This document shows positions 1 through 64,000 of a DNA stretch of 64,000 nt, piece by piece. The stretch lies in assembly GCA_039621445.1 (NCBI GenBank), contig CP154954.1, forward strand, positions 23,014,954-23,078,953, in the 5' to 3' direction. Origin of the DNA: Euglena gracilis. Its lineage: Eukaryota. The translations under genes and the position numbers were made by a program. The notes under the pieces were generated by a model that was given only the letters and a program-made list of their open reading frames with translations, was not told the DNA's origin and did not search any database. How positions within the stretch are numbered: position 1 is the stretch's first letter; every line of letters starts with the position of its first letter.

Positions 1-109
1 ATTGGGGGGCAGGCAACCCTCGGGTCCACACCACCACACTCCAACCAACCCAACGATTCATCTTCGGCGACGGGCAGCCGAACTGCCCTGAGCACCCCCC
101 CCCCTCATC
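1..109 (-). repeat. Polypurine tract (95-109) and start of a putative 3' LTR (begins TG at 94, runs off the window)
   Basis: Minus strand reads GATGAGGGGGGGGGG|TGCTCAGGG, the same purine-run-then-TG arrangement seen at the LTRs of B and D2; no partner LTR in the window. Confidence 0.5.
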
Positions 110-327
110 ACGAGTGACGGGCCGTCGAACCTCCCAGAGCATCCATCGACAATCAACAACCAACACCTGGAATTTTCAGTCATTCTTTCTGTGCCGACGC
201 AGGCCAACACGTGCACAATTGAAAGCATGATGATTTCCATCCTTTTCTGATCGGGGATCTTGGATACTGGCAAAGGAGGGGATTAGGCTGGGAGGGGGAG
301 GGCAGGCAACACTCGGTCTACACCGCC

Positions 328-1314
328 TCATTCCCACTTCTCCGTGAACCACTGGTACCGCTGTCGACGATACCTCCTCTTGCACGCCTCGGAGAGTCCA
401 CGTTCATCTCCACTTCTCCTGCGGGCTCGGGACGATGCTCCTTCATCTCCTGGGGGCATGTCCTTCAGGGTCTCTTCCTGGAATCTTCGGTACTGGAGCA
501 AGCACGCCCGGACTGGCCAACGCAATGGCCCAGTCGGCTGCATATGGCCCGCCTGCTGGTCCCAGATCTCGAAGAACCGGGTTCCTTCCTCGAAGATGAT
601 GAACTTCACTGTCATCTTCTGCAGCATTGGCCACCATGTTGTTGTACGCCACTCTGGTGCAATCAGCACCATCTCCTGCACCTGGTCCGCGATGATCTTG
701 AGGATAACTTGATTCATCAACGTCCACGGTGGGTTGGCCCATATCCTTTCTCTTGACCATGTCTTCGCAAATGCATTGTCTTCCTTCGTCCAGAACTTGG
801 GGAATCTTGCATTTTCCCATGATGCAAATGCTTCTTGCACACTTCCTTGCTGAATGTTGAACTTGTCCAGGATCAGGTCGATGAATTCCCAGCGCACGGC
901 GTACTCCTCGGAGATGTACTACCTTTTGATTCTTCTTCCCCTTCCACTTGGTCTTGGCAGGGTCTCTGGCTCTTCCACCTCGTAGTACTCCTCCTCTGCA
1001 GCTGGTCCTGATTCTGGATCTCCTGGATGTGGTTGATTCTCCATCACCACATTTCTCCTCCTGAATGGCTGCAATGGCACTTCCGGTTCTTCAGCTGCAC
1101 CTTCATAGTTTGGAGCTGGACTTCTTGATTCTTCTTCTTCTTCTTGTCCATCCCACACTGTCAATGCAGATCTCCAGCCCTCTTCTGGAAGTCGGACAAT
1201 CCATCTGCTCCAGCTCCAATCTGTCACTTCCTGCACTTTCAAGTGATCTTCTTCCGGCCTCCAACTGACATTCATCCTTCTGGGCTTGGCATTCTGGTAT
1301 TCTGACTCTGGCAT
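328..1314 (-). pseudogene. N6-adenine (Dam/DIRS-type) DNA methyltransferase with acidic N-terminal extension; one in-frame TAG at 919-921
   Basis: EEYAVRW..VQEAFASWENARFPKFWT..DNAFAKTWS..IWANPPW..KIIADQ..LIAPEW..WWPML matches the DxFAS..N / AF..W / NPP(F/W) / P.W..W pattern; ORFs 919..1314 and 328..897 share a frame. Confidence 0.85.
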
Positions 1315-2487
1315 TCTGGTCTTCTGGTAGTTTGGTTACTGAACACTTCCGTTTTCTGTGTGTCTCTTTGGGGTGTCTTTTCCCTTTTTCCCTTGATATT
1401 TGAATGCACAACACTTTGCCAGCTTGATAGGATGAAGTGTTCCGGCTTGGAACCACCTACAGAGAGGCAGTCCAATAAACTAAAATTAGGAAGTTCCGCA
1501 AAGCGGAAGATTCCGCTGTTGGTCTTTTTTTGGCCCCGCCCGGCGCCACACCCCAGGGGCCGCCGCCAACACTTCCTACCGAGGCGCCCGGCCTCGCCTG
1601 CCTTCGGCTAACCTCGGAGGCGGGAGCGGGGGGCGATGCGCACCTCATCGGCACAGTGAACGACAAACAAACGTCAGGGCGGTTCGGGTATACGGAGGGC
1701 AGGGGTGTGGCCTTGGCCTCGGCCTTGGCGTTTTGTGTTTGGTGCCCGGGGGCGTTTTGTGTTTGGCGCCCCTCGTGTGTCGCCTCGCGCGCCACAGGAG
1801 CCTGGTCGGGGGCTGGCGTTGGTCCCCGGGCGGTCTACTGGCAGGCCGGCCGCAGGCTCCTGTGGGCGCCTTGGGAGGGGGGTGGAACTCCTCCGGGCTC
1901 TGGGCGGGGGCCGCTGTCCTGCTGGGTGGCTTGGCAGCCGCGCCGCGCCGACCTGCAGGCTGGGTGCAGAGCCCGGAGCGTTGAGCCTTTCGGGGGGGCT
2001 GTGCGCTCCCCGGCTGGTTGTGGGGGGGGGGGCGGTCCCTTGGGCTCCCTTGGGTCTTTCTGGTGCCTGGGGGGTCTCTTCGGCTCGCCTGCTTTGCCCC
2101 CTGCCTGGCTTCCTTCGGCTGGCTGGGGGGGGGGTGCCTTTCTCTCCCTTGCGCCTGCTCGGTTCTCTTGTGGCGCTCTGGGGGGGGTGCTCCTTGCGCC
2201 CTCTTCGGTTCTCGTTTGGCGCTCTGGGGCTCCGGTGGGTGTGGGCGCTCCTGGGGGGGGGCGATTTTTTTTTTCGGGGGGGGGGCCGGGGGCGTTTTTT
2301 TTTTCGGGGAGGTCCGGGTGGCGTTTTTTTTTTGGTCCGGGGGGTGCCTGGCTCGGTGGCCCCTTGGGGCCTCCTGGGGGGGTCTTGGCTCGGTGGTCCT
2401 CTAGGTCCTCTCGGTGGCCCTCTGGGGGGCCCTGGCTTGGTGGCCCTCTGGGGCCTCTCGTCTTGCTGGTGCCGATGGGGGGGGGGC

Positions 2488-2660
2488 TTGCTTCGGTTCC
2501 CCCTGGGAGGGGCCTGGCTGGCTTCGGTTCCCCCTGGGGGGGGGGTTGGCTTCGGTTCCCCCTGGGGGGGCCTGGCTGACTTCGGTTCCCCCTGGGGGGG
2601 CCTGGCTGGCTTCGGTTCCCCCTGGGGGGGGGGTGGCTTTGGTTCCCCCTGGGGGGGGTG
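2488..2660 (+). repeat. ~29-bp tandem minisatellite (ggcttcggttccccctggggggggcctggct), ~6 copies
   Basis: Recurrent ttcggttccccctggg units. Confidence 0.85.
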
Positions 2661-3529
2661 TGCCCGGCTGCCCTGGCTGTCTGCCTCCCCCCGCTGGCTG
2701 GGGGGAGGGTGGCTGGCTGGTGGCCCCCTTGGGCCGCTGGCTTGTCTGTGTGGCCTCCGCCCCCCCGCTCTCTCCCGGCCGTTGTCTTCCCTTGGCCGGC
2801 TGGGGGGGTCTGCTCTGCCCCTGGCTGCCGCCCGCCTATGGCTTCCGGCCTTGGGCGCCAGCCTCCTCCTGCCTCCACAGTATCAGTGTCAGTGTGAAGG
2901 ACAGGAGCAGAGACATCCGCTGCCATGCGTCGGCTCGCCTCCGACGGTGTAGTCTCCACGTACCCAGCCTCCGCCAGCGTCTTGGTCCACGGCGCAGCAG
3001 GCACTCTGGCGAATCGGCAGGCAAGGAACGGCAGCAGCAGCAGCAGCCCCACAAATACAACCCCCGCTACCCAGTACGGTTTGACGCCAGGCTTTTCCAA
3101 CCACCCCCGGGGCGGTGGGCTGGCATGGGTAGCCGTGGGTAGGGGAAAATGGGAGGCCTCCGGGTTGGGGCCGGAAAGGGCCGGGACTCACAAGGCCTGC
3201 GTTGGGGGGATTGAGGACGCAGACACCGGCGGTGGTGCCCTCTCGCCGCCTTGAGGCTGGGGACAGGTCCTGGAGGTGCAACGGCAAGGAGCCATGGGTG
3301 GCGAAGGCTCCATCGGGACAGGGGATGAACGGGGCGCACTGGGTATGGGGGTGCGCTGGCAGGAAATGGTGTGAGAGGAACGGGGACGGCGTGGCACAGG
3401 CCGGCGGCAATGGGGGGGGGTGCCGGCCCGCACACACCGGGAAGGCCGCAGGCGGAGGGGGCACCGCGTCCCCGCCCACAGGCGGGAAATGGTTCGGAAT
3501 GGGCACATACGGAAAATGGGTGAACATCG

Positions 3530-3645
3530 CAGAGGCAGCCACTGCCGCCTGGGGGGCAGCCACAGCAGCCTGGTTGGCAGCCACCACCGTCGCCTGGGGG
3601 GCGGCCACAGCAGCCTGGGAGGCAGCCACAGCCGCCTGGGGGCCC
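3530..3645 (+). repeat. 21-bp tandem repeat (gcagccacagcagcctggggg), ~5 copies
   Basis: Direct reading. Confidence 0.75.
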
Positions 3646-4199
3646 CAGAGGGCCACCGAGCCAGGACCCCCCCCCCCGGAGGCCCAGAGGCCACCAACCA
3701 AGGCCGCCCCCCCCAGGCGGACCGGAGAGCACGACCAAAGACCGCCCACACACCAAGGCAGAAGACCCAAGGGGGACCCCCCGGGCAAAAAAAAAAACGC
3801 CCCCCCGGACCCCCCCGGACCAAAAAAAAAACGCCCCCGGACCCCCCGGGGCAGCGTGCGGCAGCAAATGAGCGAACGCAGACACGGGCTGCGCGCACTC
3901 AGCTCCTGTCGATGGACACACCAAGGTTGATACCGCAGCAGAGGGGATCTGGGGATCAGCCTCCTGCGACAGCTGGGGAAACGCAGAGACGGAGGGACGG
4001 TCGGACGGGTGGTGCACGAAGTGCAGGGGGACGGGCTGGTGCGATGCAGCGGCGGCGACGGTCCGCGGTGGATCCTGACCTAGCGCTGGCGGTGGATCGC
4101 GTGTCGGGACGTGCTGTGCTGCAGGCACCGCTGTGCCCACTGGGGGGTCCGCTGACTCCCCTTCCTGGCTGCTTGCGTCCTCGTCCTTCTTGATGTCCT

Positions 4200-5760
4200 C
4201 GTCGGGCCAGACCCACTCCTCGGGTGGGTCTTCCCACTCGGCGTTGTTGATGACCTCCTGCTCCTGCTTCTTCACCTCCGCGACGATGACCACCACCTCA
4301 GCCGGGTTGCGGTGGAGGTAGTCCAGCAGGTGCACCTTGAGCTTCTTGGACTTGGCGTACTCGATCATCTGGTGAGAGTAGCGATGGAAGAAATTTTTCA
4401 ACGGCTCCCACGTGAGAGTCGGGTGGCCCTCCCACTTCACCTCGAACTCCCAGTCGCCGTCGTCTCGTCTGCGGTGCCGCCGGATCTCCTCCACCGTCCA
4501 CTCCTCGATGTCCACGTCTTCTTGCGGTCTGGCCTGCCGGTAGACGAACATCTTGGGCGGGCCCCACAGCCGCGTGTCATCGCGGTAGGCCTTCAGCTGG
4601 CAGCGGCTGGCCTCTTGGCGGCGGCCCTCCTCCAGCTCCAGCTCGTACGAGTGCTCGCCACGGCGCGCGGTGACCCGGGCTGGGCCAAGCCAATAGCTCT
4701 CGAGCTTCTGGCCCGCCCGCCTCCGAGGCCGGAGGTACCAGACCAGGTCTCCCTTGGCGAACTCCTCGAGGTCCTTCCTGCTCCTGTTCTTCTGGTCCGC
4801 TTGCCGCTTGTGGAGGTCGTTGGGGACGTCGGCGACCTTCTGGTCCACGGCCTTCTGTCTCTCGAAGAACGACACGGCATCCTCCACCATGACCGGGGCC
4901 TTGTACGGTACGCCACCAGTCCACCGATGCCGTCCATACAGCACCTCGTATGGACTCAGGCCGTGCTGCGCCTTGGAGTCGTTCAGCTTCTGCACTGCCC
5001 TGGGCAGGGACTCCACCCAGGTGATCTGGGCCTCGGCCTTCTCGCTCCGGATCCGCTTCTGCAACTGCGCACCGAGGGATTCCGCCCGCCCGTTCGCCGC
5101 GTGGTGGTACGCCTGGGCGTAGGCGTGGCGGATCCCGTGCAGGCCGCACATGCTGCGCCACCACGCGCCAGCAAAATGCGGCCCGCGATCACTCGTGATC
5201 ACGCTGGGCAGCCCGTGCGGCGACCACCACTCCCGGTACATCGCCTTGGCCACGGTAGCGGCGGTGAGGCCGCGCGTGTGGTGGGCCGTGGCCACGACCC
5301 ACCCACTGTGGCGATCGACGCAGGCGGCGAACACGTTGTACAGCTGCCCCTCGAAGTCCACCTATGGCATCACGAAGAGGTCGATGGCCACCGACGCCAT
5401 GAAGTACGGCGGGACGGGCGTTGGGCAGACCTCCAGCCACAGCGGCTGGTGCGGGTGCTCGGTGGCCTGGCACACCGGGCACGTCCGCTGCAGCCCGCCG
5501 GCCACCTTCGCCGCCTCCATCCGGTCCGCAAAGACGTAGGTGCGCTCGGCCTCCTCCACCAGCCCGTCCCCGCCAATGTGGCCGGAGACCGAGTGCTGCT
5601 GCCTCAGCACCTCCGCCAGCGGCCCGCTCGGCACACACCACCTCCCCGCCGAGACGAGCCGCCCATCCACCAGCTGTAACCCGCTGGGCCAGCCTGGGCC
5701 GTTGTGGGCCTGGTCCCAGACGGGCTTCCAGCGAGGGCACACCGCATATGCCTTGCTCCA
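4200..5760 (-). pseudogene. pol: Element A integrase plus C-terminal chromodomain; TAG at 5362
   Basis: H-x4-H..CPVC Zn motif, VAIDLF, ITSDRGPHF, NGRAE, WLGP; chromodomain EEWTVEEIRRHR..FEVKWEG..TWEPLKNF (~4390-4505). Confidence 0.9.
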
Positions 5761-6315
5761 GTCCATGTCGAAGACGTTGATGGACAGGTCAGGCTGCGGG
5801 GGCACGGGATCAGCGGTTGACGGCACACCTGCTGCGGGCGCTGCAGACGGGACTAACGCGGCCGGTGACGGCACACCGGCTGCGGACGCTGGGACGGGCA
5901 TGGCCGGTGATGACACACCGGCTGTGGGCACTGCGGGCGGTGCGATGGACTGCGGTGCGGTGGACTGTGGTGCTGGTGATGGGGCTGGCGATGGCGCGTT
6001 GGACGATGGTGCTGGCACGGACGCTGGTGATGCGGTGCACGACGCAGACGGCAGGACTGCCGCAGACGATGCCGACGGTGGGACTGCTGCGGCCGCAGGA
6101 GACCAGGCTGACGGGTGCATCTCGCGTGGGTGCTCGGACCGCGTACCGTGCGGGGCGTCTGCTGGGGCGTCTCGGGCGTTGCGCTGCGTGTCGAGGCGGC
6201 TGCGCATGGTGACGGCGATGTGGGACGCTGACGGGACCGTGGCGAACGACTGGAGCGGGAACAGCTGGATGAAGGCCAGCTCTCTCCCCTCCTTCAGGGT
6301 TGACCTCTCCACCTG

Positions 6316-8676
6316 TTACGCCTTGGTCTCCTCGTCCTCGGGATGCACCGCCTTCGGGGTGGACTTCTCGCGCAGCTTGTCCTCCAGGATGTGGGCCTTC
6401 ATCTCCTTCGTGTCGGCCTCGGTGCCGTGCCACGAGGTGTCGCGCCAGCCTTGTGAGGCCGGGTAGGCCCAGCGGGACATGGCATCGCCCACCACGTTGG
6501 TCTCGCCGAGGACGTGCACCACGGTGATGCGGAACTCGTTGAGCTTCACATGCCATCTGGCCCGCCTCCCCTGCGGGCCCACTCCGGCGACGTACTCCTT
6601 GTACCACGACTCCAGGCTGCGGTGGTCGGTCAGGACGAGGATCTCGTTGTCCAGCAGGAAGCCCGCCCACTTGTCGAGGGCGGCCACCACGGCATACGTC
6701 TCCTTGTCCCGGACATCCCACCGAAGGCGCTGCCCCTCGGTGAGCTTCTGGGACATGAAAGCCACCGGGACGGAGGCCCCCGGCCGCAGGTCCTCCACCC
6801 GCGGCACGCCGTCGATGTTCAGGAACTGCTCCAGCACCGCTCCGATGGCGTAGTCCGACGCATCGGTGCGCAGGACGAACGGCTTGGCTGGATCGATGTG
6901 GTACAGCTCCAGGTCGGCGACGAGGGCCTTCTTCGGCTTGTCGAACGCTTCCTTCTCCTGCTACGTCCACACCACTGGGTGCTTGGATCCCGCCTTGGTC
7001 AGCTCCCTCGGCAACTTCAGCTTCTCCTGCAACGGCGCCGCCAGCTCTGCGTACAGTCTCACATAGCCTGCATAGTAATTGCAGACGCCGAGAAACGCGC
7101 GGAGACTGCTGACCGTCGGCGGCAGTTGCCAGTGCTGCACCGCCGACAGTTTGCCTGGGGCAGGCGCCCTCCTGCCGTGCCCCAGGACATGCCCCACGAA
7201 CTCGACCTGCCTCATGAAGAGCTTGACCTTACGGCTGTCGCTGACCCATCTGTCCCTCTCCAAGGCCAGCAACGTCTCACGGACGTCTCGGGCGTGCTTC
7301 TGGTAGAACTCCTCGTCCGTCTCCTCCGCTCCCTGCCGCGTACTGACGATGATGTCGTCGAAGTACGGGCGGGAGTGCGCCTTCACCGCCGCGCAGGTGG
7401 CGTCGATGTCCCGCTGTAGGAGGGCGGGCCCGACGTTGATCCCCTGCGGGACCACACGCCACTGCCACAGCCCACCCGGCAGCTGGACGTTCGTCACCGG
7501 TCGGCTCTCCTCCGCCAAGGCCACCTGGTGGAACGCGTCCAGCAGGTCGATGGTGCTGAAGAGGGTACACGTCGCCTGCTCCGCCACGATCTCCTCCGTC
7601 AAGGGCAAGGGGTAGCTGTCCGCCATGATCTGCAGGTTCGTCACCGCGTAGTCACACACCATCCTCCACTTCCCGTTCTTCTTCCGAATCGGGAAGGCCG
7701 CCGCCCGCCACTGGCCTCTGCCCGGCTCCACCTTCCGGTCGCGGCGGCACTCCTCCTCCATCTCCCGCAGCGCCTCCAGCCGTTTGCCCTTCAAGTGGAT
7801 CAGATTCCCCACCACCGGCTGGGCGTTTGGCTTGAGGCGCAGCACCGCCATCCCGTGCTGGCCTCGGGGCGGCGGATCGGGGTGGACGCGGTCGCAGAAG
7901 ACGCGGCGCGGCCCTCGAACTCCTTGAGCATCTCGGCGCGCAGCTGGACGGCCAGCGGAATGCTGCTCCTCCGCCTCGGCCGTGAGCACCCCACGGACTT
8001 CCTTCGCCTCCTTGGCTGCGTCTATCAGCACCTTGGCCACCATTGCCTCTTCCTCGGCGTCCAGGGCCTCGTACTCCTCGTCTCCGTCGGGGCCATTGAC
8101 CCCGACGGTGAGCCTCATCTTCCTCACCTCGGCCTCCATCTCCTCCACCACTTCGGACGGCGTGCGGGGCAACGGCGACGGGCTGCGGGCTCGGACGGTC
8201 GCGTGGGTGCGTGTGCTTAGCGCTGCGATCTCGCTTGCTTCGGTGCCAGCGATGACCCATCGGGGGTCGTCGTGGAGCTGGAGCGCATCCCGCCAGGGTT
8301 GCATATCCAGCCTGTGCTCCTTCAGCCAGGGGTAACCCAGAATCAGGTCACACCCTATATCACCGTCACGGACGGTGATCTGGCTGTGCCCCCTCTTCAC
8401 TCCTCCACTCCTCTCTCCTTCGCTCCTCGCGTTGAACGCCAGGAGGACGTCCGCCTCATTGCTGCCGCCCGCCAGCAGGTCGCCGTTCACGGTGCGCTGC
8501 AGCAGCGGTCGCTCGCTGCGACGGAAACATCCGTTCGGGAACAAGTCTTGACGGATCAGCGACGTCTGCGCCCCCGTGTCGATGAGGGCCTTCGCCTTCT
8601 CCTCCCGGCCGTCGATCTCGATGACCACGTCCAGCATCAGCTGATAGCTGCCTCCCCGCCTCTCCATGCGGCCCAC
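6316..8676 (-). pseudogene. pol: Element A aspartic protease, reverse transcriptase and RNase H; TAG at 6961, TAA at 6316
   Basis: ALIDTGA; WRMVCDY, YPLP, IDLLDAFHQV, VPQG, YFDD, FVGH; TDASDYAIGAVL, FMSQKL, TDHRSL, GDAMSR. Confidence 0.93.
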
Positions 8677-8730
8677 CTGGAAGGACCGGCTGGGGCGGTA
8701 TTGCCACGGACAGACGGTGACCTTGTGGAC

Positions 8731-9924
8731 TTACCGCGGGGGGTGGGGCTCGTCGGCGGCGGTGGTGACGGGCTCGGCGGGTGGATCGTTGTGTGGCTCG
8801 GCGGGGGCGCACGATGATTGGCGGGTGCACGATGGCGGTCGTTGGCGCGGGGCTTGGGACAGCGCCGCTGCTTGCGGGGGCAGCGCCGTCCGGCTTGGCG
8901 GTGCGGTTGTGGACGCGGGTGCGGGTGCCGGCGACGGCGGTATCGCGCTGGGCGGCACGGCTGCTTGGCGGGTTGGTGGGGTGCGCTCGCACAGGTATCG
9001 GACTACACCTTTGGGAATGTGATACGCCTGCTCTCGGGTGCCGCGCTGCTGGAATGCCCCACCCACCTGCCATCGATGATGTCGTCGTCCATCTTGCTCC
9101 TCCACGATGTTCTCGCACTGGCCGTCGCACACGATGTCCTGCATGGGGGCCATGGAGTCCGCGCTCCAGAAGCGTGTGGGCTTGCGATAACCCCACGCCT
9201 CGAACATGCAGTAGTCCACATCGACGTACTGCATGTCGTCCACGACCTTGCGGTGGCGGAGTTTCCCATAGCGGGGATTCTCCAGCCACCACAGGGACGG
9301 CCGCAGGTAGGCGATGATCTCCTTCGTCTTGAGGACCAGGAAGTCGGCCTTCCGCAGCCGCCGCCTCCTGGTCGTCATCGCGCTGGAGTACTCGGTGCAC
9401 GGCGGTGAGGCGGCGACCAACTCGAAGTCGCCGGGCCAGTACTCCTCCCAGTACCGCCAGCGCCGCACGTCCACTGTCTGGTCCGCCTTCCACCGCGGGT
9501 CGGCGTCCACCGAGACGACGGAGTAGCCGAGCTTCTCCAGCGCCCGCTTCACCGACCACGTTCCGGAGAGCAGGTACAGTGCACACCTCTTTGGTGTCGA
9601 GGTTGTCGGTGACGCTGCGGCCGACTTCAGTGCCGCCCGGGAGGACGGTGCGCTCTGCGGGGGGAACGGGGCGCTGGTTGCTGCGGGTGCGGAGCGTGGT
9701 GCCGCTGACAGCGCTGCTGATGGTGGGGGCAGCGTCGTCCGGCTTGGTGCTTTCTGGCGCGGTGCCCGCTCCTGCTGCTGCCGGGCTGGGGGCGTCGCGG
9801 TGACACGATGCTGCGTAGACGATGGCACGGACGCTGCTGGCTTGGCGGGGGGCGAGGACTGCGCAGACGAGACGGGTCGCGCAGCAGACGGTTGCTCGGA
9901 ACGACGGGACTTCTTCTGTAACAC
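8731..9924 (-). pseudogene. Element A C5-cytosine DNA methyltransferase (domain ~8985-9590), in frame with protease through one TAA
   Basis: Degenerate motif I LYLLSGTWS, motif IV ASPPC, motif VI WLENP, VDYCMF..GYRKPTRFW; 54 nt in-frame gap to ORF 6961..8676. Confidence 0.88.
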
Positions 9925-10129
9925 GGACCAGTAGTTCTTTGTCGAAATCTGATGCGCCCCGCCTTGGCCGTGTGCTTCAGGGCACGGTCTCTCCCCTCCT
10001 TGGGAGATTTGGGGCTTGCTGGGTCTGGGGGGGGGTGCGGGGCTCTTGGGTGATTGCCCGCACGCTCACGCTGGCGTTGGGATTTGACGGCCGGCCCAGA
10101 CCCCCATCCCTGGGGCCTGGGCGGCCCGG

Positions 10130-11736
10130 TCACTCACAATACTGCTCCTGGACGGCCGAGACGTTGCTCTTGCGGTCCTTGCCTTTGCCCTCGGACTTTC
10201 CTTTTCCTTGATCTCCTTTGGCTCCACCTATCGCCTTGCCTTTTCCTTTGCCTTCATCTTGTCTGGGGGCATTCGATGTCCACTGCTCGCCTTGGTACCC
10301 ACCACCTTTTCCTTTTCCTGCATTCCCTTGCCATGCACTCGATGACCACTACTCGGCTTGGTATCCACCCTTTCCTTTTCCTTCTTCACTCGTCCATGGG
10401 CTCGATGACCACTGCTCCGGGTACCCACGTCCCCCTTGGCCTTGTCCCTTGCCTTGGGGCGTGGGCACCGGCGGCGTCGGCGGACGTGGTTGCTGCGCTT
10501 GCTTCTCCTTCTTCGGCGGCACGTTCGTCTTCTCCAACTCCTGGATGTACGGCTCCTCGGTCGTGTCGTCGACCTCCACGTCCCGCTGCCACCGTGGTAC
10601 CGGCCGCTTCTCCGGGATCTCCTTCTCCTTCTTGGGGGCCATCTTCGCCTCCATCCGCAGCCATCTCACCATGAGGTTGTGGATGTCCTTCGCCGGTGGG
10701 TCGCACGAGTCGGCCGTCACCGTGACGATGCTGCTGCCCTCGAGCCGCTGGCGGTCGTACACGGCCTTCACCAGGGTGCGGTGCTCGTCGACCACTGGCA
10801 ACACCACGAAGCCCGCCCCGCCTTCCGCACTGAGGCGGGAGCTACCGTGGTCTCTGGCCTAATCATCTCCTTCACCTCCTCCACCGTCGTGTCCATCGGC
10901 AGGCCCTCCAGCACGATGGACCGGTGGTCCACCCGCTTGTCCTCCTCCTGCGCCACCTTCCGGCGCCAGGGGTGGAGGGGTATGGCCTCCACGAGGAGCT
11001 TCCCCAGCTCCTCCTCCTCCATGCCCACCTGCCTCGCCATGGACGCCATCTGCGCGTAGTACTCCCTCCAGGACTTGTCGGTCAGCTTCCCGCTCGTCAC
11101 CAGCTTCAGCTACCTCATTCGTCGCCGTAGAACCTCCTCGTCCTCGCCGCCGTACGCCAGGTCCACCTCCGCGAACAGCACGGCATACTCCACCTCTCCT
11201 TTGGTCTCGATCTCCTCGTCCAGCACCAGCACCGTAGCCTCGTCCAAAGCCACGCGGAACATGGCGAGACGCTGGGCTGACGTGATGGAAGGCCACGCCT
11301 GCTCGAGTCCCCGAAGGAACAGGAGCCAACGCCTCCGCCACTGCGGCCGGTCCTCCGGATTCCCGGTGAACCGGCCCGGGCGGAGGCCGATGACGGAGTC
11401 CACCAGCGGCGCCGGGAGGAAGTGCAGGGCCGCTGGCTGGGCCTGCACCGGGGCGATGCGGACCTCTCGCACCGCGGACGCGCTGGCGACGGGGACGGCG
11501 GACGGCGTGGTCAGGCGGGCGATGGAGAGGGACGGCACCCCGCCCCCTCCCTCCACGGGCTGCTTCCGGACCAGTCGGAGAGCTGGTCGGAGGGTGGACG
11601 ACGACTTCTCCTGCACCACGGACTCCTCCTGCATGGGCTTCTCCATCTGGACCGTTCTCACCTCTGGCACTGATTGCTGCCGGTCCACCGGCACCGGCTG
11701 CTGCTCGGCTGGGGGTGGCGGAGCCTTGGCGGGCAC
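10130..11736 (-). pseudogene. gag: Element A gag (5' truncated; stops and a frameshift), KG-rich C-terminus ending TGA at 10130-10132
   Basis: PGRFTGNPEDRPQWRRRW gag-like motif; similarity to B gag (SGKLT vs EGKIT); position upstream of pol. Confidence 0.65.
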
Positions 11737-12821
11737 GTCGACTAGGCGGTCATATCCGCACTAGGAAACAAAAGCCTACTTACAGAACCGACTGCCGACG
11801 ACATCTTTGCGGGGGTGGGGAGAAAGTAGAGAGGAGAGGGGGACTGGCTTAGGCCAAAACAGAATTTTTGATGTCTGGCAGCCTTAAGGGCCCTTATTGG
11901 CCGAAAAGTGACAAGAAGGCCAATTATTACGGCGTGCGCGCTGTGTGCTGTGTGTCACTTAGCGGCTTTCCAGGTTTGCCGGCTGCCAAGGTTGTGCGCG
12001 GTCCGAGGGTGCCCGCCCCAAGGGAGGGTCCCAAGGTGGCCCAAAGGGGCCACGAAGGGCCGCGAGGGGGCACCAAGTCCCCCAAGGGCCTTTTGAGGAC
12101 CCACTGGCCCCCATGGGGGCCCCACATCCCATTTTGACCATGCCAAGGGAAGGTAAAGGAGAGGGGAGGTGGAGGGACCCAACAGGCAACACCCAAGGGG
12201 ATGTGCAAGCCCCTCTGGGGTTTGAGCAAGCGTGTGCACCCCCTTGGAGGGCGCTGGGATGGTGCAATTCATTAAGAATTGCGCAAAGTATACCAAGTAG
12301 CCCCTCCAGCTGTAGCCCCCCTCCAATTGTACATTTTCTGCGCAGGGCTCTGTTCACACTCTGTCATTTTTGTTCACCAATTGTGTTGCATTGCAAGTGC
12401 AATTCAAAGTTCAAATCAAGGAAAGTACAAATTACAAATTTCACGTTCAAGTCTCATTGCTCAAGTATTCAAGTTCATTTGTTGAAGCAAAAGTATGTCT
12501 TTTACCCATTCTTCAACATCTCCATCTACACCAACACCCACCCCTACCCCACTGTTTCACCAAGGTGAAAACCCCCACCAGGTGGGCCCGACGGGCTCAA
12601 ATTTTAACGATCCTACGCGGGTTGCGCCACCAGGGGTCCCTTCACAGGGACCTCAGGAGAGGCAACCCTTACAAGGTCTTCACAGCAACAGCTCCTTCAC
12701 GACGTAATAAGAGGCGCTTACCTCTTGCCTACCCAGTAGTTTTCCTTTGATGGTCTGGAAGGATGTTCTTTCTTATTCACCGAAAAATACAGGCTTCAGG
12801 CTTCCTTTCTTCCCACGTCCC

Positions 12822-15800
12822 CTATTCCTCTTCAGTATTCTCATTCGGTCTGCTGTCAATTCTGCGTACCCTTGGCTGTATGAGGCTTAGTAGGTTGTGA
12901 ATCCCAGGAATGCCTGCCAGTAATCTGAGTTCAGGGCATCTTCCACAGGCGACCAACTGGAATTGTGGTGGTGGTGGCCTGTCCACCAGCCAGGTTTCTG
13001 GCGATGCGTAGTCGAAGTAAGTTGCCACCCAGTCCCGAACCCACCCTTTGGGGACTGCCTGCTTGGTTATGCTCGCTCTTTCCGCGAGGAACCACTGCAG
13101 CGTCTCCCAGAATTTTCTGGGCAGAGTGGCTGGCCAGATGAAGTAGTTCATCCGAGGGAGATTGGCTGACTCCTGCGGGACATTCCCCGGGTGGAAGTCA
13201 ATTGGCATGTGATACGCACACTCCGCGCGGACTGTATGGGGTCATAATACGTCCCCAAGCCAGTATTTCCAGGTCTACCCGTGGTTTTCGGGTGGCCATT
13301 GTGGTAGGCACCAGCGACCATTTCGGTCCTTGGTTGTGAATAGGAGGAAAAATCTTTTCCCTGTCCGCTCTCTCCCAGAGGTAAGGTAATCTCACCTCTG
13401 CCTCCTCGGCAGCGAGGCGTATCGCCCCACTGTCGATCAGCCTCCCACGGGCCATTCCCGTGTGGCGGTAGTCGTGGAGCTTGAGGTTGGAGTACTTTGA
13501 AAAAGTCCTTGTACTTTTTGTGCGAGGTGGAGAATTCCTCCAGTGGCTTCTGGCCGCTTGGCACGATTGTGCGAACTGCGCCTTCCGCAGGTTCTCAGAA
13601 GGTACCTCGAAGGCAGTTGACGCAGAGCAGTGGCGGATTCGTACCATCTCGCTCCGTGTAGTGGAAAGTGTGCTTGTGTGTCCAACTGTCCACACACTTG
13701 GTGCATACGAAGTCGATGATAACTTCGTCTTCCGAAGGTGTCTCAGGTGTTGAGGCACGGGATTTTCCCTGCCCTTTTGACTGAGGTGTCGGCTGTGAGG
13801 TTTTCCCATAGCCGGATGACGCGACGTGCATCCTTGTCCCGATGTTAATCCCCGAGAAGAGGATGCAGCACCCTGGCCGCCAGCACCACCATTGCCTTTC
13901 GGGGGGGGCTGATCACCAGATTTCGGTGTGGGCTTGCAAGCGGCGGCACCCGGCTTTCCTTTTTCCCGGGCCTTCGGACTTCCGGTTTCTGTAGTGTCCA
14001 ATGGCCGCCGTTCGGCGTCGCGCTTGCTCGCCCAGGTGCGTGGTGACGCTTGGGACGGGATTCTTCTCCACGAAACCGAACGTTGTTGTCCTTCAGCAGG
14101 GGTTTCCCGAGCTGAGGGTCGACCTACACGCTCATTCGCGGTACCCGTGGGTTTCCCAGGGGCAGCTGTGGGGGATGCTGTTGGTTCAGGCGTTGCCGGC
14201 GCGCTTCGCGCTGGTTGAGCCTGTGGTGGAGAAATGTACGTCCACTCAGCCTGTTTTTCAGGTGCCGGTGTACGTGTGCCTTGACGCTTCGGAGGAGTGA
14301 TTGTGGCTGTGCCCTGAGGAGCGTGTTCATCCCGTGCCTGGGGTGGCGCTACCGGCGCTGATACAGGTTCATCCTGCACTGGCACGGTTGGTGTTGTCTT
14401 CACTGCCAATGCTGTCTGTTCGCCTTCCGTCCGTGTCGCTTCCGACACCGGCGGTGGCGCTGCCGATGGGGGAGGTTCATCCTCCACCAAGGGTGCAGGA
14501 TCAGGTGTTTCTTCCGCCGGCTGGGCAGTTTTCGCCGCAGCTGTGGAAGAACTGACCGCAGTGCCACGTGGAGTGACAACTGCGATCAGTGACCGCAAAA
14601 CACCGAATACGCGTCCGCCCAGCAAGGTGCGCCGCTCAGGTCCTTCACCTGAAGTGGGATCCTCCGCTGGCTCCTCTGTCGACGGGATTTCCCTGGAAAC
14701 AGGGAGCTTGAGGAGAAATACCTCAGGCGTGTGGGGTACTGTCTCCCGCGGGTTTTCCCGCGGAGGGGCCGGTACGCTTGTCGTACTCAGTGAGGTTGGT
14801 GTCTGTGGTACAGGTGTAATTTCACCTGCCGGCGATCCTGGGCGCTGGGCACTTTCTGCCACAGTGTCCAGCATCACGACAGATGGGTTACGGGTTTCCC
14901 GTGCCAGAGGTTCCGCTGACTGAGGTTCACCATCGGCCGTTGGGACCGCTTCCTCCTCCTCCTCCGCTTCCGGAGGGGATTCCTCTCTGTGCAGATGTGC
15001 TGCAGAACGCGTGTCATTTCCGCTCCTGTAGCACCCTCGTGCACATAACAGGCGATAGAAGGTTATACTTTCACTCCTGTCAGAGTTGGGGTATGGGGGC
15101 GGCCATGACGCTCTTACCCAGCTTCCGGGTTGATGTTCTGGCTCGTCCTCGCTGATCATGCAGAGGTCTTCCCACTGCATTCGACGGTTGCAGCTCATGC
15201 CGTATTGTCCTGTGTATTCCTGGAAGGCGGGCAGCGGCAAAACATAGCGTGGTTGTTTTTCTACGTTTGCCGCATCGAAGGCTTCGAAGTCTTCCCAGAC
15301 CAGGATATTCCCGAACTTGGTGTCCATGTGCTCCTGGAGACAAATTTCGGCCTCCTGCAAGTCCGGCCGCAGGTTCATCCTGCGTCGGTCTGGATCATTG
15401 TGTCTGGCGTCCACCTCGGTGTATCCCCGGGGTAGCCACTTCCTATTGATATCCAAAGCAGTGATCATGAATTCCAGGAAAAAAATGTAAACCTCCAGGA
15501 CGTAGGTAATAAACGCCCTGTGCCAGTATCGTTGCAGCGAAAATATTTTCTGCCGGTTCAGTTTTAGCACCTTTCGGTCTTGCGCTCCGCTCTGAGGATT
15601 CCGGCACTGTTGCAGGAGAAACCTCCTGGTCCTCTGGCTGCGGGCATTCTCGGCAGTCGGAGGCGGTTTTCCACGTTCTCCGAAACCCCAGAAGTCAACA
15701 ATGTACTTCTTTGCAAAACTGGCATTCCAGTTTGTACCGTCGGAGGTACGCGAGGTTGACGTCCAGCACCTTGAACAGAGTGCCACATGCTGTCCAAGTA

Positions 15801-17270
15801 GATTTGCAGATTGCATGTGAACATTACCGCGGCCTGCGCCTGGAGTTTCTACGGCAGGGGGTAATATTTCCACTGGATTCCCAGTGCTCCGACGGAATAC
15901 ATGTGGTTGAAGACTTCCTTCAACTGTGCTACGAAAGTTTCGTCGTCCGGACATATTCCCAAACAGTCAATATACGTCTGACCGTTTCGGCCGTTAAAGA
16001 TTCCAAAGTTCTGGCAGGGGTATCCCAACCAGAACCACAGCTCCCAGAAACCCGACATCCGGTCCAAGACGACTTCATCCGCATGAGGGTATCCCTCAAA
16101 CGCATGAAGTTCGGAACTGTAGAAAGATCTTTTTCAGTGATCGTATGTACGATTCTGCACCACTTCGAGCACCGCATCAAGTGGTCGGTGGATCACTTCC
16201 TTGCGCGTGTGTACTTCTGGAGATCCTCGTCGATTTTAGACAGGATCTCCTGAAGGTAGTTGAACACCAGGGAAACGTCGTAATCCTTCGTTTTCGAAGT
16301 TTCGGCGGCTTTCCCGCCTTTTCCTGCTGGGGGTCCGGCAGATTTTCCGCCTTTGCCTGGAGCTGGCCAAGCGGCCTTTCCGCCTTTGCCAGGTGGGGCT
16401 TTCCCACCTTTCTCTGGCCTTTTCCTTTTCCCTTACCCTTGCCCTTTCATTTGAGCGCTGTGGGTACTGTCAGACGTGGCGGAAGGGTTTCCTTCCGCGT
16501 GGCGTCTTGGCATATGGTCAGGTATGGCAGGGTGGGGTTGAGGTGGATACACGTACTGATCTCGTGGCACTGGTGCCTCCTGGGGATAATCCCCAGAGAC
16601 GGTGTACTGAGCCACATGCTCCTGCGCGGGATAATCCCGCCGGGGCATGCGCTCAGGGGATCGAAAAAAACTTTCTTTCACGCGTAGTCCGGTCACTCCG
16701 GACAGGTGCTTCCCCTGTCTCTTCCTCGGGTATTCTGGGGAGTGAGCACGGAAATGCACGGTGTAAGTGCCAACTGACGGTACCTGCGGTGCTACCTGTG
16801 GTGGGACTTCCAAGCCCAGTTCACGCATGGTAATGTCCGCCGCGACTCCCGATGTGTCCGAGTCGGTGTAATACGCCGAACCGGTCATCATCGCCTGGGC
16901 GCTCATACACCACAGGGCTGGAGGGGTATTCGCGATTGTCAGTGTCTGACGGCAGTGGTCATCACACAACACCTGGGTGAGGTGGTCTGGTGCCGGGTTT
17001 GCGCTCATACGAATAACACGGTTCATCGTCTCCGCCGTGCAATGGAGCATCACACCCGCATACGGTGGGAGGCTATGATGGCCTGATGGCTGAGATGACC
17101 ACGCTTCCGCGGGCATCTGTGTCAACCTGGTACTGCTGCTGGCTTCAGGGTTTCCCTGGTGCAGGTGGCTGCGTACCGTATTGGTACGCATATTGGTCAG
17201 GTTGACGGTGAGTGGTGGGGTGGTAAGGCGGCCCTCCGCCTGGCTCACTTACACCGGGCAGCATGATACC
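12822..17270 (-). pseudogene. Large unknown 3' accessory ORF of the D family, fragmented (16433..17248, 15849..16407, 13198..15954, 12822..13208)
   Basis: Same strand as pol; conserved in copy D2; alternating globular W/C-rich and P/A/T/KG-rich blocks; no recognisable family. Confidence 0.6.
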
Positions 17271-17419
17271 GCCCGGGGGCGGTACGGTAGAATGGTTGGG
17301 TTGTTGGTTGTCAGTTGGTAAGGGTAACCGCTTGAGTATTGTCTGGCAAAAATACTTCTGCGGAAAGAAAGAATGATAAGAATCAATTGAAAAATGAAAA
17401 GAAAACAACATGGGTTTCC

Positions 17420-18026
17420 CATGCGTTCTCAAAAACTTGTCATGGTAGCATCGATGTTATGCTTCTTGTTCCACAGCTTCCAATCTTGCTGGACATACCC
17501 AACAAAACTGGTTGCTGGCTCCCAAGTGTCCTCCTCGGATACAGGTTCCAGCAGACCTTCCAAAGGTGCATACCTTTGTCGATTTTGTGGTCGATAATTT
17601 TATCGACTACAAAGTCGTCCGTCTCAGGAAATCTGGAACGGGGCTTGAGGTGCAGGCACGGGATAGGTTTCCCATCCGGCGGTGACAGGTGTGGCTTGAT
17701 GGCGTCCATATGAACGTCCTCACCACCATTCGGTAATGCAACCTTGTATCGCCCGCTGGTACCTAGTCTTTCTAGGATTTCACAGGGGCCGAGCCTACGG
17801 GGGTCCAGCTTGGAAGATTGCATGCAAGGACGGCTATTCCGAACCCACACGCGGTCAACGGGACTATACATAGATGACTTTGAAGTTCTGCAAAAATGAT
17901 TTTCTTTTAGTTGAATGAACATCAGTGACTCGCTTCTGGACTGCAGAACGTAGATTTTCTACTTCCGCAAACCACGTCTCGCAACTGACAGTCGTTCGAA
18001 GGGGTCTCTTCGAAGGGACATCCCCT
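17420..18026 (-). pseudogene. pol: D1 integrase C-terminus and chromodomain
   Basis: VWVRN..KLDPRRLGPCEILE; DDFVVDKIIDHKIDKGMHLWKV..EEDTWEPA. Confidence 0.85.
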
Positions 18027-18031
18027 GATTA

Positions 18032-18307
18032 TCAGCTGAGCAGGGAGGGGTTGAAACCCCAAAGGCACCCCCCTTGGAGATCCGAGTGACACCCCCCTCA
18101 GGGGTCAGGGAGGGTCCACTTGGAGGTTCCTCCTTGGAAATGATGGCCCAGTTTCGGCCACAGGGCGGGGCCAGAATGGGAAAAAATTTCCGACACAAGT
18201 CGGCTCGAGGTGCCAAAAAACGATCCTACGCCGGAAACTGGCCCAGGGCGGGGGTTTCCGCTTCACCCCAGTGTTGCCGAGGGACATGGCAGCACGGGTG
18301 TGAAACA
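18032..18307 (+). repeat. Distal part of element B 3' LTR, displaced by inversion; ends TGAAACA then CCACA target duplication
   Basis: Reverse complement of 34037-34312. Confidence 0.9.
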
Positions 18308-21167
18308 CCACACCGAAATCTGGTGATCAGCCCCCCCCCCCCCGAAAGGCGGTGGTGGTGCTGGCGGCCAGGGTGCTGCATCCTCTTCTCGGGGATTAAC
18401 ACCGGGACAAGGATTCACGTCGCGTCATCCGGCTATGGGAAAACCTCACAGCCGAGACCTCAGTCAAAAGGTCAGGGAAAATCCCGTGCCTCAACACCTG
18501 AGACACCTTCGGAAGACGAAGTTGTCATCGACTGGAACGCGATCAATCAGGATGATCATTAGACTCATGACCTGAAAAACAGGTTATGATGATCGACCAC
18601 AAACTGAGGACAAATAAACGCCTCAATCGATGGATTGTGCAACTGTTCTGTCAGGGCCGAAAATGGTTCTTTGATCAGAACGTGACCAGGAATCATTACA
18701 ATTCTAGATCCCCTCGTGTTTTGGCCCAATACTTCGGCGAGGAATTCCTTGTCGATAGAACGACGGAAAAACGTTTTGTGTGGCTTTGCACGGTATGCAC
18801 AAGATGTATAACAGTGCACCTGACTTTGGATTACCCCTCGTCCACGTGTGCAATCCTGTGGATCGGAAATCATTCCACAAGGATGCATACATCCCCAATT
18901 GTGCCGCCTTGGTATGCACCAAGTCTGTGGACAGTTGGACCCACACGCACACCTTCCACTACACGGAGCGAGATGGTACGAATGTGCCACTGCTCTGTGC
19001 CAACTTCCTTCGAGGTAACTTCTGAGAAACTGCGGAAGGCGCAGTTCGCACAATCGTGCCAAGCGGGAATGGCCCGTGGGTAGCAGATCGACAGTGGGGC
19101 GATAGGCCTCGCTACCGAGGAGGCAGAGGTGAGATTACCTTACCTCTGGGAGACAGCGGACAGGGAAAAGATTTTTCCTCCTGTTCACAACCCAGGACCG
19201 AAATGGTCGCTGGTGCCTACCACAATGGCCACCCGAAAACCACGGGTAGACATGGAAATACTCGCTTGGGGCCGTATTATGTCCCCATACAGTCCGCGCG
19301 GAGTGTGCGTATCACATGCCAATTGACTTCCACCAGGGGAATGTCCCGCAGGAGTCAGCCAATCTCCCTCGGATGAACTACTTCATCTGGCCAGCCACTC
19401 TGCCCAGAAAATTCTGGGAGAAGCTGCAGTGGTTCCTCGCGGAAAGAGCGAGCATAACCAAGCAGGCAGTCCCCAAAGGGTGGGTTCGGGAATGGGTGGC
19501 AACTTACTTCGACTACGCATCGCCAGAAACCTGGCTGGTGGACAGGCCACCACCACCACAATTCCAGTTGGTCGCCTCTGGAAGATGCCCTGAACTCAGA
19601 TTACTGGCAGGCATTACTGGGATTCACAAGCTACTAAGCCTCATACAGCCAAGGGTACGCAGAATTGGCAGCAGACCGAATGAGAATACTGAAGAGGAAT
19701 AGGGGACGTGGGAAGAAAGGAAGCCTGAAGCCTGTATTTTTCGGTGAATAAGAAAGAACATCCTTCCAGACCATCAAAGGAAAACTACTGGGTAGGCAAG
19801 AGGTAAGCGCCTCTTATTACGTCGTGAAGGAGCTGTTGCTGTGAAGACCTTGTAAGGGTTGCCTCTCCTGAGGTCCCTGTGAAGGGACCCCTGGTGGCGC
19901 AACCCGCGTAGGATCGTTAAAATTTGAGCCCGTCGGGCTCACCTGGTGGGGGTTTTCACCTTGGTGAAACAGTGGGGTAGGGGTGGGTGTTGGTGTAGAT
20001 GGAGATGTTAAAGAATGGGTAAAAGACATACTTTTGCTTCAACAAATGAACTTGAATACTTGATCAATGAGACTTGAACTTGAAATTTGTAATTTGTACT
20101 TTCCTTGATTTGAACTTTGAATTGCACTTTCAATGCAACACAATTGGTGAACAAAAATGACAGAGTGTGAACAGAGCCCTGCGCAGAAAATGTACAATTG
20201 GAGGGGGCTACAGCTGGAGGGGCTACTTGGTATGCTTTGCGCAATTCTTAATGAATTGCACCATCCCAAGCGCCTACCAAGGGGGTGCGCACACTTGCTC
20301 AAACCCCTGAGGGGCTTGCACGTCCCCTTGGGGGATGCCTGTTGGGCCCCTCCACCTTCCCACTCCTTTACGTTAACTTGGCTTGGTCAAAATGGGATGT
20401 GGGGCCCCCATGGGGAACAGTGGCTCCTCAAAAGGCCCTTGGGGGACTTGGTGCCCCCTCGCGGCCCTTCGTGGCCCCTTTGGGCCACCTTGGGACCCTC
20501 CCTTGGGGCAGGCACCCTCGGACCGCGCACAACCTTGGCAGCCGGGAAACCTGGCAAGCCGCTAAGTGACACACAGCACACAGCACACACGCCGTAATAA
20601 TAGGCCTACTTGTCACTTTTCGGCCAATAAGGGCCCTTAAGGCTGCCAGACATCAAAAATTCCGTTTTGGCCTAAGCCAGTCCCCCTCTCCTCTCTACTT
20701 TCTCCCCACCCACGCAAAGATGTCGTCGGCAGTCGGTTCTGTAAGTAGGCTTTTGTTCCTAGTGCGGATATGACCGCCTAGTCGCCCTATCCGGGTATGA
20801 CCAGGATAGGAGCCTCCCCCCCCCCTTCCACACCACTCCCTTCGGGTTTTCAGTGAATAAGACCAACCCCTCGTGCCTTTGGCACACCGAAAGTGGGTGG
20901 ACGGGAGACTTTCACAGAAAACTTGCCAGCCCGGTTTCCCACAGTGGGCTTTTTCACACCCCACCTAAGCCGCAACAGCTAATAGGTAACCGCGAGACGC
21001 GTCTAACGATTTGCGCGTTTTTGGGCTTTGGGTGGATGTCACTGTGCGGAAAGGAGAGACAGCAAATGGAGTAGTAGTTGACCCCACAGGGGAAGCGTCT
21101 GATATCCAGACTGGACCTGGGAATCAATGGTCCAGGAAGGACATCTGGCGTAGTCCTGGGAGGGGGA
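18308..21167 (+). mobile_element. D2 distal 3' region (end of accessory ORF, 3' UTR, PPT GGGAGGGGGA 21158-21167), inside the inverted segment
   Basis: Reverse complement of 11739-13930 plus an extra ~380 bp at ~18530-18910 absent from D1. Confidence 0.85.
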
Positions 21168-21595
21168 TGTGTACCAGGCACGTGCCAGCTCTGTAGGATA
21201 TCTGCAGAGTGGGTTCTGTGACGATCGCACGACTCTGGAAACCACAGTTGGTAAGATCGTGGCAGACCCTTCTGGGATCTGCCCCTGGACACTTCAGCAC
21301 TTTTCTCTCCTTCCCCCACAGGTGGTAGTGTTTACTGTCAAGCTTCACAAGTTGCACCGTTGGTTTTGTCTGAGGGAAAAACACTCAAAACAACTGAACT
21401 TGAGTTCAGAGGAAACTTCTGCAGTCTTTGTCTTGTGCTTTGCATCTTGGGGAATTGGGAACAAAAGGGGAAAACCACTTTTTGTTACTCTAAAGACTTT
21501 TCCCAACCATAAGTAGGTTGCGCACCAAGGCGAAAGCGACAGGCTTTTTCAGAAAGTCTCAAAAAGGGGAAAATGGAAAGCTGTGGACGTACCCA
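21168..21595 (+). repeat. D2 3' LTR (~428 bp)
   Basis: Follows PPT; starts TGTGTACCAGG and ends GGACGTACCCA; same termini and internal ttgcgcaccaa..gcgaaagcga motif as the E LTR at 48921-49359. Confidence 0.75.
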
Positions 21596-21838
21596 AGTTT
21601 TTGTGCGGGGGTGTTCATTTTGTGGACATTCTTCCATTATATACCGGCCCAAAGGCAATGGTAGAGCAGAGGTAGCCTTGAATGCCGTCGTGAATATGCT
21701 TCCCCTTTCACTGGCTGACTCGCGCAGCAAGGGGATATCAGTTCTACCATGGTATTTGTTTTATATCAATACCCTACCAGGGTTGGTTTTGCTTCACTCG
21801 CCCTGTAAATTCATTTTCGGACGGGACCCTCCGGCCAC
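21596..21838 (+). pseudogene. pol: D1 integrase core fragment (inside the inverted segment)
   Basis: YRPKGNGRAE..SPCKFIFGRDPPA, matches 38820-39057. Confidence 0.85.
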
Positions 21839-22673
21839 GAACCAGTGAGAGCCAACACCCCCCCCCCTGGATGTCATTTCTCCCAGTTTCTGTTCCAAAA
21901 AAAGGGTTTTGGGGTGAAAATTGGCCTGTGGTTGCCTGAGTTGAGGAGTCCCACCCCCCTGCCCCTTTTCCCACAGGTGAGGTGGGGGGAAGACAAACCT
22001 CACCTTCTTCAATTGAGCTTTCTTGATTGATTTGTTGTCCTTCCATTTGCAATTCCAATTGTAAATCCAAGTTCAATGATTGAATGTAATTGGTTGTAGT
22101 TGACACAACAAATGCAATGGTGAAACAAGTGAAGAGGAAAACCCTGTGAAAGAAATATTATTTTGATGCCCCTGATGGGCAGTTAAATTTAGGACTGAGT
22201 GCGCTGATTCCTAAGCGCTGTCAAATCCCAAATCCTAGCCCATTGCATCAAAATCAACCAACCCAAGTCAAAATCAAGGTTTCCTCCCTTGATTTTGATA
22301 AATTATTCTGAATTCCATCATTATTGAGCTTTTCAAACCCCTGCAAAAACTCCAGGAACTCAGGCGCCAATCTCTTAAAATTCTGTTCCAAGCGCTTGCA
22401 AGCGCTCTCACCAAATCCAACATTTTTCCTTAAAACCAAAGGAAAAATGCGTAAAAAGCTTAACATTATGCTAAATAGACCCAAAATCACCCTTTGGGAG
22501 TACCTAGCATCACTCAACCTCTCTCCTTGCACAACCAAACCATGGGCGCCCTAGGAGAGGGAATTTTAATGGAAACCTTTAGAAAGCCTTAAAATTAGAG
22601 CTAAACCACCCTTAAAAAGGCCTTCTAAAAAGGAAAACTCCGCCGCCCGGCGGTCGACCTCAAAAGGTCGTCA
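21839..22673 (-). repeat. Element B 3' LTR, proximal part; PPT at ~22674-22684
   Basis: Direct repeat of 34311-35141; minus strand AACGGGGGGAG|TGACGACC. Confidence 0.9.
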
Positions 22674-23034
22674 CTCCCCCCGTTGCGACGAAAGTCGGGG
22701 GTTTCACCCCCCCTCCTTCTCGCTTTCCTTGGGATGGGGATGAAAGACACTTTGAATTTTTGCAACGCAATTGCCGCAACATTGTTCGGCAACGTGCATA
22801 GGTGGTGGCGTCACGGTGAGGAGGAATCTATAACCCATAGATCCCGTTCCACCACACCGAGCCCCCCCCCCCCCCACGGTTCTCACCACCGTGAAAGGAA
22901 ATGGGGCCTAACACCACTCAAAAAATATCCTTTCTTGAATGGATAAAAATCAGCCCCCCCCACGGTATTCCTAACCGTGAAGGGAATGGAGGGTCCATTA
23001 TCACCAAAAATCCTTTCGGTGATAGATGAAAATC

Positions 23035-23250
23035 AGCTCCCCCCCCGAGGGGAAGTCCTTTGGGAAAAGCTTCCCCCCCCGGCGAGAGGTGGGCTTGACT
23101 TGCCCCCCCCCCGAGGGGAAGGACTTGGGTAAAAGATTGCCCCCCCCCCGGGGAAGAGGTGGGCTTGACTTGACCCCCCCCCGAGGGGAAAGCCTTGGTC
23201 AAATCCCCCCCCGGGCAAAGGGAGGGCTTGGCTTGCCCCCCCCGGGAGGT
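23035..23250 (+). repeat. ~65-70-bp tandem repeat x3 in B 3' UTR
   Basis: Units cccccccgaggggaa..gaggtgggcttgacttg. Confidence 0.75.
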
Positions 23251-23706
23251 TGGAAAAGGCAAATCACTTCATTTTTGGGAAATAATAACATAGCCCCCCC
23301 CCCCCCCAACCGATCAAGCCCACCGGGGTTTCGGGCCTCACTTGCGCAAAGGTGGGGGGGTACGATAAAAATAGCCAATCAAACCGATTGGAGAAAGTGA
23401 CCCCCCACCTCGAGTGCTACCGACCCGTGAGAGGGGAGAAATAAAAAATCACAGATTCCTCTTTCATGACTGTGGGCGCAACGGGGCACAGTGTCGTTCG
23501 AGTGTTGTCAGGTTACACCTTCGGCCTGTCCATCGCTCGTGGAAGCTTGATATTTCAGACTTCGAATAATACTTGAGAATCCGTCTTCAACTCGTCCAAC
23601 TCAGAGTCCCGGCTCCAGGTTCCGTCCTGAGTAAGTACGAGGAGGCAGGAGGCAGGCAGTTGTATATACATCCCATTCCCCATATTTCCAATGCCATGCA
23701 AAGATA

Positions 23707-24750
23707 TTAATACCACCAGGGGTAGGGCTGCGGTGGGGGGTATGGGTACGGTTGGGGGGGGGTACGGTGGTTGATGTGTGTGGCAGAAACGATTGCAGCT
23801 TGGGTGGTTTTGTTTCCACTGCACTCCTCCGTGCCCTTGCCGATCCCCTTGTAAGGTATGGGCTTGGGAGCCCAGGGACGGCGGGAGGCCGGAGGGGCTG
23901 TGGACTTGGAGGCGGGCTGAGCTGGGGGCTTGGGTTCGGGGTTGCTTTTGGGCTTCTTTGCTGAAGCCGGTGCACCTTCCGCCCTTCGCTTGGGAGGTGG
24001 GTGTGTGCGGTGGTACTGCCGCACAATTTCCTTCCCCGTTTCCACCTGGATTCCCCGATTGGCCTTGCCCTTGACTGGGCGTATGGGGCAATCCATCTTA
24101 CGGTGGCCCAGCTCGCCACAAAACCAGCAGGTGGCAGGGGGTAAATCCTCCTCCAACCGTCCTTTATTTACAAAAGGGTTCTGCTCGGCTGTACCGATGA
24201 GCAGACCGTGGCCCTTCCCTACCCTTCTCTCACTCCAAACCAGGAGTGAGATTAACAGATGTACCCGTTGAGGAAATCGGCCTCCTCCGACCACAGGAGG
24301 AGGTACCGTTCGCCTCGGAGTTCCTTCCATAATGCAACATGGACCCACACCATGTCCGCATTTGGGAAATGAACAAGCACATGGGACCTTTGTGCTTGCT
24401 CGAGGTAAAATCCTCGGACCCACCTCCAGTGGTTTTGCCACCGAGAACTTTCCCCCATCACTTCAATCCAATCGGGTACACGGGATGGGAACCAAACCGG
24501 CACCCATCCATTTATGTCCACATAAGCAAAACCATCCACATCGACAATTCGCTTGACGATGCGGCTTTTGCCTTTTGATGTTGGCAAACTCATCCCGCCC
24601 CCATCCGGGGTTGGATGAAATGGTAATTGCCCTTCTCCACCCATCAAAACAATAAAATACGGATCCCCGGCTAGTTCCTCCCTAGCCGTTCGGATGTCCG
24701 GATACAAACTTTCGATAACCACTCCGCTCTCGGGGGTTCAGGGGCATATC
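23707..24750 (-). CDS. Element B 3' accessory ORF (frameshifted; 24252..24722 plus 23707..24441) with CCHC zinc knuckle
   Basis: W-rich globular-looking segment followed by CWFCGELGHRKMDC and a basic Pro-rich tail; lies between pol and PPT. Confidence 0.6.
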
Positions 24751-25077
24751 GAAAAATAGCGTCCCAAGCTTCCGAAAATCCTTCGGTTGCTTGAACCCCA
24801 TCCAAACCCGGACAGGGTTGATGGATGAGTTCTGGAAATAAAAACTCAAAAATGACGAAGAAGCACTGCCCTCATCATTTGTCTGAAGTGCCTTTTACAG
24901 TTCTGGGGTGACCTCCTCCTCCTCCGAGGGTGCCGCCTCCTCCTCTGTGGGGTTTTCCGTTGGCACGTCCACCTGCATCTGTGAAGGGGCACGGAGTGGG
25001 ACCTCCCCCTCCCCAGGCAACCACTCCAGGCCCTTTTTCACCTCCCTTTCCCCCTTTTTTCAGGTTGCCGTTGTTTT

Positions 25078-28000
25078 TTAATCCTTAGAGACATCTAAAG
25101 GCAACCCTTTTCCCAGGCAATACGCTATTACGTCGCTATTGTACTCCTGGAGAAAATGTTCCACCGGTTCCCAATTCGCCTCCTCAAACCCTTGCCACTT
25201 CGTTAAGAAAAACATTTTTCCCTTAACGAACTTGTGGTTTAGGATTTTATCCACTAACCAGGTATCTGGGGCACCTTCCGCCTCAGGTGCCGTCCGCCGG
25301 TGGAAAAATAGGGGGATAGGCTTATCTGATGTGGGGTCCTCCACATACACCTTCAAAGCCTTCCTATGGGCCTTCATAATATAGCCCGGTTTAAGCTCAA
25401 TTAGGTAGGAGTGAATTCCCTCCCTTGCAGTAACCTTGCAAGGGCCCAACCAAAGGGAATCCAATTTTGTGCCACTATCGGGGGGTCTCAGGTACCACAC
25501 CAGATTTCGCACCTCCAATGGCCCCCAACCGTCTAAACCACGGTTGGCCCGAGCACATTGCTTGGCATGCAAATTATTCATTTTGCCAGCCACTACCAAA
25601 TCAATTTCTCTTTGCCGAGAGAAAAATGATCTGGCATCTTCACAATCCCTTAACGGTTCATAAGGTAAACCACCCAGTGAACGGTGCCGACCGAACAAGA
25701 TTTGAAATGGGCTTAGGCCACTCTCCCCCGGCGTATCATGGATACGGTCTAGTGCTTGGGGGAGGGCTTCAACCCATTTCAACTTGTCCTCAACCTGAAT
25801 TTTCATAAGCCGTTCCATTATTTGTTGCGCAGCCCTCTCCGCCCTACCATTCGCCTGGTGATGGTAGGCCTGGGAGCAGGCTTGCCTAATTCCCATCAAG
25901 GCACACATTGTCTGCCACCAACCGGAGACAAAATGTGAGCCTAGATCGGAAGTAATAATGGAAGGGAGGCCAAAAGGTCGCCAAGCATGCAACAGCATTT
26001 GCTTGGCTGCCTTGGCTCCCGTAAATCCTTTTGCTAGGTGGGGGATCGCCACTATCCAACCGGAGTGACGATCCACACACACAAGCATGCAGTCGTAAGA
26101 ATTACCTTCCCACTGCACGAGGGGCATGCTGAACATATCAAGGGCCACCGAATACATTACGGCTGGGGGTATGGGTGTAGATTCCACTAAACCCTTGAGA
26201 CTCGCCGGCCTTCGGCACGCTTGGCAAGTCCCACAAAGGCCCATGACTCCTTTAGCAACATCTCGAGCGAGTGAGTGATCAGCCCAATCATACCTAAGGG
26301 ACATGCATTCCCATAGCCTTGGGAATCCCACATGCCCTTGGTATGAGTGGTGATCCCGAATGAGCTTTTCTTGGAGAGATTTGGGCACACAAATCCTCTC
26401 CTTGAAAAACATTTTGTCACCAAAAACCTTGACATTTTCAGGCCACGGCACCTTTGAATCCTGGGTAGCCTGAAAAATTGGTGACCAACGGGGACATTTT
26501 AAATATTCCTCCTTCCACGATAAATCCCACACAGAACCAGGGGGGATGGGTGAGGAATCGGTTGTAGAAGTGGCTCCCCCCCCCTCACCACTCAAACCAC
26601 CCGAAGACAACACAGGTGATTCTCGGTCTGCCCCAGGTACCTCAGTGGTAGCCGCGGCAGCAGGTGCAGGGGTTGGCATTGTTGGCGAAGCTGGTATAGA
26701 AGTGGGTGTCAATGGAAAATACTCTCCCCTTGGCTCTTGGACCTCCTCCAGAAGATTTGTTTCATTCCCTAACTCGTCAACCCGAGTTAAGAATGAAACA
26801 TGTTTTCCCTTTTCTCCCTTGGGGGTGGAGGTTGCACCCAAAACCTGGGGTTTTGTTCCTCCAAGTGGTTCTGACTTCCTATCCCCCGGTCGTGTGCACC
26901 GTCCACCCGCGTCCCCGGACCCCGTGGTAGCACCACCCCGTGTGGTGACTCCACGAATGTATGCGTTGGCTGTGGTTGGTTGGTCCACCAACCGTAGCCA
27001 CATACATTCGGCTTCCTCCATTTTTTCTGTTTGAATGACTTCCCTCATTTCCTCGGTGTCAAGGGCTGACCCATGCCTTGAAATGTCCTTCAAGGCTTGG
27101 GAGGCCGGGTAAGCCCATCTTGACAAAAAATCGGCCATGGTATTCTCCCGCCCCGGGATATACCCAACCGACAGGTCAAATTTTGATAAAACCCGATGCC
27201 ACCTAGCCCTTCTCCCAATGGGACCACTTGGCGTGTCTGGAACCTCTCTAGCCCAAGATTCTAGAGCCTTGTGGTCCGTGAGAACCAGGACGGGCTGCAG
27301 CCCAATCCATGATTTCCACTTTTGTAAGGCTAGGATTATGGCATAAGTCTCCTGTTCCCTAGGTACCCAGTTTCTTTGGCTGCCCGTTAGCTTCCTACTC
27401 ATGAAGGCGACAGGCACAGTACGCTTGGTCCGTACGTCTTCAGGAGTAGGAGCCCTGTCCTCCCCAACCAATTGTTCAAGGGTGGCACCAACCGCATACT
27501 GGCTGGCATCCACTCTTAAAACAAATGGTTTGTCTGGCTTAACGCGTTGTAAAATTAATTCACTGCACAACAGTGCTTTAATGTTTTCAAATGCCTCAAT
27601 GTCGGATGGTTCCCAAGAAATCCTTTTCTTGGAACCTTTCTTGCCGTCCACTCGTGAAACTTTGAGCTTATCCTGAAGGCAAGCGACAATGTGGGCATAA
27701 TCCTTCACATAGGAGCTGTAATAATTTGTGAACCCGAAAAAGGCACGTAGACCCGTGATTGTTTGGGGTAGCTCCCATTTTTCAATGGCCATTAGCTTTC
27801 CAGGGGATGGTTTTCTCGCCCCACCACCCAGAACATGGCCACAAAACTCAACTTGTTTTACGAAAAGGTGACATTTTCTTTTGTCGGCTACAAAGCTGTC
27901 TTTTCGTAAAACTTCAAGGACTCTTCGCAAATCCTTGTCATGTGCTGCGAGTAAATCCTCACCAGGACCCAGTCGAGTTCCAATCAAAATGTCGTCGATG

Positions 28001-29479
28001 TAAGGATCAGCCACGTCCCCCACCGGGAAGAGGCGATCCTCCATCATTTGCTGAAATTGCTGGCTTGCGTTTGTTAGACCCATCACATTAACCTTCCACT
28101 GAAAAAGACCGAGGGGGGTACTGCAACATGTGATGGGCCGGCTTTCCGGGTCCAACGGCTGTTGGTGGAAAGCCTGCCGTAAATCCAAGATGGAAAACAT
28201 CATGTTTCCACCTTGTTTTACCAGGAGGTGTTCAATTACGGGAAGGGGGTAGGACACACTCCTAGTTTGACTGTTAGGCCCCCGCATGTCTACCACTCCC
28301 CTCCGTTCACCTCCTTTTTTCGGCACTACAAATGTTACGGACAGCCATTCCGAAACTGTTCCCTTGGGTAATCGCTCAACAAATTTCCGGTCCCACCATT
28401 CCTGTGTGACCTTTTTGTGAGCTTCAAATCTTTCACCGTGTAAGACAAAGGGTCTTTGCCTTGTGGGTACAGCCCCCTCCTTCAGAGGAATCTGGGCGTA
28501 ACCATAAGGTCCCCGTACGGGAGGGTCAGGGGGTACCTCCGTACCCAACACTTCCCCTTCATAATCCTGAAAAATTTTATCCCGAAATGCTGGCACCCTG
28601 GGGTCTTCCTTCTCACCCGAGTCGCGAGCCTCGATTATGGCATTTACTGCTTTGTCCTCGGCTGGCGATTCGGTGAGATGCTTGGCTATGGTATGCAATT
28701 CCTTCTTGCCAAGTAATTTTGGTTGCGTATCAAAGCCTTGCAAGGGTAGGTGCAAATTCATTTTTTGCAGGTCCAACCACACCTTTTCATTTTCAAGGGA
28801 CTCCGTGGTTGGTGCGTTTTCAGGGGATTCTCCGAAGTCAGAAACCACAACCCCAATTCTTTTTTGTGAATTGTGTTTTTTCTTCCCCTTATGGTATTTC
28901 CTTTTCCGATTTCTTGTATCCCACCCGTACAAGAAAGTCAGATTAGGGTTGTCAAAAACCGAGGCCTTATGGTGTGGGAACACACCCAAACCATGTTCGG
29001 CTAACCATGGAAATGATAATATAGCATCTACCTCAGTATCTGCGAGGTAAAATTCCCCTTCGCGGTACAAGGCCTGGGTCCCCGCCTGCCCCGTGCCCCT
29101 GCGTTGAAAAACCAACTCCAACTTAATACTGGTCGCCCCCCAAAACACATTGGCCGTTGGCAGCCACCAGCCGAATAGGCATTCGTGGTGACCTGGCCAA
29201 ATGTTTTGGAACGATGGACCTTTTGCCCAGGTTCACCTGGGCTCCCGTGTCCACCAAAACTTTGAGCTGCTTGGTATCTCCGTTAGGGAGATACGTCTGT
29301 GATGACATCAAAAGTTGCAGCTCGTTTTCAATGGGCAACACCTGATTAACCTTCAATGTGTTGGCCAAATGACAGCAACGGTCTGGAATTTCCCATTCCT
29401 CAAAATGCTGGGAATTTTGGGAAGTTTCTTTGGGCTGCCGCCCCAGAAAATCCCTAGCACTTAGGAGATAATCAATCAC
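25078..29479 (-). CDS. pol: Element B pol: PR (VLVDTGA, frameshift ~29140), RT, RH, INT, chromodomain
   Basis: 1356-aa open frame: LDLRQAFHQ, YIDD, VDASQYAVGATL, TDHKAL, HHSYQGH..CGTC, ITSDLGSHF, NGRAE, DTWLVDKILNH..TKWQG..NWEP. Confidence 0.97.
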
Positions 29480-30213
29480 CAGGGGGGAATTCTTCCTTTT
29501 AGTCGGGGAGTAAACTTCATTTTTCTGCCCCCCAACAATTCACGGTGCCGGAACTGCCCATTGTCCCCCATAATCAGGTCAGGACACGATTCGCCATCGC
29601 ACAACACCGACCGTTGTTGTGAAATGGCTGGGCAGCACCAGAAACGTGTGGGCTTTTTATAACCCCAATCCGAAAACTGACAATAATCAATGTCGATATA
29701 GGGCAGGTTTTTCACCACCTCCCTATTTCGCAAAAGACCAGTGCGGGGGTTCTCCAACCACCACAACTTTGGCTGAAAATAATTTATAATTTCCAGGGCT
29801 TTCTCCACCAGGGCATCCGCCTGGGAGAAATCCTTCGGCCTGGGGTTATAGGCTGTGGAATAAACATTACAGGGGGGACTAGCGGCAATAACCACAAAAA
29901 ATCCAACCGGGTATCGCCTGTAGTCCCAGGTCAAAATGTCTGTGTGGGGGTGGAAGTCCGTCCTGGGGGCATTTTCAATTGACAAAACTTCATACCACCG
30001 TTCTGCCAACCGCCTCCCTACTGAACCCGTGCCAGCGAATAAGTCTAATGCCTGAGGTCGCTGGACTGATGGTAGGGGGTTGGGCTGTGGCAGGTTTGAA
30101 TGCAAAACAGGAACCCTTGAACATTTTCCTTCCCTCCAGGAGTATCGGGTCCGATTCAAAAATCTGGGGGGCTGATCCAAAGAATGTGTTTTACCACACC
30201 CTGAATCAGCCAT
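29476..30213 (-). CDS. Element B C5-cytosine DNA methyltransferase
   Basis: Intact motif I LDLFAGTGS, motif IV ASPPC, motif VI WLENP, IDYCQF..GYKKPTRFW; adding one C to the C6 run at ~29482-29487 fuses it to PR (RIPPLVIDYLL, cf. A HIPKGVVRYL). Confidence 0.92.
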   Translation of the reverse strand: MADSGCGKTHSLDQPPRFLNRTRYSWREGKCSRVPVLHSNLPQPNPLPSVQRPQALDLFAGTGSVGRRLAERWYEVLSIENAPRTDFHPHTDILTWDYRRYPVGFFVVIAASPPCNVYSTAYNPRPKDFSQADALVEKALEIINYFQPKLWWLENPRTGLLRNREVVKNLPYIDIDYCQFSDWGYKKPTRFWCCPAISQQRSVLCDGESCPDLIMGDNGQFRHRELLGGRKMKFTPRLKGRIPPW

Positions 30214-30267
30214 AAAATCATGTACAGCCCAGTTTTTTGAATCAGAAATATTTACACCGTTTTCCTC

Positions 30268-30330
30268 ACAGGGGGGAGAGACACGGCCATGGGCAGCCCC
30301 CCCTTTCTCAAACTGCCCCTGGCCCCCCTA
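30268..30330 (-). promoter_or_regulatory. Putative gag stop-codon readthrough signal (UAG-G plus pseudoknot)
   Basis: TAG followed by 38 sense codons in frame to the MTase ATG; GGCCAGGGGCAG pairs with CTGCCCATGGCC, and loop AGGGGGG pairs with downstream CCCCCCT. Confidence 0.65.
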
Positions 30331-33300
30331 TTGGGCCCCAGGGGGAGAAGAGGTGGGCCCACCCTCCTTTGACCATGCACCCCCCTTGCCTGAGGAATTT
30401 CGCTGAGTGGCTGGCTGCCCTTTACCCTTGGGCTGCCCCTTGCCTTTTCCATTATTTTGCCAAAATTCCTTAGATTTAGCAAGGGCCTCACTCAGCGGTT
30501 TATCACACTCATAAAAATAATGTCCACACTCCCCACAGTTGAAGCATGGATACAAGGACCTGCCCATACCCGATGCCTGCGGGGTCCAGGTCTGCCCCCC
30601 CTTGCCTTGCCGGGCTGGGGGTGCTGGACTTTGGGTTCGCGACCATGGAACTGCTGCTGATCGCGAAGACGAAGAAGGGGACCTGCCCCGTGGGGCTGGC
30701 TGGGCTGCCCCCTTATCGCCCTTCGCAGCTGGCTGTGGGGCAGACTTTGAGGTGTGACCCTGCCCCCCAGCTGCTGGTGCTGAAACAGATGTTCGGGACA
30801 CCGGGGGGGTCTGGCCTTTCTCCAACGCCTGTATTTTCCCCGAGCCTTTTGTTGTCGATTTGCTGAATAATCTGGGAAAATGGTGCTGATTCAAAGCCAA
30901 ATCCTGCTTCTCCCGAAGAGCTAACTTGCCCTCGGCAAAAGCAAACATTTCCTCAACAGTCATTAGTTGTTCCACCAATTCGGCGTTGAGGAAATTTTCC
31001 ATTCCCTGCAATTTCCTTCCATTTACGGCTGTTAATTTCAGTGCCTCCTCCGAAGAAACTGAAATAAAAAGGCAAATGGCACCAGGGCTTTTGATAACCA
31101 CTTTCCGTGGATCAATCCCCCCAGTGATCTGGCTCACACTCCTTTTAATCCCATCCACCGTGGGATTTGGTATCCCTGTGAGCCTGACAATGGGTTGTTT
31201 TTCCGGGCTCGGTTATACTCCTCTTCTATGCAAAACGTGCTTAAAAAAGGAGGAATTCTTTCCAAGAATAATCTCCGAGCCTCCCCGGCTGTGGCATCCT
31301 TAACATGGTGCCAGGCACTGCAAAATTTGATCCCAAATTCGTGCAGATCAGCCCGGGTTATTTTTCCTTCGTTTACCATGGTTACCTCTTGCCATATTTT
31401 CCGAGCCGTTAGCCCCTTACTCGAGGCATAACGGTTCTGGAACTGGGCCAATATGGTGGGGTAACTTAATTTAGCTCCATTCAACCGATAGTGCCTGATT
31501 TCCTCCCTTAATCTGCGTCCTAAACATGCCTCAAAAACCTGCAGCTTTTGCAAATCAGAATACGGTTTCCCTGATGTCAACCTATCCCAGTAAAGATTCC
31601 AATCTACTTCAAAAACTTGCCAGGAAATGCTGCCCGATTCATCAAAATAGGGCTTAGCACCTCCCTGCAAAATTTCAAAAGGTACTGGGTCGCCAATAAA
31701 AGGAAAACCCAACCCGTTACCTGGGTTGGCTGCAGCCCCCCCTGTCCCGATAGGCCCAATCGAGAAAGCAGGGGCTGCAGAAACATGTGGGGGGACACAC
31801 AATGACACCAAAGAAACCACTGGCGTATCTTGCATGTCCTCCAAAACAAAGCCCCCCTCAGCAACTAAGGGAGGGGAAATGTTTGAACCTGCAGATTTAT
31901 TTTGTAGAACATTCAGATCTGAAAAAGCTGGGTCAGCACTGGGCACCGTGCTGGCCAGAGGGCTGGAAGGCTGCCCCAGGGGCTGCTGCTGTCCAGCCGA
32001 CGGCAGGCCCAGCCCCCTTGGCAGCCCGTGAGCAGGCAGCGCCTGGCCTGCTGGCTGGCCAAGTTTCTGGGCTAGCTGGACGACGGGCTGCTGGGCCAGC
32101 TGCTGCCCAGGCTGTGGCAGCTCCACTGGGTGCAGGGGCTGCTGGCTGCCCTGCCGCAGCCACCACATGTCAGAAATTTTCTGCAACACTCCTCTCGGTT
32201 CTGCACTTGGGTGTACGGGTCCATTTTTTTGTAAATCCTGCAGCACTTTCTGTAACTCGAAAGTGTTCCCCCCAACTTTTGCAAGTCCCCGCCTTAATTC
32301 CTCCACCAGCCCACCAAATTCTTTCTCCTGGGAAAAAATCTGCTGATAAACACTCTGAAAATTCTGCTGACAATCCGTCAACAGTTTTTGCATTTCTGAG
32401 TGTCGTTTCCCTGCTTCATCTGAAATATTCTGGTGCAGTTTTTGAATACCCCCACCAAAACCATGGAGGGCTGTATTCATCGCTGAGTTTTGTTCACCCA
32501 GCTGGCGAACATAATCGGTGAACTGCTGAAGCTGCTGAGCCTGGCCCTGGACCGTACCTCGCAGCGACACCAGGTCAGCCTGAACTTCAATGATTCTGGC
32601 AGCGACAACGGCCAGCTCCTGGAGAGTTTCTGCCTCCCCCCCCTGAGCTGGCTGGGCGGCTTTAAAATTCTCAGCGAACCGCTGAAAATTTTCAAGCACG
32701 AGATCCTTAATTGGCAAGGCAGCCACCTGATTTTGCACTTGTTTCAAAATTTCCTGTGGCAGGTTGTCCAAAATTCGTAAAAACTCCTGCCTCAGTGCCA
32801 AAAACTGATCACGGCTCGAAGAAAACTGCTGGGCCAGTTTTTCCTCAAAACTTTTTTCCTGCCCGACAAAAAGTTCGAGTGCCTGTGCGTCTATTTTTTG
32901 CACAGAAATTTGCACCTGGGCCTCACATTTTTTCTCAAAAAGTTCAAAAATATGGAGGCAGTCAGCCCTGGCCGTTTCTTCGATTCGTGCAGCCATGTGC
33001 TCTACCAGGTGGACGTCGACTGCAGGGGGTTGTTGCTGCTGCTGCTGCTGCTGCAGAACCCACTCTTCGTTGGCTTTTTGCAAAGCCAAAACCCGAAAAG
33101 TCAGGTGCTGCACAGCCCACTGGAGGTCTCTGTTACTTTGTAAAAATTGCCCCCAGGGGTCTTCAAATCCTGAAGATTTTGTGAACCCCCCTGGGGGTGG
33201 CTTCGGAACTTTCATAGGCTGGGGGTTGGACCTCCTCCTCACCCCCCTCGATGAAAATATGAGGAGGCGGGGGGGCTGCAGCAGCTGCTGGCTGACCGTG

Positions 33301-33960
33301 ATCAACCTCACGGTGCAGCCGTTTTTGCTGAACTTCATCACTGCCTGGTGATGAAGCCGGTGTTCGGGGTCGTCGAGCAGAAGTAGAGCTGGGCTTGTCC
33401 TTCGGGTTTTCCTCTGCCTGCTCGACTTCTGCTCTGACCCGTTCGCTGCTGTTCCAGTTATTTTTATCGTTTAAGCCCAGCACATTGACCTGTGCTTGCT
33501 TTTCAAAGAAAACTGGGCTGGGGTTATCACGCCCCTGCCCTGCCGAGGCACTTGCCGTTTCCTTCGCCAGCCCATCTACCTGGGATGGTTGGGAAAACTG
33601 CAAAAGTGCCACCGGCTCTTGGGCTGGTGTTTGAGAAACTGGTTGAGCTGGAGGCAAAGGCAATGCAAAAGCGGGTAACGATGGCAGATTCCCTAAATTT
33701 TGCACCCATGAAAAGTCTGGGAGAGGTTGCAACTCAGGCAGCACAAAACCATACCCCATATTTTGCAACGGCAAAACCCCCGAAAAAGGCTCTGGAAAAC
33801 ACGGTTGGTTGGAAATGACAACCTGGCCATCCCCACCCTGTAATTCCAACATCTGTCTCATATTTGTAGGGGTTCTGAGTCCAGCCAAACTGGTTTCGGG
33901 TCCCAACTCCCTGTGCCCCGAAACTCCAATCGTCAGATTTGCCATCTGAGATTTGGCCAT
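30328..33960 (-). CDS. gag: Element B gag (Q-rich coiled coil, capsid-like region, CCHC knuckle); two homopolymer frameshifts
   Basis: ORFs 33163..34044, 31134..33341, 30328..31158; KPYFDE..W..F...W; CFNCGECGHYFYEC. Confidence 0.85.
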
Positions 33961-34021
33961 TGGCTGATAATCAAAGAAAACATTCTGAGCAGGGATTTCC
34001 AACCCAAAATTTCTGACAGAA

Positions 34022-34036
34022 GGCTGAAGGCCACCA
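34022..34036 (-). promoter_or_regulatory. Element B primer-binding site TGGTGGCC (tRNA-Ile-like)
   Basis: Immediately follows LTR end TGAAACA; tRNA assignment rests on 8 nt only. Confidence 0.65.
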
Positions 34037-35141
34037 TGTTTCACACCCGTGCTGCCATGTCCCTCGGCAGCACTGGGGTGAAGCGGAAACCCCCGCCCTG
34101 GGCCAGTTTCATGCGTAGGATCGTTTTTTGGCTCCTCGAGCCGACTTGTGTCAGAAATTTTTTCCCATTCTGGCCCCGCCCTGTGGCCGAAACTGGGCCA
34201 TCATTTCCAAGGAGGAACCTCCCAGTGGACCCTCCCCGACCCCTGAGGGGGGTGTCACTGGGATCTCCAAGGGGGGTGCCTTTGGGGTTTTAACCCCTCC
34301 CTGCTCAGCTGAACCAGTGAGAGCCAACACCCCCCCCCCCCTGGATGTCATTTCTCACAGTTTCTGGGCCAAAAAGGGGGTTTTGGGGTGAAAATTGGCC
34401 TGTGGTTGCCTGAGTTGAGGAGTCCCACCCCCCTGCCCCTTTTCCCACAGATGAGGTGGGGGGAAGACAAACCTCACCTTCTTCAATTGAGCTTTCTTGA
34501 TTGATTTGTTGTCCTTCCATTTGCAATTCCAATTGTAAATCCAAGTTCAATGATTGAATGTAATTGGTCGTAATTGACACAACAAATGCAATGGTGAAAC
34601 AAGTGAAGAGGAATTCCCTGTGAAAGAAAATATGATTTTGATGCCCCTGATGGGCAGTTAAATTTCGGATTGAGTGCGCTGATTCCTAAGCGCTGTCAAA
34701 TCCCAAATCCTAGCCCATTGCATCAAAATCAACCAACCCAAGTCAAAATCAAGGTTTCCCCCCTTGATTTTGATAAATTATGCTGAATTCCATCATTATT
34801 GAGCTTTGCAAACCCCTGCAAAAACTCCAGGAACTCAGGCGCCAATCTCTTAAAATTCTGTTCCAAGCGCTTGCAAGCGCTCTCACCAAATCCAACATTT
34901 TCCCTTAAAACCAAAGGAAAAATGCGTAAAAAGCTAAACATTATGCTAAATAGACCCAAAATCACCCTTACCTAGCATCACTCAATCTCTCTCCTTGCAC
35001 AACCAAACCATGGGCGCATTAGGAGAGGGAATTTTAATGGAAACCTTTAGAAAGCCTTAAAATTAGAGCTAAACCGCCCTTAAAAAGGCCTTCTAAAAAG
35101 GAAAAACTCCGCCGCCCGGCGGTCGACCTCAAAAGGTCGTC
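34037..35141 (-). repeat. Element B 5' LTR (~1105 bp)
   Basis: Matches 21839-22673 plus 18032-18307; ends CA; terminal T lost or mutated. Confidence 0.92.
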
Positions 35142-38100
35142 TGTGGGCTTGCAAGCGGCGGCACCCGGCTTTGCTTTTGCCGGGGCCTTCGGACTTCCGG
35201 TTTCTGTAGTGTCCAATGGCCGCCGTTCGGCGTCGCGCTTGCTCGCCCAGGTTCGTGGTGACGCTTGGGACGGGGGTCTTCTCCCCGAAACCGAACGTCG
35301 TTGTCCTTCAGCAGGGGTTTCCCGAGCTGAGGGTCGACCTACACGCTCATTCGCGGTACCCGTGGGTTTCCCAGGGGCAGCCGTGGGGGATGCTGTTGGT
35401 TCAGGTGTGGCCGGCGCGCTTCGCGCTGGTTGAGCCTGCGGTGGAGGCATGTACGTCCACTCAGCCTGTTTTTCAGGTGCGGGTGTACGTGTGCCTTGAC
35501 GCTTCGGTGCAGTGATTGTGGCTGTGCCCTGAGGTGCCTGTTCAACCCGTGCCTCGGGTGGCGCTACCGGCGCTGATACAGGTTCATCCTGCACTGGCAC
35601 GGTTGGTGTTGTCTCCACTTCCAATGCTGTCTGTTCGCCTTCCGTCCGTGTCGCTTCCGACACCGGCGGTGGCGCTGCCGATGGGGGAGGTTCATCCTCC
35701 ACCATGGCTGCAGGATCAGGTGTTTCTTCCGCCGGCTGGGCAGTTTCCGCCGCAGCTGTGGAAGAACTGACCGCAGTGCCACGTGGAGTGACAACTGCGA
35801 TCAGTGACCGCAAAACACCGAATACGCGTCCGCCCAGCGAGGTGCGCCGCTCAGGTCCTTCACCTGAAGTGGGCTCCTCCCTGGAAACATGGAGCTTGAG
35901 GAGAAGTACCTCAGGCGTGTGGGGTACTGTCTCCCGCGGGTTTTCCCGCGGAGGGGTCGGTACGCTTGTCGCACTCAGTGAGGTTGGTGTCTGTGGTACA
36001 GGTGTCATTTCACCTGCCGGCGATCCTGGGCGCTGGGCACGTTCTGCCACAGTGTCCAGCATCACGACAGATGGGCTACGGGTTTCCCGTGCCGGAGGTT
36101 TCGCTGACTGAGGTTAATCATCGGCCGTTGGGGCCGCTTCCTCTTCCTCCTCGGCTTCTGGAGGGGATTTCTCTCTGTGCAGATGTGCTGCAGAACGCGT
36201 GTCATTTCCGCTCCTGTAGCACCCTCGTGCATATGACAGGCGATAAAAGGTTATACTTTCACTCCTGTCAGAGTTGGGGTATGGGGGCGGCCATGACGCT
36301 CTTACCCAGCTTCCGGGTTGATGTTCTGGCTCGTCCTCGCTGATCATGCAGAGGTCTTCCCACTGTATTCGACGGTTGCAGCTCATGCAGTATTCTCCGG
36401 TGTCTTCCTGGAACGCGGGCAGCGGCAAAACATAGCGTGGTTGTTTTTCTACGTTTGCCTTATAAAAGGCTTCGAAGTCTTCCCAGACCAGGATATTCCC
36501 GAACTTGGTGTCCATGTGCCTCTGGAGACCAATTTCGGCCTCCTGCTAGTCCGGCCGCAGGTGCATCCTGCGTCGGTCTGGATCATTGTGTCTGCCGTCC
36601 ACCTCGGTGTATCCCCGGGGTAGACACTTCCTATTGATATCCATATCAGTGTTCATGAATTCCAGGAAAAAAATGTAAACCTCCAGGACGTAGGTAATCA
36701 ACGCCCTGTGCCAGTAGCGTTGCAGCGAAAATGTTTTCTGCCGGTGCTGTTTCAGCACCTTTCGGTCTTGCGCTCCGATCTGAGGATTCCGGCACTGTTG
36801 CAGGAGAAACCTCCTGGTCGGCTGGCTGCCGGCATTCTTCGGCAGTCTGAGGCGGTTATCCGCGTTCTCCGAAACCCCAGAAGTCAACGATGTGTACTTC
36901 TTTGCAAAACTGGCATTCCAGTTTGTACCGTTGGAGGTACGCGAGCAGTGTTCCGACGGAATACATGTGGTTGAAGATTTCGGTCAACTGTGCTACGAAC
37001 GTTTCGTCGTCCGGACATATTCCCAAACAGTCAATATACGTCTGACCGTTTCGGTCGTTAAAGATGCCGAAGTTCTGGCAGGGGTATCCCAACCAGAACC
37101 ACAGCTCCCAGAAACCCGACATCCGGTCCAGGAGTATTCATCCGAATGAGGGTATCCCTCAAACGCATTAAGTTCGGAACTGTAGAAGGATCCTTTTCAG
37201 TGATCGTACGTACGATTCTGCACCACTTCGACCACCGCATCCAGTGGTCGGTGGATCACTTCCTTGCGCGTGTGTACTTCTGGAGATCCTCGTCGATTTT
37301 AGACAAGATCTCCTGAAGGTAGATGAACACCAGGGAAACGTCGTAATCCTTCGTTTTCGAAGTTTCGGCGGCTTTCCCGCCTTTTCCTGCTGGAGGTCCG
37401 GCAGATTTTCCGCCTTTGCCTGGAGCTGGCCAAGCGGCCTTTCCGCCTTTGCCAGGTGGGGCTTTCCCACCTTTCTCTGGCCTTTTCCTTTTCCCTTACC
37501 CTTGCCCTTTCATTTGAGCGCTGTGGGTACTGTCAGACGTGGCGGAAGGGTTTCCTTCCGCGTGGCGTCTTGGCATATGGTCAGGTATGGCAGGGTGGGG
37601 TTGAGGTGGATACACGTACTGATCTCGTGGCACTGGTGCCTCCTGGGGATAATCCCCAGAGACGGTGTACTGAGCCACATGCTCCTGCGCGGGATAATCC
37701 CGCCGGGGCATGCGCTCAGGGGATCGAAAAACACTTTCTTTCACGCGTGGTCCGGTCACTCGGACAGGTGCTTCCCCTGTCTCTTCCTCGGGTATTCTGG
37801 GGAGTGAGCACGGAAATGCACGGTGTAAGTGCCAACTGACGGTACCTGCGGTGCTACCTGTGGCGGGACTTCCGCGCCCTGGTCACGCATGGTAATGTCC
37901 GCCGCGACTCCCGATGTGTCCGAGTCGCTGTAATACGCCGAACCGGTCATCATCGCCTGGGCGCACATACACCACAAGGCTGGAGGGGTATTCGCGATTG
38001 TCAGTGTCTGACGGCAGTGGTCATCGCACAACACCTGGGTGAGGTGGTCTGGTGCCGGGTTTGCGCTCATACGCATAACCCGGTTCATCGTCTCCGCCGT

Positions 38101-38418
38101 GCAATGGAGCATCACACCCGCATACGGTGGGAGGCTATGAGGGCCTGATGGCTGAGATGACCACGCTTCCGCGGGCATCTGTGTCACCCTGGTACTGCTG
38201 CTGGCTTCAGGGTTTCCCTGAGCCGCAGTCCGTGCAGGTGGCTGCGTACCGTATTGGTCCGCATATTGGTCAGGTTGACGGTGAGTGGTGGGGTGGTAAG
38301 GCGGCCCTCCGCCTGGATTCCTTACATCGGGCAGCATGATACCGCCCGGGGGCGGTACGGTGGGATGGTTGGGTTGTTGGTTGTCAGTTGGTAAGGGTAA
38401 CCGCTTGAGTATTGTCTG

Positions 38419-39722
38419 CCGCAGGTACTGCACAACCTTGAGCAGAAAAAGAGCTGTACTCACGCTGTTTGTGGATAGCGCATAGGTGTCAAATTTGTCA
38501 AGCGGTAAAACCACGCAGAGGTACCCCCCCATGGTACGATGGACTTTTTCCCCGTACCCCCTGACATTTTTACATCCCTCTGCATGGATTTCCTGGAATT
38601 AGAACCGTTCAAAGGAACGGACGACAAAATTAACGATTACTTTTTTGTTGTTAAATGCACGATGAGTGGGTACATTGTAGCCACTCCATGCCAGAAGTCA
38701 GGGTTGACTGCCCAAAGTTTGGCAGTTATATTTTTAGAAAAGCGTCAGCTTATTGGGTCTACCAAATGAAATTGTGAGTGATCAAGGCCATTTGATTTCC
38801 TGAAGGGTTTTCCAAACTTTGTGCGGTTTCTTCGGAATTGAGCAACATTTTTCCATTATATACCGGCCCAAAGGCAATGGTAGAGCAGAGGCAGCCGTGA
38901 AATCCGTCGTGAATATGCTTCCCCTTTCACTGGCTGACTCGCGCAGCAACTGGATATCAGTTCCAGCATGGTCTCTGTTTTTTATCAATACCCTACCAGG
39001 GTTGGTTTTGCTTCACTCGCCCTATAAATTAGTTTTCGGACGGGACCCTCCGGCCATAGGGGATGTCCCTTCGGAGAGACCCGCCCGAACGAGTGTCAGT
39101 TGCGAGACGTGGTTTGCGGAAGTAGAAAATCTACGTTCTGCAGTCCAGAAGCGAGTCACTGATGTTCATTCAACTAAAAGGAAATCGTTTTTGCAGAACT
39201 TCAAAGTCATCTATGTATAGTCCCGTTGACCGCGTGTGGGTTCGGAATAGCCGTACTCGCATGCAATCTTCCAAGCTGGACCCCCGCTCTGCCCCTGTGA
39301 AATCATAGAAAGACTAGGTACCAGCAGGCGATACAAGGTTGCATTACCGAATGGTGTTGAGGACGTTCATATGGACGTCATCAAGCCACACCTGTCACCG
39401 CCGGATGGGAAACCTATCCCGTGCCTACACCTCAAGCCCCGTTCCAGATTACCTGAGACGGACGACTTTGTAGTCGATAAAATTATCGATCACAAAATCG
39501 ACAAAGGTATGCACCTTTGGAAGGTCCATGTATCCGAGGAGGACACTTGGGAGCCAGCAACCGGTTTTGTTGGGTATGTCCAGCAAGATTGGAAGCTGTG
39601 GAACAAGAAGCATAACATTGATGCTACCATGACAAGTTTTTGAGAACGCATGGGAAACCCATGTTGTTTTCTTTTCTTTTTTGCATTGATTCTTATCATT
39701 CTTTCTTTCCGCAGAAGTTTTT
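38419..39722 (+). pseudogene. pol: D2 integrase and chromodomain, internally inverted
   Basis: RRYCTTL..RCQICQAVKP, SLCMDFLEL, IVSDQG, NGRAE, DDFVVDKIIDH..EEDTWEPA. Confidence 0.9.
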
Positions 39723-39724
39723 TT

Positions 39725-40920
39725 ACCACACCAACGAAAGTAGTTTGGGGGCCCCAGGGTGCCGTGGTTGTGATAGCACAAAATTACATCATCAAACAGG
39801 TCCTGGGGGATACAATATTTGTAACCCCATTCATTTCGAAAACCATCCGTACAGGTGAAAGTGCGTAATTGTCCAGCACTTCGCCATTACGAAGTCTTCT
39901 GACAATGGTGTCATACACCGGATCACGACTATAATCCCATTCGCGAAAGAACAGTGGGGAGGGGGACTTCGTGCGGGTAATACGCCGGGGTCCGGACGTG
40001 CTTCCACGTCGGCGCCTTCCACGCACTGGTGCGCCAAGGAATAGTTGTGAAAAGGGGGGAAAAAATCCAAAAGATTGTCCGCAGTGTCGTTTCGACGTGC
40101 GTACTCGTCGGCTTCCTGACTTCCATGAAAAGACGCGTCCCCTTATCCGGGTTCCCAGGGTAATACCAATTGTCCCGGCTGAGCGGATCCGCTACTTTCT
40201 GTGTGTGACCAGGGGTATAATTTACCACAAGGTTGAATTGACCCAAGGACTCATGCCACCTGCATCGCCTTCCGACCGATGACATGGCATTGTTCAAATC
40301 CTCGGTGTACCAGTAATGGAGACTCTCATGACGGGCCTTGAGGAGGATCTGGACGAGGCTGCTGGCGACCCAGATTTGAAATTTCTGGAGTATAATTAGG
40401 ATTGCGTAGGTTTCCTTCGCGCGCATACTCCACTTGACCTGACCTTTACTGTCGACGCCCGGTAACTTTCTTCTGAAGAAAGCCACAGGTCGGAGTTCAT
40501 TCGCCGCGTTTTGCTGGCTAAGAACTCCGCCAACAGCGTGATCGCTGCTGTCGACTTCCAGTACGTATGGTTTGTAAGGGTCCGCGATTTCGAGGACAAC
40601 ATTCTCCAAAAGCAAAACCTTGATTTCTTCAAGGGCCTCGCGCACTTGGTCATTCCAAATGGTGTTGTCAACAGCCCGGTTTTTGAGCTGTTTGGTGAGG
40701 GGCACCGCACTTTTCGCGAAGTCCCTTATGTATCGCGTAATATTCGTATAAAAACAAAAATCCTTTAAGGCGAGTAATCGTTTTGATTACCTCTGGGGTC
40801 CATTTCTTAATGGCTTCGAGCTTGCTCCGAGCGGCTTTCCGCTGTCCTATGCTGAGGATGTTACCGCCAAATTTTATAAGTTCGCGAACCAAATGCATTT
40901 TCGCACCTTTCGCGAAAGGA
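39725..40920 (-). pseudogene. pol: D2 RT C-terminus, RNase H and start of integrase Zn domain
   Basis: LEVDSSDHAVGGVL, PVAFF, ADPLSR, CYHNHG. Confidence 0.88.
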
Positions 40921-40929
40921 CATGTTTTT

Positions 40930-41270
40930 GGAAAGCAAATGTAAACACATACACGAAAGTTGGGTGAACCACTCCGGTTCCGGAATGATTGGTATGAGAA
41001 TAAGTCCACGGGCTTCATCCCGGAGTATTTTCTCAACCACACATTCAATAAGTTTTGAGGGGGTGCATCCATAACACCGTATCACCCCAAAACTTATCAA
41101 ATTTATTGGGGTGTTGTGACCAATGACGTGGCAAAAGGGCATGCACATTGGATTAGAAGGCATCAATTTCCAATGCCAAATCAAAGGTAACAGCCAATGT
41201 CGCGATTTCGGAAAACCATCGTTATAAGATGCGATATTGACCAAATTGAAAGCACTCCATACGCGTTCGG
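40930..41270 (-). pseudogene. D2 N6-MTase-like domain between PR and RT (frameshifted)
   Basis: FDKFWGDTVLWMHP(P)..KLIECVVEKILRDEARGLILIPIIPEPEWF. Confidence 0.72.
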
Positions 41271-42429
41271 CGTATTCATGTTTGAATATTCACCCGTTTT
41301 CCGGGTGGAAAAGAAGGAACACAATGAATGGATCCGCATACGGGCTGACTTCCACTACCTCCAGGGTTAATCCCAAGGGAGTTTGGACAGGTTGGGGTAT
41401 TCCCCGTTTCGCATCAAATTCATACCCAGTGTGATCGGGCGGAATGACGCTTTTCGCGTTTCCAAACAACGAGGATAATACGCGTCGTTGGAGTACTTGG
41501 TGTATCTCCGCGCATTGCGGGCTACAACCAAGTGTATCATGAGGTGTGGATTCCGTTTTCGGAGTTGCGATTAGCGTTGGATTTTGAACTAAGCATCCAC
41601 AATTGCAATCCGATTGGGTGGAAATTCTCCTGCAGTGCACACATTGGAAGGAAGTGTGATGTTGTGACGGGTGTGTGTGTAAGTGGGTGTCGTTGGCATT
41701 AGTCGGTGAGTCTTGTACTGGTTTTTGGCTTTCGTCTTGTAACCCAGTGAAACGGCGGGGGTACCGCTACTCGCTTTGCCTTCCTCATGTGGAACGATTG
41801 GGTAGGGGGGAGGCTTTCTCCGTACCCCGAGTGTGGAAAACGGTTGTTGGTGTGGTGGATAACGGTGTTGCAATTGTGGGTAACAGTGTTGGAAGAGTGG
41901 TGGTCATCATAGTGGATGCCAACGGGGATGTGGTTTGGGTGACACTGAAGGGTTGGGTGCTGTCCGCAAACCGTGGGAGTGGCAATCCACAACCAATCGG
42001 TCGGCGTAAAAATGGGTATCCCAAAAATACGTCAGACCCGTCAATTCGAGCACACATCACAAATGACCACCGCACATGGGGGTGTTGTCCGCGGTTCTGA
42101 TTTTGATCGGTTTCTTGGCGCTTACCAAGAGAGGGGTCGGTATCAACCCCAACCGAAAGAGCAGTGCAATGCGACAACCACTGGCAATTAAAATTTAAAC
42201 TTTGGTGGAAAAATTTTGAATGCGGATTTCTGCTTGGACGAGTAATTCCATTGGTGGTACGCAAAGTGAAGGGTATGGCGGAAATACATTTTCATGCCAA
42301 CATTTACATGAACCCTTTCCTGCTTTGCTCAGCATTCCGAGCAGAAATGTGGAGTGGGCGGTAGGGGACCCGAAATAATTCCGGGTACCGTCCGTGAAGG
42401 CGGATGGGTAGGGGGGGCAAGGTTTAAAC

Positions 42430-45400
42430 AGGTCTTACTTCATCTGTTCATCAGCCCAGAGGTCCGTGATCTCGGACCTCGGGCTCCCCTACTCCAAGTC
42501 CGAACCGGCCGCATAGCCGGCAACGGCCTTTTTGTTCGAATAGACGGAACTCAATGAGCGCACCGCCATTCGGGCCCCATTCAATTACCCATCCGAGGGC
42601 TCATCCCCCTCCCTGCCCGAAGCCGTGGTGTCCTTCTCCAAACAAGAAACCCTGAAACCGACTTTTTGCCAGTTGGAGGAGTTACCACGGTCCCCGCGGC
42701 ACTTACCGCGGTTTCCGTAGCCGGGCCGTGGTTCAACAACATCTGGGACATTTGGATGAGTGGTGGTCTTTGGAACCGCAAAGTGAACAACGTGATTTGT
42801 GGCGGGATTCCGCACAAGGAGGGGGACGGTATTCCGTTCTACCGTCAAACCGTCGTGGCGAACCGGTTTCCCGTCGATCATGACCGGTGTACTGGGGTTT
42901 CCCCGGTGAATCGCGCGAAAGGGATGATCCACTTCGCGAACCAGATCTTGAAGAATCGCGATTGAAATCCCGTTTTCGGGCAGGGGGGCCAGGTGACCGA
43001 CCGCGAGAAGGACGGGTTTCCCGACCATCACGCGATGGTGATTTGGGCCTACTACCGCTAAAGCGGTGCTCCGAACCCCGTGAGACTCCCGATTACAGTG
43101 TGGGCAAAAATTATGGAAGACAAAAATTACGGCAAAAAAAAGTACGAGAAAAAATTTTTGGCAAATTTTTTTGGGAAAAATTAATTTTGGCAAAATCTGG
43201 TCCCCATGAAGGATTGACCTCTGGCACAGGTGAGCGACATTTTTGTCCTAATTGTGTGCTCAACGTATTTTTCTGTCCCCCAGTGGCCACAATCACTCAA
43301 TGTATTGTGGCACGTGCCCGTCCAGCAACGCTTGCAAAAAAATGTGGGAACGTTCAAGATCGGTCAGGCATGGGCAAAATATTCGCTGGCAAAAACAGAA
43401 TGGAGGCCGTTCGCTGCAACGTCTGATAGAATTGTGCCACTGATCAGGTGTCAGTAATTTCAAATGCAGAGCGATTTTTGCTGTGATTTTCCCCAGGTGC
43501 TTGATGCCGATCGCCCGGTTTTCAAGGAGCTGGCTGAGCATATACCATTGAAGGAACTGACATTCAATTGGGATGAGTATTGTGTTCTTTTGGGCACAAA
43601 CCGGAAGTGGGCTGGAAGAGGGCGTCGGAAACCGACGGAGTGACAAAATTACGAGAAAAAAAATTATGGCAAAATTTGGGTATTTTGCCAAAATTTCTGT
43701 CTTCCGTAATTTTTAGCCGCACTGTAACGTGAAAACGCCAACGAACCTGATCCCCGGGAGGAGGTGGAGCCCCTTGGGCTTCCAATACGCTTTCGCGCAT
43801 CGGGATTCGGGCATTCCCGAGACATGTGACCAGATTTGTTGCTCAAAAAGCACAGTTTGTCCGTGCCTTGGTCCGAAGAACGCTGATTCCGCGTTTTCGG
43901 TCCCGTGGTAGGTGATCTTGGTGACATGGGTGATTTTTGCAACGCATTGACCGCACCCGCATGGATTCCCGCGGTGGGATGATTTTTGGAAAGCGGACTG
44001 TATTTGTCCCAAAACTTGTGTGAGCTTGAGTTGCTTTGACACATACTTCCAACGTTGGGAAAGAGTCATCTCATGCCTCGCCAACTCCTCGCGGTGGATA
44101 TCCTTCACGAGGGATGGTGTGAAATGCAACAAAACCGCTTCGAATTCTTCACGCATTTGCTTCTCGCTAAGTTTATCAACTTCGGAAACATGTACTAACA
44201 ATTTGGCATACCAAAGGTCAATGGATTTCCATTTGCGATCTGATGGCGCGCATTGTCACCATTTCTTCTCCAGGGTAATCCTGGTGACCAGACTAGAGTT
44301 GGTTGAAGCGTATCGCTCAACCAGGACATCAAATGATACGCCATTACGTATGACCAAATTGCGTGCACGTTCTCGCTCCTCTCTTGGTAGGTAATCGATT
44401 AATTCCATCTTGACTACCTCGGGATTCGGGTCTTGTGTGGGTCCCTTTAGTGCCCAGTAGTACTCCCAGTCCCAAAAAAATATCCCCATGTGGTTGGATC
44501 CCTGACCCGTTGGGGTTTCACCTTGTTCGCGATTGCGATGGAGCCCTTGAAGTCTATCTGAGTAACCCGATGACCCTTGGTGGTATTCCAGGGGTTTGGG
44601 TCCGGGTATTTCTGAACACCAAACGTGTTTTGCGAATTTTCCGCTCCAAGTGTACCCCGTGCAGGATTTCCCGCACCAGGTGTAGGGGTGGCGGGATTTT
44701 CCTGCGGGAATTGCGAAAAATGTGGTGAACTTCCCCCGGTGGGGCAGGTTTCCCGCCGAAAACCCACTGGGTGATCTGTTAATTCAGAACCCGTTGGTGG
44801 TTGGTAGGATCGCAAATGCAAAACATCACCAATAGCAGGTGTGGTGTGTTGGCTCATTCCTCGAACAAGGCTGGAACGTTGAATTTCTTGGTGGAGCTTC
44901 GAATTTTCGAGCGGTGGATCAATTTCCTCATCGGAAATGTTCTGCGAAAAGTGGGTTTGTGCTGTGGGCAAAAGCAAAGGTGGTACAATTCGCGTTTTCG
45001 CTGGAGGTTGTACCACATTCGCGGTGGATATAGGAATTCCCACTCCAGAAACGGTAATTTGGGAACGCGATTCCGGGACATTTGGAATACCAACCACAGC
45101 GCGGTGGTGGCACAACCGGTACCGGAGTGGACTTTTTAGCAAAACTCGCGGACAAGTCACGCACCGTTTCTTCCAAATGTTCCACCAACTGGAGTTGGCC
45201 GCAAATACGGTCAACCTCAGTGTCCAAATGCCTAATGAGTTGGCGGTAACGGGAAAAGTCTTCCAAGTGTAGCAACTTTTCAGAATCCAAGTGTAAATCC
45301 TGGATAAGCTCTTCTTGGTACTCCTCCACATTCCGGAGTTGACCCGCAAGCGCTTTTACTGCGTTTGAGACAGTTTGCAATTGGTGCGGTGGCTTGGTGG

Positions 45401-46480
45401 GGGTGTCTGCGGTGGTGCGCAAATTTTCCGTGGTTGACTTTTCCAACAACGGAGAAATTCGTCCATCCAACCGTGAGACGCCATCTTGCATGGACCTGGG
45501 ATTTTCGCCTCAACTTGGAGCAAACTTGTGCAAAATGCTTGCAAGGTTTCGTTGTGGTCACCAAGCGTTTTGTCAAAAATGAGCGAAATTCCGGTGACTC
45601 GGATATCCGAGCGCGCGAAACATTGGGAAGTGAGCAAATTTCCGCTACTGTGGTGGACAAAAAGGTACAACGGGTTTGCAAATCCCCAAAAGCGGTTCGA
45701 ATACCACTAATGTCAGGAATTTGCTTGGAAAGTGCGGAAACATGCTCCAGCAACCCGCAACTGTGGCAGTAATATCGTCAATGTCCGTTTGCATTTGTTG
45801 TTGCGCGAAATCCAACCGTTGTGCGCAATCCGCGATTTTCGCGTTCAAGGACGTTAATACATCCTGATTTGCGGCACAATGGCAGGATTTCTGCTCTAAC
45901 TGTAAGATTCGTTCCTCCAAAAGCCGCATTTGCGTGCAGGGAAAAAATTTTCTTCAACTTTCGCCTGAAATTGCCTCAAATGCTCGATTTCCGAGCAAAG
46001 ACACAAAATCCGTTGTTGGGCTTCTTGGAAAGAAGTGGCAAGTGCGGCAAAATGCTCAACCGCGACAAAGTTACCGATTTCTGACATTTTGGGGTGGCAT
46101 ATTGCGCGTGTAACTGTTGCGGCAATTGCAGTACCATTGTTGAACAAGATTCCACTTTGGCAAAAAGACGGCTCATACCATCTTGCACACGCAAAAACTT
46201 GGAATCATTCCGTGTTTCTGCTTCACGCAGTGTTTCACTGATTTGTTTGAAATTTTGTGTCAGTTGGATGCGCAAAATACTGTCAACACTTTCTCGAAAA
46301 TGCTGAAGGTAATTCCCCGCATTTTCAACGTTGTGTCGGCAATATGTGCCGATTTCCGGCAAATAATTCCAGCAATATTCCAGTTTGGTGTTGGCAACCC
46401 TTTGGTTGTCCTCATCGAACTGCAAAACCTTGCTGCGCATGGTTGCGCATTCCGCAACGCATTGGTGGACATGCAAAATT
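42430..46480 (-). pseudogene. gag: D2 gag (fragmented, MITE-interrupted)
   Basis: FFWDWEYYWALKGP..MELIDYLP; CFLSNKSGHMSREC; homologous to E gag. Confidence 0.75.
43096..43724. mobile_element. 629-bp non-autonomous DNA transposon (MITE), Tc1/mariner-type
   Basis: ~33-bp imperfect TIRs (CAGTGTGGGCAAAAATTATGGAAGACAAAAATT / rc CAGTGCGGCTAAAAATTACGGAAGACAGAAATT) flanked by TA at 43094-95 and 43725-26. Confidence 0.88.
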
Positions 46481-46484
46481 TCTC

Positions 46485-46845
46485 AGGCGCCTTCCGCGCC
46501 CTTGGTCGTCTAGAGGGGGGAGGTGGGGCTGCCCCCCCCCCCCCCCGCACCGCTCCCCGCCTCCAATAACAATATCCCTTCTGGGGGATAACCGACCCAG
46601 GGCCACGCGTGCATGTAATGCCAAGCGCAGCGTAAACAAAACAGTGCTAAGGCGCCCTCGGCGCCCTTGGTCGTCCTGTGGGGGGGGGCTGCCCCCCGCA
46701 CCCCCCCCCCCGCCCTCCAATAATAAAATCCCCTCCGGGGGACAACTAACCCAGGGCCATGCGCGCATGTAATGCCACGCGCACCAACAAAACAGTCCTA
46801 AGGCGCATTCGGCGCCTTGGTCGTCTAGCGGGGGGGGGGGGGTGA
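46485..46845 (+). repeat. ~150-165-bp tandem repeat, ~2.3 copies, at the point where D2 gag is cut
   Basis: aggcgc..cttggtcgtc at ~46485, 46650, 46801. Confidence 0.8.
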
Positions 46846-48920
46846 AACCCCTTTCTTGGTCCAAGTTTTTTTGCGCATCCTTCGGCCTCGGCTGCTTTTT
46901 GAGGCGGCCGCCGGGCTTCGAAGCCGAAATATTGAATCTTTTTCTTTTTGTCCTTTTTCCATTGATTATTGAAATCCATTTTTTCTTCAAATTCTTGTTA
47001 TTTGCACGCACAATCAATTGATTTTTTTTGTAGTGTTGCACAAGTGCATTGGGTGGGATAAGAACCCTGTGTGTGAGATTTGGTTTGAAATTGCTGGGTT
47101 CGAGTGGGGACTTTCTTAGGTTAATTAGGGGAAAATGGCAAATCCCACTGTGGAAAATTGGTCGTCCGGTCTTGAGAAGTTCAAAAAATCGGCCCAGCAA
47201 GGTCGAAAATTGGGTTCAGGCTTTCAAGCCGAACCATAATCATTTTTTCCCTAGGTTAAATTCGACTGAAAACCAAAAAATGGAATTTCAGTGATTTTCG
47301 GCCCCACTTAGGCAAATTTTGCCAATTTTTGGGTTAGGACCCCTTTACACTCCCCCGCTTGGAAAAATAGCGGGGAGACTTTAAAAAACGTAAGTAAAAA
47401 AGATGGGGTCCGCAGAAAAAGAAGCAATTTGGTTTGCCAAAAAAGTCGTATGTGTGCGGTTGGTAATAGCAACGAGAGGAGGGGGGGCAGCCCAAAAGGC
47501 CACCCCGCGTAAGTGACGGGGGGGGGGGGCAGCCCGACGGGCCACACAGCACCCCGGGGGAAGATGGTGCAACGGTGCAACAGGTGGCGCCGAAAGTCAG
47601 TTTGGGGCAAACTGCGTGGGCAACGGTGCGGCGCAACTCAGCTGCGTACGCCGTCGCCGCAACCGCCGCCTCCCACTCCAGGTGGTTGCCACGGTACCGC
47701 GTATGTGTGAGTCGTGTGTTCACAATCACAATATGTGCGCTATTTTTTTTGTCCCACGCACCACACGACACTCATGCTTAGAACGAAACTTTGCGGGCAC
47801 CCAAGGCGGGTCCGGTTGCAACTTCGAAAGTTGCACGCCGAGCCACAATGGTGCCTGGGCATGGTTTCGCGTTTCCAACCCTTGCGAACCATTTTGTGAC
47901 CAACCGCAATTCAAGAAATCTGGTTGTTAGGCTTCAGGGTTGTTTTGATGGTTAGCCTAGCCTTCCGTTAGGGATTCTTTCTCTTAAGGAGCAAACTCCT
48001 TTTTTTTTGGTTGGCTCCTTTTTTGTTGTTGGGGTTCTGCCTATTTCCCACAAACGTAACTTGATTGTGACTTACGGCCGTTTTTTTGGGGGGGGTCCCA
48101 TCAACCCGTGCCCTCCCGGGCCGTCTCACAAATCTTGGCCCAAAATTTCCACCCCTTAGAGAAAAACTGTGCTTGGAAAATCTGTCCACCTTTTGCTTTT
48201 CAAAAAGCAACTCCAAATCTGTGAAATTCTCATCTCCTTGCGTACCAAAAATTGCTCCTCCGAACCCAAAATTCCTTTGGGGTACCTACGGGTGCCTCAC
48301 CGACAAAATCGTCGGCCATGTCCCATGCCTGGGCAAATTTCCTTCCCAGAATTCTCTGAAAATTCTGCACACCGTCCTTTACGGGGGTGGTTGAGTTTCA
48401 CCTCCTCTCCGTAAATAACACCTTTAATTCCCTGCAATTATGTCGGTAAAACACATCGACTTTTCGTTGGAGCGCCCCACTCATTCTCCTCCAAATGAGT
48501 GGGGCTCATTCCCGTTTTGTTCATCCTAACGTTATTCTTTTCTTCTACACAACACAACCCGTGAAAATGAACAGATTCCACCTCCCACACTTGCCCAAAA
48601 AAACGTCAGATTTTTTGCCTTGGGTAAAATCGGCAGACTCAAAATTTTCATTGGTCCACCGTTCAACCCATTTTTTCTTCTCTTTCCACAAACGGGCGGA
48701 AGAAAATTGAAATAATCCACGTTTTTCCACTTAGGAAAAATGAGGGGGTGCAAAATGCGTTTCACCCTCCCCTCTTCCTTTTCCACCTGAAAATTGTACA
48801 CATCCACCACCGTTTCCCAAAATCTGGGGTTTATCCAAATCCTAAATTCGCTTTTGTCATCGGTCATTCGTGACGGGGTACCCTGGGGGACCAACACCAA
48901 ACCCTCCCCCTTTGGAGTAT

Positions 48921-49359
48921 TGTGTACCAGGTAGCCGTAAGGCCATGGTACTGTGTATGTAGGTATAAGCCTACGGCCAGATATAGCTCTGAGCCCCATA
49001 CACAGTACTATGCTAGGTGGTATTCCTACAGATGGCCAACGGCCTGAGTTAGGAATAACTCAGCCTAATTCTGGTTCTCCCCTCCACAGGTGGTATTTTA
49101 TTCCACTCTGGTCTTTGATTCAAGACTTGATTTTCAAGTTCGATTTTTCTCATTATGAAGTCCTGACAGGACACCCAAGTCACTTGGCACTTTTCCTTGT
49201 CGTAGCCCATAGGGCTTCTGCCCCGTCTTGTGCTCTGCCTCTTAATTGGTGAAAAGGGCGAACAACTTTCATATCATTCTTTTCAATTTTTCCGTTACTC
49301 CAACTTTTATTCATTTGCGCACCAAAGGGCGAAAGCGAGGAAAAGGCTGGACGTACACT
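48921..49359 (+). repeat. Element E 5' LTR (~439 bp)
   Basis: TGTGTACCAGG..GGACGTACAC[T]; terminal inverted repeat; directly followed by PBS. Confidence 0.75.
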
Positions 49360-49392
49360 TGGTAGCAGTGTAGGTTTTCGATCCTTTTGACC
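49360..49392 (+). promoter_or_regulatory. Element E primer-binding site, initiator tRNA-Met type
   Basis: TGGTAGCAGTGTAGGTTTTCGATCCTTTTGACC resembles the iMet complement TGGTAGCAGAGGATGGTTTCGATCCATCGACC. Confidence 0.8.
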
Positions 49393-49639
49393 GCAAACGG
49401 TCGTGTGGTGCCCGCCTATAGGCAAACACAGGCACTACAAGCCGTTTCCGGCCAAAGCCGTACGCACGGACACGTCCTCTGACGGTTCGCAGTATACACT
49501 GCTTCAAACCTCAGAGTGCCGGTCTCTGCTTACTTTATATAATATCCCCTCTTTTTGCACTTGTTTCTGCATTTTACCCCGCAATCTACACTTAGTTTTT
49601 GTGTTAGTGCCTCAAAAACGCAGAGCACAACGCCCATTG

Positions 49640-52600
49640 ATTATGCAGCATTGATTGGTTCACTTCGTGGACTTGAACCTGCAGCATCATTGTCTAGCTC
49701 TAATGAGCATTCACAACCCCATAGGGGTACACATGCATTGAATCATTTCAAAGGTAATCCTCCTTCCCAGCGTGTGTCACACCTATCGGTGTCTGTGTCG
49801 AGTTCTCCTCCCCCCGCTCAATGGGCAGCCCCACACCTATCGGTGTCATGCTCTATAGAGGAACCCAATGCCCAACAGGCACAACCTCTTTTGTTGGAAA
49901 GCCGATCGGCTAACGCCCATTCCTCCCGGCAAGATCTCGCACTGGTGCCGATAGGCACATTCGACTCTGAGGCGGATACGCCACGGCCATTTTTTGTATA
50001 GGGTGGGTTAGAAACACCATGTTTCTTTCAGCTCCCCCCCCTAAGCTTCCCCCTACAAGTGCGATTGGACAACTGCCCGCACCACCCGATACGGGTTCTT
50101 TTCCGGCATTGCCATGGCACTCGGAGATGCGTTTAACAGTTCCGGCTTATACAAGTCCCACAGAGTCTATGAGCAGTGATGCGGAAGAGTTGGAAAATAT
50201 TTCCCCTCAACCCATTACCGTGATTCAGCGCATAGTCGCAAATATTCCAGTGGACCACCCGCTAACGCGGCAAATTTCCCATGTCCACACTTGTGTAGCG
50301 GATTGTGCTATGACACTTAACAAGGTTTTGGATTTTGATGAAAACAACCAAAAGGTTGTAGAACACAAGCTGAATTACCTTTGGAGTTATGTGCGTGATG
50401 TTGGTCAATATTGCCAAACAATCTTTCAATCCACCAATGTGGACCTAGCAAATTTGCGTCAAGGTTTGGACACACATTTGCAGGCACATTTGCCACAACA
50501 CTTCCAAAAAGTGAGTGAAACCATGTGTGAAACACAATCCCGCAATGATGCGATTTTCTCGAACATGCAATATAGTTTGAAAGCTTTATCACACCATTTT
50601 TTCCACAATTGCAGCAAAAGTTGCATGAACCCCCTATCAAAAATCCAGATTTGGGACAATTTATCACATAGGAGCAATTCTCCACACTTGCATCTGCATT
50701 TCAGGAGGCGCAACAGCGCATTTTCCAGTTAAGCGGTGATTCCGCGAATTTAGCCCACTTTTCTGCCCAAACCAATGAACGTTTTTTCCCCCCGCACGTA
50801 TGTGCAACAATTGGAGAAAACACTTTCTCGATTGGAGCAGAAATTTTGCCATTGTGTTGAGATTCCTGCTGAAATTGCCAGTTTTCACACCCGAATCGCG
50901 AATATCGCGAGTAGGATTGAGAATTTGCAACAACCGTGGCAGAATGACACAATGGAATTCCGAACCGAAATGGCGGATTTGCAGAGCCGCAATGCGGCAA
51001 CCCGTGCACCAACACCAGATATTAGCGGACTCAAGGCCACCATGTCCGATTTGCACAAACAGTTGCAACAGGATGTTGGTAACATTGAAGCCTCATTGGC
51101 TAATTGGCTAAGTTGCACACCCGTTATGCGGAAGTAGCTGGTGGGATCCCGGATGTTACCGGCATTCACACCTCGATAGCGGATTTGAACAAACGTATGC
51201 AAGAAATGAGCTCAAAAATGCTTCAGGTGCAATCACCACCCCAAGGCTCATTGCCTTTACCAACACCTACCCCCACACTCCCAAACACCCACTTGGACCA
51301 GATTCGCGCTGAAATGCGCACGGAAAAACACCAAATCATGCAAGGATTTTGTGACAGTCTCATGAACACCGAGAAAAAGGCAAAGCAGGATGTCACAAAA
51401 CTGCAAAATGACCTTATCGCGCTATCCGCGCAAGTTTCAGTGTTGCAGAAACAGCCGACGGCTGAAAAAGTCAAAGATCCGCATTCGGACCAACACACCA
51501 AGCCATCTCCACAATTGGAGAACATTTCCAGTGCGATGCGCACTTTGGTGACAAGAGTACAGGAATTGGACACTGGGTTTGGTGCAATTTCGTACAATTT
51601 TCAGTTGATTTCCCACAAAATGCCGCTTTTGGATGAGCTATCCTCATACCGTAGGTGGATTAAGCGTTTGCAGGAGGATGTGGGTCAGATAACCGACAAT
51701 TGGCAGGTTGTTCACCATTTGGAGCAAAGTGTGCATGAATTTGCAACAGCTTTGGACTAAATTCACGCACAATTGCGTTCCATCCACCAAAACCCGCAAT
51801 CAGGTATGGTTGGCGCACTTGCCACATCTTCCAGCTCCAAAAGCGCTATTCGCGCACCAATTCCCGAGTCCACAGACACATTGCCACCAAATCGCGTTTC
51901 CGCTCATGCGGTGGTTTCCCCATTAGCATTACCAGTCCCAAATGGACGAATTCTCGGAAGATGAGTCGGTTTTTCAAGCGAAAACCAGACTCACCCCCCT
52001 CTTAAATCAGGAGATTCGCGAATCCGAACTAATTCGTGGTATGATCCGCACCCCCACACCGGGTATTGGTCATACCTCCCAAATTCGCTTAGTAGCACAA
52101 TGGTGCAACTATGTGATACCTCACCCCCACATGCGCAACCGCATCACCATTCGCGCAATCACGATTCCCCGAATTTGCATGGTACCTATAGTACACTAAG
52201 TGGTATGTTCCATGCGCATTCGCAAAATAACCCGAACAATACCCTTGGTGCAACCACCGGTGTACCAGCACATGGTGCAATTTCGCACCCGGGCCCACAC
52301 CCCTGGAATACCACCGAAGGGCCACGGGTTTCTGAGAAAGATTTCAAAGGCACCATCACGATAGCGAACAAGGTGAAGCCCCAATGGGACAGTGACCCCA
52401 CCACATGGAAACAATTTTTCCGCGACTGGGAATATTTTTGGGATTTGAAGGGACCCACCAAAGATGACAACCCGGAGGTAATCAAGATGGAATTCATCGA
52501 TTTCCTCCCAAGGGATGAAAAAGAACGCGCCAAACAATTAGTCATTGGCAGGCGCATTTCTTTTGAAGAATTGGTTGAGCAATATGCTTCCTCATGCTCC

Positions 52601-53760
52601 AGTTTGGTTTCCAGAATCAGTCTGGAAAACAAATGGCGGCAATTCACCCCCCCCCGGACTGCAAATGGATGTCGATAGACTTGTGGTCTTAGCAGCCGAG
52701 GTTGATGAGTTAGGGGAAAAGCAAATCAAAGAACAATTTGATTCAGTATTACTGCGCTACATCCCCAAACTCGTCAAGGAAATTCAACGCGAGGAACTCG
52801 CGGGACACATTTTGACTCTCGATGAGAGATTGAAGTACATTTCCAAACAAATGGACAGATCCAATCGGCATATCACCACCACCCTACCGCGGGTGTACCT
52901 ACCAGTTCCGTCCATGCAGTCCAAAGGACTACCTCCCCAAAATCACCAAAATCACCATCGAGTGAGTCCAAAACGCGCTATCCGCGCTCAAACCCCAAAT
53001 CCCCGACACGGGAATCCAAATCGCGCTATTCGCGCTCTTCTGATCACGTTTGGACAAAGTGTGCTTTTTGTGTAATCAACCAGGACATATTTCTCGCGAA
53101 TGTCCTAATCCCCTAGCGCGAAAGCGCAGTAAAAGCCCCTGAGGATCCCTCTCTTCTTGGAGTTCGCGTTCCTCACGATCTGCGCATTTGCAAGGGTCGG
53201 GATACCGATCGGGTGATGCTATCCCGTTCACCCCACCGCAATAGCGGACGTGGTTTCACACCGCGTGGTCGGTCCCCCCGCCGCCCTACCCGCAATCGGG
53301 ATACAAATCGCGATTCTTCGCGATCTCGGTCTCGAAGTGGATCATCCTCTTCGCGATCCGATCGCAGTCGAGCGGATACCCGCTCCCCACGTCGTTATGA
53401 TGCCAAAAGGCAATCGCAGCCGCTAACGCGTTGTTCCCTTTGTGGGTCTAAAGACCATCATTCATCCAAGTGCCCCCATCCCGTTCTCCCCGCCACAGCC
53501 ATGGTCATCGCGATTCCAATCGCGGTTCTGCCAATGGGCAGAAGGTTGGTTTCAAGATATCCTCTATCGAGGAAAAAGACCTGGTTTCGGGCAGGGAGGG
53601 GGATGATAGCACCGAGGATGAGTTGGTGGAAGACAGGAATGCGATTCGCGGGATACTCGCAATTTACTCTAGGAAGTCCACCATAGGCCAAAAGGCCGAC
53701 GCTGATATGGATGGGGAGCCTGAGGTCTGAGGGCACGGACCTCTGGGCTGATGAACAGAT
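49640..53760 (+). pseudogene. gag: E gag, fragmented; two CCHC knuckles separated by an RS-rich tract
   Basis: WKQFFRDWEYFW; CFLCNQPGHISREC (~53060); CSLCGSKDHHSSKC (~53430). Confidence 0.78.
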
Positions 53761-53989
53761 TTAGGTAGGAACTGGTCACCCCGGCCCTCCCTGCCCATCG
53801 GTCTTTTTGGTCGGTACCCGGAAAATTTTCGGGTCCCCCACTCCGCGTCAAATTTTTGCTTGGAAGGTTGAGCAAAGTAAGCAAAACGTCATGGAACAGC
53901 TGGCGCGACAACAAATTTACACCCGACCCTTCGCTTTGCGTACCCCCCATGGTACTTTTGGTCCAGGCGAAAATCACAACGCAAAATGT

Positions 53990-54320
53990 TTGTGCACAAG
54001 CCAAAATTTTAGTCGACACAGGGTGTCGAATCCCCCTTCTTTTCGGCAAAGGACTTATACTCACCCCCCTCTTGGTTCATGCAAAGAATCCCATCAAAAT
54101 TATAACTGCAGACAACAGCCACGTGTGCGGTGGTGAAATGGGATGCATTTTGGACATAGTCCTCCCCATTATCCCCAAGCACCACACACACACCCCACAA
54201 TTCTAAACTTTTCCTGGTACTTGGGTATTCGAGGCGAACATCGCCGGTTCTGACTTCATACTCGGTTTTACATTCCTACAGCAACACCGATTGGTGGTGG
54301 ATTGTCCTTCGCACGGTTTG
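53990..54320 (+). pseudogene. pol: E aspartic protease
   Basis: ILVDTGC..IITADNS..SDFILGFTFL. Confidence 0.8.
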
Positions 54321-55001
54321 CGCACTACCCCCCGCACACACACCACACCCCCAAACGTGTTCCCCGTGACGTCACCCAGGACGTCCCCCCGCATTTCCAC
54401 AACGTTTTCCACAATCGAAAACACCGTTTCCAACCCTAGGGGTAAAGAGAAAGCTGCCCCCCTACCCATCGCACTTTTACCGCCCGTCTCCCATGCGGTA
54501 GGGAAAGCCAGGAATTTTCCCCCCCTACACCTGGTAGTGGTACCTATACACTTGGTACGGATTTAATACATAACCAAAAGGTACACAGCGGTGGTACCAT
54601 GGGTGATACACCCATCAGTACACCTGGTAGTTATTTAAGGCTCACAAATACACTTGGCAGCTTTTCGCAATTCGCGAAAGTGAATCAAGCACCACAGTGC
54701 AAAGGCATAGCCTCCGTTTTCGGATTTGCGTATAGCGCTCCCCATGCGCCTATGGCGCTCTCCAACGCCCCCGCGCATATCGCGCTTGCCGCACATAGTG
54801 CGAATCCCGCGCATATCGCGCATTCCGCACTATCGCGCATCACTGATGACCAGGTATATGCCCAACCGACCCATACCCCACCTGGATCGAGTCCTATGGA
54901 CATGTGTGTGGATGATTCACAACTCCTTTGTTCTGTGTTACAGCGTGTTCCCCCCCTTTCAGGATGTTGAGCAGATCGCCGAGTACACCAAGGATACCTG
55001 A

Positions 55002-55430
55002 AATACGTTTCAATTTGGTGAATACCAAATATTGAAACATTGGTTTTCAAAAGTCGCCGATATGGCGGATTTTTTTGATTTGACCTTGGAAATTGATGCA
55101 TTGTCTTACAACGCGCATTCGCGTTTACCGCGACATTGGTCGCAAATTCTAATGCCTTTGATAAGATTTGGGGAGACACTATCCTACGGATGCATCCGCC
55201 CCTAAAACTTATCCCGCTTGTTGTAGGTAAGATTTTCAAGGATCAAGCGCGAGGGGCATTACTTGTTCCTGTGAATCCCGAAGCGGAATGGTTTCAAAAT
55301 TCGACTTATGTCACATTTTATTGGTAAGGCCTACCAAACGATGTACCTCTATTCGAGGATTTCCGTGGAGTGGTACTACCACTTTTTCAAGAAATCATTT
55401 TCCGTGTTTGTTTCTTTGATGCTTTCAATG
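55002..55430 (+). pseudogene. E N6-MTase-like domain between PR and RT (one frameshift, one stop)
   Basis: GEYQI..EIDALSYNAHSRLPRHWS/NSNAFDKIWGDTILRMHPPLKLIPLVVGKIFKDQARGALLVP..EWF..PLFE..FRVCFF aligns end to end with the ORF at 328-918. Confidence 0.78.
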
Positions 55431-55630
55431 TTTCTCAATCTCCACCCCTGAATGTTACTGTGTTGGATCATACCGACCATGTGGGAGCCGATACGGCTTT
55501 TGTCCATAATGCCGATAGGCATCACCGTTCGGGACCCCCTATGGTCGATATGACCCATAAACAGGTTTCCGCTGTCATTGAAAGTGCAGGACAGCACCCA
55601 AGTTCAGCAGAATTTTGTACGCACATCAGT

Positions 55631-58600
55631 CGCGAATTTTCTGAGGTTTTGGAAAATCCTGTTTACGCTTGCGATATAAGTCCCGCTATCCGCGGACCTT
55701 TTGGAGGTTGTAAGATTAAGCTTAAGGAAGGCGCAAAGCCAATGCATCGGAAATTTTTCCACTGTTCAGGAGAAAGAGAGATAGCTCTCAATGAAATGAT
55801 TGAAAAGCTCATAGAGCGGAAGTGGATCATCCCCTCCAAAAGTGAATGGACCTCTCAAGCTTTTGTTTCCTAAGCCCCAGGCCCATCAGGTCAGAAAACG
55901 TGGAGGCTAGTACTGGATTATCGGTACTTAAATTCACAAGCTAAGGATGACCCATTCCCGTTACATCTAATAGAGGACCTCATCGCAAAACAAGCGGATA
56001 ACCGCTTCTGGTCAATTTTCGACCTTGAGGATGGCTTCCACCAAATGCATCTGGATCCTGATTCGCAAGCCTATACGGCTTTTGCAACATCCAAAGGTGC
56101 TTACCAATGGACAGTTTTACCAATGGGTGTTAAGAATGGACCAGAAATGTTTCAGCGCATGATCCAATGGGTCTTACAGGATCTACCGTTTGCGCTGGTA
56201 TACATTGATGATGTTTTGGTTGGTACCCCCCCTCGTTCAGCGAATACACACGAAAATATTCTGGACATTCACTATCGTGATGTTCGCGCGGTAATATCCG
56301 CATTTCTCAAGCATAGACTTTTTGTCAAAGGTGCTAAAATGCACTTATTTCGCGAAACGATAAAGTGTTGCGGTCACATTCTGAATACTGGCCAACGCCG
56401 AGCGGCGCCTAGCAAACTAGAGGCCATTAAGAAATGGACACCCAACGTCACCAAGACCATAACCAATTTAAAGGATCTTTGGGTTTAGCCCAATATTACG
56501 CGATTTACATGAAAGATTTTGCGAAAATCGCGGTACCTCTGACGAGGCAACTCAAAAATCGCGCACCCGAGAGTACAAAAATCAAATGGGACGCATATAT
56601 GCGTGAAGTTCTAGAGAGCATTAAAAAGCTAATGCTTGAAAATGTTGTACTCGACATCGCGGATCCCTACAAGCCTTACGTGCTAGAAGTCGATAGCAGC
56701 GATTATACTATAGGCGGAGTTCTAAGCCAGCATAACGCGGCTAACAAATTACGCCCTGTAGCATTCTTCAGTAGAAAGCTACAAGGTGAAGAGAGCAAAG
56801 GACAAGTCAAATGGAGTATCCGTGAGAATGAAACGTACACAATCGTACTTATTTTGCAAAAATTCCGTAGCTGGGTCGCCAGTTCCTTGGGAAAAATACT
56901 GGTGTTGACTGATCATGAGAGTCTTCAACACTGGTATACCGGGGATCTGAACAAAGCCATGTCATCCGTAGGCCGAAGATGCCGATGGCATAAATTTTAA
57001 AGTCAATTCAACCTAGTGTATACCCCTGGCCATACACAGAAAGTAGCAGACCCGCTTAGTCGAGCACCCTGGCATTACCCCGGTAACCCGGATGAAGGTG
57101 AGGCCACCTTTCATGGCAGCCAAGAGGCTGATGAATATGCACGTCGATATGACGCAGCCGACGATATGTTGGATTATTTTCCCGTTTCATCGATTTTTCG
57201 TTCGTTGCCAGTCTCTCTTATACGGTTGAGAAGGCGACGAGGCCGCACTCCTGGCCCCCGTCGCATTACGCGATCTGAATCTCCTTCCCCCCTCTTCTTT
57301 CGTGAATGGGATTATTAACATGACCCTGTATATTGCACGACAGTGCACAGACTGCGCAATGGCGAGGCTGTGCATAATTATTCCCTTTCCCCTTTACGGT
57401 TGGTTTACCGTGATGATGCGGGATATAAATATTGTATACCCCGTGACTTGGTTGATGAAGTACTTTTGTGTTATCACAACCAAGATCACCCTGGGGTCCC
57501 CAAACTTCTTTCTTTGGTGGGTCGCAGGTATTGTACAACCCTGAAAGAAAAAGAGTTGCCTTCGCGCTGCTTGAAAATTTCGCAACGGTGCCAAGTTTGT
57601 CGCGAATTTTCTGGTCTTTTGGAAAATCCTGTTTACGCTTGCGACATAGATCCCGCTATCCCCGGACCTTTTGGAGTTTGTAAGATTGAGCTTATGGAAG
57701 GCGCAAAGCAAATGCATCGGAAATTTTTCCGCTGTTCAGGAGAAAGAGAGATAGCTCTCAATGAAATGATTGAAAAGCTCATAGAGCGGAAGTGGATCAT
57801 CCCTTCCAAAAGTGAATGGACCTCCCAAGCTTTTGTGGTTCCTAAGCCCCCAGACCCATCAGGTCAGAAAAAGTGGAGGCTAGTACTGGATTATCGATAC
57901 TTAAATTCACAAACTAAGGATGACCCATTCCCGTTACATCTAATAGAGGACCTCATCGCAAAACAAGCGGATAACCGCTTCTGGTCAATTTTCGACCTGG
58001 AGGATGGTTTCACCAAATGCATCTGGATCCCGATTCGCAAGCCTGTACGGCTTTTGTAACATCCAAAGGTGTTTACCAATGGACAGTTTTACCAATGGGT
58101 GTTAAGAATGGACCAGCAACGTTTCAGCGCATGATCCAATGGGTCTTACGGGATTTACCGTTTGCGCTGGTATACATTGATGATGTTTTGGTTGGTACCC
58201 CCCCTCCTTCAGCGAATACACGCGACAGTATTCTCGACATTCACTATCGTGATGTTCACGCGGTATTAGCCGCATTTCTCAAGCATAGTCTTTTTGTCAA
58301 AGTGCTAAAATGCACTTTTTTCGCGAAACGATAAAGTTTTTCGGTCACATTCTGAATAATGGCCAACGCCGAGCGGCGCGTAGCAAACTAGAGGCCATTA
58401 AGAAATGGACACCCGAGGTCATCAAGACCATAACTAATTTGAAAGGTTTTTTGGGATTTGCCCAATATTACGCGATTTACATGAAAGATTTCGCGAAAAT
58501 CGCGGTACCTCTGACGGGGCAACTCAAAAATCGCGCACCCGAGAGTACAAAAATCAAATGGGACGCAAATATTCGTGAAGCTCTAGAGACCATTAAAAAG

Positions 58601-61600
58601 CTAATGCTTGAAAATGTCGTACTCGACATCGCGGATCCCTACAAGCCTTACGTGCTAGAAGTCGATAGCAGCGATTATACTATAGGCGGAGTTCTAAGCC
58701 AGCATAACGCGGCTAACAAATTACGCCCTGTAGCATTCTTCAGTAGAAAGCTACAAGGTGAAGAGAGCAAAGGACAAGTCAAATGGAGTATCCGTGAGAA
58801 TGAAACGTACGCAATCGTACTTATTTTGCAAAAATTCCGTAGCTGGGTCGCCAGTTCCTTGGTAAAAATACTGGTGTTGACTGATCATGAGAGTCTTCAA
58901 CACTGGTATACCGAGGATCTGAACAAGGCCATGTTATCCGTATGCCGAAGATGCCGATGGCATGAATTTTTAAGCCAATTCAACCTAGTGTATACCCCTG
59001 GCCATACACAGAAAGTAGCAGACCCGCTTAGTCGAGCACCGTGGCATTACCCCGGTAACCCGGATGAAGGTGAGGCCACCTTTCGTGGCAGCCAAGAGGC
59101 TGATGAATATGCACGTCGATATGACGCAGCCGACGATATGTTAGATTATTTTCCCGTTTCATCGATTTTTCGTTCATTGCCAGTCCCTCTTATACGGTGG
59201 AGAAGGCGACGAGGCCGCACTCCTGGCCCCCGTCGCATTACGCGATCTGAATCTCCTTCCCCCCTCTTCTTTCGTGAATGGGATTATTAACATGACCCTG
59301 TATATAGCACGACAGTGCACAGACTGCGCAATGGCGAGGCTGTACATAATTATTCCCTTTCCCCTTTACGGTTGGTTTACCGTGATGATGCGTGATATAA
59401 ATATTGTATACCCCGTGACTTGGTTGATGAAGTACTTTTGTGTTATCACAACCAAGATCACCCTGGGGTCCCCAAACTTCTTTCTTTGTTGGGTCGCAGG
59501 TATTGTACAACCCTGAAAGAAAAAGAGTTGCCTTCGCGCTGCTTGAAAATTTCGCAACGGTGCCAAGTTTGTCGCGAATTTTCTGGTCTTTTGGAAAATC
59601 CTGTTTACGCTTGCGATATAGATCCCGCTATCCCCGGACCTTTTGGAGTTTGTAAGATTGAGCTTATGGAAGGCGCAAAGCCAATGCATCGGAAATTTTT
59701 CCGCTGTTCAGGAGAAAGAGAGATAGCTCTCAATGAAATGATTGAAAAGCTCATAGAGCGGAAGTGGATCATCCCTTCCAAAAGTGAATGGACCTCCCAA
59801 GCTTTTGTGGTTCCTAAGCCCCCAGACCCATCAGGTCAGAAAAAGTGGAGGCTAGCACTGGATTATCGGTACTTAAATTCACAAACCAAGGATGACCCAT
59901 TCCCGTTACCTCTAATAGAGGACCTCATCGCAAAACAAGCGGATAACCGCTTCTGGTCAATTTTCGACCTGGAGGATGGTTTCCACCAAATGCATCTGGA
60001 TCCCGATTCGCAAGCCTATACGGCTTTTGTAACATCCAAAGGTGTTTACCAATGGACAGTTTTACCAATGGGTGTTAAGAATGGACCAGCAATGTTTCAG
60101 CGCATGATCCAATGGGTCTTACGGGATTTACCGTTTGCGCTGGTATACATTGATGATGTTTTGGTTGGTACCCCCCTCGTTCAGCGAATACACACGAGAA
60201 TATTCTCGACATTCACTATCGTGATGTTAGTGCGGTATTAGCCGCATTTCTCAAGCATAGACTTTTTGTCAAAGTGCTAAAATGCACTTATTTCGCGAAA
60301 CGATAAAGTTTCGCGGTCACATTCTCAATAATGGCCAACGCCGAGCGGCGCCTAGCAAACTAGAGGCCATTAAGAAATGGACACCCGAGGTCATCAAGAC
60401 CATAACCACTTTGAAAGGATTTTTGGGATTTGCCCAATATTACGCGATTTACATGAAAGATTTCGCGAAAATCGCGGTACCTCTGACGAGGCAACTCAAA
60501 AATCGCGCACCCGAGAGTACAAAAATCAAATGGGACGCAGATATGCGTGAAGCTCTAGAGAGCATTAAAAAGCTAATGCTTGAAAATGTCGTACTCGACA
60601 TCGCGGATCCCTACAAGCCTTACGTGCTAGAAGTCGATAGCAGCGATTATACTATAGGCGGAGTTCTAAGCCAGCATAACGCGGCTAACAAACTACGCCC
60701 TGTAGCATTCTTCAGTAGAAAGCTACAAGGTGAGGAGAGCAAAGGACAAGTCCAATGGAGTATCCGTGAGAATGAAACGTACGCAATCGTACTTATTTTG
60801 CAAATATTCTGTAGCTGGGTCGCCAGTTCCTTGGTACAAATACTGGTGTTGACTGATCATGAGAGTCTTCAACACTGGTATACCGAGGATCTGAACAAAG
60901 CCATGTCATCCGTAGGCCGAAGATGCCGATGGCATGAATTTTTAAGCCAATTCAACCTAGTGTATACCCCTGGCCATACACAGAAAGTAGCAGACCCGCT
61001 TAGTCGAGCGCCCTGGCATTACCCCGGTAACCCGGATGAAGGTGAGGCCACCTTTCATGGCAGCCAAGAGGCTGATGAATATGCACGTCGATATGACGCA
61101 GCCGACGATATGTTGGATTATTTTCCCGTTTCATCGATTTTTCGTTCGTTGCCAGTCTCTCTTATACGGTGGAGAAGGCGACGAGGCCGCACTCCTGGCC
61201 CCCGTCGCATTACGCGATCTGAATCTCCTTCCCCCCTCTTCTTTCGTGAATGGGATTATTAACATGACCCTGTATATAGCACGACAGTGCACAGACTGCG
61301 CAATGGCGAGGCTGTACATAATTATTCCCTTTCCCCTTTACGGTTGGTTTACCGTGATGATGCGTGATATAAATATTGTATACCCCGTGACTTGGTTGAT
61401 GAAGTACTTTTGTGTTACCACAACCAAGATCACCCTGTGGTCCCCAAACTTCTTTCTTTGGTGGGTCGCAGGTATTGTACAACCCTGAAAGAAAAAGAGT
61501 TGCCTTCGCGCTGCTTGAAAATTTCGCAACGGTGCCAAGTTTGTCGCAAATTTTCTGGTCTTTTGGAATATCCTGTTTACGCTTGCGATATAGATCCCGC

Positions 61601-63244
61601 TATCCCCGGACCTTTTGAAGTTTGTAAGATTGAGCTTATGGAAGGCGCAAAGCAAATGCATCGGAAATTTTTCCGCTGTTCAGGAAAAAGAGAGATAGCT
61701 CTCAATGAAATGATTGAAAAGCTCATAGAGCGGAAGTGGATCATCCCTTCCAAAAGTGAATGGACCTCCCAAGCTTTTGTGGTCTCTAAGCCCCCAGACC
61801 CATCAGGTCAGAAAAAGTGGAGGCTAGCACTGGATTATCGGTACTTAAATTCACAAACTAAGGATGACCATTCCCGTTACCTCTAATAGAGGACCTCATC
61901 GCAAAACAAGCGGATAACCGCTTCTGGTCAATTTTCGACCTGGAGGATGGTTTCCACCAAATGCATCTGGATCCCGATTTGCAAGCCTATACGGCTTTTG
62001 TAACATCCAAAGGTGTTTACCAATGGACAGTTTTACCAATGGGTGTTAAGAATGGACCAGCAATGTTTCAGCGCATGATCCAATGGGTCTTACGGGATTT
62101 ACCGTTTGCGCTGGTATACATTGATGATGTTTTGGTTGGTACCCCCCCTCCTTCAGCGAATACACACGAGAATATTCTCGACATTCACTATCGTGATGTT
62201 CGCGCGGTATTAGCCGCATTTCTCAAGCATAGACTTTTTGTCAAAGTGCTAAAATGCACTTATTTCGCGAAACGATGAAGTTTTTCGGTCACATTCTTAA
62301 TAATGGCCAACGCCGAGCGGCGCCTAGCAAACTAGAGGCCATTAAGAAATGGACACCCGAGGTCATCAAGACCATAACCATTTGAAAGGATCTTTGGGAT
62401 TAGCCCAATATTCCGCGATTTACATGAAAGATTTCGCGAAAATCGCGGTTCCTCTGACGAGGCAACTCAAAAATCACGCACCTGAGAATAAAAAAATCAA
62501 ATGGGACGCAGATATGCGTGAAGCTCTAGAGAGCATTAAAAAGCTAATGCTTGAAAATGTCGTACTCGACATCGCGGATCCCTACAAGCCTTACGTGCTA
62601 GAAGTCGATAGCAGCGATTATACTATAGGCGGAGTTCTAAGCCAGCATAACGCGGCTAACAAATTACGCCCTGTAGCATTCTTCAGTAGAAAGCTACAAG
62701 GTGAAGAGAGCAAAGGACAAGTCCAATGGAGTATCCGTGAGAATGAAACGTACGCAATCGTACTTACTTTGCAAAAATTCCGTAGCTGGGTCGCCAGTTC
62801 CTTGGTACAAATACTGGTGTTGACTGATCATGAGAGTCTTCAACATTGGTATACCGAGGATCTGAACAAAGCCATGTCATCCGTAGGCCGAAGATGCCGA
62901 TGGCATGAATTTTTAAGCCAATTCAACCTAGTGTATACCCCTGGCCATACACAGAAAGTAGCAGACCCGCTTAGTCGAGCGCCCTGGCATTACCCCGGTA
63001 ACCCCGATGAAGGTGAGGACACCTTTCATGGCAGCCAAGAGGCTGATGAATATGCACGTCGATATGACGCAGCCGACGATATGTCGGATTATTTTCCCGT
63101 TTCATCGATTTTTCGTTCGTTGCCAGTCCCTCTTATACGGTGGAGAAGGCGACGAGGCCGCACTCCTGGCCCCCGTCGCATTACGCGATCTGAATCTCCT
63201 TCCCCCCTCTTCTTTCGTGAATGGGATTATTAACATGACCCTGT
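55631..63244 (+). repeat. pol: Tandem array of a ~1972-bp RT-RNaseH-integrase Zn-finger unit, ~3.9 copies (starts 55631, 57601, 59573, 61545)
   Basis: Each unit has DYRYLN, FDLEDGF, LPMGVKN, YIDD, VDSSDYTIGG, TDHESL; complete units end HNQDH..CQVC. Confidence 0.96.
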
Positions 63245-64000
63245 TTGAGGGGGTCTACTCTGGACAATACGTCCTCAGTCCAAAAAGGCTCATTGGCCTC
63301 TTGGGGGACATTTGACCTAATCGGTCTGATTGTGGGTTTGCGCTTAGCGCCTTCAGAGGCTGCAGCCCCATAGTTGGCCATGGGTATCGTGGGCCTATGG
63401 CCTGCGCCTGAGCCATTTTCACCAGAAGGTGGTGGCTCATCATCTCGCCGCTTTTCAGCTGGCTTGCAGCCTTCGGCTGAAGGTTTAGCCTTAGGCTTTT
63501 TATGTTTGCCATATCGGCGTTCTTCCCCAGGGTCTGCCGGAGGCAGTGATCTTTCCGCCGTTGGCGGTTTCGGGGCTGCCGGTTTGGCAGGAGGTGGTTG
63601 CATTTCTGCCGTTGGCGGTGCTGGTGCGGCTGGTTTAGCTTCTGGGACATCCCACTCCATTGGAGTTGTAGCCGTATCCTGTACGGCTATTGAGCTGCTG
63701 TCTGCAGCAGTAACCCTTTGGGTCTCGGGAGGGTAAGCGGCAGGTGAGCCGCAAGGGGTCAGCACTGCCGATACTGCGGACATCGCCGCAGTGAGACCCT
63801 GCAGCACACCACCTAAAACACCTGTATGTATCGTTGGTGGTGCGACAGGATCTGTCAGGGTTGGTGCCGTTGGCACTGCAGGTAAGGAGAGGGGTGGTAC
63901 CAGAGGTACTGGTGGCCGTTCGGCCTCAGATGTAGGGGATTCAGATTCGGAACTGACATCTCCTTCAGGAGGAAGGGGTGTTCTGGAGCCCATTGGGGCT
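63245..64000 (-). pseudogene. Pro/Ala-rich fragment resembling the D-family 3' accessory ORF, opposite in orientation to E
   Basis: AKPSAEGCKPAEKRRDDEPPPSGENGSGAG vs D1 KPGAAACKPTPKSGDQPPPKGNGGAGG. Confidence 0.45.

What the first reader, a model, noticed from the sequence alone, without database searches (positions are those of the whole stretch)
95..9924. Element A may encode both a 5mC and a 6mA writer
Seen: on A's strand, downstream of its chromodomain and an acceptor-like site (3973), after a repeat block, lies the NPPW MTase, then ~220 nt later a PPT and TG. Inference: the N6-MTase is A's 3' (env-position) ORF, giving one retrotransposon two MTase classes. Caveat: 328-1500 is visibly less GC-rich than A's core and is separated from it by 2.3 kb of repeats, so it could belong to a different element.
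Basis: inference. Interest (0 to 1): 0.8.

Follow-up and report, generated by a model that had tools for sequence, protein, structure and literature searches.

The report
Methylase retrotransposon beside separate adenine-methylase gene
A broken copy of a jumping gene that carries a cytosine DNA-methylase lies just upstream of a separate adenine-methylase gene, but it is unproven that the two belong to one element, and jumping genes carrying both enzymes were already described in a 2026 preprint.

Summary
Element A (minus strand, 11739 to about 2890) is a Ty3/gypsy chromovirus copy cut short at its 5' end. It has a C5-DNA-methyltransferase domain ahead of PR-RT-RH-IN-chromodomain and at least four in-frame stops. 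Downstream on the same strand lies a self-contained Dam-like ORF (1314-328) with NPPW and one in-frame stop. It ends 223 nt before a run of ten G followed by TG at 94, and other copies confirm 94 as a repeat boundary.

Whether the Dam ORF belongs to A stays open, and the evidence leans against it.
- GC3 is 0.44-0.67 in the Dam ORF against 0.77-0.92 in A.
- CpG is depleted in the Dam module but not in A.
- 0 of 6 A-like polyproteins and the intact sister element B carry a Dam domain.
- A has no LTR pair in the window, and its 5' junction is itself a break between two cut-off elements.
- The closest Dam relatives are all Dam-only proteins on contigs of at most 1.9 kb.

The concept itself is real and already in print. 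Public polyproteins P0118, P0158 and P0159 combine Dam with A-type DNMT, and a May 2026 bioRxiv preprint names such elements EpiLTRs. At most, this would be a new variant with a separate 3' Dam ORF.

The parts
10349..11739 (-). Element A, gag-like region. It is cut off at 11739/11740, where it abuts repeat R. It holds an in-frame stop at 11110-11112 and a frame change near 10768-10858.
   Evidence: ORFs and stops. No Pfam hit. The R|A junction differs from the usual continuation of R.
8941..9618 (-). Element A, C5 cytosine DNA-methyltransferase domain with SPPC and ENP motifs. Motif I reads SGTWS where relatives have SGTGS.
   Evidence: Pfam PF00145 E 0.042 only. 41% identity, E 2e-50, to P0118. 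40-56% identity to 11 public polyproteins. Model pLDDT 86.5, Foldseek top hits DNMT3A/3B/DNMT1 at E 4e-8. Motif comparison from the alignment.
8323..8622 (-). Element A, aspartic protease (weak match).
   Evidence: Pfam RVP and gag-asp_proteas E about 0.005, below cut-off. Homologous to B's pol by tblastn.
7186..7689 (-). Element A, reverse transcriptase.
   Evidence: Pfam RVT_1 E 1e-20.
6532..6957 (-). Element A, RNase H.
   Evidence: Pfam RT_RNaseH E 6.4e-24.
5104..5331 (-). Element A, integrase core. The zinc-finger part lies upstream in ORF 6315-5362.
   Evidence: Pfam rve E 5.1e-10. tblastn to B's integrase.
4357..4500 (-). Element A, chromodomain.
   Evidence: Pfam Chromo E 7.3e-5, 23.1 bits against a 25.1 cut-off. 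B's homologous region also hits Chromo.
2890..4200 (-). Element A, G+C-rich low-complexity tail after pol. It is shared with another A-family copy.
   Evidence: P0162 is 94% identical and colinear with window 8031-3847 and 3527-2892. Related pols P0163 and P0166 end soon after the WEDPPxEW motif, which corresponds to about 4200.
1530..2889 (-). C/A-rich (sense strand) tandem-repeat block of unknown ownership, between A's shown extent and the Dam module.
   Evidence: No copy outside the window was shown to bridge it.
328..1314 (-). Dam-like N6-adenine methyltransferase ORF. It has its own ATG at 1314-1312, an acidic N-terminal part, FAS and NPPW (735-724) motifs, a basic tail, an in-frame TAG at 921-919 and a stop TGA at 330-328.
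   Evidence: Pfam PF05869 E 6.6e-11. Alignment with 13 relatives that start with Met and end at the same place. Model pLDDT 89.3.
95..104 (-). Run of ten G, which looks like a polypurine tract.
   Evidence: Sequence. Element B has GGGGGGAG directly before its 3' LTR.
1..94 (-). Start of a terminal repeat (TGCTCAGG...), which runs off the window.
   Evidence: In other copies 94 or 98 is joined to 164, 161 or 678 of the Dam module (tables 5 and 5c). No partner copy exists in the window.

Best explanation
Two retroelement pieces lie head to tail on the minus strand.

(1) Element A is a dead copy of a very high-copy Ty3/gypsy chromovirus family, cut short at its 5' end. Its polyprotein reads DNMT-PR-RT-RH-IN-chromodomain.

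(2) The 1.4-kb Dam module (about 1530-95) is the last internal part of an LTR-type element. It holds a 5' leader, a self-contained Dam-only ORF, 223 nt of trailer, a G run, and then a terminal repeat starting TG at 94.

Most likely the Dam module comes from a different, lower-G+C element lineage that abuts A's tail in this mosaic of cut-off elements. At best it is a recent recombinant. It is probably not an old, integral ORF of the A family.

Function is inferred, not shown. The DNMT would put 5mC on the element's cDNA or on integrated copies. The Dam-like enzyme would methylate adenine N6 on a nucleic acid made during retrotransposition. The preprint's model is 6mA on reverse-transcription intermediates, which then draws in the host's AMT1. 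In this copy both ORFs are interrupted by stops, so neither is made here.
For: Composition:
- GC3 is 0.77-0.92 in all seven A ORF segments, against 0.67 (Dam domain) and 0.44 (Dam N-terminal part). B and the other elements give 0.42-0.60.
- CpG o/e is 0.9-1.0 across A's core, against 0.22-0.69 in 1-1500.

No Dam in A's kin:
- 0 of 6 A-like polyproteins (44-97% identity in IN-chromo) hit the Dam profile at E<=10.
- Element B has a 96%-identical LTR pair and an A-type DNMT, and shows no Dam.

The locus is a mosaic:
- A's 5' end is a junction of two cut-off elements. The other R copy and one X16 contig continue differently beyond that point.

The Dam ORF stands alone:
- Relatives start with Met and stop at the same place.
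- In a quick tree of 54 Dam domains it falls in a 24-row clade (SH-aLRT 91) of proteins of 170-509 aa. The 16 of these that I scanned have no other Pfam domain.
- 18 of 18 looked-up relatives lie on contigs of 535-1851 nt.

The module is tied to the terminal repeat:
- Three joint variants link 94 or 98 to Dam-module positions in two DNA runs.

The module is high-copy:
- 36-38 contigs per run carry the family's letter at position 756 (table 3).
- Summed depth is 66-112k over the Dam bins against 158-307k over A's core (table 2). The tool warns that this figure is not a copy number.
Against: - Same strand, direct adjacency, and no other element's coding sequence in between.
- The Dam ORF sits exactly in the env position before a PPT-like run.
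- A's family does extend at least to 2892, and the block from 2889 to 1530 has A-like G+C.
- B also has 2.4 kb of partly similar low-complexity sequence between pol and its PPT, so a long 3' region is normal for this group.
- Relatives of A's DNMT lineage do carry Dam domains: P0118, P0158 and P0159, that is 2 of 7 long DNMT-bearing proteins plus P0118.
- In the quick tree, the nearest TE-linked Dam to the Dam-only clade is P0118, a Dam-PR-DNMT protein.
- The preprint stresses frequent module exchange between retroelements, so a recent capture with foreign composition is plausible.
- No copy was seen in which the Dam module follows something other than A's tail. The one exception is a single metatranscriptome contig that diverges at 1729 (table 7).
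Confidence: 0.5

Rival explanations
1. The Dam ORF is the A family's own 3' (env-position) ORF. A-type elements would then be dual-methylase chromoviruses (an EpiLTR variant) in which Dam is translated from its own ORF, perhaps from a spliced or trans-spliced RNA.
For: - Same strand and contiguous, with a PPT-like G run and a TG boundary after the ORF.
- A's family is colinear down to at least 2892.
- DNMT-lineage relatives P0118, P0158 and P0159 combine Dam and DNMT in one polyprotein.
- P0118's Dam is the nearest TE-linked relative of the Dam-only clade.
- Gypsy elements with Dam after the integrase exist: L001 and L003.
- EpiLTRs are described in bioRxiv 10.64898/2026.05.21.726589.
Against: - GC3 and CpG content do not match A's.
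- 0 of 6 A-like pols and element B carry Dam.
- In known dual elements Dam lies inside pol, not in a separate ORF.
- There is no LTR pair here.
- Depth is lower over the Dam bins.
- A's other end is demonstrably a non-native junction.
Confidence: 0.3
2. The Dam ORF is a remnant of a DIRS-type (tyrosine-recombinase) retroelement, the class in which Dam-like domains were first known.
For: - Some relatives have RT-RH-Dam in one ORF: P0082, P0121, P0146, P0149, L004 and L012.
- L006 has a weak Phage_int_SAM_1 ORF upstream.
- A 42-nt direct repeat (337-297 and 45-4, 81% alike) recalls split terminal repeats.
Against: - There is no RT or RH upstream in frame. Instead there is a conserved Met-initiated N-terminal part shared with Dam-only relatives.
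- No tyrosine recombinase appears among the 150 ORFs of at least 110 aa scanned outside 1500-11800 at E<=1e-4, nor among A's ORFs.
- In the tree the ORF lies far from the RT-RH-Dam rows.
Confidence: 0.07
3. The Dam ORF is a host (domesticated) gene, or a retrocopy of one, that merely lies next to A.
For: - It is a self-contained ORF with leader and trailer. The module size (about 1.4 kb) matches the 0.5-1.9 kb contigs of its relatives.
- It is CpG-depleted like older resident DNA.
Against: - It is very high-copy in two DNA runs, with dozens of distinct contigs per site.
- It has an in-frame stop.
- It is followed by a G run and a repeat boundary, not a poly(A) tail.
- The preprint infers that orphan DAM-only sequences derive from transposable elements.
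Confidence: 0.08

Closest known systems
EpiLTRs: LTR retrotransposons with chromodomain, DAM and DNMT (Fernandez-Moreno et al., bioRxiv 10.64898/2026.05.21.726589, May 2026; I read the abstract, Results and Discussion)
   Same: A Ty3/gypsy chromovirus backbone, a DNMT module and a Dam-like module in close association. Public proteins P0158 and P0159 (Dam-PR-DNMT-RT-RH-IN) and P0118 show the dual set with a DNMT 41-44% identical to A's.
   Different: In A the DNMT lies ahead of the protease and there is no Dam inside pol. The Dam here is a separate ORF 2.9 kb past the last region shown to be A's, with foreign composition. That they form a single unit is not shown. I could not see the domain order of the preprint's Euglena elements, because figures and supplements are not held.
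DAM-LTRs (same preprint)
   Same: Dam-like domains in non-DIRS LTR elements. Metagenome loci L001 and L003 carry Dam fused after the integrase SH3 domain of a gypsy pol. P0023, P0125 and P0091 carry Dam between PR and RT. The window also holds a Dam fragment just upstream of an RT at 55097-55324.
   Different: Those Dam domains are part of the polyprotein. The one at 1314-328 has its own start and stop, and belongs to a clade of Dam-only proteins.
Orphan DAM-only sequences (46.1% of eukaryotic DAM proteins in the same preprint)
   Same: Dam domain with no TE domain in the same ORF. The authors take them to be TE-derived.
   Different: Here the Dam-only form looks like a conserved ORF design (Met start, acidic N-terminal part, basic tail) rather than a random fragment.
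DIRS-group retrotransposons with a methyltransferase domain (as cited in de Mendoza et al. 2018, PMC5890265; I read passages only)
   Same: The same Dam-like family, PF05869.
   Different: No RT-RH fusion, and no tyrosine recombinase found in the window.
DNMT-bearing retrotransposons: KnitGypsy-Dnmt3, SymbioDIRS-Dnmt3, SymbioLINE-Dnmt (PMC5890265; passages read)
   Same: A C5-DNMT inside a retrotransposon polyprotein.
   Different: According to the preprint, the EpiLTR DNMT is sister to DNMT4, not DNMT3. I did not place A's DNMT in a DNMT tree.

Membership tests
Ty3/gypsy chromovirus | pol order PR-RT-RH-IN | tested here: met
   Pfam RVT_1, RT_RNaseH and rve in that order in one frame. The protease match is weak.
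Ty3/gypsy chromovirus | chromodomain at the C-terminus of the integrase | tested here: met
   Pfam Chromo E 7.3e-5, slightly below the gathering score. Homologous to B's chromodomain region.
Ty3/gypsy chromovirus | pair of long terminal repeats with target-site duplication | tested here: not met
   There is no second copy of 1-94 or 1-330 in the window. A's 5' end is a break against repeat R. This may reflect truncation of this copy rather than the family.
EpiLTR (chromodomain + DAM + DNMT in one LTR element) | C5-DNMT domain encoded by the element | tested here: met
   The catalytic PC and ENP motifs are present. Motif I is altered in this copy.
EpiLTR (chromodomain + DAM + DNMT in one LTR element) | Dam-like domain with the NPP[YFW] motif | tested here: met
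   PF05869 E 6.6e-11, NPPW present.
EpiLTR (chromodomain + DAM + DNMT in one LTR element) | all three modules within a single retrotransposon unit | tested here: inconclusive
   They are colinear on one strand, but there is no LTR pair, no bridging copy, and the composition does not match.
DIRS-type retrotransposon | tyrosine recombinase | tested here: not met
   No Phage_integrase hit in the 150 ORFs scanned at E<=1e-4 or in A's ORFs. Divergent recombinases, or one lying off the window, would be missed.
DIRS-type retrotransposon | Dam-like domain fused after RT-RH in one ORF | tested here: not met
   Upstream in frame lies a Met-initiated N-terminal part shared with Dam-only relatives, not an RNase H.
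DNA N6-adenine methyltransferase (functional 6mA writer) | methylates adenine in DNA | not testable with these tools
   The motifs and a Rossmann-type fold are present. The nearest solved folds are RNA adenosine N6-methyltransferases (PCIF1, KsgA/Dim1, Erm) at E 9e-5 and weaker. The preprint reports no 6mA gain when eukaryotic DAMs were expressed in dam-deficient E. coli.

The most novel reading that the evidence does not exclude
The A family would be a third, independently built dual-methylase chromovirus. Its DNMT lies inside pol, ahead of the protease. A recently captured Dam sits as a separately translated env-position ORF, expressed from its own spliced or trans-spliced RNA. The Dam-only clade (24 rows in the tree) would then be a hitherto unrecognised accessory-ORF class of LTR elements rather than debris. 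Its fold likeness to cap and rRNA adenosine methyltransferases leaves open that it marks the element's RNA or an RNA:DNA hybrid rather than duplex DNA.
Probability: 0.3. Interest if true: 0.55.

Novelty: new member of a known kind. Interest (0 to 1): 0.35.

Why it matters
Retrotransposons that carry their own writers of 5mC and 6mA bear on how mobile DNA manipulates host chromatin. That such dual elements exist is now in a preprint, so this window adds at most a new architecture: Dam as a free-standing 3' ORF next to a DNMT-chromovirus. It also adds a caution, since in TE mosaics adjacency alone can create apparent chimeras. The consistent Dam-only ORF design and its RNA-methylase-like fold are the parts most worth following up.

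Tried and rejected
- Whole-genome search: no genome is held for this window.
- LTR pair: a 24-mer search and BLAST of 1-330 and 1-1700 found no partner in the window.
- Repeat R (11740-13466, inverted copy at 19058-20784) as A's LTR: rejected. R continues differently elsewhere, and no R copy lies 3' of A.
- Small LTR element carrying only Dam, with a 5' LTR in 1530-3100: rejected, because no match to 1-94 lies there.
- Altered genetic code (TAA/TAG read as sense): considered because every internal stop in A and in the Dam ORF is TAA or TAG. Rejected. Other copies and P0162 read sense codons at the stops that could be checked. B's pol ends at TAA just after the chromodomain. ORF-length gains under other stop sets are unremarkable for G+C-rich DNA.
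- Viral-contig scans: the Dam profile gave nine distant loci that I did not follow up, and A's DNMT gave none.
- Metagenome-contig scan: it returned only distant Dam relatives (at most 34% identity), not the contigs of the close ones.
- Word-based search with the Dam ORF found only P0001.
- Matching contig lengths between Dam-only proteins and DNMT/pol proteins, to infer shared contigs: no match.
- PDB by sequence: no hit for the DNMT ORF or the Dam profile. A profile that included PR-RT rows returned only reverse transcriptases.
- Read laying cover: RNA-labelled run X16 gave no cover on 1-2802, and X15 almost none on 1869-2802 or 1-467.
- The careful tree search did not finish, so only the quick tree is reported.


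Full report
**What is in the window**

On the minus strand, one reading frame from 10065 to 3067 is interrupted only by in-frame stops, at 8731, 6961, 6316 and 5362. In order, it encodes:
- a C5-methyltransferase-like domain (9618-8941)
- a weak aspartic protease match
- RT (Pfam E 1e-20)
- RNase H (6.4e-24)
- integrase core (5.1e-10)
- a chromodomain (4500-4357, E 7.3e-5, just under Pfam's cut-off)

Pfam barely sees the methyltransferase (PF00145, E 0.042). Three other results place it.
- It is 41% identical (E 2e-50) to the DNMT part of public protein P0118, which hits PF00145 at 8.8e-7.
- It is 40-56% identical to 11 public retroelement polyproteins.
- Its AlphaFold model, built from a 13-row alignment (pLDDT 86.5), matches DNMT3A/3B/DNMT1 by Foldseek at E about 4e-8.

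A second element in the window, B (35141-21839), has the same layout. Its DNMT is 44% identical to A's, and its 838-nt LTR pair is 96% identical.

**The Dam-like ORF**

ORF 918-328 hits Pfam PF05869 (Dam) at E 6.6e-11 and carries NPPW. The frame is open upstream to 1335, apart from one TAG at 921-919.

An exhaustive HMMER search found 1669 relatives at E<=1e-3. Aligning the closest ones shows a shared design:
- a Met start, here at 1314
- an acidic N-terminal part
- SEEYAV, FAS and NPP[WFY] motifs
- a basic tail ending where the window's ORF ends

This is therefore a self-contained ORF of 328 codons with one premature stop. It is not a fragment of a polyprotein.

The model (pLDDT 89.3) is a Rossmann-type methyltransferase. 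Its nearest solved folds are adenosine-N6 methyltransferases that act on RNA: PCIF1 at E 9e-5, then KsgA/Dim1 and Erm. No DNA Dam appears among the 50 rows shown. Sequence search finds no solved relative.

**The 3' signals**

The stop at 330-328 is followed, after 223 nt, by ten G (104-95) and TG at 94-93. Element B shows the same grammar, GGGGGGAG directly before its 3' LTR.

I laid contigs of two DNA runs on 1-14000. Other copies join 94 or 98 to positions 161, 164 or 678 of the Dam module, with about 22 other letters in between (tables 5 and 5c). So 94 is a real repeat boundary, and the repeat to its left travels with the Dam module.

**Is the Dam ORF part of A? Direct tests failed.**
- No whole genome is held.
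- The 24-mer at 94-71 is unique in the window, and BLAST of 1-330 finds no partner.
- A has no 5' LTR here. At 11739/11740 its gag-like region abuts repeat R (11740-13466). R recurs inverted at 19058-20784 with 96.7% identity. Both that copy and a contig of run X16 continue with a different sequence beyond the junction. So this junction joins two cut-off elements.
- The laid contigs are at most a few hundred bases long and cannot bridge 2.9 kb.
- What can be shown is that A's family runs on through the low-complexity tail. P0162, from a 5.2-kb public contig, is 94% identical and colinear with 8031-3847 and 3527-2892.

**Indirect evidence against A owning the Dam ORF**
- GC3 is 0.77-0.92 in all seven A ORF segments. 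It is 0.67 in the Dam domain and 0.44 in its N-terminal part. B and the other elements give 0.42-0.60.
- CpG o/e is about 0.9-1.0 across A's core, but 0.22-0.69 in 1-1500.
- None of six A-like polyproteins (44-97% identical in IN-chromo) hits a Dam profile at E<=10. B has no Dam either.
- Summed contig depth is 66-112k over the Dam bins against 158-307k over A's core. The tool warns that this figure is not a copy number.
- One metatranscriptome contig follows the Dam module up to 1729 and then diverges from the window (table 7). This is a single record from another sample and is weak evidence.

**Indirect evidence for A owning the Dam ORF**
- Same strand, no other coding sequence in between, and the exact env position.
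- B also has 2.4 kb between pol and its PPT, with partly similar low-complexity sequence.
- Among seven long proteins that carry an A-type DNMT, two (P0158, P0159) begin with a Dam domain in the order Dam-PR-DNMT-RT-RH-IN. The partial protein P0118 reads Dam-PR-DNMT.
- Gypsy pols with Dam fused after the integrase exist in metagenome loci L001 and L003.
- I built a quick maximum-likelihood tree of 54 Dam domains. I chose the rows: the window ORF, 37 short relatives, 12 long ones and 4 loci. None was dropped. The window ORF sits in a 24-row clade (SH-aLRT 91) made only of proteins of 170-509 aa, and the 16 of these that I scanned have no other Pfam domain. The nearest TE-linked row is P0118. 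P0158 and P0159 fall in the other main clade, with RT-RH-Dam and IN-Dam forms. The careful search did not finish, and the root is a midpoint.
- 18 of 18 Dam-only relatives looked up lie on contigs of 535-1851 nt. That fits either short transcripts or repeats that break assemblies.

**Weighing**

I put about 0.5 on juxtaposition of A's tail with the 3' end of another, lower-G+C LTR-type element, or at best a very recent recombinant. The other readings get:
- 0.3 for the Dam ORF as a true 3' ORF of the A family
- under 0.1 for a DIRS remnant
- under 0.1 for a host gene or retrocopy

The DIRS reading fails on the features that could be tested. There is no RT-RH upstream in frame. No tyrosine recombinase appears among 150 further ORFs scanned at E<=1e-4. 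The host-gene reading fails on copy number: dozens of distinct contigs per site in two runs.

**State of this copy**

The stops at 6961, 6316 and 5362 are read as sense codons by P0162. At 6961 and 6316, and at a gag-frame stop at 10349, all laid contigs also differ from the window (table 3). The stops are therefore private to this copy, and the genetic code is standard. Motif I of the DNMT also departs from its relatives. Neither enzyme can be made from this copy.

**Comparison with what is known**

De Mendoza et al. 2018 (PMC5890265; I read passages only) described DNMTs in DIRS, LINE and Gypsy elements. They noted Dam-like enzymes only in DIRS.

A May 2026 preprint (bioRxiv 10.64898/2026.05.21.726589; I read the abstract, Results and Discussion) reports the following:
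- 10,030 eukaryotic DAM proteins
- DAM-LTRs
- 46.1% orphan DAM-only sequences
- 'EpiLTRs', which combine chromodomain, DAM and DNMT, in Cymbomonas tetramitiformis and Euglena gracilis
- nested insertions and chimeras flagged as a risk in Euglena
- no 6mA gain when eukaryotic DAMs were expressed in dam-deficient E. coli

Its figures and supplements were not available to me. They may already hold this family and its domain order. I did not identify the window's organism.

**Verdict**

The concept is no longer new. What remains of interest is the conserved Dam-only ORF design at the 3' end of an LTR-type unit, and its unexpected likeness in fold to RNA adenosine methyltransferases.

Noticed in passing
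window 21839-35141 (minus strand): Element B is a complete-looking 13.3-kb chromovirus. It has an 838-nt LTR pair (96% identical), an A-type DNMT (30051-29527), an uninterrupted 1384-aa PR-RT-RH-IN-chromo ORF, about 4 kb of unassigned ORFs upstream, and a 2.4-kb 3' region with a zinc-knuckle ORF. It has no Dam.
   Followed up: partly
window 11740-13600 and 18984-20784: A repeat of at least 1.73 kb occurs in inverted orientation (96.7% identical) with an 85-nt indel near one end. It is the 3' part of another integrase-bearing element (SH3_Tf2-1 at 17958-17443, then a 922-aa ORF with no Pfam hit). A further copy of that element's 13927-17356 lies at 35142-38429, next to B.
   Followed up: partly
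window 55097-63230 (plus strand): Four tandem units of 1972 bp each hold an RT-RNase H segment. They are preceded by a short Dam-like fragment (55097-55324, profile E 1.3e-7) about 180 codons upstream of the first RT. This is a Dam-then-RT layout like P0031 and P0096. Tandem RT-RH units are odd for a retroelement.
   Followed up: partly
window 41048-41152 (minus strand): A third, very weak Dam-like fragment (profile E 0.004) lies just upstream of a degenerate RNase H at 40786-39932.
   Followed up: no
window 2257-2455 and 3641-3838: A 200-nt inverted repeat (71% alike) of G-run/T-run units lies inside the low-complexity block. Six to seven contigs per DNA run, and also P0162, lack about 208 nt at 3640-3847, so the right arm is an indel polymorphism among A copies.
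   Followed up: partly
window 297-337 and 4-45 (minus strand): A 42-nt direct repeat (81% alike) starts 7 nt before the Dam stop codon and recurs 292 nt downstream, inside the putative terminal repeat. The second copy runs off the window, so its true length is unknown.
   Followed up: no
window 11987-12671: A 685-bp segment with GT..AG ends is absent from some contigs of both DNA runs and from one contig of run X16. This is a presence/absence variant within repeat R, not shown to be an intron (table 5).
   Followed up: no
Dam ORF model (window 918-328): The nearest solved folds are RNA adenosine-N6 methyltransferases (PCIF1/CAPAM, KsgA/Dim1, Erm) rather than DNA Dam enzymes. Together with the preprint's negative E. 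coli assay, this leaves the substrate open.
   Followed up: partly
P0118 (NCBI EPS62093.1): A Dam-PR-DNMT polyprotein fragment is filed as a hypothetical protein of the carnivorous plant Genlisea aurea, on a 2.5-kb contig. Given its relatives, it may come from another organism in the sample. This is inference only.
   Followed up: no
window 1-14000 in runs X1 and X2: The whole stretch is extremely repetitive in the source organism. About 32,000-34,500 contigs per run were laid at 85% likeness or more, so the host genome is packed with these families.
   Followed up: no

Follow-up and report, generated by a model that had tools for sequence, protein, structure and literature searches.

Do the methyltransferase domains found among retrotransposon copies at a Euglena gracilis locus reflect separate captures by separate families, or a module held by one lineage, and what might such a module do? 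The window analysed here, 64,000 nucleotides in all (GenBank assembly GCA_039621445.1, contig CP154954.1, positions 23,014,954 to 23,078,953), had been described in an earlier note as holding three chromodomain-bearing Gypsy families that repeatedly and independently acquired methyltransferases, at three different positions. The window is heavily rearranged and every copy in it is broken: element A by four in-frame stops and an altered motif I, element B by a TAG and two frame changes, and elements D2 and E by many stops. We lean towards reading it as a graveyard of retrotransposon copies from one chromodomain-bearing Ty3/Gypsy lineage, whose Gag-Pol includes a cassette for a nucleic-acid methyltransferase; in the anatomy of the elements, meaning their domains and the order of these, we have high confidence, and here the earlier identifications held up well.

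A compact C5-cytosine methyltransferase between gag and protease

Element A (3067-11760, reverse strand) is a dead, GC-rich chromodomain Gypsy copy, supported by open reading frames and Pfam matches (RVT_1 1e-20, RNase H 6e-24, rve 5e-10, Chromo 7e-5). A single reading frame spans 10065-3067 and is interrupted by in-frame stops at 8731-8733 (TAA), 6961-6963 (TAG), 6316-6318 (TAA) and 5362-5364 (TAG), and a blastn search with word size 7 found no flanking repeats that could be its LTRs. A compact C5-cytosine methyltransferase core, recognised by Pfam and motif alignment, shares its frame with pol (9058-9612, reverse strand); it retains PPC and ENP, while its motif I reads GTWS against GTGS in the family.

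Element B, likewise on the reverse strand, is flanked by a direct repeat whose copies at 34311-35141 and 21839-22672, 96% identical, are its candidate 5' and 3' LTRs, respectively; a purine run adjoins the repeat at 21839-22672. The gag-like region (30328-33470) consists of a coiled-coil ORF (31134-33470) and an ORF with a CCHC knuckle (30328-31212); it matched no Pfam gag family and is taken as gag-like from where it lies and from the zinc knuckle. It stops at an in-frame TAG (30328-30330), and the methyltransferase ORF follows directly. The C5 domain of B (29440-30066), identified by Pfam, alignment, profile and AF2/Foldseek comparison, has motifs I (FAGTGS), IV (SPPC) and VI (ENP) and the KPTR motif, with its final helix in another frame, past a frameshift within the C-run near 29478-29483. 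An open 1384-aa pol frame (25078-29232) then supplies the C-terminal part of the protease, reverse transcriptase (RT), RNase H, integrase and a chromodomain at 25141-25257 (Pfam: RVT_1 6e-17, RNase H 2e-23, rve 1e-9, H2C2 6e-5, Chromo 2.4e-4). Copies of the B family are very numerous in runs of one organism, where 2753 and 2615 contigs belong to it. Some of these copies differ by one base in length at 29481, and length differences occur in some copies at both sites where the window copy changes frame; five of the six variants listed for the methyltransferase region are non-synonymous, mostly private to the window copy.

A and B thus share a compact methyltransferase of about 200 aa, placed after the zinc-knuckle end of gag and before the protease, the position that the earlier note had given. 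PF00145 is the best Pfam match of both domains, at 13.7 bits in A and 18.3 bits in B, below its gathering score of 22. A profile of the family matched DNMT1 at 3e-5 across motifs IV-VI, and an AF2 model (pLDDT 93.1) retrieved DNMT3B/3A/3C, DNMT1 and M.HaeIII in Foldseek at 1e-8 to 6e-7. The domain has all catalytic motifs: across alignments of 30 and 66 sequences PPC, ENP and KPTR show little or no variation, the catalytic Cys of PPC being invariant in the former and nearly invariant in the latter. Homologues numbered 72 of 772 candidates at E<=1e-3 (best 2e-68), of which 25 matched PF00145 and four matched PF05869 too.

Independent contigs repeat the layout, in the order methyltransferase, protease, RT and RNase H and then integrase and chromodomain in L013, methyltransferase, protease and RT in L004, and methyltransferase and protease in L008, and among relatives the C5 domain is included in open polyproteins of 845-1488 aa. 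Between A and B the domain is 43% identical over 186 aa, compared with 37.7% for protease, RT and RNase H together and 39.4% for integrase and chromodomain, so that it is as conserved as RT and integrase. In one pair of environmental relatives (L007 and L011) a dN/dS of 0.036 at a dS of 1.1 points to strong purifying selection on the domain.

An adenine-type domain between protease and RT

The remaining elements form a sister branch, in which a domain with a Dam/PCIF1-like adenine-N6 methyltransferase fold lies between protease and RT. Element E (49543-57318, forward strand), a decayed copy defined by Pfam matches and ORFs (RVT_1 4e-24, RNase H 2e-21, H2C2 0.0035), comprises a gag-like region, protease (53769-54206), Dam-like remnant, RT (55874-56488), RNase H and an integrase zinc finger; the last three are also contained in a 1972-bp unit present in nearly four tandem copies, 95-97% identical, at 55629-63244 (forward strand). 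Element D2 (39725-47215, reverse strand), about 73% identical to E in nucleotides, has in order a gag-like region, protease, a CxxC..CxC linker, a Dam-like remnant, RT and RNase H (Pfam 2e-20), and is truncated inside the integrase zinc finger. It is met head-on by D1 (38804-39643, forward strand), an E-type fragment whose integrase core and chromodomain are 78% and 70% identical to those of P0091, a chromodomain-bearing relative that is itself 91% identical to E in RT and 89% in RNase H. The integrase chromodomain attributed earlier to A, B and D1/D2 is thus found in A (23.1 bits), B (21.4 bits) and D1 (17.9 bits, E-value 0.003), all under the gathering score of 25.1, and not in D2, which ends before the integrase core.

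The Dam-like placement in D2 and E is borne out by homology to ORF 328-918 and to intact relatives, the two copies themselves having no Pfam match. In E the remnant occupies one frame with in-frame stops (55022-55450, forward strand) and is 42-48% identical to P0073, P0074 and P0077 at about 1e-17; its piece 55097-55324 matched ORF 328-918 at 1e-6 and intact relatives at 1e-15 to 1e-17. In D2 (40861-41289, reverse strand) BLASTP and alignments linked the remnant to the E piece (2e-12), P0074/P0075 (2e-9) and ORF 328-918 (1e-4), and extra residues relative to E disrupt the catalytic motif region. PF05869 is the sole non-RT family matched by intact relatives of E, at 19-27 bits, below its gathering score of 28.1, and 12 of 40 relatives examined have protease, Dam-like domain, RT, RNase H, integrase and chromodomain together in a single protein.

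ORF 328-918 (196 aa, reverse strand), an orphan with an intact NPPW motif, is a stray copy of the same domain and exceeds the PF05869 gathering score (42.6 bits, 6.6e-11). An in-frame stop divides it from an acidic ORF at 919-1335, and apart from it 1-1500 shows nothing that resembles a retroelement, with no protease, RT or C5 methyltransferase signal. The Dam-family identity and NPPW reported before are therefore confirmed; of the three positions claimed earlier two stand, those between gag and protease and between protease and RT, the one before a PPT being tentative, as is any assignment of this ORF to an element. Its AF2 model (pLDDT 87.8) suggests a fold closest to the RNA cap methyltransferase PCIF1 (Z 10.8) and then to KsgA/Erm/DIMT1 (Z 9-10); Z scores within 1 of each other count as ties, and the Rossmann fold is generic.

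The motif itself varies. Among 30 relatives it is NPP in 15, HPP in six, CPP in three and another non-NPP form in six. E has HPPL, as does its relative P0092, and the closest relatives of E have HPP with an aliphatic fourth residue, whereas several NPP relatives have an aromatic one. Non-NPP motifs are present even in long open polyproteins of 1662-1769 aa. Since long intact relatives in the E lineage have HPP as well, we doubt that it carries out canonical adenine methylation. With NPP replaced by HPP or CPP, and the aromatic fourth residue missing, the D2/E domain has probably lost canonical catalysis and been kept for another role.

A probable single lineage and a possible source of its C5 domain

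Repeated independent capture, as the earlier note had it, is not what the trees suggest. These were quick, unrooted searches on a biased sample, rows being database matches to window queries; in the methyltransferase tree a 99% branch sets 80 rows, from 65 AT-rich loci plus 15 proteins, apart from the rest. Both window copies and each of the 11 GC-rich loci are opposite them, so that all retroelement-type C5 methyltransferases lie on one side. In the RT-RNase H tree all five C5 rows and all 21 Dam rows fall within one clade of 44 rows (100%), with 80 ordinary Gypsy rows outside. Because A and B share one position and one 8-row methyltransferase subclade, and because of these two branches, one lineage with a movable cassette appears to fit better than three families capturing enzymes separately.

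Small stand-alone C5 methyltransferases on AT-rich phage-like or capsid-bearing contigs have the same motifs as the window domain and are, in the long matches, 31-45% identical to the B domain across most of that domain; unlike the window domains they are free-standing genes, and none of 68 such loci had protease, RT, RNase H, integrase, chromodomain or Dam alongside. One of these contigs carries a phage primase and a tail-like protein, and another the N-terminal domain of a double-jelly-roll capsid protein. The Atlas neighbours, which come from phages and archaea, are PF00145 members 210-220 aa in length. We suggest that the domain may have been acquired once, from or together with such stand-alone enzymes, and may then have shifted among polyprotein slots.

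Comparison with known elements

Methyltransferase-bearing Gypsy elements are already in print, and those of the window are a further variant. DAM-LTRs and dual-methyltransferase EpiLTRs were described in May 2026 (Fernandez-Moreno et al., bioRxiv 10.64898/2026.05.21.726589). The former, Ty3/Gypsy elements, often chromovirus-like, with a Dam-family domain, RT and integrase, accommodate D2, E and their relatives, and render outdated the earlier view that Dam-like enzymes are foreign to integrase-bearing Gypsy. EpiLTRs are resembled by relatives of A and B with both Dam and C5 domains (P0010, P0017, P0020, L006), whereas no window element has both; A and B, with C5 domain and chromodomain and without Dam, would therefore be missed by a DAM-first screen. 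In the parts of the preprint drawn on here, the Cymbomonas DNMT is placed 3'-terminally within pol, the Euglena layout is given only as 'structurally distinct', and the DNMTs are reported to be sister to DNMT4, while the nearest relatives here are stand-alone enzymes of about 200-240 aa on AT-rich viral-type contigs. Our elements are set apart from the preprint's Euglena elements by description only and may be identical to them.

The portions of de Mendoza et al., 2018 (PMC5890265) used here describe KnitGypsy-Dnmt3 of Klebsormidium nitens, which likewise has a C5 DNMT in a Gypsy LTR polyprotein under purifying selection; its domain, situated within Pol, is related to Dnmt3, whereas here the domain is compact, virus-like and placed between gag and protease in elements with a chromodomain. 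SymbioLINE-Dnmt and SymbioDIRS-Dnmt3 of Symbiodinium are likewise high-copy retrotransposons with C5 methyltransferases, but belong to LINE and tyrosine-recombinase (DIRS) elements rather than to elements with a DDE integrase and chromodomain (PMC5890265). The adenine-type domains of ORF 328-918, D2 and E are homologous to a DIRS-type RT-RNase H-methyltransferase protein, P0081 (7e-7 to 2e-9). In DIRS, as covered in the sections of Iyer et al., 2016 (PMC4738411) cited here, on the DIRS1 domain and the PCIF1 clade, the domain follows RNase H in elements with a tyrosine recombinase; in the window it precedes RT in integrase-bearing elements, and no tyrosine recombinase match was found among 39 window ORFs scanned. 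What appears to be new here is a putative virus-like compact C5 methyltransferase at the gag-protease junction, without a Dam domain in the same element.

What the domains may do

That a packaged enzyme methylates the element's own cDNA, as already proposed for KnitGypsy-Dnmt3 and other DNMT-retrotransposons (de Mendoza et al., 2018, PMC5890265), is for the present lineage a tentative idea. It is weakened for D2 and E because HPP replaces the catalytic NPP, and CpG observed/expected values (0.47-0.64 in B, 0.88-1.05 in A, 0.90-1.03 in D2/E) gave no consistent sign of self-methylation in these elements.

Somewhat less probable as a general account is that the domains are catalytically inert and retained for binding, either of element RNA or cDNA or at RNA polymerase II by mimicry of PCIF1, an idea put forward for the DIRS1 domain by Iyer, Zhang and Aravind, who judged the DIRS1-type domain inactive (PMC4738411). 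Such a role is likely for the D2/E domain: half of the relatives have non-NPP motifs, long open polyproteins included, the closest relatives of E have the aliphatic fourth residue, PCIF1 is the best structural match, and E. coli expression of such Dam domains is reported in the preprint to give no 6mA gain. Against this, NPP is kept in ORF 328-918 and the other half of the relatives, several with the aromatic residue, and the preprint describes raised 6mA on the DAM-LTR copies of three species (bioRxiv 10.64898/2026.05.21.726589). For the C5 domain, with every catalytic motif and its Cys retained, an inert role is unlikely.

We think it improbable that the enzymes act on RNA rather than DNA and so affect RNA stability, packaging or sensing, the adenine-type enzyme on cap-adjacent or internal adenosines of element genomic RNA, as PCIF1 does, and the C5 enzyme on RNA or an RNA:DNA hybrid. 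RNA adenine methyltransferases are indeed the best matches of the adenine-type model, PF12237 (PCIF1_WW) gave sub-threshold matches in P0081 and P0010, and a hybrid substrate is raised in the preprint to explain the negative assay (bioRxiv 10.64898/2026.05.21.726589); yet Z scores within 1 count as ties, the fold is a generic one, Pfam assigns the adenine-type domain to Dam, PF05869, and the first matches of the C5 model are DNA methyltransferases. Another reading takes the methyltransferase pieces for genes of their own or for nested insertions, inside elements by chance or misassembly. It is very improbable in spite of the rearranged window and of the preprint's warning that nested insertions and artefacts of assembly are a concern in Euglena (bioRxiv 10.64898/2026.05.21.726589), being largely refuted by the frame shared with pol in A, the same order in independent metagenome contigs and single-open-frame proteins, and a domain GC content that matches the element (0.65 in A, 0.51 in B).

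For self-methylation by the C5 enzyme, the following course can be envisaged. The enzyme would be produced within Gag-Pol, in B downstream of the in-frame TAG, and would be carried in the particle, and it might methylate the DNA reverse-transcribed from its own element, or else a hybrid intermediate, at about the time of integration; new copies would thereby bear the host's 5mC mark.

A compact C5 methyltransferase domain in elements A and B

The earlier note had placed a C5-cytosine methyltransferase (MT) between the gag-like region and the protease (PR) of A and B, two broken chromodomain Gypsy copies, and database, motif and fold comparisons all support that identification. PF00145, with a gathering score of 22 bits, is the top Pfam match for both domains, sub-threshold in each (A, 13.7 bits; B, 18.3 bits), and relatives score above it (29.9 bits for the database protein P0010 and 22.5 bits for the metagenome locus L005). 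When the B ORF was searched against a database, 72 of the 772 candidates reached E≤1e-3, with a lowest E of 2e-68; PF00145 is precomputed in 25 of these 72 homologues, and PF05869 as well in 4. SPPC and ENP are present in both A and B, and motif I of B reads FAGTGS. In a 30-row alignment every sequence has the catalytic Cys of Pro-Cys and the Lys and Thr of a Lys-Pro-Thr-Arg stretch; Glu-Asn-Pro and the Pro and Arg of that stretch are nearly invariant, and a Cys...Cys...His cluster is conserved as well. A 66-row alignment agrees with this pattern. The family profile matched DNMT1 (3e-5, motifs IV–VI) and, weakly, DNMT2, M.HhaI and M.HaeIII across motifs I–VI. An AlphaFold (AF2) model of the B domain has a mean pLDDT of 93.1 and a pTM of 0.88, and the best Foldseek matches to it are DNMT3B (E 9.6e-9, TMq ~0.6), DNMT3A, DNMT3C, DNMT1 and M.HaeIII, with E from 1e-8 to 6e-7 and query TM of ~0.6. 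From the homologue, motif, profile and fold results we conclude that the domain in A and B is most probably a C5 methyltransferase of compact form, ~200 residues long, whose predicted target-recognition part is very small. Its Atlas neighbours, taken from the B domain, are phage and archaeal PF00145 proteins of 210–220 aa (score 0.90).

Element A occupies a single 7-kb reading frame on the reverse strand (10065→3067). No frameshift breaks it, and we read its four in-frame internal stops, of which two are TAA and two TAG, as nonsense mutations. The methyltransferase-like stretch is followed by protease, reverse transcriptase (RT), RNase H (RH), integrase (INT) core and chromodomain; Pfam recovers RVT_1 at 1e-20, RNase H at 6e-24, the integrase core at 5e-10 and the chromodomain at 7e-5, the last at 23.1 bits, a little short of the 25.1-bit gathering score. 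A search of the flanks for terminal repeats found none. In the 30-row alignment, motif I of A has Trp where the C5 family has the second Gly of the SAM-binding loop, which fits a dead copy. A low-complexity tail of ~70% G+C follows the chromodomain at 1550–4100, and each of its strands contains long open frames that overlap.

The gag-like ORFs of B, also on the reverse strand, contain a coiled-coil region and a CCHC knuckle, and a Pfam scan of them gave zero gag-family matches. The gag-like ORF ends at an in-frame TAG (30328–30330, reverse strand) in a G-rich context, and the methyltransferase ORF continues in the same frame. Shuffled sequences fold as well as the RNA downstream of this TAG (z +0.63), so that a structured read-through signal is unsupported, and an in-frame TGA occurs in the relative L003, in a context unlike that of B; the TAG may simply be a mutation. 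A frame shift within a C-run at ~29478–29483 puts the last methyltransferase helix in another frame, and a second lies inside the protease, beyond which pol is an open 1384-aa frame with RT, RNase H, integrase and a chromodomain (21.4 bits against the gathering score of 25.1). Direct repeats of 833 bp, 96% alike, flank the element at 21839–22672 and 34311–35141, and a purine run adjoins the 3' one. Past the end of pol and before the candidate 3' LTR there is a further ORF (23707–24462, reverse strand) whose CCHC zinc knuckle matches PF00098 at 21.7 bits; B may have it as an additional ORF, or it may be a gag fragment nested there.

In two DNA runs from one organism the B stretch is covered by 2753 and 2615 contigs at ≥92% identity, so the B family is highly repeated in that organism. 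The two places where the window copy of B changes frame, 29481 and 29127, both vary among contigs: at 29481 there is a one-base length difference in one contig from each of two runs (their RNA label being a guess), and at 29127 a two-base difference in contigs of both DNA runs and of one run guessed to be RNA. In a comparison of synonymous and non-synonymous changes, most of the contig variants listed (40 of 154) are private to the window copy. CpG depletion, taken as a footprint of self-methylation, gives results for A and B that disagree.

The methyltransferase as a part of the elements

A and B are 43% identical in the methyltransferase (186 aa), 37.7% in protease–RT–RNase H and 39.4% in integrase–chromodomain. 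A metagenome scan with the C5 domain returned 80 loci, 12 of them with a G+C content ≥0.45; in 6 of these 12, queries taken from the window located retroelement domains next to the methyltransferase. The closest in layout, L013, reads MT-PR-RT-RH and then INT-chromodomain, with 68% identity to B in RT and 77% in RNase H and a chromodomain of 36.5 bits (Pfam gathering score 25.1); the same queries gave MT-PR-RT in L004 and MT-PR in L008. Three loci keep their domains in single open frames, with the parts confirmed by Pfam: MT-RT-RH-INT in L009 (1373 aa), RT-RH-MT-INT in L005 (1488 aa) and Dam-PR-MT-RT in L006 (845 aa), whose contig ends before the integrase. Proteins from the B-ORF search add MT-PR (P0003), PR-MT (P0023), MT-Dam (P0010), MT-Dam-PR (P0017 and P0070) and Dam-MT (P0020); P0010, P0017 and P0020 hold both methyltransferases as fragments. 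For one close metagenome pair the dN/dS of the methyltransferase is 0.036 at a dS of 1.1; of the other three pairs, one gives 0.17 at saturated dS and two are too diverged for an estimate.

The A–B identity, the recurrent architectures, the open frames and the dN/dS argue that the C5 domain is an integral part of these elements, under selection, and that it has sat in several slots. In the window and its relatives a methyltransferase is seen at the gag-PR, PR-RT and RH-INT junctions, alone or together with a second one, which suggests that a single chromovirus lineage swaps such enzymes in and out as a cassette.

Dam-like domains in D1, D2, E and ORF 328–918

D2 and E are decayed Gypsy copies in which a Dam-like fold had been noticed between protease and RT, and D1 is an integrase–chromodomain fragment of the same type. 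A Pfam scan of the D2 and E ORFs as first delimited gave zero matches, and the domain was recovered by other routes. The piece of E at 55097–55324 matches ORF 328–918, an orphan domain near the window start, at 1e-6 and D2 at 2e-12, and a profile of the D2 and E pieces found nine proteins at E≤1e-3 among 1.8 billion representatives. Two of these nine, P0074 and P0075, have the order protease, CxxC..CxC linker, Dam-like domain (motif Asn-Pro-Pro or Asn-Pro-His) and RT N-terminus, the last matching E at ~1e-48 to 4e-50. When the RNase H ORF of E was used as a query for longer proteins it gave 179 matches, and among the best 40 of these, 12 are single proteins that run from protease through the Dam-like domain, RT, RNase H and integrase to a chromodomain; the cross-matches, the domain order and these polyproteins uphold the placement between protease and RT. 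The Ty3/Gypsy order of protease, RT, RNase H and a DDE integrase is seen directly in A and B and, for D2/E, in these 12 relatives. PF05869 (gathering score 28.1 bits) is the sole non-RT family match in the D2/E relatives, sub-threshold at 19–27 bits, and the Dam-like domain of L006 exceeds it at 32.2 bits.

D1 is 78% identical to the database protein P0091 in the integrase and 70% in the chromodomain (17.9 bits in D1, against the gathering score of 25.1), and P0091 is about 90% identical to E. With the full-length relatives, these identities indicate that D1, D2 and E are decayed members of one Dam-bearing chromovirus family, of the kind described as DAM-LTR; D2 and E are truncated with respect to terminal repeats. 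PF00385 is precomputed in many of the D2/E relatives and, unlike DIRS elements, these have rve in the same protein, not a tyrosine recombinase; PF00589, the tyrosine recombinase family, had zero matches in the 39 window ORFs scanned. A conserved Cys-x-x-Cys ... Cys-x-Cys between protease and Dam-like domain, seen at 41290–41766 (reverse strand) and in P0073–P0075, may be a small zinc-binding module. Beside these elements, a Tf2-type integrase SH3 domain at 17440–17958 (reverse strand; PF24626, 29.7 bits) marks a second, inverted D1-type integrase fragment, and the RT, RNase H and start of the integrase zinc finger of E are repeated at 55629–63244 (forward strand) in nearly four tandem 1972-bp copies, 95–97% alike, each unit joining the next where the zinc finger gives way to the RT N-terminus.

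ORF 328–918 had been proposed to encode an adenine-N6-type methyltransferase with an NPPW motif (Asn-Pro-Pro-Trp), ahead of a putative polypurine tract, and it does match the Dam family PF05869 at 42.6 bits, above the gathering score. Its model (pLDDT 87.8) has a Rossmann methyltransferase fold whose best structural match is human and zebrafish PCIF1, an adenosine methyltransferase specific for the RNA cap (Foldseek 1.6e-5; VIA Z 10.8, rmsd 2.7 over 136 residues), next to which KsgA, Erm and DIMT1, also RNA adenine methyltransferases, at Z 9–10, are tied within one Z unit. The best pairwise matches are P0101 (44%, 77 aa) and L006 (32%, 140 aa). An acidic ORF lies in frame above it, with zero family matches; tblastn of six related polyproteins against 1–1500 gave nothing beyond the Dam-like domain itself, and a search for longer relatives found none.

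Among 30 relatives aligned to this NPPW, 15 have Asn-Pro-Pro, 6 His-Pro-Pro, 3 Cys-Pro-Pro and 6 other forms. The motif in E is His-Pro-Pro-Leu, as in its close relative P0092, and His is also found in the long open polyproteins P0093, P0095 and P0098, so that it is a trait of a branch and not private decay. In D2 the motif region is disrupted by extra residues, so that E and D2 both depart from the catalytic pattern (D/N/S)PP(Y/F/W), to which ORF 328–918 conforms.

One origin or several

The earlier observation was largely right and its domains genuine, and the part left unsupported was its proposal of repeated independent capture. Once rows with fewer than 130 aligned residues had been excluded, the methyltransferase tree had 143 rows: 76 from the 80 loci, 65 from 81 proteins, and the 2 window copies. 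A branch with 99% SH-aLRT sets apart 65 AT-rich loci and 15 proteins, 80 rows in all; on its other side are all 11 G+C-rich loci in the tree and both window copies, and A and B share one 8-row subclade. In a 124-row RT–RNase H tree, a 44-row clade (100%) contains all 5 C5-bearing and all 21 Dam-bearing rows, and 80 ordinary Gypsy rows fall outside it. Within this clade the Dam-bearing rows lie in a 39-row subclade (99%), to which none of the C5-bearing rows belongs. Both are unrooted trees from quick searches, with biased sampling; read together, with A and B in one subclade and the C5- and Dam-bearing RT rows in one clade, they speak for one chromovirus lineage that carried methyltransferases and later shuffled them, and not for three independent captures.

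Among the AT-rich loci, window-derived queries found retroelement domains in 0 of 68. One of their contigs carries a phage-type primase and a tail-like protein, and another a double-jelly-roll capsid N-terminal domain (PF16903, 2.8e-9), a capsid type found in polinton-like viruses, virophages and giant viruses. PHROGs and Pfam matched only three of 20 ORFs on five AT-rich contigs. The capsid domain lies at L017:15528–16946, in a clade that also holds L012, L014, L015, L018, L024 and L029, AT-rich loci with a stand-alone C5 relative.

Setting of the elements in the window

The window is repeat-rich, with a G+C content of 46–70%; an Rfam scan found zero families, and there is no recognisable host gene in the 64 kb. 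ARAGORN made one tRNA-Pro call, at 2585–2664 inside low-complexity DNA, which is probably spurious. Self-comparison revealed nested, duplicated and inverted segments, with duplicated blocks of 92–97% identity in scrambled order and orientation: 11739–13931 against 20784–18308, 13927–17345 with 35142–38418, 17344–18026 against 39728–39058, 18032–18307 against 34312–34037, and 21626–21837 with 38845–39056. One of these scrambled duplications is a 2.2-kb inverted repeat around 13.9–18.3 kb. The pattern suggests repeat–repeat recombination or inversion, or else an assembly problem. A proline-rich open frame of 922 aa without a Pfam match lies within a duplicated segment (13198–15966, reverse strand), with a partial copy at 35034–36113 and a similar proline-rich ORF at 63181–63999, both on the reverse strand; it may encode a protein of an unclassified repeat.

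Relation to known elements and significance

The general idea of methyltransferase-bearing retrotransposons is already published, and what is new here is a variant with testable contrasts. The available portion of de Mendoza et al. (2018; PMC5890265) describes DNMTs in Symbiodinium LINE and DIRS elements and Dnmt3 in a Klebsormidium Gypsy element, and proposes cDNA self-methylation. Fernandez-Moreno et al. (bioRxiv 10.64898/2026.05.21.726589), in the text available, report Dam domains, said to derive from prokaryotic Dam, in several LTR lineages including chromovirus-like ones, as well as the EpiLTRs of Cymbomonas and Euglena, elements in which Dam and DNMT occur with a chromodomain; they saw no 6mA gain in E. 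coli and more 6mA on such elements in vivo. By these descriptions D2 and E are further members of the DAM-LTR kind. Dam and C5 DNMT occur together in no window element, unlike in EpiLTRs as described there; both are found in L006, P0010, P0017 and P0020. A and B differ from known elements, as far as descriptions go, in their compact virus-like C5 domain, its gag–protease slot and the lack of Dam, and yet they may equal the Euglena EpiLTR elements of the preprint, with which they were compared by text description. The literature search gave no other account of a chromovirus with a compact C5 methyltransferase in its gag–protease slot, although the figures and supplements of the preprint may hold one.

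A bolder reading, in which these copies form a distinct chromovirus lineage, joins three claims. The compact C5 enzyme would have its source in small dsDNA viruses (phage-like or polinton/virophage-like) that infect microbes, and not in host Dnmt genes; it would put 5mC on the element's own cDNA before integration, which is the existing hypothesis of cDNA self-methylation; and the adenine-type domain would be a PCIF1-like RNA or hybrid methyltransferase, its HPP branch having turned into a non-catalytic binder. In the consulted part of Iyer, Zhang and Aravind (PMC4738411), the DIRS1 domain is placed in the PCIF1 clade and judged probably inactive. We think it unlikely that an unnamed chromovirus lineage with a movable methyltransferase slot, a viral C5 origin, marking of own cDNA and a PCIF1-like adenine domain will all prove correct jointly.

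The C5 enzyme, being minimal, virus-like and of ~200 residues, is an attractive small enzyme for assay, and the change of Asn to His in an otherwise conserved adenine-type domain with a PCIF1-like fold offers a concrete test of ‘writer’ versus ‘binder’, a question that the negative assays in the accessible preprint text (bioRxiv 10.64898/2026.05.21.726589) leave open. C5-only elements such as A and B would escape the DAM-first screen of 2026, and low PF00145 scores could conceal elements of this type from strict Pfam screens. Retrotransposons with their own DNA-modifying enzymes bear on the relation between mobile DNA and host epigenetic silencing.

Follow-up and report, generated by a model that had tools for sequence, protein, structure and literature searches.

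A dead chromovirus-type LTR retrotransposon of Euglena gracilis whose Pol very probably begins with a compact C5 methyltransferase

In a 64,000-nucleotide stretch of the Euglena gracilis genome (the window; GenBank assembly GCA_039621445.1, contig CP154954.1, positions 23,014,954 to 23,078,953), we examined two retrotransposon copies, elements A and B. We hold with good confidence that element B is a dead LTR retrotransposon of the Ty3/gypsy chromovirus type, whose Pol runs in the order compact C5 methyltransferase (about 200 aa), protease, reverse transcriptase (RT), RNase H, integrase and chromodomain. Methylation is usually seen as a weapon of the host against transposons, a view that is reversed when a retrotransposon carries its own DNA methyltransferase.

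Structure of element B

All feature coordinates of element B are given on the minus strand.

21839-35141, minus strand: element B, whole, LTR to LTR
34311..35141, minus strand: 5' LTR, direct repeat with 21839-22672
31137..33470, minus strand: probable N-terminal part of Gag (coiled-coil, capsid-like), a 778-aa ORF upstream of the knuckle ORF
30331..31212, minus strand: C-terminal part of Gag with a CCHC zinc knuckle (30505-30546)
30328..30330, minus strand: in-frame TAG between gag and Pol, candidate readthrough stop
30082..30327, minus strand: 82-aa linker from the TAG to methyltransferase motif I, from the translation
29462..30081, minus strand: compact C5 DNA methyltransferase domain spanning motifs I to X, with a frame break at the C run 29482-29487 in motif X
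28990..29461, minus strand: linker and retropepsin-type protease (DTGA 29240-29251; AILSFPWL 29002-29025)
25081..28989, minus strand: RT, RNase H, integrase (H2C2 and core) and chromodomain by Pfam, in a 1384-aa ORF that ends in TAA
23710..24462, minus strand: extra 251-aa ORF with a CCHC knuckle (zf-CCHC), between pol and the 3' LTR
21839..22672, minus strand: 3' LTR, direct repeat with 34311-35141

The two LTRs are 96.06% identical over 838 alignment columns with 11 gaps. Inspection of their ends revealed no target-site duplication, and the termini are not TG..CA. A purine run lies upstream of the 3' LTR, and the primer-binding site has no tRNA assigned to it. The protease-RT-RNase H-integrase order with a C-terminal chromodomain is present, the Pfam matches lying in order on the 1384-aa ORF (RVT_1, E 6.4e-17; RT_RNaseH, 2e-23; rve, 1.3e-9; Integrase_H2C2, 5.8e-5). 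The Chromo match of element B (E 2.4e-4, 21.4 bits) falls under the 25.1 cut-off, and the chromodomains of two relatives, P0011 and P0015, score 35-37 bits. The extra 251-aa ORF matches zf-CCHC with E 2.1e-4 and 21.7 bits. No ORF of element B matched PF05869 (DAM) in Pfam, and a DAM domain is absent from element A as well.

The CpG observed/expected ratio, in a single comparison, is 0.53 for element B and 0.90-1.03 for neighbouring DNA, a depletion that could equally be attributed to host methylation. The window as a whole is a mosaic of nested repeats; 14 further ORFs examined in it gave transposon domains only, and an Rfam search of it returned zero families.

The methyltransferase domain

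The preliminary description of this DNA, made from the letters alone, had listed four intact methyltransferase motifs, and we located all of them in a 283-aa ORF at 29479-30327.

30022-30048, minus strand: motif I, LDLFAGTGS
29869-29880, minus strand: motif IV, AASPPC
29746-29754, minus strand: motif VI, ENP
29638-29661, minus strand: motif VIII, YKKPTRFW

The SAM-binding loop of motif I (FxGxG type) is present, as are the Pro-Cys nucleophile of motif IV, the Glu of motif VI and the Arg of motif VIII. P70, C71, N111 and R146 do not vary across 25 aligned sequences, in which E110 reaches at least 90% conservation, and 30 of 31 long homologues retain the full set of five motifs. A second SPPC occurs by chance in the linker, at 30268-30279, and the 82-aa linker itself has no counterpart in element A.

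The Pfam model PF00145 matches element B with E 0.0017 and 18.3 bits, against a curated threshold of 22, and covers motifs IV-VI only; relatives exceed that threshold (P0011, 26.7; P0015, 26.4; the viral L002, 35.2). An AlphaFold model of the domain (pLDDT 87.2, pTM 0.85) was used in a Foldseek search of the PDB, in which DNMT3B/3A came first (E 7e-8, TM 0.58), followed by DNMT1 and M.HaeIII. The predicted structure supports a C5 methyltransferase fold for the catalytic domain. Between motifs VIII and X, the predicted target-recognition region spans about 25-40 aa.

Conservation of the methyltransferase-protease-RT fusion

Homologues of the element B methyltransferase reach E-values down to 1.3e-96, and a family profile collects 797 cluster representatives at E<=1e-30, far beyond what chance would give. 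The 35 long homologues all have the methyltransferase inside a fragment of a retro-element polyprotein. As the proposed fusion predicted for the family, 20 of them encode it ahead of the protease in a single ORF, one of these being P0001, an 82% identical relative. Two metagenomic relatives also place the methyltransferase first in single ORFs of 1949 aa (L090) and 945 aa (L087). Sequence comparison thus supports a methyltransferase-protease-RT fusion that is real at the family level. Across the family the methyltransferase occupies several positions in Pol, sometimes beside a DAM methyltransferase; P0011, P0013, P0014, P0015, P0022 and others combine DAM, a C5 DNMT and a chromodomain (PF05869, E 9.6e-12 in P0011 and 4.2e-8 in P0015). 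A metagenome scan for close DNA relatives confirmed 32 loci, none above 57% identity, and the contig that encodes P0001 was not retrieved; relatives occur in both freshwater and marine metagenomes.

The window itself holds a divergent second copy.

4339..10065, minus strand: element A, in the order methyltransferase, protease, RT, RNase H, integrase, chromodomain; GC 67%; decayed

In tblastn comparisons with element B, all segments of element A fall in frame -2, with 43% identity over 186 aa of methyltransferase and 38-39% in pol. Element A has in-frame stops at 8731-8733 and in RNase H and integrase, and its motif I is degenerate (LYLLSGTWS) and does not fit the FxGxG pattern of the SAM-binding loop.

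These copies bear on the idea that the juxtaposition is an artefact, either a viral or host methyltransferase gene nested into the element or a misassembly. The nested-repeat setting would suit such an origin, and the gaps in the LTR alignment, many of them in homopolymers, are typical of indel-prone assemblies. However, the same domain order recurs in elements A and B, which are only about 40% identical to each other, in 35 long proteins from other sources and in the metagenomic loci, and the methyltransferase shares its reading frame with gag and RT. We consider an artefact effectively refuted, with a negligible chance of being correct.

Frame breaks in element B

As written, this copy of element B is unable to make the protein, because at least three breaks, which fall in gag, in motif X of the methyltransferase and within the protease, interrupt its frame. 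The breaks in gag and protease were not mentioned in the preliminary description. In motif X, the 283-aa ORF ends at a TGA (29476-29478) just past a run of six Cs (29482-29487), and the -1 frame from the run reads LVIDYLL (29462-29482) and continues to the protease DTGA, so that the motif is split as IPP/LVIDYLL. The 82% identical relative P0001 reads IPPLVVDYLL unbroken and is continuous through the break sites of both motif X and the protease, and the corresponding region of element A reads IPKGVVRYL. The one-nucleotide correction that had been put forward for the C run, which joins the two frames as IPPLVIDYLL, is borne out by these sequences. Because the break falls inside motif X, we read it as damage within a domain and not as a gene boundary.

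A programmed -1 shift at the C run, whether by slippage of the ribosome at U CCC CCC U or by stuttering of the polymerase, would instead keep protease and RT below the level of the methyltransferase. A -1 slip on CCC CCC yields exactly IPP-LVIDYLL, and in contigs from other sequencing runs an extra letter at 29481 is rare in X1 (8.73 of 58624 depth) and absent from X3 (0 of 381.6), but most of this depth stems from contigs that do not cross the C run. The depth that does cross it, taken at 29488, is 198.8 in X1 and 0 in X3, and X3 is thus uninformative on the motif X break. Crossing contigs mostly carry the extra letter: they are one letter longer in X5 (1 of 1) and X15 (1 of 1), and in X1 the letter lies in or beside the run in 109.9 + 8.7 of the 198.8 crossing depth, the larger part just beside it. 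Since the shift site lies inside motif X, the unshifted product would also miss its last motif. The frame runs unbroken in P0001 and in each of the 20 homologues that place the methyltransferase ahead of the protease, and element B has two further breaks, neither at a slippery site. We therefore ruled out programmed frameshifting as the main reading and regard it as very improbable.

Within the protease, at about 29127-29140, element B reads GGDQY and then a stop where P0001 reads GGDRCFKLELNL. Behind 29127, two more letters are present in contigs of X3, X5 and X15 at all depth and in 18812.5 of the 40730.4 depth in X1. The gag break, at about 31198, separates the 778-aa ORF from the gag ORF that it overlaps in a different frame. 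Two letters fewer are present there in the contigs of X3 and X15, at all depth, and in 22.8 of the 32.5 depth in X5, which by frame arithmetic puts both ORFs in one frame. The 778-aa ORF has weak coiled-coil Pfam matches only and is probably the N-terminal portion of Gag, with a coiled-coil and a capsid-like region. The gag ORF matches no Pfam family at E<=0.01, and its CCHC knuckle reads CFNCGECGHYFYEC.

The gag/Pol junction

The 283-aa methyltransferase ORF opens at the codon next to the gag TAG and in the same frame. Two earlier proposals, that the frame is continuous with gag through one TAG and that the methyltransferase is the N-terminal domain of Pol, are both upheld by this arrangement. 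We rejected the possibility that TAG is a sense codon here, since the 1384-aa pol ORF contains zero in-frame TAG codons.

Three metagenomic relatives, described as unrelated and independent, share the layout of a gag-like ORF, a single in-frame stop and Pol, with TAG in L081 and L084 and TGA in L083. Each has a hairpin 3-8 nt after the stop. Compared with shuffled sequence, the post-stop hairpins have z-scores of -0.29 in element B, -2.16 in L081, +1.12 in L084 and -1.39 in L083, which lends them no statistical support, and the four post-stop sequences are too divergent for covariation analysis. A pseudoknot like that of MLV was set aside as a lead only, the minimum-energy folds being no better than shuffled for element B and L084.

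The shared layout matters because the TAG could be one more lesion of element B. Functional elements would then make a fused Gag-methyltransferase-Pol or use another mechanism, and the enzyme would be as abundant as Gag. The copy does have at least three other lesions, its post-stop hairpin is not significant, and in P0026 a knuckle, protease and methyltransferase apparently share one ORF. Against this, three independent relatives keep a single in-frame stop at the equivalent junction with a hairpin close behind it. With less weight, no contig difference affects 30328-30330 among the 40 best-supported (89 more lie outside that set) from four runs. We think it unlikely, if by no means far-fetched, that the TAG is a lesion, and we favor readthrough of the stop.

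Relationship to viral and phage enzymes

The compact domain had been suggested to resemble viral and bacterial enzymes more than DNMT1 or DNMT3, and searches of viral collections agree with the viral side of that suggestion. In IMG/VR, relatives are encoded in 141 of 176 candidate stretches; the 80 that were kept are 34-46% identical, with E down to 1e-42. These relatives stand alone as ORFs of about 195-290 aa, with D5-type primase-helicases and N6 methyltransferases as neighbours; their contigs have a median GC of 0.32 and lack RT. Named phages contribute 33 matching records. The best match in BFVD is a Tetraselmis virus 1 protein (E 7.7e-16, TM 0.73, rmsd 2.6, 33% identity), ahead of DNMT3 (TM 0.58) and DNMT1 in structural similarity.

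Matches to eukaryotic enzymes are weaker by comparison. The family profile aligns with DNMT1 only in part, over motifs IV-VI (E 2.8e-4), and reaches DNMT2 with E 0.009-0.011; DNMT3 is absent among its sequence matches. Pfam detected none of the companion domains of Dnmt3 (PWWP/ADD) or Dnmt1 (BAH/RFTS) in element B. Judged by sequence and companion domains, its methyltransferase does not belong to the Dnmt3 or Dnmt1 family.

We also placed the domains in a tree, for which FastTree was the only method and a single phage protein served as the root. A single branch (SH-like 99) has all 31 long retro-element sequences, both window copies and three of the four metagenomic transposable-element sequences on the same side, and this side is sister to 63 IMG/VR sequences and 22 others. 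An enzyme of the compact viral/phage branch, in place of a host Dnmt3, links the gene pools of DNA viruses and retro-elements.

Discussion

We propose that Pol would be made by occasional readthrough of the gag TAG. As the preliminary description had proposed, the enzyme would by analogy be made at Pol stoichiometry, as part of a minority Gag-Pol product that is packaged, and would be released by the protease and present in the particle during reverse transcription. The freed enzyme could methylate the element's own cDNA or the integration site, probably at CpG, and a new copy may thereby enter the genome already marked. The position as the first Pol domain, right behind the gag stop, offers a concrete, testable candidate route by which an epigenetic writer could be packaged alongside the genome under replication.

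The domain might instead be carried without methylating DNA: it may methylate RNA, as DNMT2 does, serve as a DNA-binding module or be an inactive relic. The tiny target-recognition region fits this reading, and the DNMT2 matches of the profile fit an RNA methyltransferase. In the parts of a 2018 study drawn on here, two of four retrotransposon DNMT types, SymbioLINE-Dnmt and KnitGypsy-Dnmt3, likewise gave no methylation signal in yeast (PMC5890265). Several observations nevertheless speak for DNA methylation: the catalytic Pro-Cys, the ENP and the Arg of motif VIII show little or no variation; the methyltransferase is conserved as much as RT (82.3% identity between element B and P0001, compared with 84.5% for RT/RNase H); the stand-alone viral relatives adjoin other DNA methyltransferases; and element B is CpG-depleted, which we count on the same side. 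We judge a role other than DNA methylation improbable.

A broader reading, which we advance tentatively and think has the smaller chance of being right, is that a widespread, largely undescribed chromovirus-type clade captured a giant-virus or phage "mini" C5 methyltransferase once and moved it through at least four Pol positions, with or without DAM. The particle-borne readthrough enzyme would methylate nascent cDNA at CpG, so that insertions arrive pre-methylated. If this single-capture reading is true, pre-methylated insertions would amount to self-silencing or camouflage, a strategy taken over from DNA viruses. The family is in any case large and environmentally widespread, as its cluster representatives and metagenome loci attest, and a C5 methyltransferase of 200 aa with a minimal recognition region would, if active, be a possible small module for epigenome editing.

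Comparison with known systems

In gammaretroviruses of the MLV type, Gag and Pol lie in one frame with one UAG between them; behind the stop come a spacer of about 8 nt, rich in purines, and then a stable G+C-rich structure or pseudoknot. Element B resembles them in having gag and pol in one frame with a single UAG stop between, which by analogy would be read through, but differs in that the structure after its stop lacks energy or covariation support.

Compact viral C5 enzymes match the element B domain in size and fold; examples are the Tetraselmis virus 1 protein A0A2P0VN45 (218 aa), Haloferax tailed virus 1 gp60 (218 aa) and Bacillus phage JBP901 gp140 (221 aa). The phage proteins are 29-35% identical to it over motifs I-VIII, and the DYC and TR.W motifs are common to the element B domain and its IMG/VR relatives. 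The viral enzymes are free genes in DNA-virus genomes, whereas the element B domain is a module of a retro-element polyprotein. In motif VIII, the retro-element domain reads KPTR(F/I)W and the viral set usually K(K/R)RTRIW.

Retrotransposon-borne DNMTs were already published in 2018 (de Mendoza et al., PMC5890265), and the comparisons below follow the portions of that study cited here. KnitGypsy-Dnmt3 of Klebsormidium nitens is, like element B, a Gypsy-type LTR element with a C5 DNMT inside its Pol polyprotein, and its proposed role is self-methylation of the retrotranscribed copy (PMC5890265). Its DNMT is a eukaryotic Dnmt3, whereas the enzyme of element B is compact, at about 200 aa, and has its nearest relatives among stand-alone viral enzymes; element B further differs in having the methyltransferase as first Pol domain, ordinary LTRs and a chromodomain. 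In Symbiodinium, SymbioDIRS-Dnmt3 encodes its DNMT in the same ORF as RT and methylated CG de novo in yeast, and SymbioLINE-Dnmt carries an "orphan" DNMT and has CG-depleted copies (PMC5890265). Element B shares the CG depletion of the SymbioLINE copies, but the Symbiodinium backbones are DIRS (tyrosine recombinase) and LINE (ORF1), in contrast to the Ty3/gypsy backbone of element B.

Related elements, named EpiLTRs, are known from Euglena gracilis and Cymbomonas tetramitiformis; they combine an LTR backbone with DAM, a DNMT and a chromodomain, and their DNMTs were placed sister to DNMT4 (bioRxiv 10.64898/2026.05.21.726589). They share with element B a Ty3/gypsy-like organization, a chromodomain and a C5 DNMT inside Pol; unlike them, element B lacks a DAM domain. 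The preprint starts from DAM, and the parts of it considered here do not describe DNMT-only chromoviruses, an N-terminal position in Pol or a compact enzyme of viral type. The EpiLTR DNMT clade is likely the same as that of the element B homologues, several of which, P0011 and P0015 among them, have exactly this set of three domains. As far as these sources extend, methyltransferase-bearing retrotransposons are already known, and the enzyme lineage and layout of element B have been described in part.

A methyltransferase domain at the start of Pol

Element B, a chromovirus-type Ty3/gypsy retrotransposon, carries its C5 DNA cytosine methyltransferase as the first domain of Pol. Its parts are arranged as follows.

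21839-35141, minus: element B, LTR retrotransposon of 13.3 kb containing the methyltransferase
21839-22672 and 34311-35141: LTRs, 96.06% identical over 838 columns with 11 gaps
33470-31137, minus: 778-aa ORF, the first of the ORFs in 5' to 3' order
31212-30331, minus: 294-aa ORF with a CCHC knuckle, ending in a TAG at 30330-30328
30327-29479, minus: 283-aa ORF sharing the frame of the knuckle ORF
29539-29126, minus: 138-aa ORF with the protease motif DTGA, in the -1 frame
29232-25081, minus: 1384-aa ORF, in the first frame again, with RVT_1, RNase H, Integrase_H2C2, rve and Chromo domains, ending in TAA
24462-23710, minus: 251-aa ORF carrying another CCHC knuckle, between the end of the pol chromodomain and the 3' LTR

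No target-site duplication was seen at the ends of the element. The 778-aa ORF (31137-33470), coiled-coil and capsid-like, probably supplies the N-terminal portion of a Gag that would be unusually long at about 1050 aa; inspected by eye, the knuckle ORF seems to open with an RRM-type fold. A tandem repeat of three to four units, each 63-70 bp long, lies just inside the 3' LTR (23036-23266), and in its units runs of C8-10 are followed by GAGGGGAAG.

The four methyltransferase motifs named in the preliminary description are all intact in the minus-strand ORF: LDLFAGTGS (30022-30048), AASPPC (29869-29880), ENP (29746-29754) and YKKPTRFW (29638-29661). At 18.3 bits (E 0.0017), where the cut-off is 22, the Pfam PF00145 match is insufficient by itself to call the domain; judged by sequence similarity, homologues with E-values down to 1.3e-96 leave no doubt about its identity. 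The ORF ends at a TGA directly behind a run of six C (29482-29487), past which the -1 frame reads LVIDYLL, the rest of motif X. The single-nucleotide homopolymer correction proposed earlier to join the methyltransferase to the protease agrees with P0001, an 82%-identical relative that reads IPPLVVDYLL without interruption. The counterpart in element A, a divergent copy in the window, is IPKGVVRYL. Because P0001 and element A both read through motif X, the break sits within the methyltransferase domain and not at a gene boundary.

Fusion to Pol is a feature of the family

A search for longer homologues returned 35 proteins, whose domain order we assigned by profile and motif mapping. The methyltransferase lies upstream of the protease in one ORF in 20 of them, with a DAM-type adenine methyltransferase in between in five and in front in one. 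It is downstream of the protease in seven; three have the order DAM-methyltransferase-RT, three methyltransferase-RT, and in two the domain separates RNase H from integrase. Several homologues are complete Pol proteins of 1.6-1.9 kaa with a chromodomain at the end, and the metagenomic retro-element loci L090 (a single 1949-aa ORF) and L087 share the methyltransferase-first layout. Element A (4339-10065, minus, GC 67%), 38-43% identical to element B, has methyltransferase, protease, RT, RNase H, integrase and chromodomain in one frame, which is interrupted by stops; motif I of this copy is degenerate. Between element B and P0001, the methyltransferase (82.3% identity over 175 aa) is as conserved as RT/RNase H (84.5% over 746 aa), and 30 of 31 long homologues retain all five motifs. 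Taken together, these several lines of evidence argue that the methyltransferase-protease-RT fusion is a family feature, as the earlier reading had it, and that the family does not keep the methyltransferase as an ORF of its own. Since the C5 domain may precede the protease, follow it, or be flanked by RNase H and integrase, there has been extensive domain shuffling within Pol.

P0003, P0011, P0013, P0014, P0015, P0022, P0024, P0030 and other homologues combine the C5 enzyme with a DAM-type N6-adenine methyltransferase in varying orders. Element A, at 67% GC, lies in a GC-rich block (2001-12000); element B, like most of the window, has about 50%.

The Gag-Pol junction

Gag and Pol of element B share one frame and are separated by a single TAG, just as had been described for gag and the methyltransferase. 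The 1384-aa pol ORF has no in-frame TAG, so TAG is a stop in this organism. In the metagenomic retro-element relatives L081 and L084 a TAG likewise separates a gag-like ORF from the methyltransferase; in L083 a TGA stands between gag and a protease-methyltransferase. Behind each of the four stops, after a few purine-rich bases, comes a hairpin, with energy z-scores of -0.29 (element B), -2.16 (L081), +1.12 (L084) and -1.39 (L083), two of the four being indistinguishable from shuffled sequence. Gammaretroviruses make Pol by stop-codon readthrough. With moderate confidence, we take readthrough of this kind to be the most likely mode of expression, because the three metagenomic loci share the stop arrangement.

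A compact enzyme with viral relatives

The methyltransferase domain is only about 200 aa long, with 25-40 residues between motifs VIII and X; in the alignment this stretch holds two nearly invariant cysteines. With these two cysteines come an invariant DYC and a conserved histidine (positions 134, 161 and 166 of the first sequence in the domain alignment A1; window about 29578-29688), a set that may form a putative zinc site replacing the normal target-recognition domain. An AlphaFold model built from 25 sequences reached a pLDDT of 87.2, and its PDB matches, to the DNMT3B/3A catalytic domains (E about 1e-7, TM 0.58), DNMT1 and M.HaeIII, confirm the modelled C5 methyltransferase fold.

The suggestion that the compact domain resembles viral or bacterial enzymes more than DNMT1/3 was also upheld, for viral and phage enzymes. 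Among solved structures the sequence profile finds its best match in DNMT1, at an E-value of only 2.8e-4 over motifs IV-VI, whereas 141 of 176 candidate stretches in IMG/VR encode relatives; the 80 kept, including two giant-virus bins, are 34-46% identical (E 1e-31 to 1e-42). When predicted viral structures are compared, the closest is that of a putative cytosine methyltransferase from Tetraselmis virus 1, 218 aa long (E 7.7e-16, TM 0.73, 33% identity). The versions in named phages are more distant (33 records, about 220 aa, 27-35% identity) and include gp60 of Haloferax tailed virus 1 and gp140 of Bacillus phage JBP901. Searched by profile, 1.84 billion cluster representatives yielded 797 matches at E<=1e-30, and 3213 when the limit was E<=1e-10; among the 150 representatives listed, many are about 200 aa and match from the first residue. 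A protein-language-model atlas returned the same clusters (about 210 aa, mostly viral), a lead only.

In IMG/VR the relatives stand alone, as ORFs of about 195-290 aa, and the contigs that carry them are AT-rich (median GC 0.32). Beside them lie D5-type primase-helicases, N6 methyltransferases and one TET-associated glycosyltransferase; no RT was found near them. At the viral loci L002, L003 (L003:1148-2575), L008, L012 and L021, the neighbours are D5-type primase-helicases and D12 and N6/N4 methyltransferases. Such neighbourhoods suggest that uncultured DNA viruses carry clusters of DNA-modification genes.

We placed 168 domains in a FastTree phylogeny (each row spanning 165 or more of the 205 profile positions, identical rows removed). 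One side of a branch with SH-like support of 99 holds the full set of 31 long retro-element proteins, the two copies from the window and three of four metagenomic TE loci, together with 36 short proteins of unknown context; L090 falls outside on a long branch. The sister group (support 86) comprises all 63 IMG/VR rows and 22 others, and deeper branches are again stand-alone genes. The best reading of this tree is a single capture from a DNA-virus-type gene followed by shuffling within Pol, which stops short of proof because the root is one phage protein and the method a quick one.

The window copy is dead

We compared the window with contigs of at least 90% likeness from four public sequencing runs (X1, X3, X5 and X15). 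Within the protease, at 29127, the other copies are two letters longer (the whole depth of X3, X5 and X15; 18812.5 of 40730.4 in X1); P0001 is continuous here, GGDRCFKLELNL, versus GGDQY-stop in the window. The C run has one more letter in X5 (6.89 of 6.89), X15 (23.3 of 23.3) and two X1 contigs, and a further 109.9 of 198.8 depth in X1 has the extra letter immediately beside it. The extra letter is missing at 29481 from most of the depth in X1 (58624) and from the whole depth in X3 (381.6), in contigs that stop short of the run: seven bases on, depth is 198.8 in X1 and 0 in X3, so they do not span it and do not speak for most copies in those runs. Two letters fewer at 31198 (all depth in X3 and X15; 22.8 of 32.5 in X5) put the 778-aa and knuckle ORFs into a single Gag frame; compared with the other runs' contigs, these ORFs are out of frame in the element B copy only. 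This copy is dead, and its frame breaks may be genuine mutations or assembly errors in homopolymers.

The window as a whole is pieced together from nested repeats, and no host gene was recognisable in its 64 kb. In a tandem array (55629-63244), the repeat unit measures about 1.97 kb, its copies are 95-97% identical, and each contains RT/RNase H fragments of another Gypsy-type element. DNA adjoining the 5' LTR of element B is repeated at 96% (13927-17345 and 35142-38418), and 11739-13466 and 20784-19058 form an inverted duplication.

Proposed mechanism and known systems

Beyond the architecture, conservation, fold and viral affinity documented here, we infer a series of steps. A minority of ribosomes would read through the gag TAG to give Gag-methyltransferase-PR-RT-RH-INT; the methyltransferase would be packaged along with Pol, freed by the protease, and could then reach double-stranded cDNA or the integration site. 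The CpG observed/expected ratio of element B is 0.53 overall and 0.34-0.41 in the LTRs, against 0.90-1.03 in adjacent DNA and 0.96 in element A with its degenerate motif I. In this one comparison the depletion fits CpG methylation of the lineage, and methylation by the host would give the same result. Self-methylation of retrotranscribed DNA was proposed by de Mendoza et al. 2018; in that paper (PMC5890265), only SymbioDIRS-Dnmt3 showed de novo CG methylation in yeast, SymbioLINE-Dnmt and KnitGypsy-Dnmt3 being inconclusive.

These three elements, as presented there, have made retrotransposon-borne C5 DNMTs known since 2018. Within the openly accessible literature searched, including passages of PMC12344493, PMC9998398 and PMC6338049, we found no description of a DNMT-only chromovirus with the enzyme first in Pol, no recognition of the enzyme as a member of the compact viral/phage branch, and no account of its several Pol positions; such absence is not proof of novelty. 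A May 2026 preprint (10.64898/2026.05.21.726589) describes "EpiLTRs" of Euglena gracilis and Cymbomonas that combine DAM, DNMT and chromodomain. Homologues of the element B methyltransferase show this same combination, and its enzyme clade has therefore very probably already been seen in that work.

Follow-up and report, generated by a model that had tools for sequence, protein, structure and literature searches.

How do the enzymes of a retroelement come to be made when its gag reading frame closes on a UAG and they are encoded, in that same frame, beyond it? The question is raised by a junction at positions 30268-30330 on the minus strand of the window (the whole stretch of 64,000 nucleotides of Euglena gracilis DNA analysed here). 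There a first-pass annotation had proposed that a UAG readthrough signal with a downstream pseudoknot joins gag to a DNA methyltransferase (MTase) and pol in an element that we refer to as element B. We consider it likely that this stretch of B is a type III, gammaretrovirus-like gag/pol readthrough signal, which in intact members of the family would yield a Gag-MTase-Pol protein. The proposal that Gag-MTase-Pol is controlled by readthrough gains support from the comparison with the junctions of relatives, which is set out below after the anatomy of the element itself.

Element B and its gag/pol junction

Judged by its sequence, element B is a chromovirus-like Ty3/Gypsy LTR element on the minus strand, with a Pol that opens with a C5 DNA methyltransferase. 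It has LTRs, a gag with a knuckle, the domain order PR-RT-RNaseH-IN and a C-terminal chromodomain. Its parts, read 5' to 3' on the minus strand, are as follows.

34329-35105, minus strand: 5' LTR, approximate edges (direct repeats D9, D12 and D18, 96-98% identity to 21855-22637)
31134-33470, minus strand: upstream part of gag, an ORF of 778 codons with a coiled-coil and then a capsid-like region; proteins P0002 and P0153 match the C-terminal portion
30331-31212, minus strand: C-terminal part of gag (gag294), an ORF with a CCHC knuckle and a G/K/Q-rich tail, 70% identity to P0002
30328-30330, minus strand: UAG, the gag stop in the ORF listing and the proposed readthrough site, context UAG GGG
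30052-30327, minus strand: linker of 92 codons, an open frame from the UAG to MTase motif I; its first ATG is codon 39 (30213-30211)
29476-30051, minus strand: C5 cytosine DNA methyltransferase with motifs LDLFAGTGS, ASPPC and ENPR (PF00145, E 0.0017, below the Pfam cut-off)
29123-29539, minus strand: aspartic protease ORF, motif VLVDTGAQ read by eye, in the -1 frame relative to the MTase
25078-29232, minus strand: ORF of 1384 codons with RT, RNase H, integrase and chromodomain (Pfam RVT_1, RT_RNaseH, rve, Integrase_H2C2 and Chromo)
21855-22637, minus strand: 3' LTR, approximate edges (direct repeat pairing with 34329-35105)

The gag294 ORF comprises 294 codons (30328-31212 including the stop), and its CCHC knuckle, CFNCGECGHYFYEC, was read by eye; for the upstream part of gag (31134-33470), Pfam gave no family above the cut-off. 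The ORF that follows the UAG (29476-30327) continues the frame of gag294 and becomes MTase from about codon 93, and the RT ORF (25078-29232) keeps to this frame as well. A search with the MTase of B returns 2248 homologues at E<=0.001, while by language-model features its nearest relatives are small phage-type C5 MTases. Pfam was also applied to 54 of 130 listed long ORFs; four gave a family, all transposon-like, and 50 gave none. Another repeat pair encloses element B.

On the evidence of its reading frames, the window copy of B is a decayed member of its family, with three frame changes, and it is probably non-autonomous. One frame change separates the upstream gag part (31134-33470) from gag294, a place at which P0002 and P0153 are continuous. 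Another falls between MTase and protease, mid-motif, in the six-C run at 29482-29487; the relatives P0003, P0004 and P0008 carry MTase and PR in a single frame. The last lies between protease and RT, near 29123-29232. Copies of B in public sequencing runs show length differences at or near these sites, with contigs tending to end at the C-run. That a feature is shared by most copies is also compatible with amplified defective lineages, and is hence no proof of function.

On re-reading, the minus-strand sequence of the junction (30330-30268) matches the quoted one exactly, and the frame past the TAG is open for 38 codons, as had been claimed, to a first ATG that is codon 39, at 30213. The first-pass annotation had called this codon the MTase ATG; its position as the first in-frame ATG stands, and a role for it as the start of the MTase would be hypothetical. 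Both named stems, as well as the proposed extension of stem 1, were located, and every pair in them is Watson-Crick.

30319-30327, minus strand: spacer GGGGGCCAG, 9 nt before stem 1, with five of the six MoMLV functional bases (G1, G2, G5, C7 and A8)
30313-30318, minus strand: stem 1, 5' arm GGGCAG, pairs with 30291-30296
30291-30296, minus strand: stem 1, 3' arm CUGCCC, pairs with 30313-30318
30320-30324, minus strand: basal extension of stem 1, 5' arm GGCCA, within the spacer and across a G/A mismatch
30285-30289, minus strand: basal extension of stem 1, 3' arm UGGCC, pairs with 30320-30324
30298-30304, minus strand: stem 2, 5' arm AGGGGGG, in the loop of stem 1, pairs with 30270-30276
30270-30276, minus strand: stem 2, 3' arm CCCCCCU, 14 nt past stem 1, pairs with 30298-30304

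Stem 1 together with its base amounts to -20.8 kcal/mol in B. Being part of the spacer, the basal extension would be melted by a ribosome sitting on the UAG. The B site does not stand out by folding energy alone: the 96-nt fold has -39.2 kcal/mol (z +0.97 against shuffles), and the 63-nt fold has -31.4 kcal/mol (z -0.71), which is matched by 48 of 200 shuffles. Pseudoknots are not scorable in ViennaRNA, and the energies given for B are those of nested folds; the nested optimum has the C-run paired to the G-run of the spacer and not to the loop. That spacer G-run, the nested partner of the C-run, would be covered by a ribosome positioned on the UAG. A second stem of at least 5 bp is available to 34% of 728 random 6-bp stems from the window, one of at least 6 bp to 16% and one of at least 7 bp to 3.7%, and on the non-coding strand an open run of 92 codons is found at 9.6% of positions. 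A search of Rfam with the junction RNA gave no match near a gathering score.

Gag/pol junctions of related elements

A scan of metagenomes with an MTase alignment gave 80 loci, six of which (L002-L005, L013 and L027) carry PR or RT too; neither was detected at the other 74. Two of the six were dropped as junctions, L027 because it begins inside the MTase and L004 because no gag-like ORF is present in its 336 upstream bases. In L002, L003, L005 and L013, a gag-like ORF is followed by a stop and then by a pol-side ORF, all in the same frame, and the downstream domains were verified by Pfam.

L002: G/K-rich tail, then TAG, then MTase in the same frame; an in-frame ATG stands at codon 35 after the stop
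L005: 1255-codon gag with two knuckles, then TAG, then a Dam-like domain, protease, MTase and RT
L013: 958-codon gag with two knuckles, then TAG, then 39 open codons into the protease N-terminus, followed by a frame change; its pol has RT, RNase H, IN and chromodomain
L003: gag tail with a knuckle, then TGA, then protease and MTase in the same frame

A second MTase element of the window, element A, occupies roughly 4.3-11.8 kb of the minus strand (GC 67-70%) and has an MTase that is 43% identical to that of B. Its junction has the following features.

10089-10132, minus strand: junction of element A, with the gag-frame UGA at 10132-10130, GGCC at +4 and a base stem reaching to 10089 (z -2.79)
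10094-10122, minus strand: stem of element A, GCCCAG (10122-10117) with CUGGGC (10099-10094)

The MTase ORF of A opens at 10065 in a frame other than that of gag, and the frame change must fall in 10065-9975, a region with a nine-C run. For L002 and A, the assignment of the upstream ORF as a gag tail is by composition only (BLASTP E 0.13-74), and the linker protein of B has no significant similarity to that of L002 or A (E 3-5). Searched with the MTase alignment, the genome contigs gave no match; the viral contigs gave 39 with standalone MTase relatives and no junction.

Besides B, five junctions (A, L002, L003, L005 and L013) show one arrangement, in which the stop is followed by a spacer of 6-9 bases and then by a stem with a G-rich loop able to pair with a downstream C-rich run. 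The dimensions of each are given here.

B: spacer 9, stem 1 of 6 bp, L1 8, stem 2 of 7 bp, L2 1, L3 14
L005: spacer 8, stem 1 of 7 bp, L1 4, stem 2 of 6 bp, L2 0, L3 13
L013: spacer 6, stem 1 of 7 bp, L1 3, stem 2 of 6 bp, L2 2, L3 12
L002: spacer 8, stem 1 of 6 bp, L1 6, stem 2 of 6 bp, L2 3, L3 9
A: spacer 7, stem 1 of 6 bp, L1 6, stem 2 of 5 bp, L2 6, L3 10
L003: spacer 9, stem 1 of 5 Watson-Crick pairs and one G-U pair, L1 about 2, stem 2 of 5 bp, L2 about 0

Over the 60 nt past the stops, the junctions have 15-23 of 60 bases in common when compared without gaps. The compensatory changes that had been looked for among copies of B are seen here, among the junctions of its relatives: stem 1 reads GGGCAG, GGGACGA, CAGGGCU, UGACCA and GCCCAG, with an exact complement for each, so that it has varied with its pairing kept. 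By this covariation over five junctions, stem 1 is a well-supported prediction. L003 has a 5-bp basal stem from +4, as B does. RNAalifold, run on a MAFFT alignment of three junctions, was uninformative, the alignment being non-structural, and pairs were counted by script instead.

How readily such an arrangement arises by chance was measured with a strict rule. It asks for a 6-bp Watson-Crick stem that starts between +7 and +12 and encloses 8-22 nt, and for another stem of at least 5 bp that joins this loop to bases no more than 25 nt downstream; having seen L013, we widened its register ranges once. B, A, L002, L005 and L013 pass, and L003 passes only if one G-U pair is admitted. At arbitrary anchors, the rule is passed by 738 of 63877 positions on the minus strand of the window, 104 of 6182 in L005, 19 of 7727 in L013 and 13 of 1214 in L002. 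In local dinucleotide shuffles of the 75 nt after the stop, it is passed per 4000 by 67 for B, 9 for L005, 27 for L013, 51 for L002 and 129 for A. With B as the template, four of the five test junctions pass, and the product of the chance rates of these four is about 6e-9. The architecture of B alone is modestly above chance; its recurrence is far beyond chance, even allowing for the widened ranges and for the failure of L003 under the strict rule.

In all six junctions, the 5' arm of the candidate stem 2 is G-rich and lies in the loop of stem 1, and the 3' arm is C-rich and lies downstream. Stem 2 nevertheless appears less secure than stem 1: it is possible in all six, and it faces competition from nested folds. 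Its 3' arm is taken up by a local hairpin in L002, and the loop of A pairs with itself; in these two junctions, the nested folds are more stable than the parts of the knot. The second stem may not be the conserved part of the signal.

In MuLV, the sequence after gag is UAG GGA GGU CAG GGU CAG. This is the sequence with which the first-pass annotation had compared the B junction; its hexanucleotide and named bases are borne out. A 2026 review, in the part of it drawn on here, gives the type III context as UAGGGV, with UAGGGA in gammaretroviruses, and describes for MoMLV an 8-nt purine-rich spacer with functional G1, G2, G5, U6, C7 and A8 and a knot from G9 (PMC13517186). The UAGGGV context is present in B (UAGGGG) and in L005 and L013 (both UAGGGA), and is not found in L002 (UAGAGG), A (UGACCG) or L003 (UGAAGA). 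The stop itself is an in-frame UAG in B, L002, L005 and L013, and UGA in A and L003. All six MoMLV spacer bases are present in L005 (GGAGGUCA) and L013 (GGAAGUCA), five of six in B (GGGGGCCA, with C at position 6) and three of six in L002. By the context and these bases, L005 and L013 resemble gammaretroviruses more closely than B does. In the window, the 14-base motif TAGGGRRGYCAGGG has a single occurrence, that of B, against 0.21 chance matches expected when one mismatch is allowed; of the 120 fetched loci, two contain it, L005 and L013, each at its gag stop.

Alternative readings of the stop

Comparison with relatives argues that the gag TAG of B is not a private decay mutation. In P0002, a protein of 454 residues from another source with 67-70% identity, the upstream gag part and gag294 are continuous in a single frame, which closes with ..SSPPLAQ; B reads ..SSPPGAQ-TAG, so that the two end at the same residue. 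P0153 joins the upstream gag part to the next ORF in one frame and stops before the knuckle. A query with the protein of the junction region had P0002 as its sole match, with none among shorter proteins, and P0002 used as a query added only P0153. The gag alignment had no match in metagenome contigs or viral contigs; a match to it in genome contigs, L001, was rejected as spurious low-complexity.

Copies of B were compared over 29050-31350 in four public runs, X1, X11, X15 and X20, the last being an RNA library. The TAG is conserved among them to the extent that no change at 30328-30330 occurs among the best-supported 40 of 143 differences. The dominant contig of X11 in this region (record 12, depth 176, 30128-30341) reads the TAG and both stems, extends just 11 bases past the TAG and differs only at 30188, 30192, 30220 and 30304. 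In X15, one contig (record 18) bridges the TAG well, with 18 differences, eight of them listed. Position 30304 is G on the minus strand (T>C on the plus strand) in nearly all other copies, a synonymous change of AAA to AAG in the loop of stem 1. Contigs of the runs frequently end at 30324-30341 and at the C-run 29482-29487, and X20 has partial coverage of gag and MTase that ends at 30324.

These data bear on the reading that the TAG arose by decay, for example from CAG, in a dead lineage, with the structure a by-product of a G-run and a C-run. Such a history would suit a copy with LTRs just 96-98% alike, three frame changes and an ordinary fold energy, and a clear in-frame TAG of element A does correspond to a CAG in the next unit of its own repeat. 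It leaves aside, however, the shared end of P0002, the constancy of the TAG among the best-supported differences in the four runs, and the same architecture after the in-frame stops of four metagenome junctions and the gag-frame stop of A, with the joint chance given above; we consider it very improbable. To a host that reads UAG (or UAR) as glutamine, and for which the codon would be no stop at all, we give next to no credence. The pol of element A does contain in-frame TAA, TAG, TAA and TAG and no TGA, and readthrough in MuLV likewise inserts Gln (PMC4178896, in the portion consulted). But 186 CAA/CAG stand against one UAR in the 2877 codons of B's open frames, and that one is exactly at the end of gag; A and L003 have UGA at the equivalent place, genetic code table 6 merges no convincing genes in the window, and the four stops of A are expected from C-to-T decay (105 CAA/CAG against 18 CGA).

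It also seems quite improbable to us that the UAG is an ordinary terminator, with MTase-Pol expressed by reinitiation, by internal initiation at the ATG of codon 39, from spliced or subgenomic RNA, or by bypass, and with the stem serving, for example, packaging or dimerisation. An in-frame ATG is indeed available in both B (codon 39) and L002 (codon 35), the linker proteins have no detectable conservation, and the yeast element Tca2 offers a MuLV-like context for which reporters did not confirm simple readthrough and splicing was considered (PMC2194720, as far as its cited part goes). Independent initiation, however, does not need the stop and the pol-side ORF to share one frame, as they do in B, L002, L003, L005 and L013, and the MTase ORF of A has no Met before motif IV. 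The position of the stem, 6-9 nt past the stop everywhere, and spacer bases that match the functional ones of MoMLV also speak for readthrough.

The proposed readthrough and known systems

Under the readthrough model that we favour, most ribosomes would terminate at the gag UAG and release Gag, and a minority would insert an amino acid at the UAG and continue in the same frame to give Gag-linker-MTase-PR-RT-RNaseH-IN-chromodomain. Readthrough would be favoured by the UAG-GGG context (type III, UAGGGV), by a G-rich spacer of about 8-9 nt and by a GC-rich stem held at the mRNA entrance with the UAG in the A site. In B, the G-run of the loop and the C-run 14 nt downstream could then form an H-type pseudoknot. 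Readthrough by ribosomes and its frequency, as well as the formation of stem 2, are what we infer for this site, and from readthrough it would follow that the MTase is present in particles only within Gag-Pol.

Taken together, the junctions suggest that Gag-MTase-Pol is probably dosed by MuLV-type readthrough in a new kind of carrier. MuLV-type signals are known from vertebrate retroviruses; the carrier here is Gypsy-type and is found in an unrelated eukaryote and in aquatic metagenomes. The proposed dosing would supply a transposon-borne cytosine methyltransferase at a low level, as a Gag-Pol fusion. De Mendoza et al. 2018 suggested that DNMT-bearing elements methylate their own cDNA, and a Gag-Pol fusion would be consistent with that suggestion. 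The recurrence of the signal suggests that its mechanism engages conserved features of the ribosome or of eRF1, and the natural variants of spacer and knot could be used to ask which of their features matter. A bolder reading, which we put forward as a speculation more doubtful than not, is that the MuLV-type cassette (UAG, GGAGGUCA-like spacer and H-type knot) is no gammaretrovirus invention. It would instead be an old module of reverse-transcribing elements, shared or repeatedly re-invented, and kept in a chromovirus-like clade of microbial eukaryotes, where it meters a DNA methyltransferase. Were this true, the agreement of the spacer across distant hosts would mean that the spacer acts on universally conserved eukaryotic termination machinery, and a methyltransferase packaged with reverse transcriptase could methylate new cDNA.

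In-frame gag stops have precedents outside the gammaretroviruses. The statement in the first-pass annotation that most Gypsy elements use frameshifting or a single ORF needs correction in this respect, in-frame gag stops being already documented in Tj1, Tosmo1-3 and Tcry1. These fission-yeast elements have a TGA gag stop in the 8-bp context GAA TGA CT, and the in-frame stop is required for the activity of Tj1 (PMC4600332 and PMC10085805, in the parts cited). Like B, they are Gypsy chromoviruses with an in-frame stop before a pol that lacks its own AUG; they differ in using TGA and, so far as the cited parts go, in that no downstream pseudoknot is mentioned and no methyltransferase is present. 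Tca2 of Candida albicans, a Ty1/copia element, has an in-frame UGA, an 8-nt purine-rich spacer and a predicted pseudoknot described as "very reminiscent of MuLV" (PMC2194720, same part). It thus resembles B in the combination of stop, spacer and predicted knot, and differs in belonging to the Copia superfamily and in its UGA. Reporters did not confirm simple readthrough in Tca2, with splicing considered by the authors (same source), and look-alike contexts call for caution because of this result. Stem-loops 3' of leaky stops are widespread according to the passages cited from PMC3159437.

Methyltransferases carried by retrotransposons have precedents as well, namely KnitGypsy-Dnmt3, SymbioDIRS-Dnmt3 and SymbioLINE-Dnmt (PMC5890265, in the part cited). 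KnitGypsy-Dnmt3 is like B in having a C5 methyltransferase within the Pol of an LTR Gypsy element. In the part cited, the DNMTs of these elements are of Dnmt3 type or of a Symbiodinium-specific lineage, a possible difference from B, and a gag stop or readthrough goes unmentioned there. A literature search found no paper describing readthrough in a methyltransferase-bearing Gypsy element.

The closest likeness is to the gammaretroviral signal itself. For MuLV, the cited part of PMC4178896 describes stems S1 and S2 with a 1-nt L1 and an 18-nt L3, readthrough of 5-10% with Gln inserted, and a 27-65-fold loss when either stem is destabilised. As in MoMLV, an in-frame UAG stands in B between the nucleocapsid knuckle and the enzymes, in a UAGGGV context and followed by a G-rich spacer with G1, G2, G5, (U/C)6, C7 and A8. 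Stem 1 likewise begins about 9-10 nt past the stop, a candidate second stem would join the loop to a downstream run, and L3 is long, with 18 nt in MuLV and 9-14 nt here. In both, stem 1 can be lengthened beyond an interruption by part of the spacer, as the NMR structure of MoMLV indicates in the account available. The differences lie in the carrier, here a chromovirus-like Gypsy element with LTRs and not a vertebrate retrovirus, and in the dimensions of the knot, with an L1 of 3-8 nt here against 1 nt in MuLV and a stem 1 here of 6-7 bp. The candidate stem 2 here has its G-rich arm in the loop and its C-rich arm downstream. The arrangement in MuLV stem 2 is the opposite one. Finally, the first domain past the stop here is a methyltransferase or a Dam-like domain, and not the protease that follows in MoMLV.

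Interruptions of the reading frame in elements A and B

4339-11760, minus strand: element A, a second Gypsy element bearing a methyltransferase (MTase), very rich in GC (67-70%)
29476-29490, minus strand: change of frame between MTase and protease (PR) in element B, inside a run of six C

The pol of element A is a single frame of ~2300 codons with no frame changes, and its sole interruptions are the in-frame stops TAA at 8731, TAG at 6961, TAA at 6316, and TAG at 5362. In the gag tail, a TAG is found at 10351-10349, while the next repeat unit has CAG at the matching place. On the basis of the pol stops that occur without a change of frame, and of this TAG to CAG difference, the decay of element A looks like the C-to-T type, not the indel type.

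In element B, the chromovirus-like Ty3/Gypsy element, the frame changes within the six-C run, midway through a motif whose coding stays in one frame in relatives. Most contigs from public runs terminate at this run, and one contig from X15, a sequencing run that is possibly RNA, has one extra letter there. The frame change may represent decay, an assembly error in the homopolymer, slippage, or frameshifting.

Gag, 3' region, and surroundings of element B

31134-34200, minus strand: gag region of B, compared with gag relative P0153 and metagenome loci L005 and L013
22638-25077, minus strand: interval of ~2.4 kb from the pol stop to the 3' LTR, with open frames
13900-17400 and 35100-38400: pair of direct repeats, each ~3.5 kb, 94-97% alike

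The gag in the clade of B, P0153, L005, and L013 is unusually long, from 950 to >1250 codons, and has a long coiled-coil-like N-terminal region followed by a capsid-like part; no Pfam family scores above its cut-off. The interval downstream of the B pol contains open frames of 160-250 codons that overlap one another and give no Pfam matches; it may hold an additional gene or consist of decayed remnants. Element B lies between the two direct repeats, which are spaced 21.06-21.2 kb apart, and is thus contained in a larger element bounded by repeats.

Other mobile elements and the MTase family

331-918, minus strand, at the start of the window: N6-adenine methyltransferase domain, Dam-like, matching Pfam PF05869 (E 6.6e-11)
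55600-62700, plus strand: 1972-bp unit repeated four times in tandem, with 93-98% likeness between copies

The tandem units contain RT and RNase H fragments from a further Gypsy-type element. The Dam-like domain is of a kind that DIRS-type elements carry; in L005, such a domain and a C5 MTase occur together at 3771-6305, downstream of the gag stop.

Most members of the MTase family, taken across loci L002-L120 and proteins P0003-P0151, are standalone. Neither PR nor RT is detected in 74 of the 80 metagenome loci, and related MTases are also present on 39 viral contigs. Among the MTase retroelements the domain order differs, being MTase-PR in B, L004, and L027, and PR-MTase in L003, L005, and L013. 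The clusters closest to the family are small phage-type C5 MTases.

Follow-up and report, generated by a model that had tools for sequence, protein, structure and literature searches.

A Dam-like domain with His-Pro-Pro-Leu at the site of motif IV between protease and reverse transcriptase in a degraded Ty3/gypsy-type retrotransposon of Euglena gracilis

Results

Organisation of the retrotransposon copy at 50–57 kb

The 64,000-nt stretch of Euglena gracilis DNA analysed here (the window) contains, at 50–57 kb, the truncated remnant of a Ty3/gypsy-type LTR retrotransposon, a non-functional copy of the type called DAM-LTR. A retropepsin core with the D-T-G and I-L-G motifs lies at 53955..54293 (+) and is interrupted by an in-frame TAA at 54204-54206. 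It was recognised by BLASTP against the protease segment of P0003, a different gypsy Pol encoded in the window (E = 6e-5, both motifs aligned), while the Pfam matches to it were weak and below the cut-off (Peptidase_A3, E = 0.038; A3B, E = 0.088). The start of the linker between the protease and the Dam-like domain was located at 54384..54524 (+) by tblastn with residues 2–48 of P0005 (77% identical), an intact relative described below. Residues 49–283 of P0005 were unmatched in the window copy, where 478 nt correspond to these approximately 235 residues; judged from this alignment, a stretch of the linker is missing or unrecognisable. A Q-C-x-x-C...C-G-C motif located between protease and domain is common to P0005, P0008, and a second copy of the element in the window.

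Downstream of the Dam-like domain (54966..55432, +), a linker to the reverse transcriptase (RT) was found by tblastn at 55433..55873 (+), ending in the conserved N-terminal stretch of RT. The same linker is present in the close relatives P0006 and P0013, and residues 331–750 of P0005 were 72% identical to the translation of 55142-56473 in tblastn. The RT itself (RVT_1) is at 55892..56380 (+; PF00078, E = 3.8e-24, residues 7–169 of ORF 55874-56488), followed by a Ty3/gypsy-type RNase H at 56587..56991 (+; PF17919, E = 1.6e-21, and PF17917, E = 2.7e-21, in ORF 56431-57000). With retropepsin upstream and RVT_1 and RNase H downstream, the domain occupies the position between protease and RT that the original prediction, made from the letters of this stretch, had given it. 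As traced from stop-to-stop ORFs and tblastn with P0005, the Pol frame on the plus strand covers 54384-54524 and 55002-55142; a one-base shift follows at about 55142-55150, after which the reading goes on to 56473, with another shift near 56461.

A tandem array of approximately 3.9 units of 1972 bp extends over 55629..63244 (+), with 95–97% identity in self-BLAST and a spacing of 1970–1973 between units. Each unit begins with RT and RNase H and breaks off within the integrase zinc finger, of which it contains the initial portion. No integrase core was found after the array, which stands in place of the remainder of the element. Self-comparison of the window revealed no direct-repeat pair representing LTRs around 50–63 kb, an absence that says little for a truncated copy. 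In P0005, the Dam-like domain is followed by RVT_1, RT_RNaseH, and Integrase_H2C2; as this protein runs into the H2C2 zinc finger of an integrase, it derives from a DDE-integrase element and not from a DIRS element. The order in the Pol of intact relatives is protease, linker, Dam-like domain of about 150 residues, linker, RT, RNase H, and integrase. Elsewhere, the window also carries DNMT-like and chromodomain-bearing elements, and a candidate retroelement of the C5 cytosine methyltransferase type is located at 29476-30327 (-).

The Dam-like domain and its lesions

The domain of the 50–57 kb copy was delimited by the family HMM, by hmmalign to P0005, and by tblastn, which matched it in frame 3 and then in frame 2. 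It comprises 150 residues encoded by 54966-55432 (+), interrupted by two in-frame stops and one frameshift. Its true start is near 54966, about 36 nt before 55002, and precedes the in-frame TGA at 54999-55001 (+). Piece A (55002-55142, +) shares its reading frame with the Pol sequence upstream; the 1-nt frameshift at about 55142-55150 (+) leads into piece B (55142-55324, +), and an in-frame TAA at 55325-55327 (+) separates this from piece C (55328-55432, +). The domain had been described as hidden by frameshifts, which is correct for one lesion, but the others are stop codons.

The codons CAT CCG CCC CTA at 55193..55204 (+) encode His-Pro-Pro-Leu at the site of motif IV, (D/N)PP(Y/F/W). This HPPL aligns with ANPPW of a second Dam-family ORF in the window (328-918) and with LHPPL of P0005, and the aromatic residue after PP is absent as predicted, being replaced by Leu. 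Beyond motif IV, the domain carries the substitutions F46L and W75R. The window copy is regarded as inert because of the two stops and the frameshift in the domain, these two substitutions, the absence of integrase, and the tandem amplification of the RT-RNase H segment.

Homology to the Dam family

In searches with an HMM built from 150 relatives, pieces A, B, and C matched collinear HMM positions 6–27 (E = 0.017), 24–87 (E = 8.9e-21), and 90–118 (E = 3.9e-4), respectively. The program hmmalign placed them on residues 13–61, 59–120, and 123–156 of P0005, with identities of 28/49, 44/62, and 26/34. P0005, encoded by an intact ORF of 1208 residues and 72% identical, was the single relative retrieved from a collection of 5.8 billion proteins when the read-through translation, with TAA as X, was used as query. 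The comparator ORF at 328..918 (-), which contains a Dam-family domain with the canonical ANPPW, matched Pfam PF05869 at E = 6.6e-11 (42.6 bits; cut-off 28.1) and the family HMM at E = 2.8e-28; no homologues of this ORF in longer proteins were found. In blastp, piece B was identical to the comparator at 19 of 60 positions (E = 1e-6) and P0005 at 46 of 161 (E = 5e-11).

The original prediction had paired seven sequence blocks of the domain with blocks of the 328-918 protein. The HMM matches confirm a real domain, collinear with P0005 and homologous to the 328-918 protein, and six of the seven pairs are supported by alignment. NAFDKIW/NAFAKTW, MHPP/ANPP, and KIFKDQ/KIIADQ fall within the single BLASTP alignment at E = 1e-6. 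IDALS/QEAFAS and RLPRHW/RFPKFW were aligned weakly in direct comparison (E = 0.10) and securely via P0005 (E = 5e-11), and the P0005 comparison also aligned RVCFF/RACLL. The pair GEYQI/EEYAV, however, appeared in no alignment obtained.

Pfam returned neither a Dam match nor any other family for the window pieces, including the read-through of B and C with TAA as X, and P0005 matched PF05869 at E = 7.8e-4 with 19.6 bits. The window pieces and P0005 are therefore under the PF05869 gathering score of 28.1 bits, which the 328-918 ORF exceeds. A phmmer search with the 168-residue domain of P0005 against 1.84 billion representatives yielded 482 proteins at E<=1e-3, 91 of them at E<=1e-10. It linked the domain to P0018 (E = 7.4e-28), P0025 (E = 1.5e-22), and P0036 (E = 6.7e-20), which score 37.9, 39.7, and 29.5 bits against PF05869; homology to members above the gathering score was thus found via P0005. 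A search of the ESM Atlas gave scores of 0.89–0.90 with uninformative taxa and one cluster with Dam on 14% of its members, and was used as a lead only. We conclude that the region is almost certainly a DAM-family domain inside a gypsy-type Pol. As the lineage scores below the Pfam cut-off, domain screens for annotation would miss it.

A second copy and the conservation of HPPL

A second, diverged copy of the domain (D2) was found by tblastn at 40966..41251 (-), with HMM matches at E = 2.9e-11 and 6e-9, the former covering 40864-41289. It is part of a second element on the minus strand at 39.7–44.6 kb, which shows 71–74% DNA identity with the 50–57 kb copy and has lost approximately 975 bp (the C-terminus of the domain and RT) before an RNase H at 39929-40786. 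The original prediction had noted MHP(P) near 41060 in this copy, and ATG CAC CCC (Met-His-Pro) is indeed present at 41068-41060, followed by indels. His is encoded by CAT in the 50–57 kb copy and by CAC in the second copy, at about 27% DNA divergence. The closest intact copy, P0005, reads LHPPL and not the canonical NPPF, whose presence in intact copies had been named as a refutation of the original prediction.

Comparison of the domain between the two window copies gave dN = 0.23 and dS = 2.2, a ratio of approximately 0.10 over 92 codons; the estimate comes from these two copies alone and is rough because dS is saturated, yet it is far below 1. Scans of metagenome contigs for DNA of relatives found none. 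P0005 keeps the most conserved columns of the family (D44, F46, W58, A64, F65, W69, L74, W75, P78, P79, K89, P102, W109, and R147), including the motif-I-like D-x-F. The substitution of Asn by His had been proposed to be a family trait rather than decay. We agree in regarding HPP as a trait of the lineage, because HPPL is present in the intact P0005, the His codons differ between copies, dN/dS is about 0.1, and the other top columns are kept. The codon comparison demonstrates purifying selection on the HPPL-bearing domain.

In genomic contigs from sequencing run X1, the family was extremely abundant (7120 contig pieces). None of the 40 variant positions listed, beside which 63 more exist, fell within 55193-55201. 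At 55187, almost the entire depth carried T, so that position W75 is again Trp. At the stop between pieces B and C, G was present at 55326 in nearly all depth with no change listed at 55327, giving TGA where relatives have Trp, and no insertion at the frameshift site was found among the variant positions listed. Either an abundant subfamily was amplified when already broken, which would agree with the tandem amplification seen at this locus, or the variant listing is incomplete. Reading of TGA as Trp was rejected, as the in-frame TGAs of the Pol remnants in the window never coincide with W in the alignments; their counterparts are N, T, V, G, K, or gaps. Three RNA runs gave 8, 2, and 27 reads, none at >=99% identity, which is too few to speak of expression.

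Predicted fold

An AlphaFold (AF2) model was calculated for the domain of the intact relative P0005 from an alignment of 63 sequences, with a mean pLDDT of 93.5 and a pTM of 0.87. When this model was compared with 48,161 chains using VIA-align, 14 chains reached Z>=8, all of them class I methyltransferases and mostly N6-adenine-specific. PCIF1 was the best match (Z = 10.8, 128 residues aligned, rmsd 2.8), followed by PH1948 (9.9), METTL5 (9.0), KsgA (8.6), and T4 Dam (8.2); M.TaqI and EcoDam both scored 7.8, in the range of 7–8 where Z values are common. The matches were uniform in fold, spanned residues 6–168 of the P0005 domain, and showed 7–15% identity. Foldseek of the same model against the PDB returned nothing at E<=1e-3, with PCIF1 (E = 1.3e-3), KsgA/DIMT1, Dot1L, and COMT at the top of its list. 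The family profile matched the sequences of solved structures once, by chance (E = 1.6). In the model, His-Pro-Pro follows the strand at 73–76, which is the site of motif IV in such enzymes. The domain is therefore modelled as a complete mini Rossmann class I methyltransferase core, closest to N6-adenine enzymes, in line with the amino-methyltransferase fold originally predicted.

Motif IV and domain architecture among relatives

The alignment of relatives consists of the best 150 of the 482 phmmer hits, that is, those most similar to a His-bearing query, so that the following shares are not family-wide frequencies. Among 139 rows, the column of the catalytic Asn holds Asn in 95, His in 25, Cys in 11, Phe in 3, Ala in 2, and Tyr, Leu, and Ser in 1 each; Asn is absent from 44 rows, 25 of which have His. 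PP is followed by an aromatic residue in 98 of 143 rows. In a tree of 75 rows calculated with the motif columns omitted, P0005 belongs to a 12-row clade with 99% SH-aLRT support, which holds NPPI, NPPV, NPPL, HPPF, HPMF, YPPI, and NPHY; its sister sequences in the clade mostly retain Asn (NPPI/V/L). A separate clade of 8 rows on the same tree is entirely His (96% support). On a tree of 109 rows, His requires at least 10 changes, a count that includes unsupported branches.

The His rows differ from the Asn rows at several other positions. An aromatic residue follows PP in 6 of 25 His rows and 74 of 95 Asn rows, D44 is kept in 16 of 19 against 88 of 89, and F46 in 15 of 20 against 89 of 89. A64 and F65 are also less conserved in the His rows as a group, whereas W69, K89, P102, and R147 are conserved in both. 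The association of His with loss of the aromatic residue has a raw Fisher p of 1e-6 with kinship ignored; an independent-pairs test had one pair on supported branches and no power. These differences hint that catalysis may be relaxed in the His forms.

Domain architecture was scanned with Pfam in 40 of the 150 hits, namely the 36 of >=360 residues and 4 close short ones. Dam was detected at E<=1e-3 in 31 of these and at the gathering score in 18, and RT in 16. Of the 13 scanned relatives in which RVT_1 was present, 10 have the domain ahead of it. The domain follows RT in three relatives, two of which have a DIRS-like order while the third has it between RNase H and integrase, and it lies between integrase and RVT_2 in three copia-type proteins. 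A phage-integrase domain, which in DIRS is on a separate ORF, was found in none of the 40.

Discussion

The domain would be produced as part of Pol, between protease and RT, and may act in cis on nucleic acid of the element that encodes it, either within the particle or during integration, by analogy with the model proposed for DAM-LTR and DIRS elements. In enzymes with (D/N)PP(Y/F/W), the D or N binds the amino group to be methylated, and the aromatic side chain stacks against the flipped base. Since both the Asn and the stacking aromatic residue are gone, the HPPL form is likely to be poor at adenine methylation. METTL14, a catalytically dead partner with the motif EPPL, is a precedent for xPPL in a retained methyltransferase fold, and the HPPL domain may likewise persist as a pseudo-methyltransferase that serves Pol structurally or by binding cofactor or nucleic acid. 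The original prediction had offered altered specificity and an inactive nucleic-acid-binding derivative side by side; on the motif evidence, we lean slightly towards a form that is non-catalytic or strongly altered. As an overall account, a dead DAM-LTR copy from a lineage with HPPL whose domain is likely to be a pseudo-methyltransferase is the explanation that we consider probable.

Several points weigh against a pseudo-enzyme. His could still act as the acceptor of a hydrogen bond from the exocyclic amine, the motif-I-like D-x-F is retained in P0005, which may therefore still bind the cofactor, and purifying selection is as compatible with an active enzyme as with a binding module. According to the main text of a preprint by Fernandez-Moreno et al. 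(May 2026; bioRxiv 10.64898/2026.05.21.726589), moreover, eukaryotic DAMs, the canonical ones included, produced no gain of 6mA in E. coli, so that being inactive may not separate HPP from NPP. The HPPL domain could still be an active SAM-dependent methyltransferase in which His replaces Asn/Asp as the hydrogen-bonding residue or base. Its target might have changed as well, for instance to cytosine N4, RNA, a modified base, or the RNA:DNA hybrid formed during reverse transcription. The purifying selection at a dN/dS of about 0.10, the retention of D44/F46 and all other top-conserved columns in P0005, and a modelled fold nearest to RNA and DNA N6-adenine enzymes would suit such an enzyme, and the repeated origin of His (at least 10 changes over 109 rows; the 8-row His clade at 96%) looks selected rather than like random loss. 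Nevertheless, the stacking aromatic residue has been lost as well, D44, F46, A64, and F65 are less conserved in the His rows, a literature search for HPPY, HPPF, HPPW, or HPPL methyltransferases gave no precedent among the matches listed, and even the canonical relatives showed no 6mA in E. coli; we therefore regard a still active enzyme as unlikely.

Decay offers another explanation, in which the domain is a functionless relic throughout the lineage and HPP is one step in the decay of a captured DAM that is no longer needed. Both window copies are broken, and the run X1 contigs read TGA, still a stop, at 55325-55327 without an insertion at the frameshift site among the positions listed, so that the abundant subfamily may be broken too. 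However, an intact ORF of 1208 residues carries the domain, the two lineages, each with His but in a different codon, give a dN/dS of about 0.10, and P0005 keeps all structural core residues and gives a confident AF2 model; a relic is already disfavoured for the lineage and appears improbable. That the resemblance to methyltransferases is a matter of chance or composition and the region an ordinary Pol linker would agree with the blank Pfam result on the window pieces and the lack of a sequence match among solved structures. It is contradicted by the HMM match of piece B, the chain of homology from phmmer to Dam members above the Pfam gathering score, and the exclusive presence of class I methyltransferases among the 14 chains at Z>=8. 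Its probability is negligible; the phmmer chain, the Pfam scan, the family HMM, and VIA-align together refute it.

Returning to the view of a probable pseudo-methyltransferase, both hallmark catalytic residues are lost while the domain is still conserved, which shows that such a domain can be retained for a role distinct from canonical adenine methylation. To our knowledge, activity has been shown for none of the retrotransposon Dam-like domains. Such domains have been proposed to write 6mA on new copies, directing these into permissive chromatin. A broader and more tentative idea, which we consider doubtful, is that retrotransposon Dam domains have repeatedly exchanged the catalytic Asn for His (and for Cys in another clade) under purifying selection, with His marking a selected new function. 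If so, rather than defective 6mA writers, the His forms would be methyltransferases with a new chemistry or target, or cofactor-sensing or nucleic-acid-binding pseudo-enzymes needed by Pol between protease and RT. Natural pairs of HPP-type and NPPF-type domains are available for a direct test of the role of the domain.

Comparison with known systems

The kind of domain described here has been reported before, as the 'MT' of DIRS elements and the DAM of DAM-LTR elements, which the original prediction had not recognised. DIRS pol has the order RT-RH-MT, and the function of MT is given as still unknown in the account of PMC3266345. De Mendoza et al. (2018; PMC5890265) note Dam-like methyltransferases in DIRS and describe LINE, DIRS, and gypsy elements that have acquired cytosine methyltransferases. 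The present domain is of the same family as the MT of DIRS1-like elements and also lies within Pol. It differs in preceding RT; neither the RT-RH-MT order nor the tyrosine recombinase of DIRS was found in the window copy or in P0005, which has the zinc finger of a DDE-type integrase.

The closest system is DAM-LTR. The main text of the preprint (bioRxiv 10.64898/2026.05.21.726589) reports 10,030 eukaryotic DAM proteins, mostly borne by TEs, and claims the first DAM domains in LTR elements other than DIRS, in five lineages (Chlorophyta chromovirus-like, Chloro-Ochrophyta, Ichthyosporea, Pyropia, and Euglena), along with 'EpiLTRs' that combine DAM, DNMT, and chromodomain. In the model proposed there, the canonical domains of DAM-LTR and DIRS elements mark cDNA or the RNA:DNA hybrid with 6mA. 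The present element resembles DAM-LTR in having a prokaryote/phage-like Dam in a Ty3/gypsy-type Pol (chromovirus-type Pol also being known to carry it), in the shared eukaryotic retrotransposon DAM family, and in the mini fold with a central sheet flanked by helices; the DNMT-like and chromodomain elements of the window recall the 'EpiLTR' theme. P0005 combines the domain, gypsy RT/RNase H, and a DDE integrase in one Pol, while the integrase of the window copy has been lost to the tandem array. The difference lies in motif IV: the catalytic triplet is stated in the same main text to be Asn-Pro-Pro in almost all DAMs, whereas His-Pro-Pro-Leu is under purifying selection here. The His motif, its conservation and recurrence, and the order protease-Cys4-DAM-RT were not found in the passages of the preprint consulted.

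Phage-type Dam (PF05869) is related by sequence homology via the family and shares the motif-I-like D-x-F and a motif IV after strand 4, but the present lineage scores below the gathering threshold and is without the catalytic Asn and the aromatic residue, HPPL standing in place of (D/N)PP(Y/F/W) in both the window copy and P0005. PCIF1, METTL5, M.TaqI, and T4 Dam (NPPF/NPPY) likewise have the class I fold with motif IV at the end of strand 4; they are, however, cellular enzymes and not Pol domains, and sequence similarity to them is undetectable. SymbioLINE-Dnmt, SymbioDIRS-Dnmt, and KnitGypsy-Dnmt3, as presented in PMC5890265, offer a parallel in the capture of a DNA methyltransferase by a retroelement and in the idea of cDNA marking, but are C5 cytosine enzymes of another family and fold subclass. 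Taken together, the domain is of a kind already described as DIRS 'MT' and DAM-LTR DAM, the phage PF05869 lineage having also given rise to the DIRS MT, and what appears to be new is the HPPL motif under purifying selection, the recurrent loss of Asn among relatives, and the protease-(Cys4)-DAM-RT layout.

Array and copy number of the 50-57 kb element

The family to which the 50-57 kb copy belongs was extremely abundant in host DNA contigs, with 7120 pieces matched to 54400-56000 in sequencing run X1. Over these 1601 positions, the copy differed from the X1 majority sequence at 103. The majority sequence read TGG at 54999-55001, Trp at 55187-55189, and apparently TGA at 55325-55327, and no insertion at the frameshift site was present among the 40 of the 103 differing positions that were listed.

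On the plus strand, a tandem array at 55629-63244 consists of a 1972-bp unit repeated approximately 3.9 times, with 95-97% identity between units. Each unit begins at the RT N-terminus, continues through RNase H, and extends just past the integrase zinc-finger C-x-x-C, where the sequence returns to the RT start. All four array units share a TAA at the position of Ser in the relative (57316, 59288, 61260, and 63231).

A Cys4 motif beside the Dam-like domain

The diverged second copy on the minus strand carries a Cys4 motif (Q-C-x-x-C-x-R-I-S...C-G-C; 41293-41766) between the protease and the Dam-like domain. The motif is conserved in two intact relatives, P0005 (residues ~120-145) and P0008, and the stretch containing it is absent from the 50-57 kb copy. 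The motif may represent a zinc-binding module associated with the Dam-like domain.

Other elements in the window

A Dam ORF with canonical ANPPW is located at 328-918 on the minus strand and is preceded by an in-frame TAG (919-921). It lies about 2 kb downstream of an integrase-chromodomain ORF of another gypsy element (3067-5361, minus strand), with a GC- and Pro-rich low-complexity stretch between the two. The Dam ORF may be the 3′ end of a chromovirus that includes the integrase-chromodomain ORF, or it may be the beginning of a distinct protease-DAM-RT element that is truncated at the edge of the window; a search for its relatives among longer proteins found none.

An intact gypsy chromovirus Pol of 1384 residues (RT, RNase H, integrase, and chromodomain) was identified at 25078-29232 on the minus strand. 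Immediately upstream on the same strand is a 283-residue ORF (29476-30327) resembling C5 cytosine methyltransferases, with DLFAGTG, SPPC, and ENP motifs, which matched Pfam DNA_methylase weakly (E 0.0017, under the cut-off). This ORF shares one frame with the preceding ORF (30328-31212, minus strand), from which one stop separates it. The 25-31 kb element may represent a chromovirus that carries a DNMT.

In 11739-22672 and 34037-39731, several pairs of long dispersed and inverted repeats share 92-97% identity, including 11739-13466 with 20784-19058 and 13927-15754 with 35142-36945. These pairs show that other high-copy elements are inserted in nested fashion. A 922-residue ORF at 13198-15966 (minus strand) had no Pfam match.

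Comparison with other retrotransposon Dam domains

Cys replaced the catalytic Asn (CPPF) in 11 of the 139 aligned retrotransposon Dam domains, including those of P0028, P0034, P0035, P0039, P0048, P0050, P0059, and others, and the aromatic residue was retained in ten of these 11. Six Cys-bearing domains formed a clade with 99% support. In the copia-type polyproteins (RVT_2) P0100, P0111, and P0135, a Dam-like domain is located between integrase and RT.
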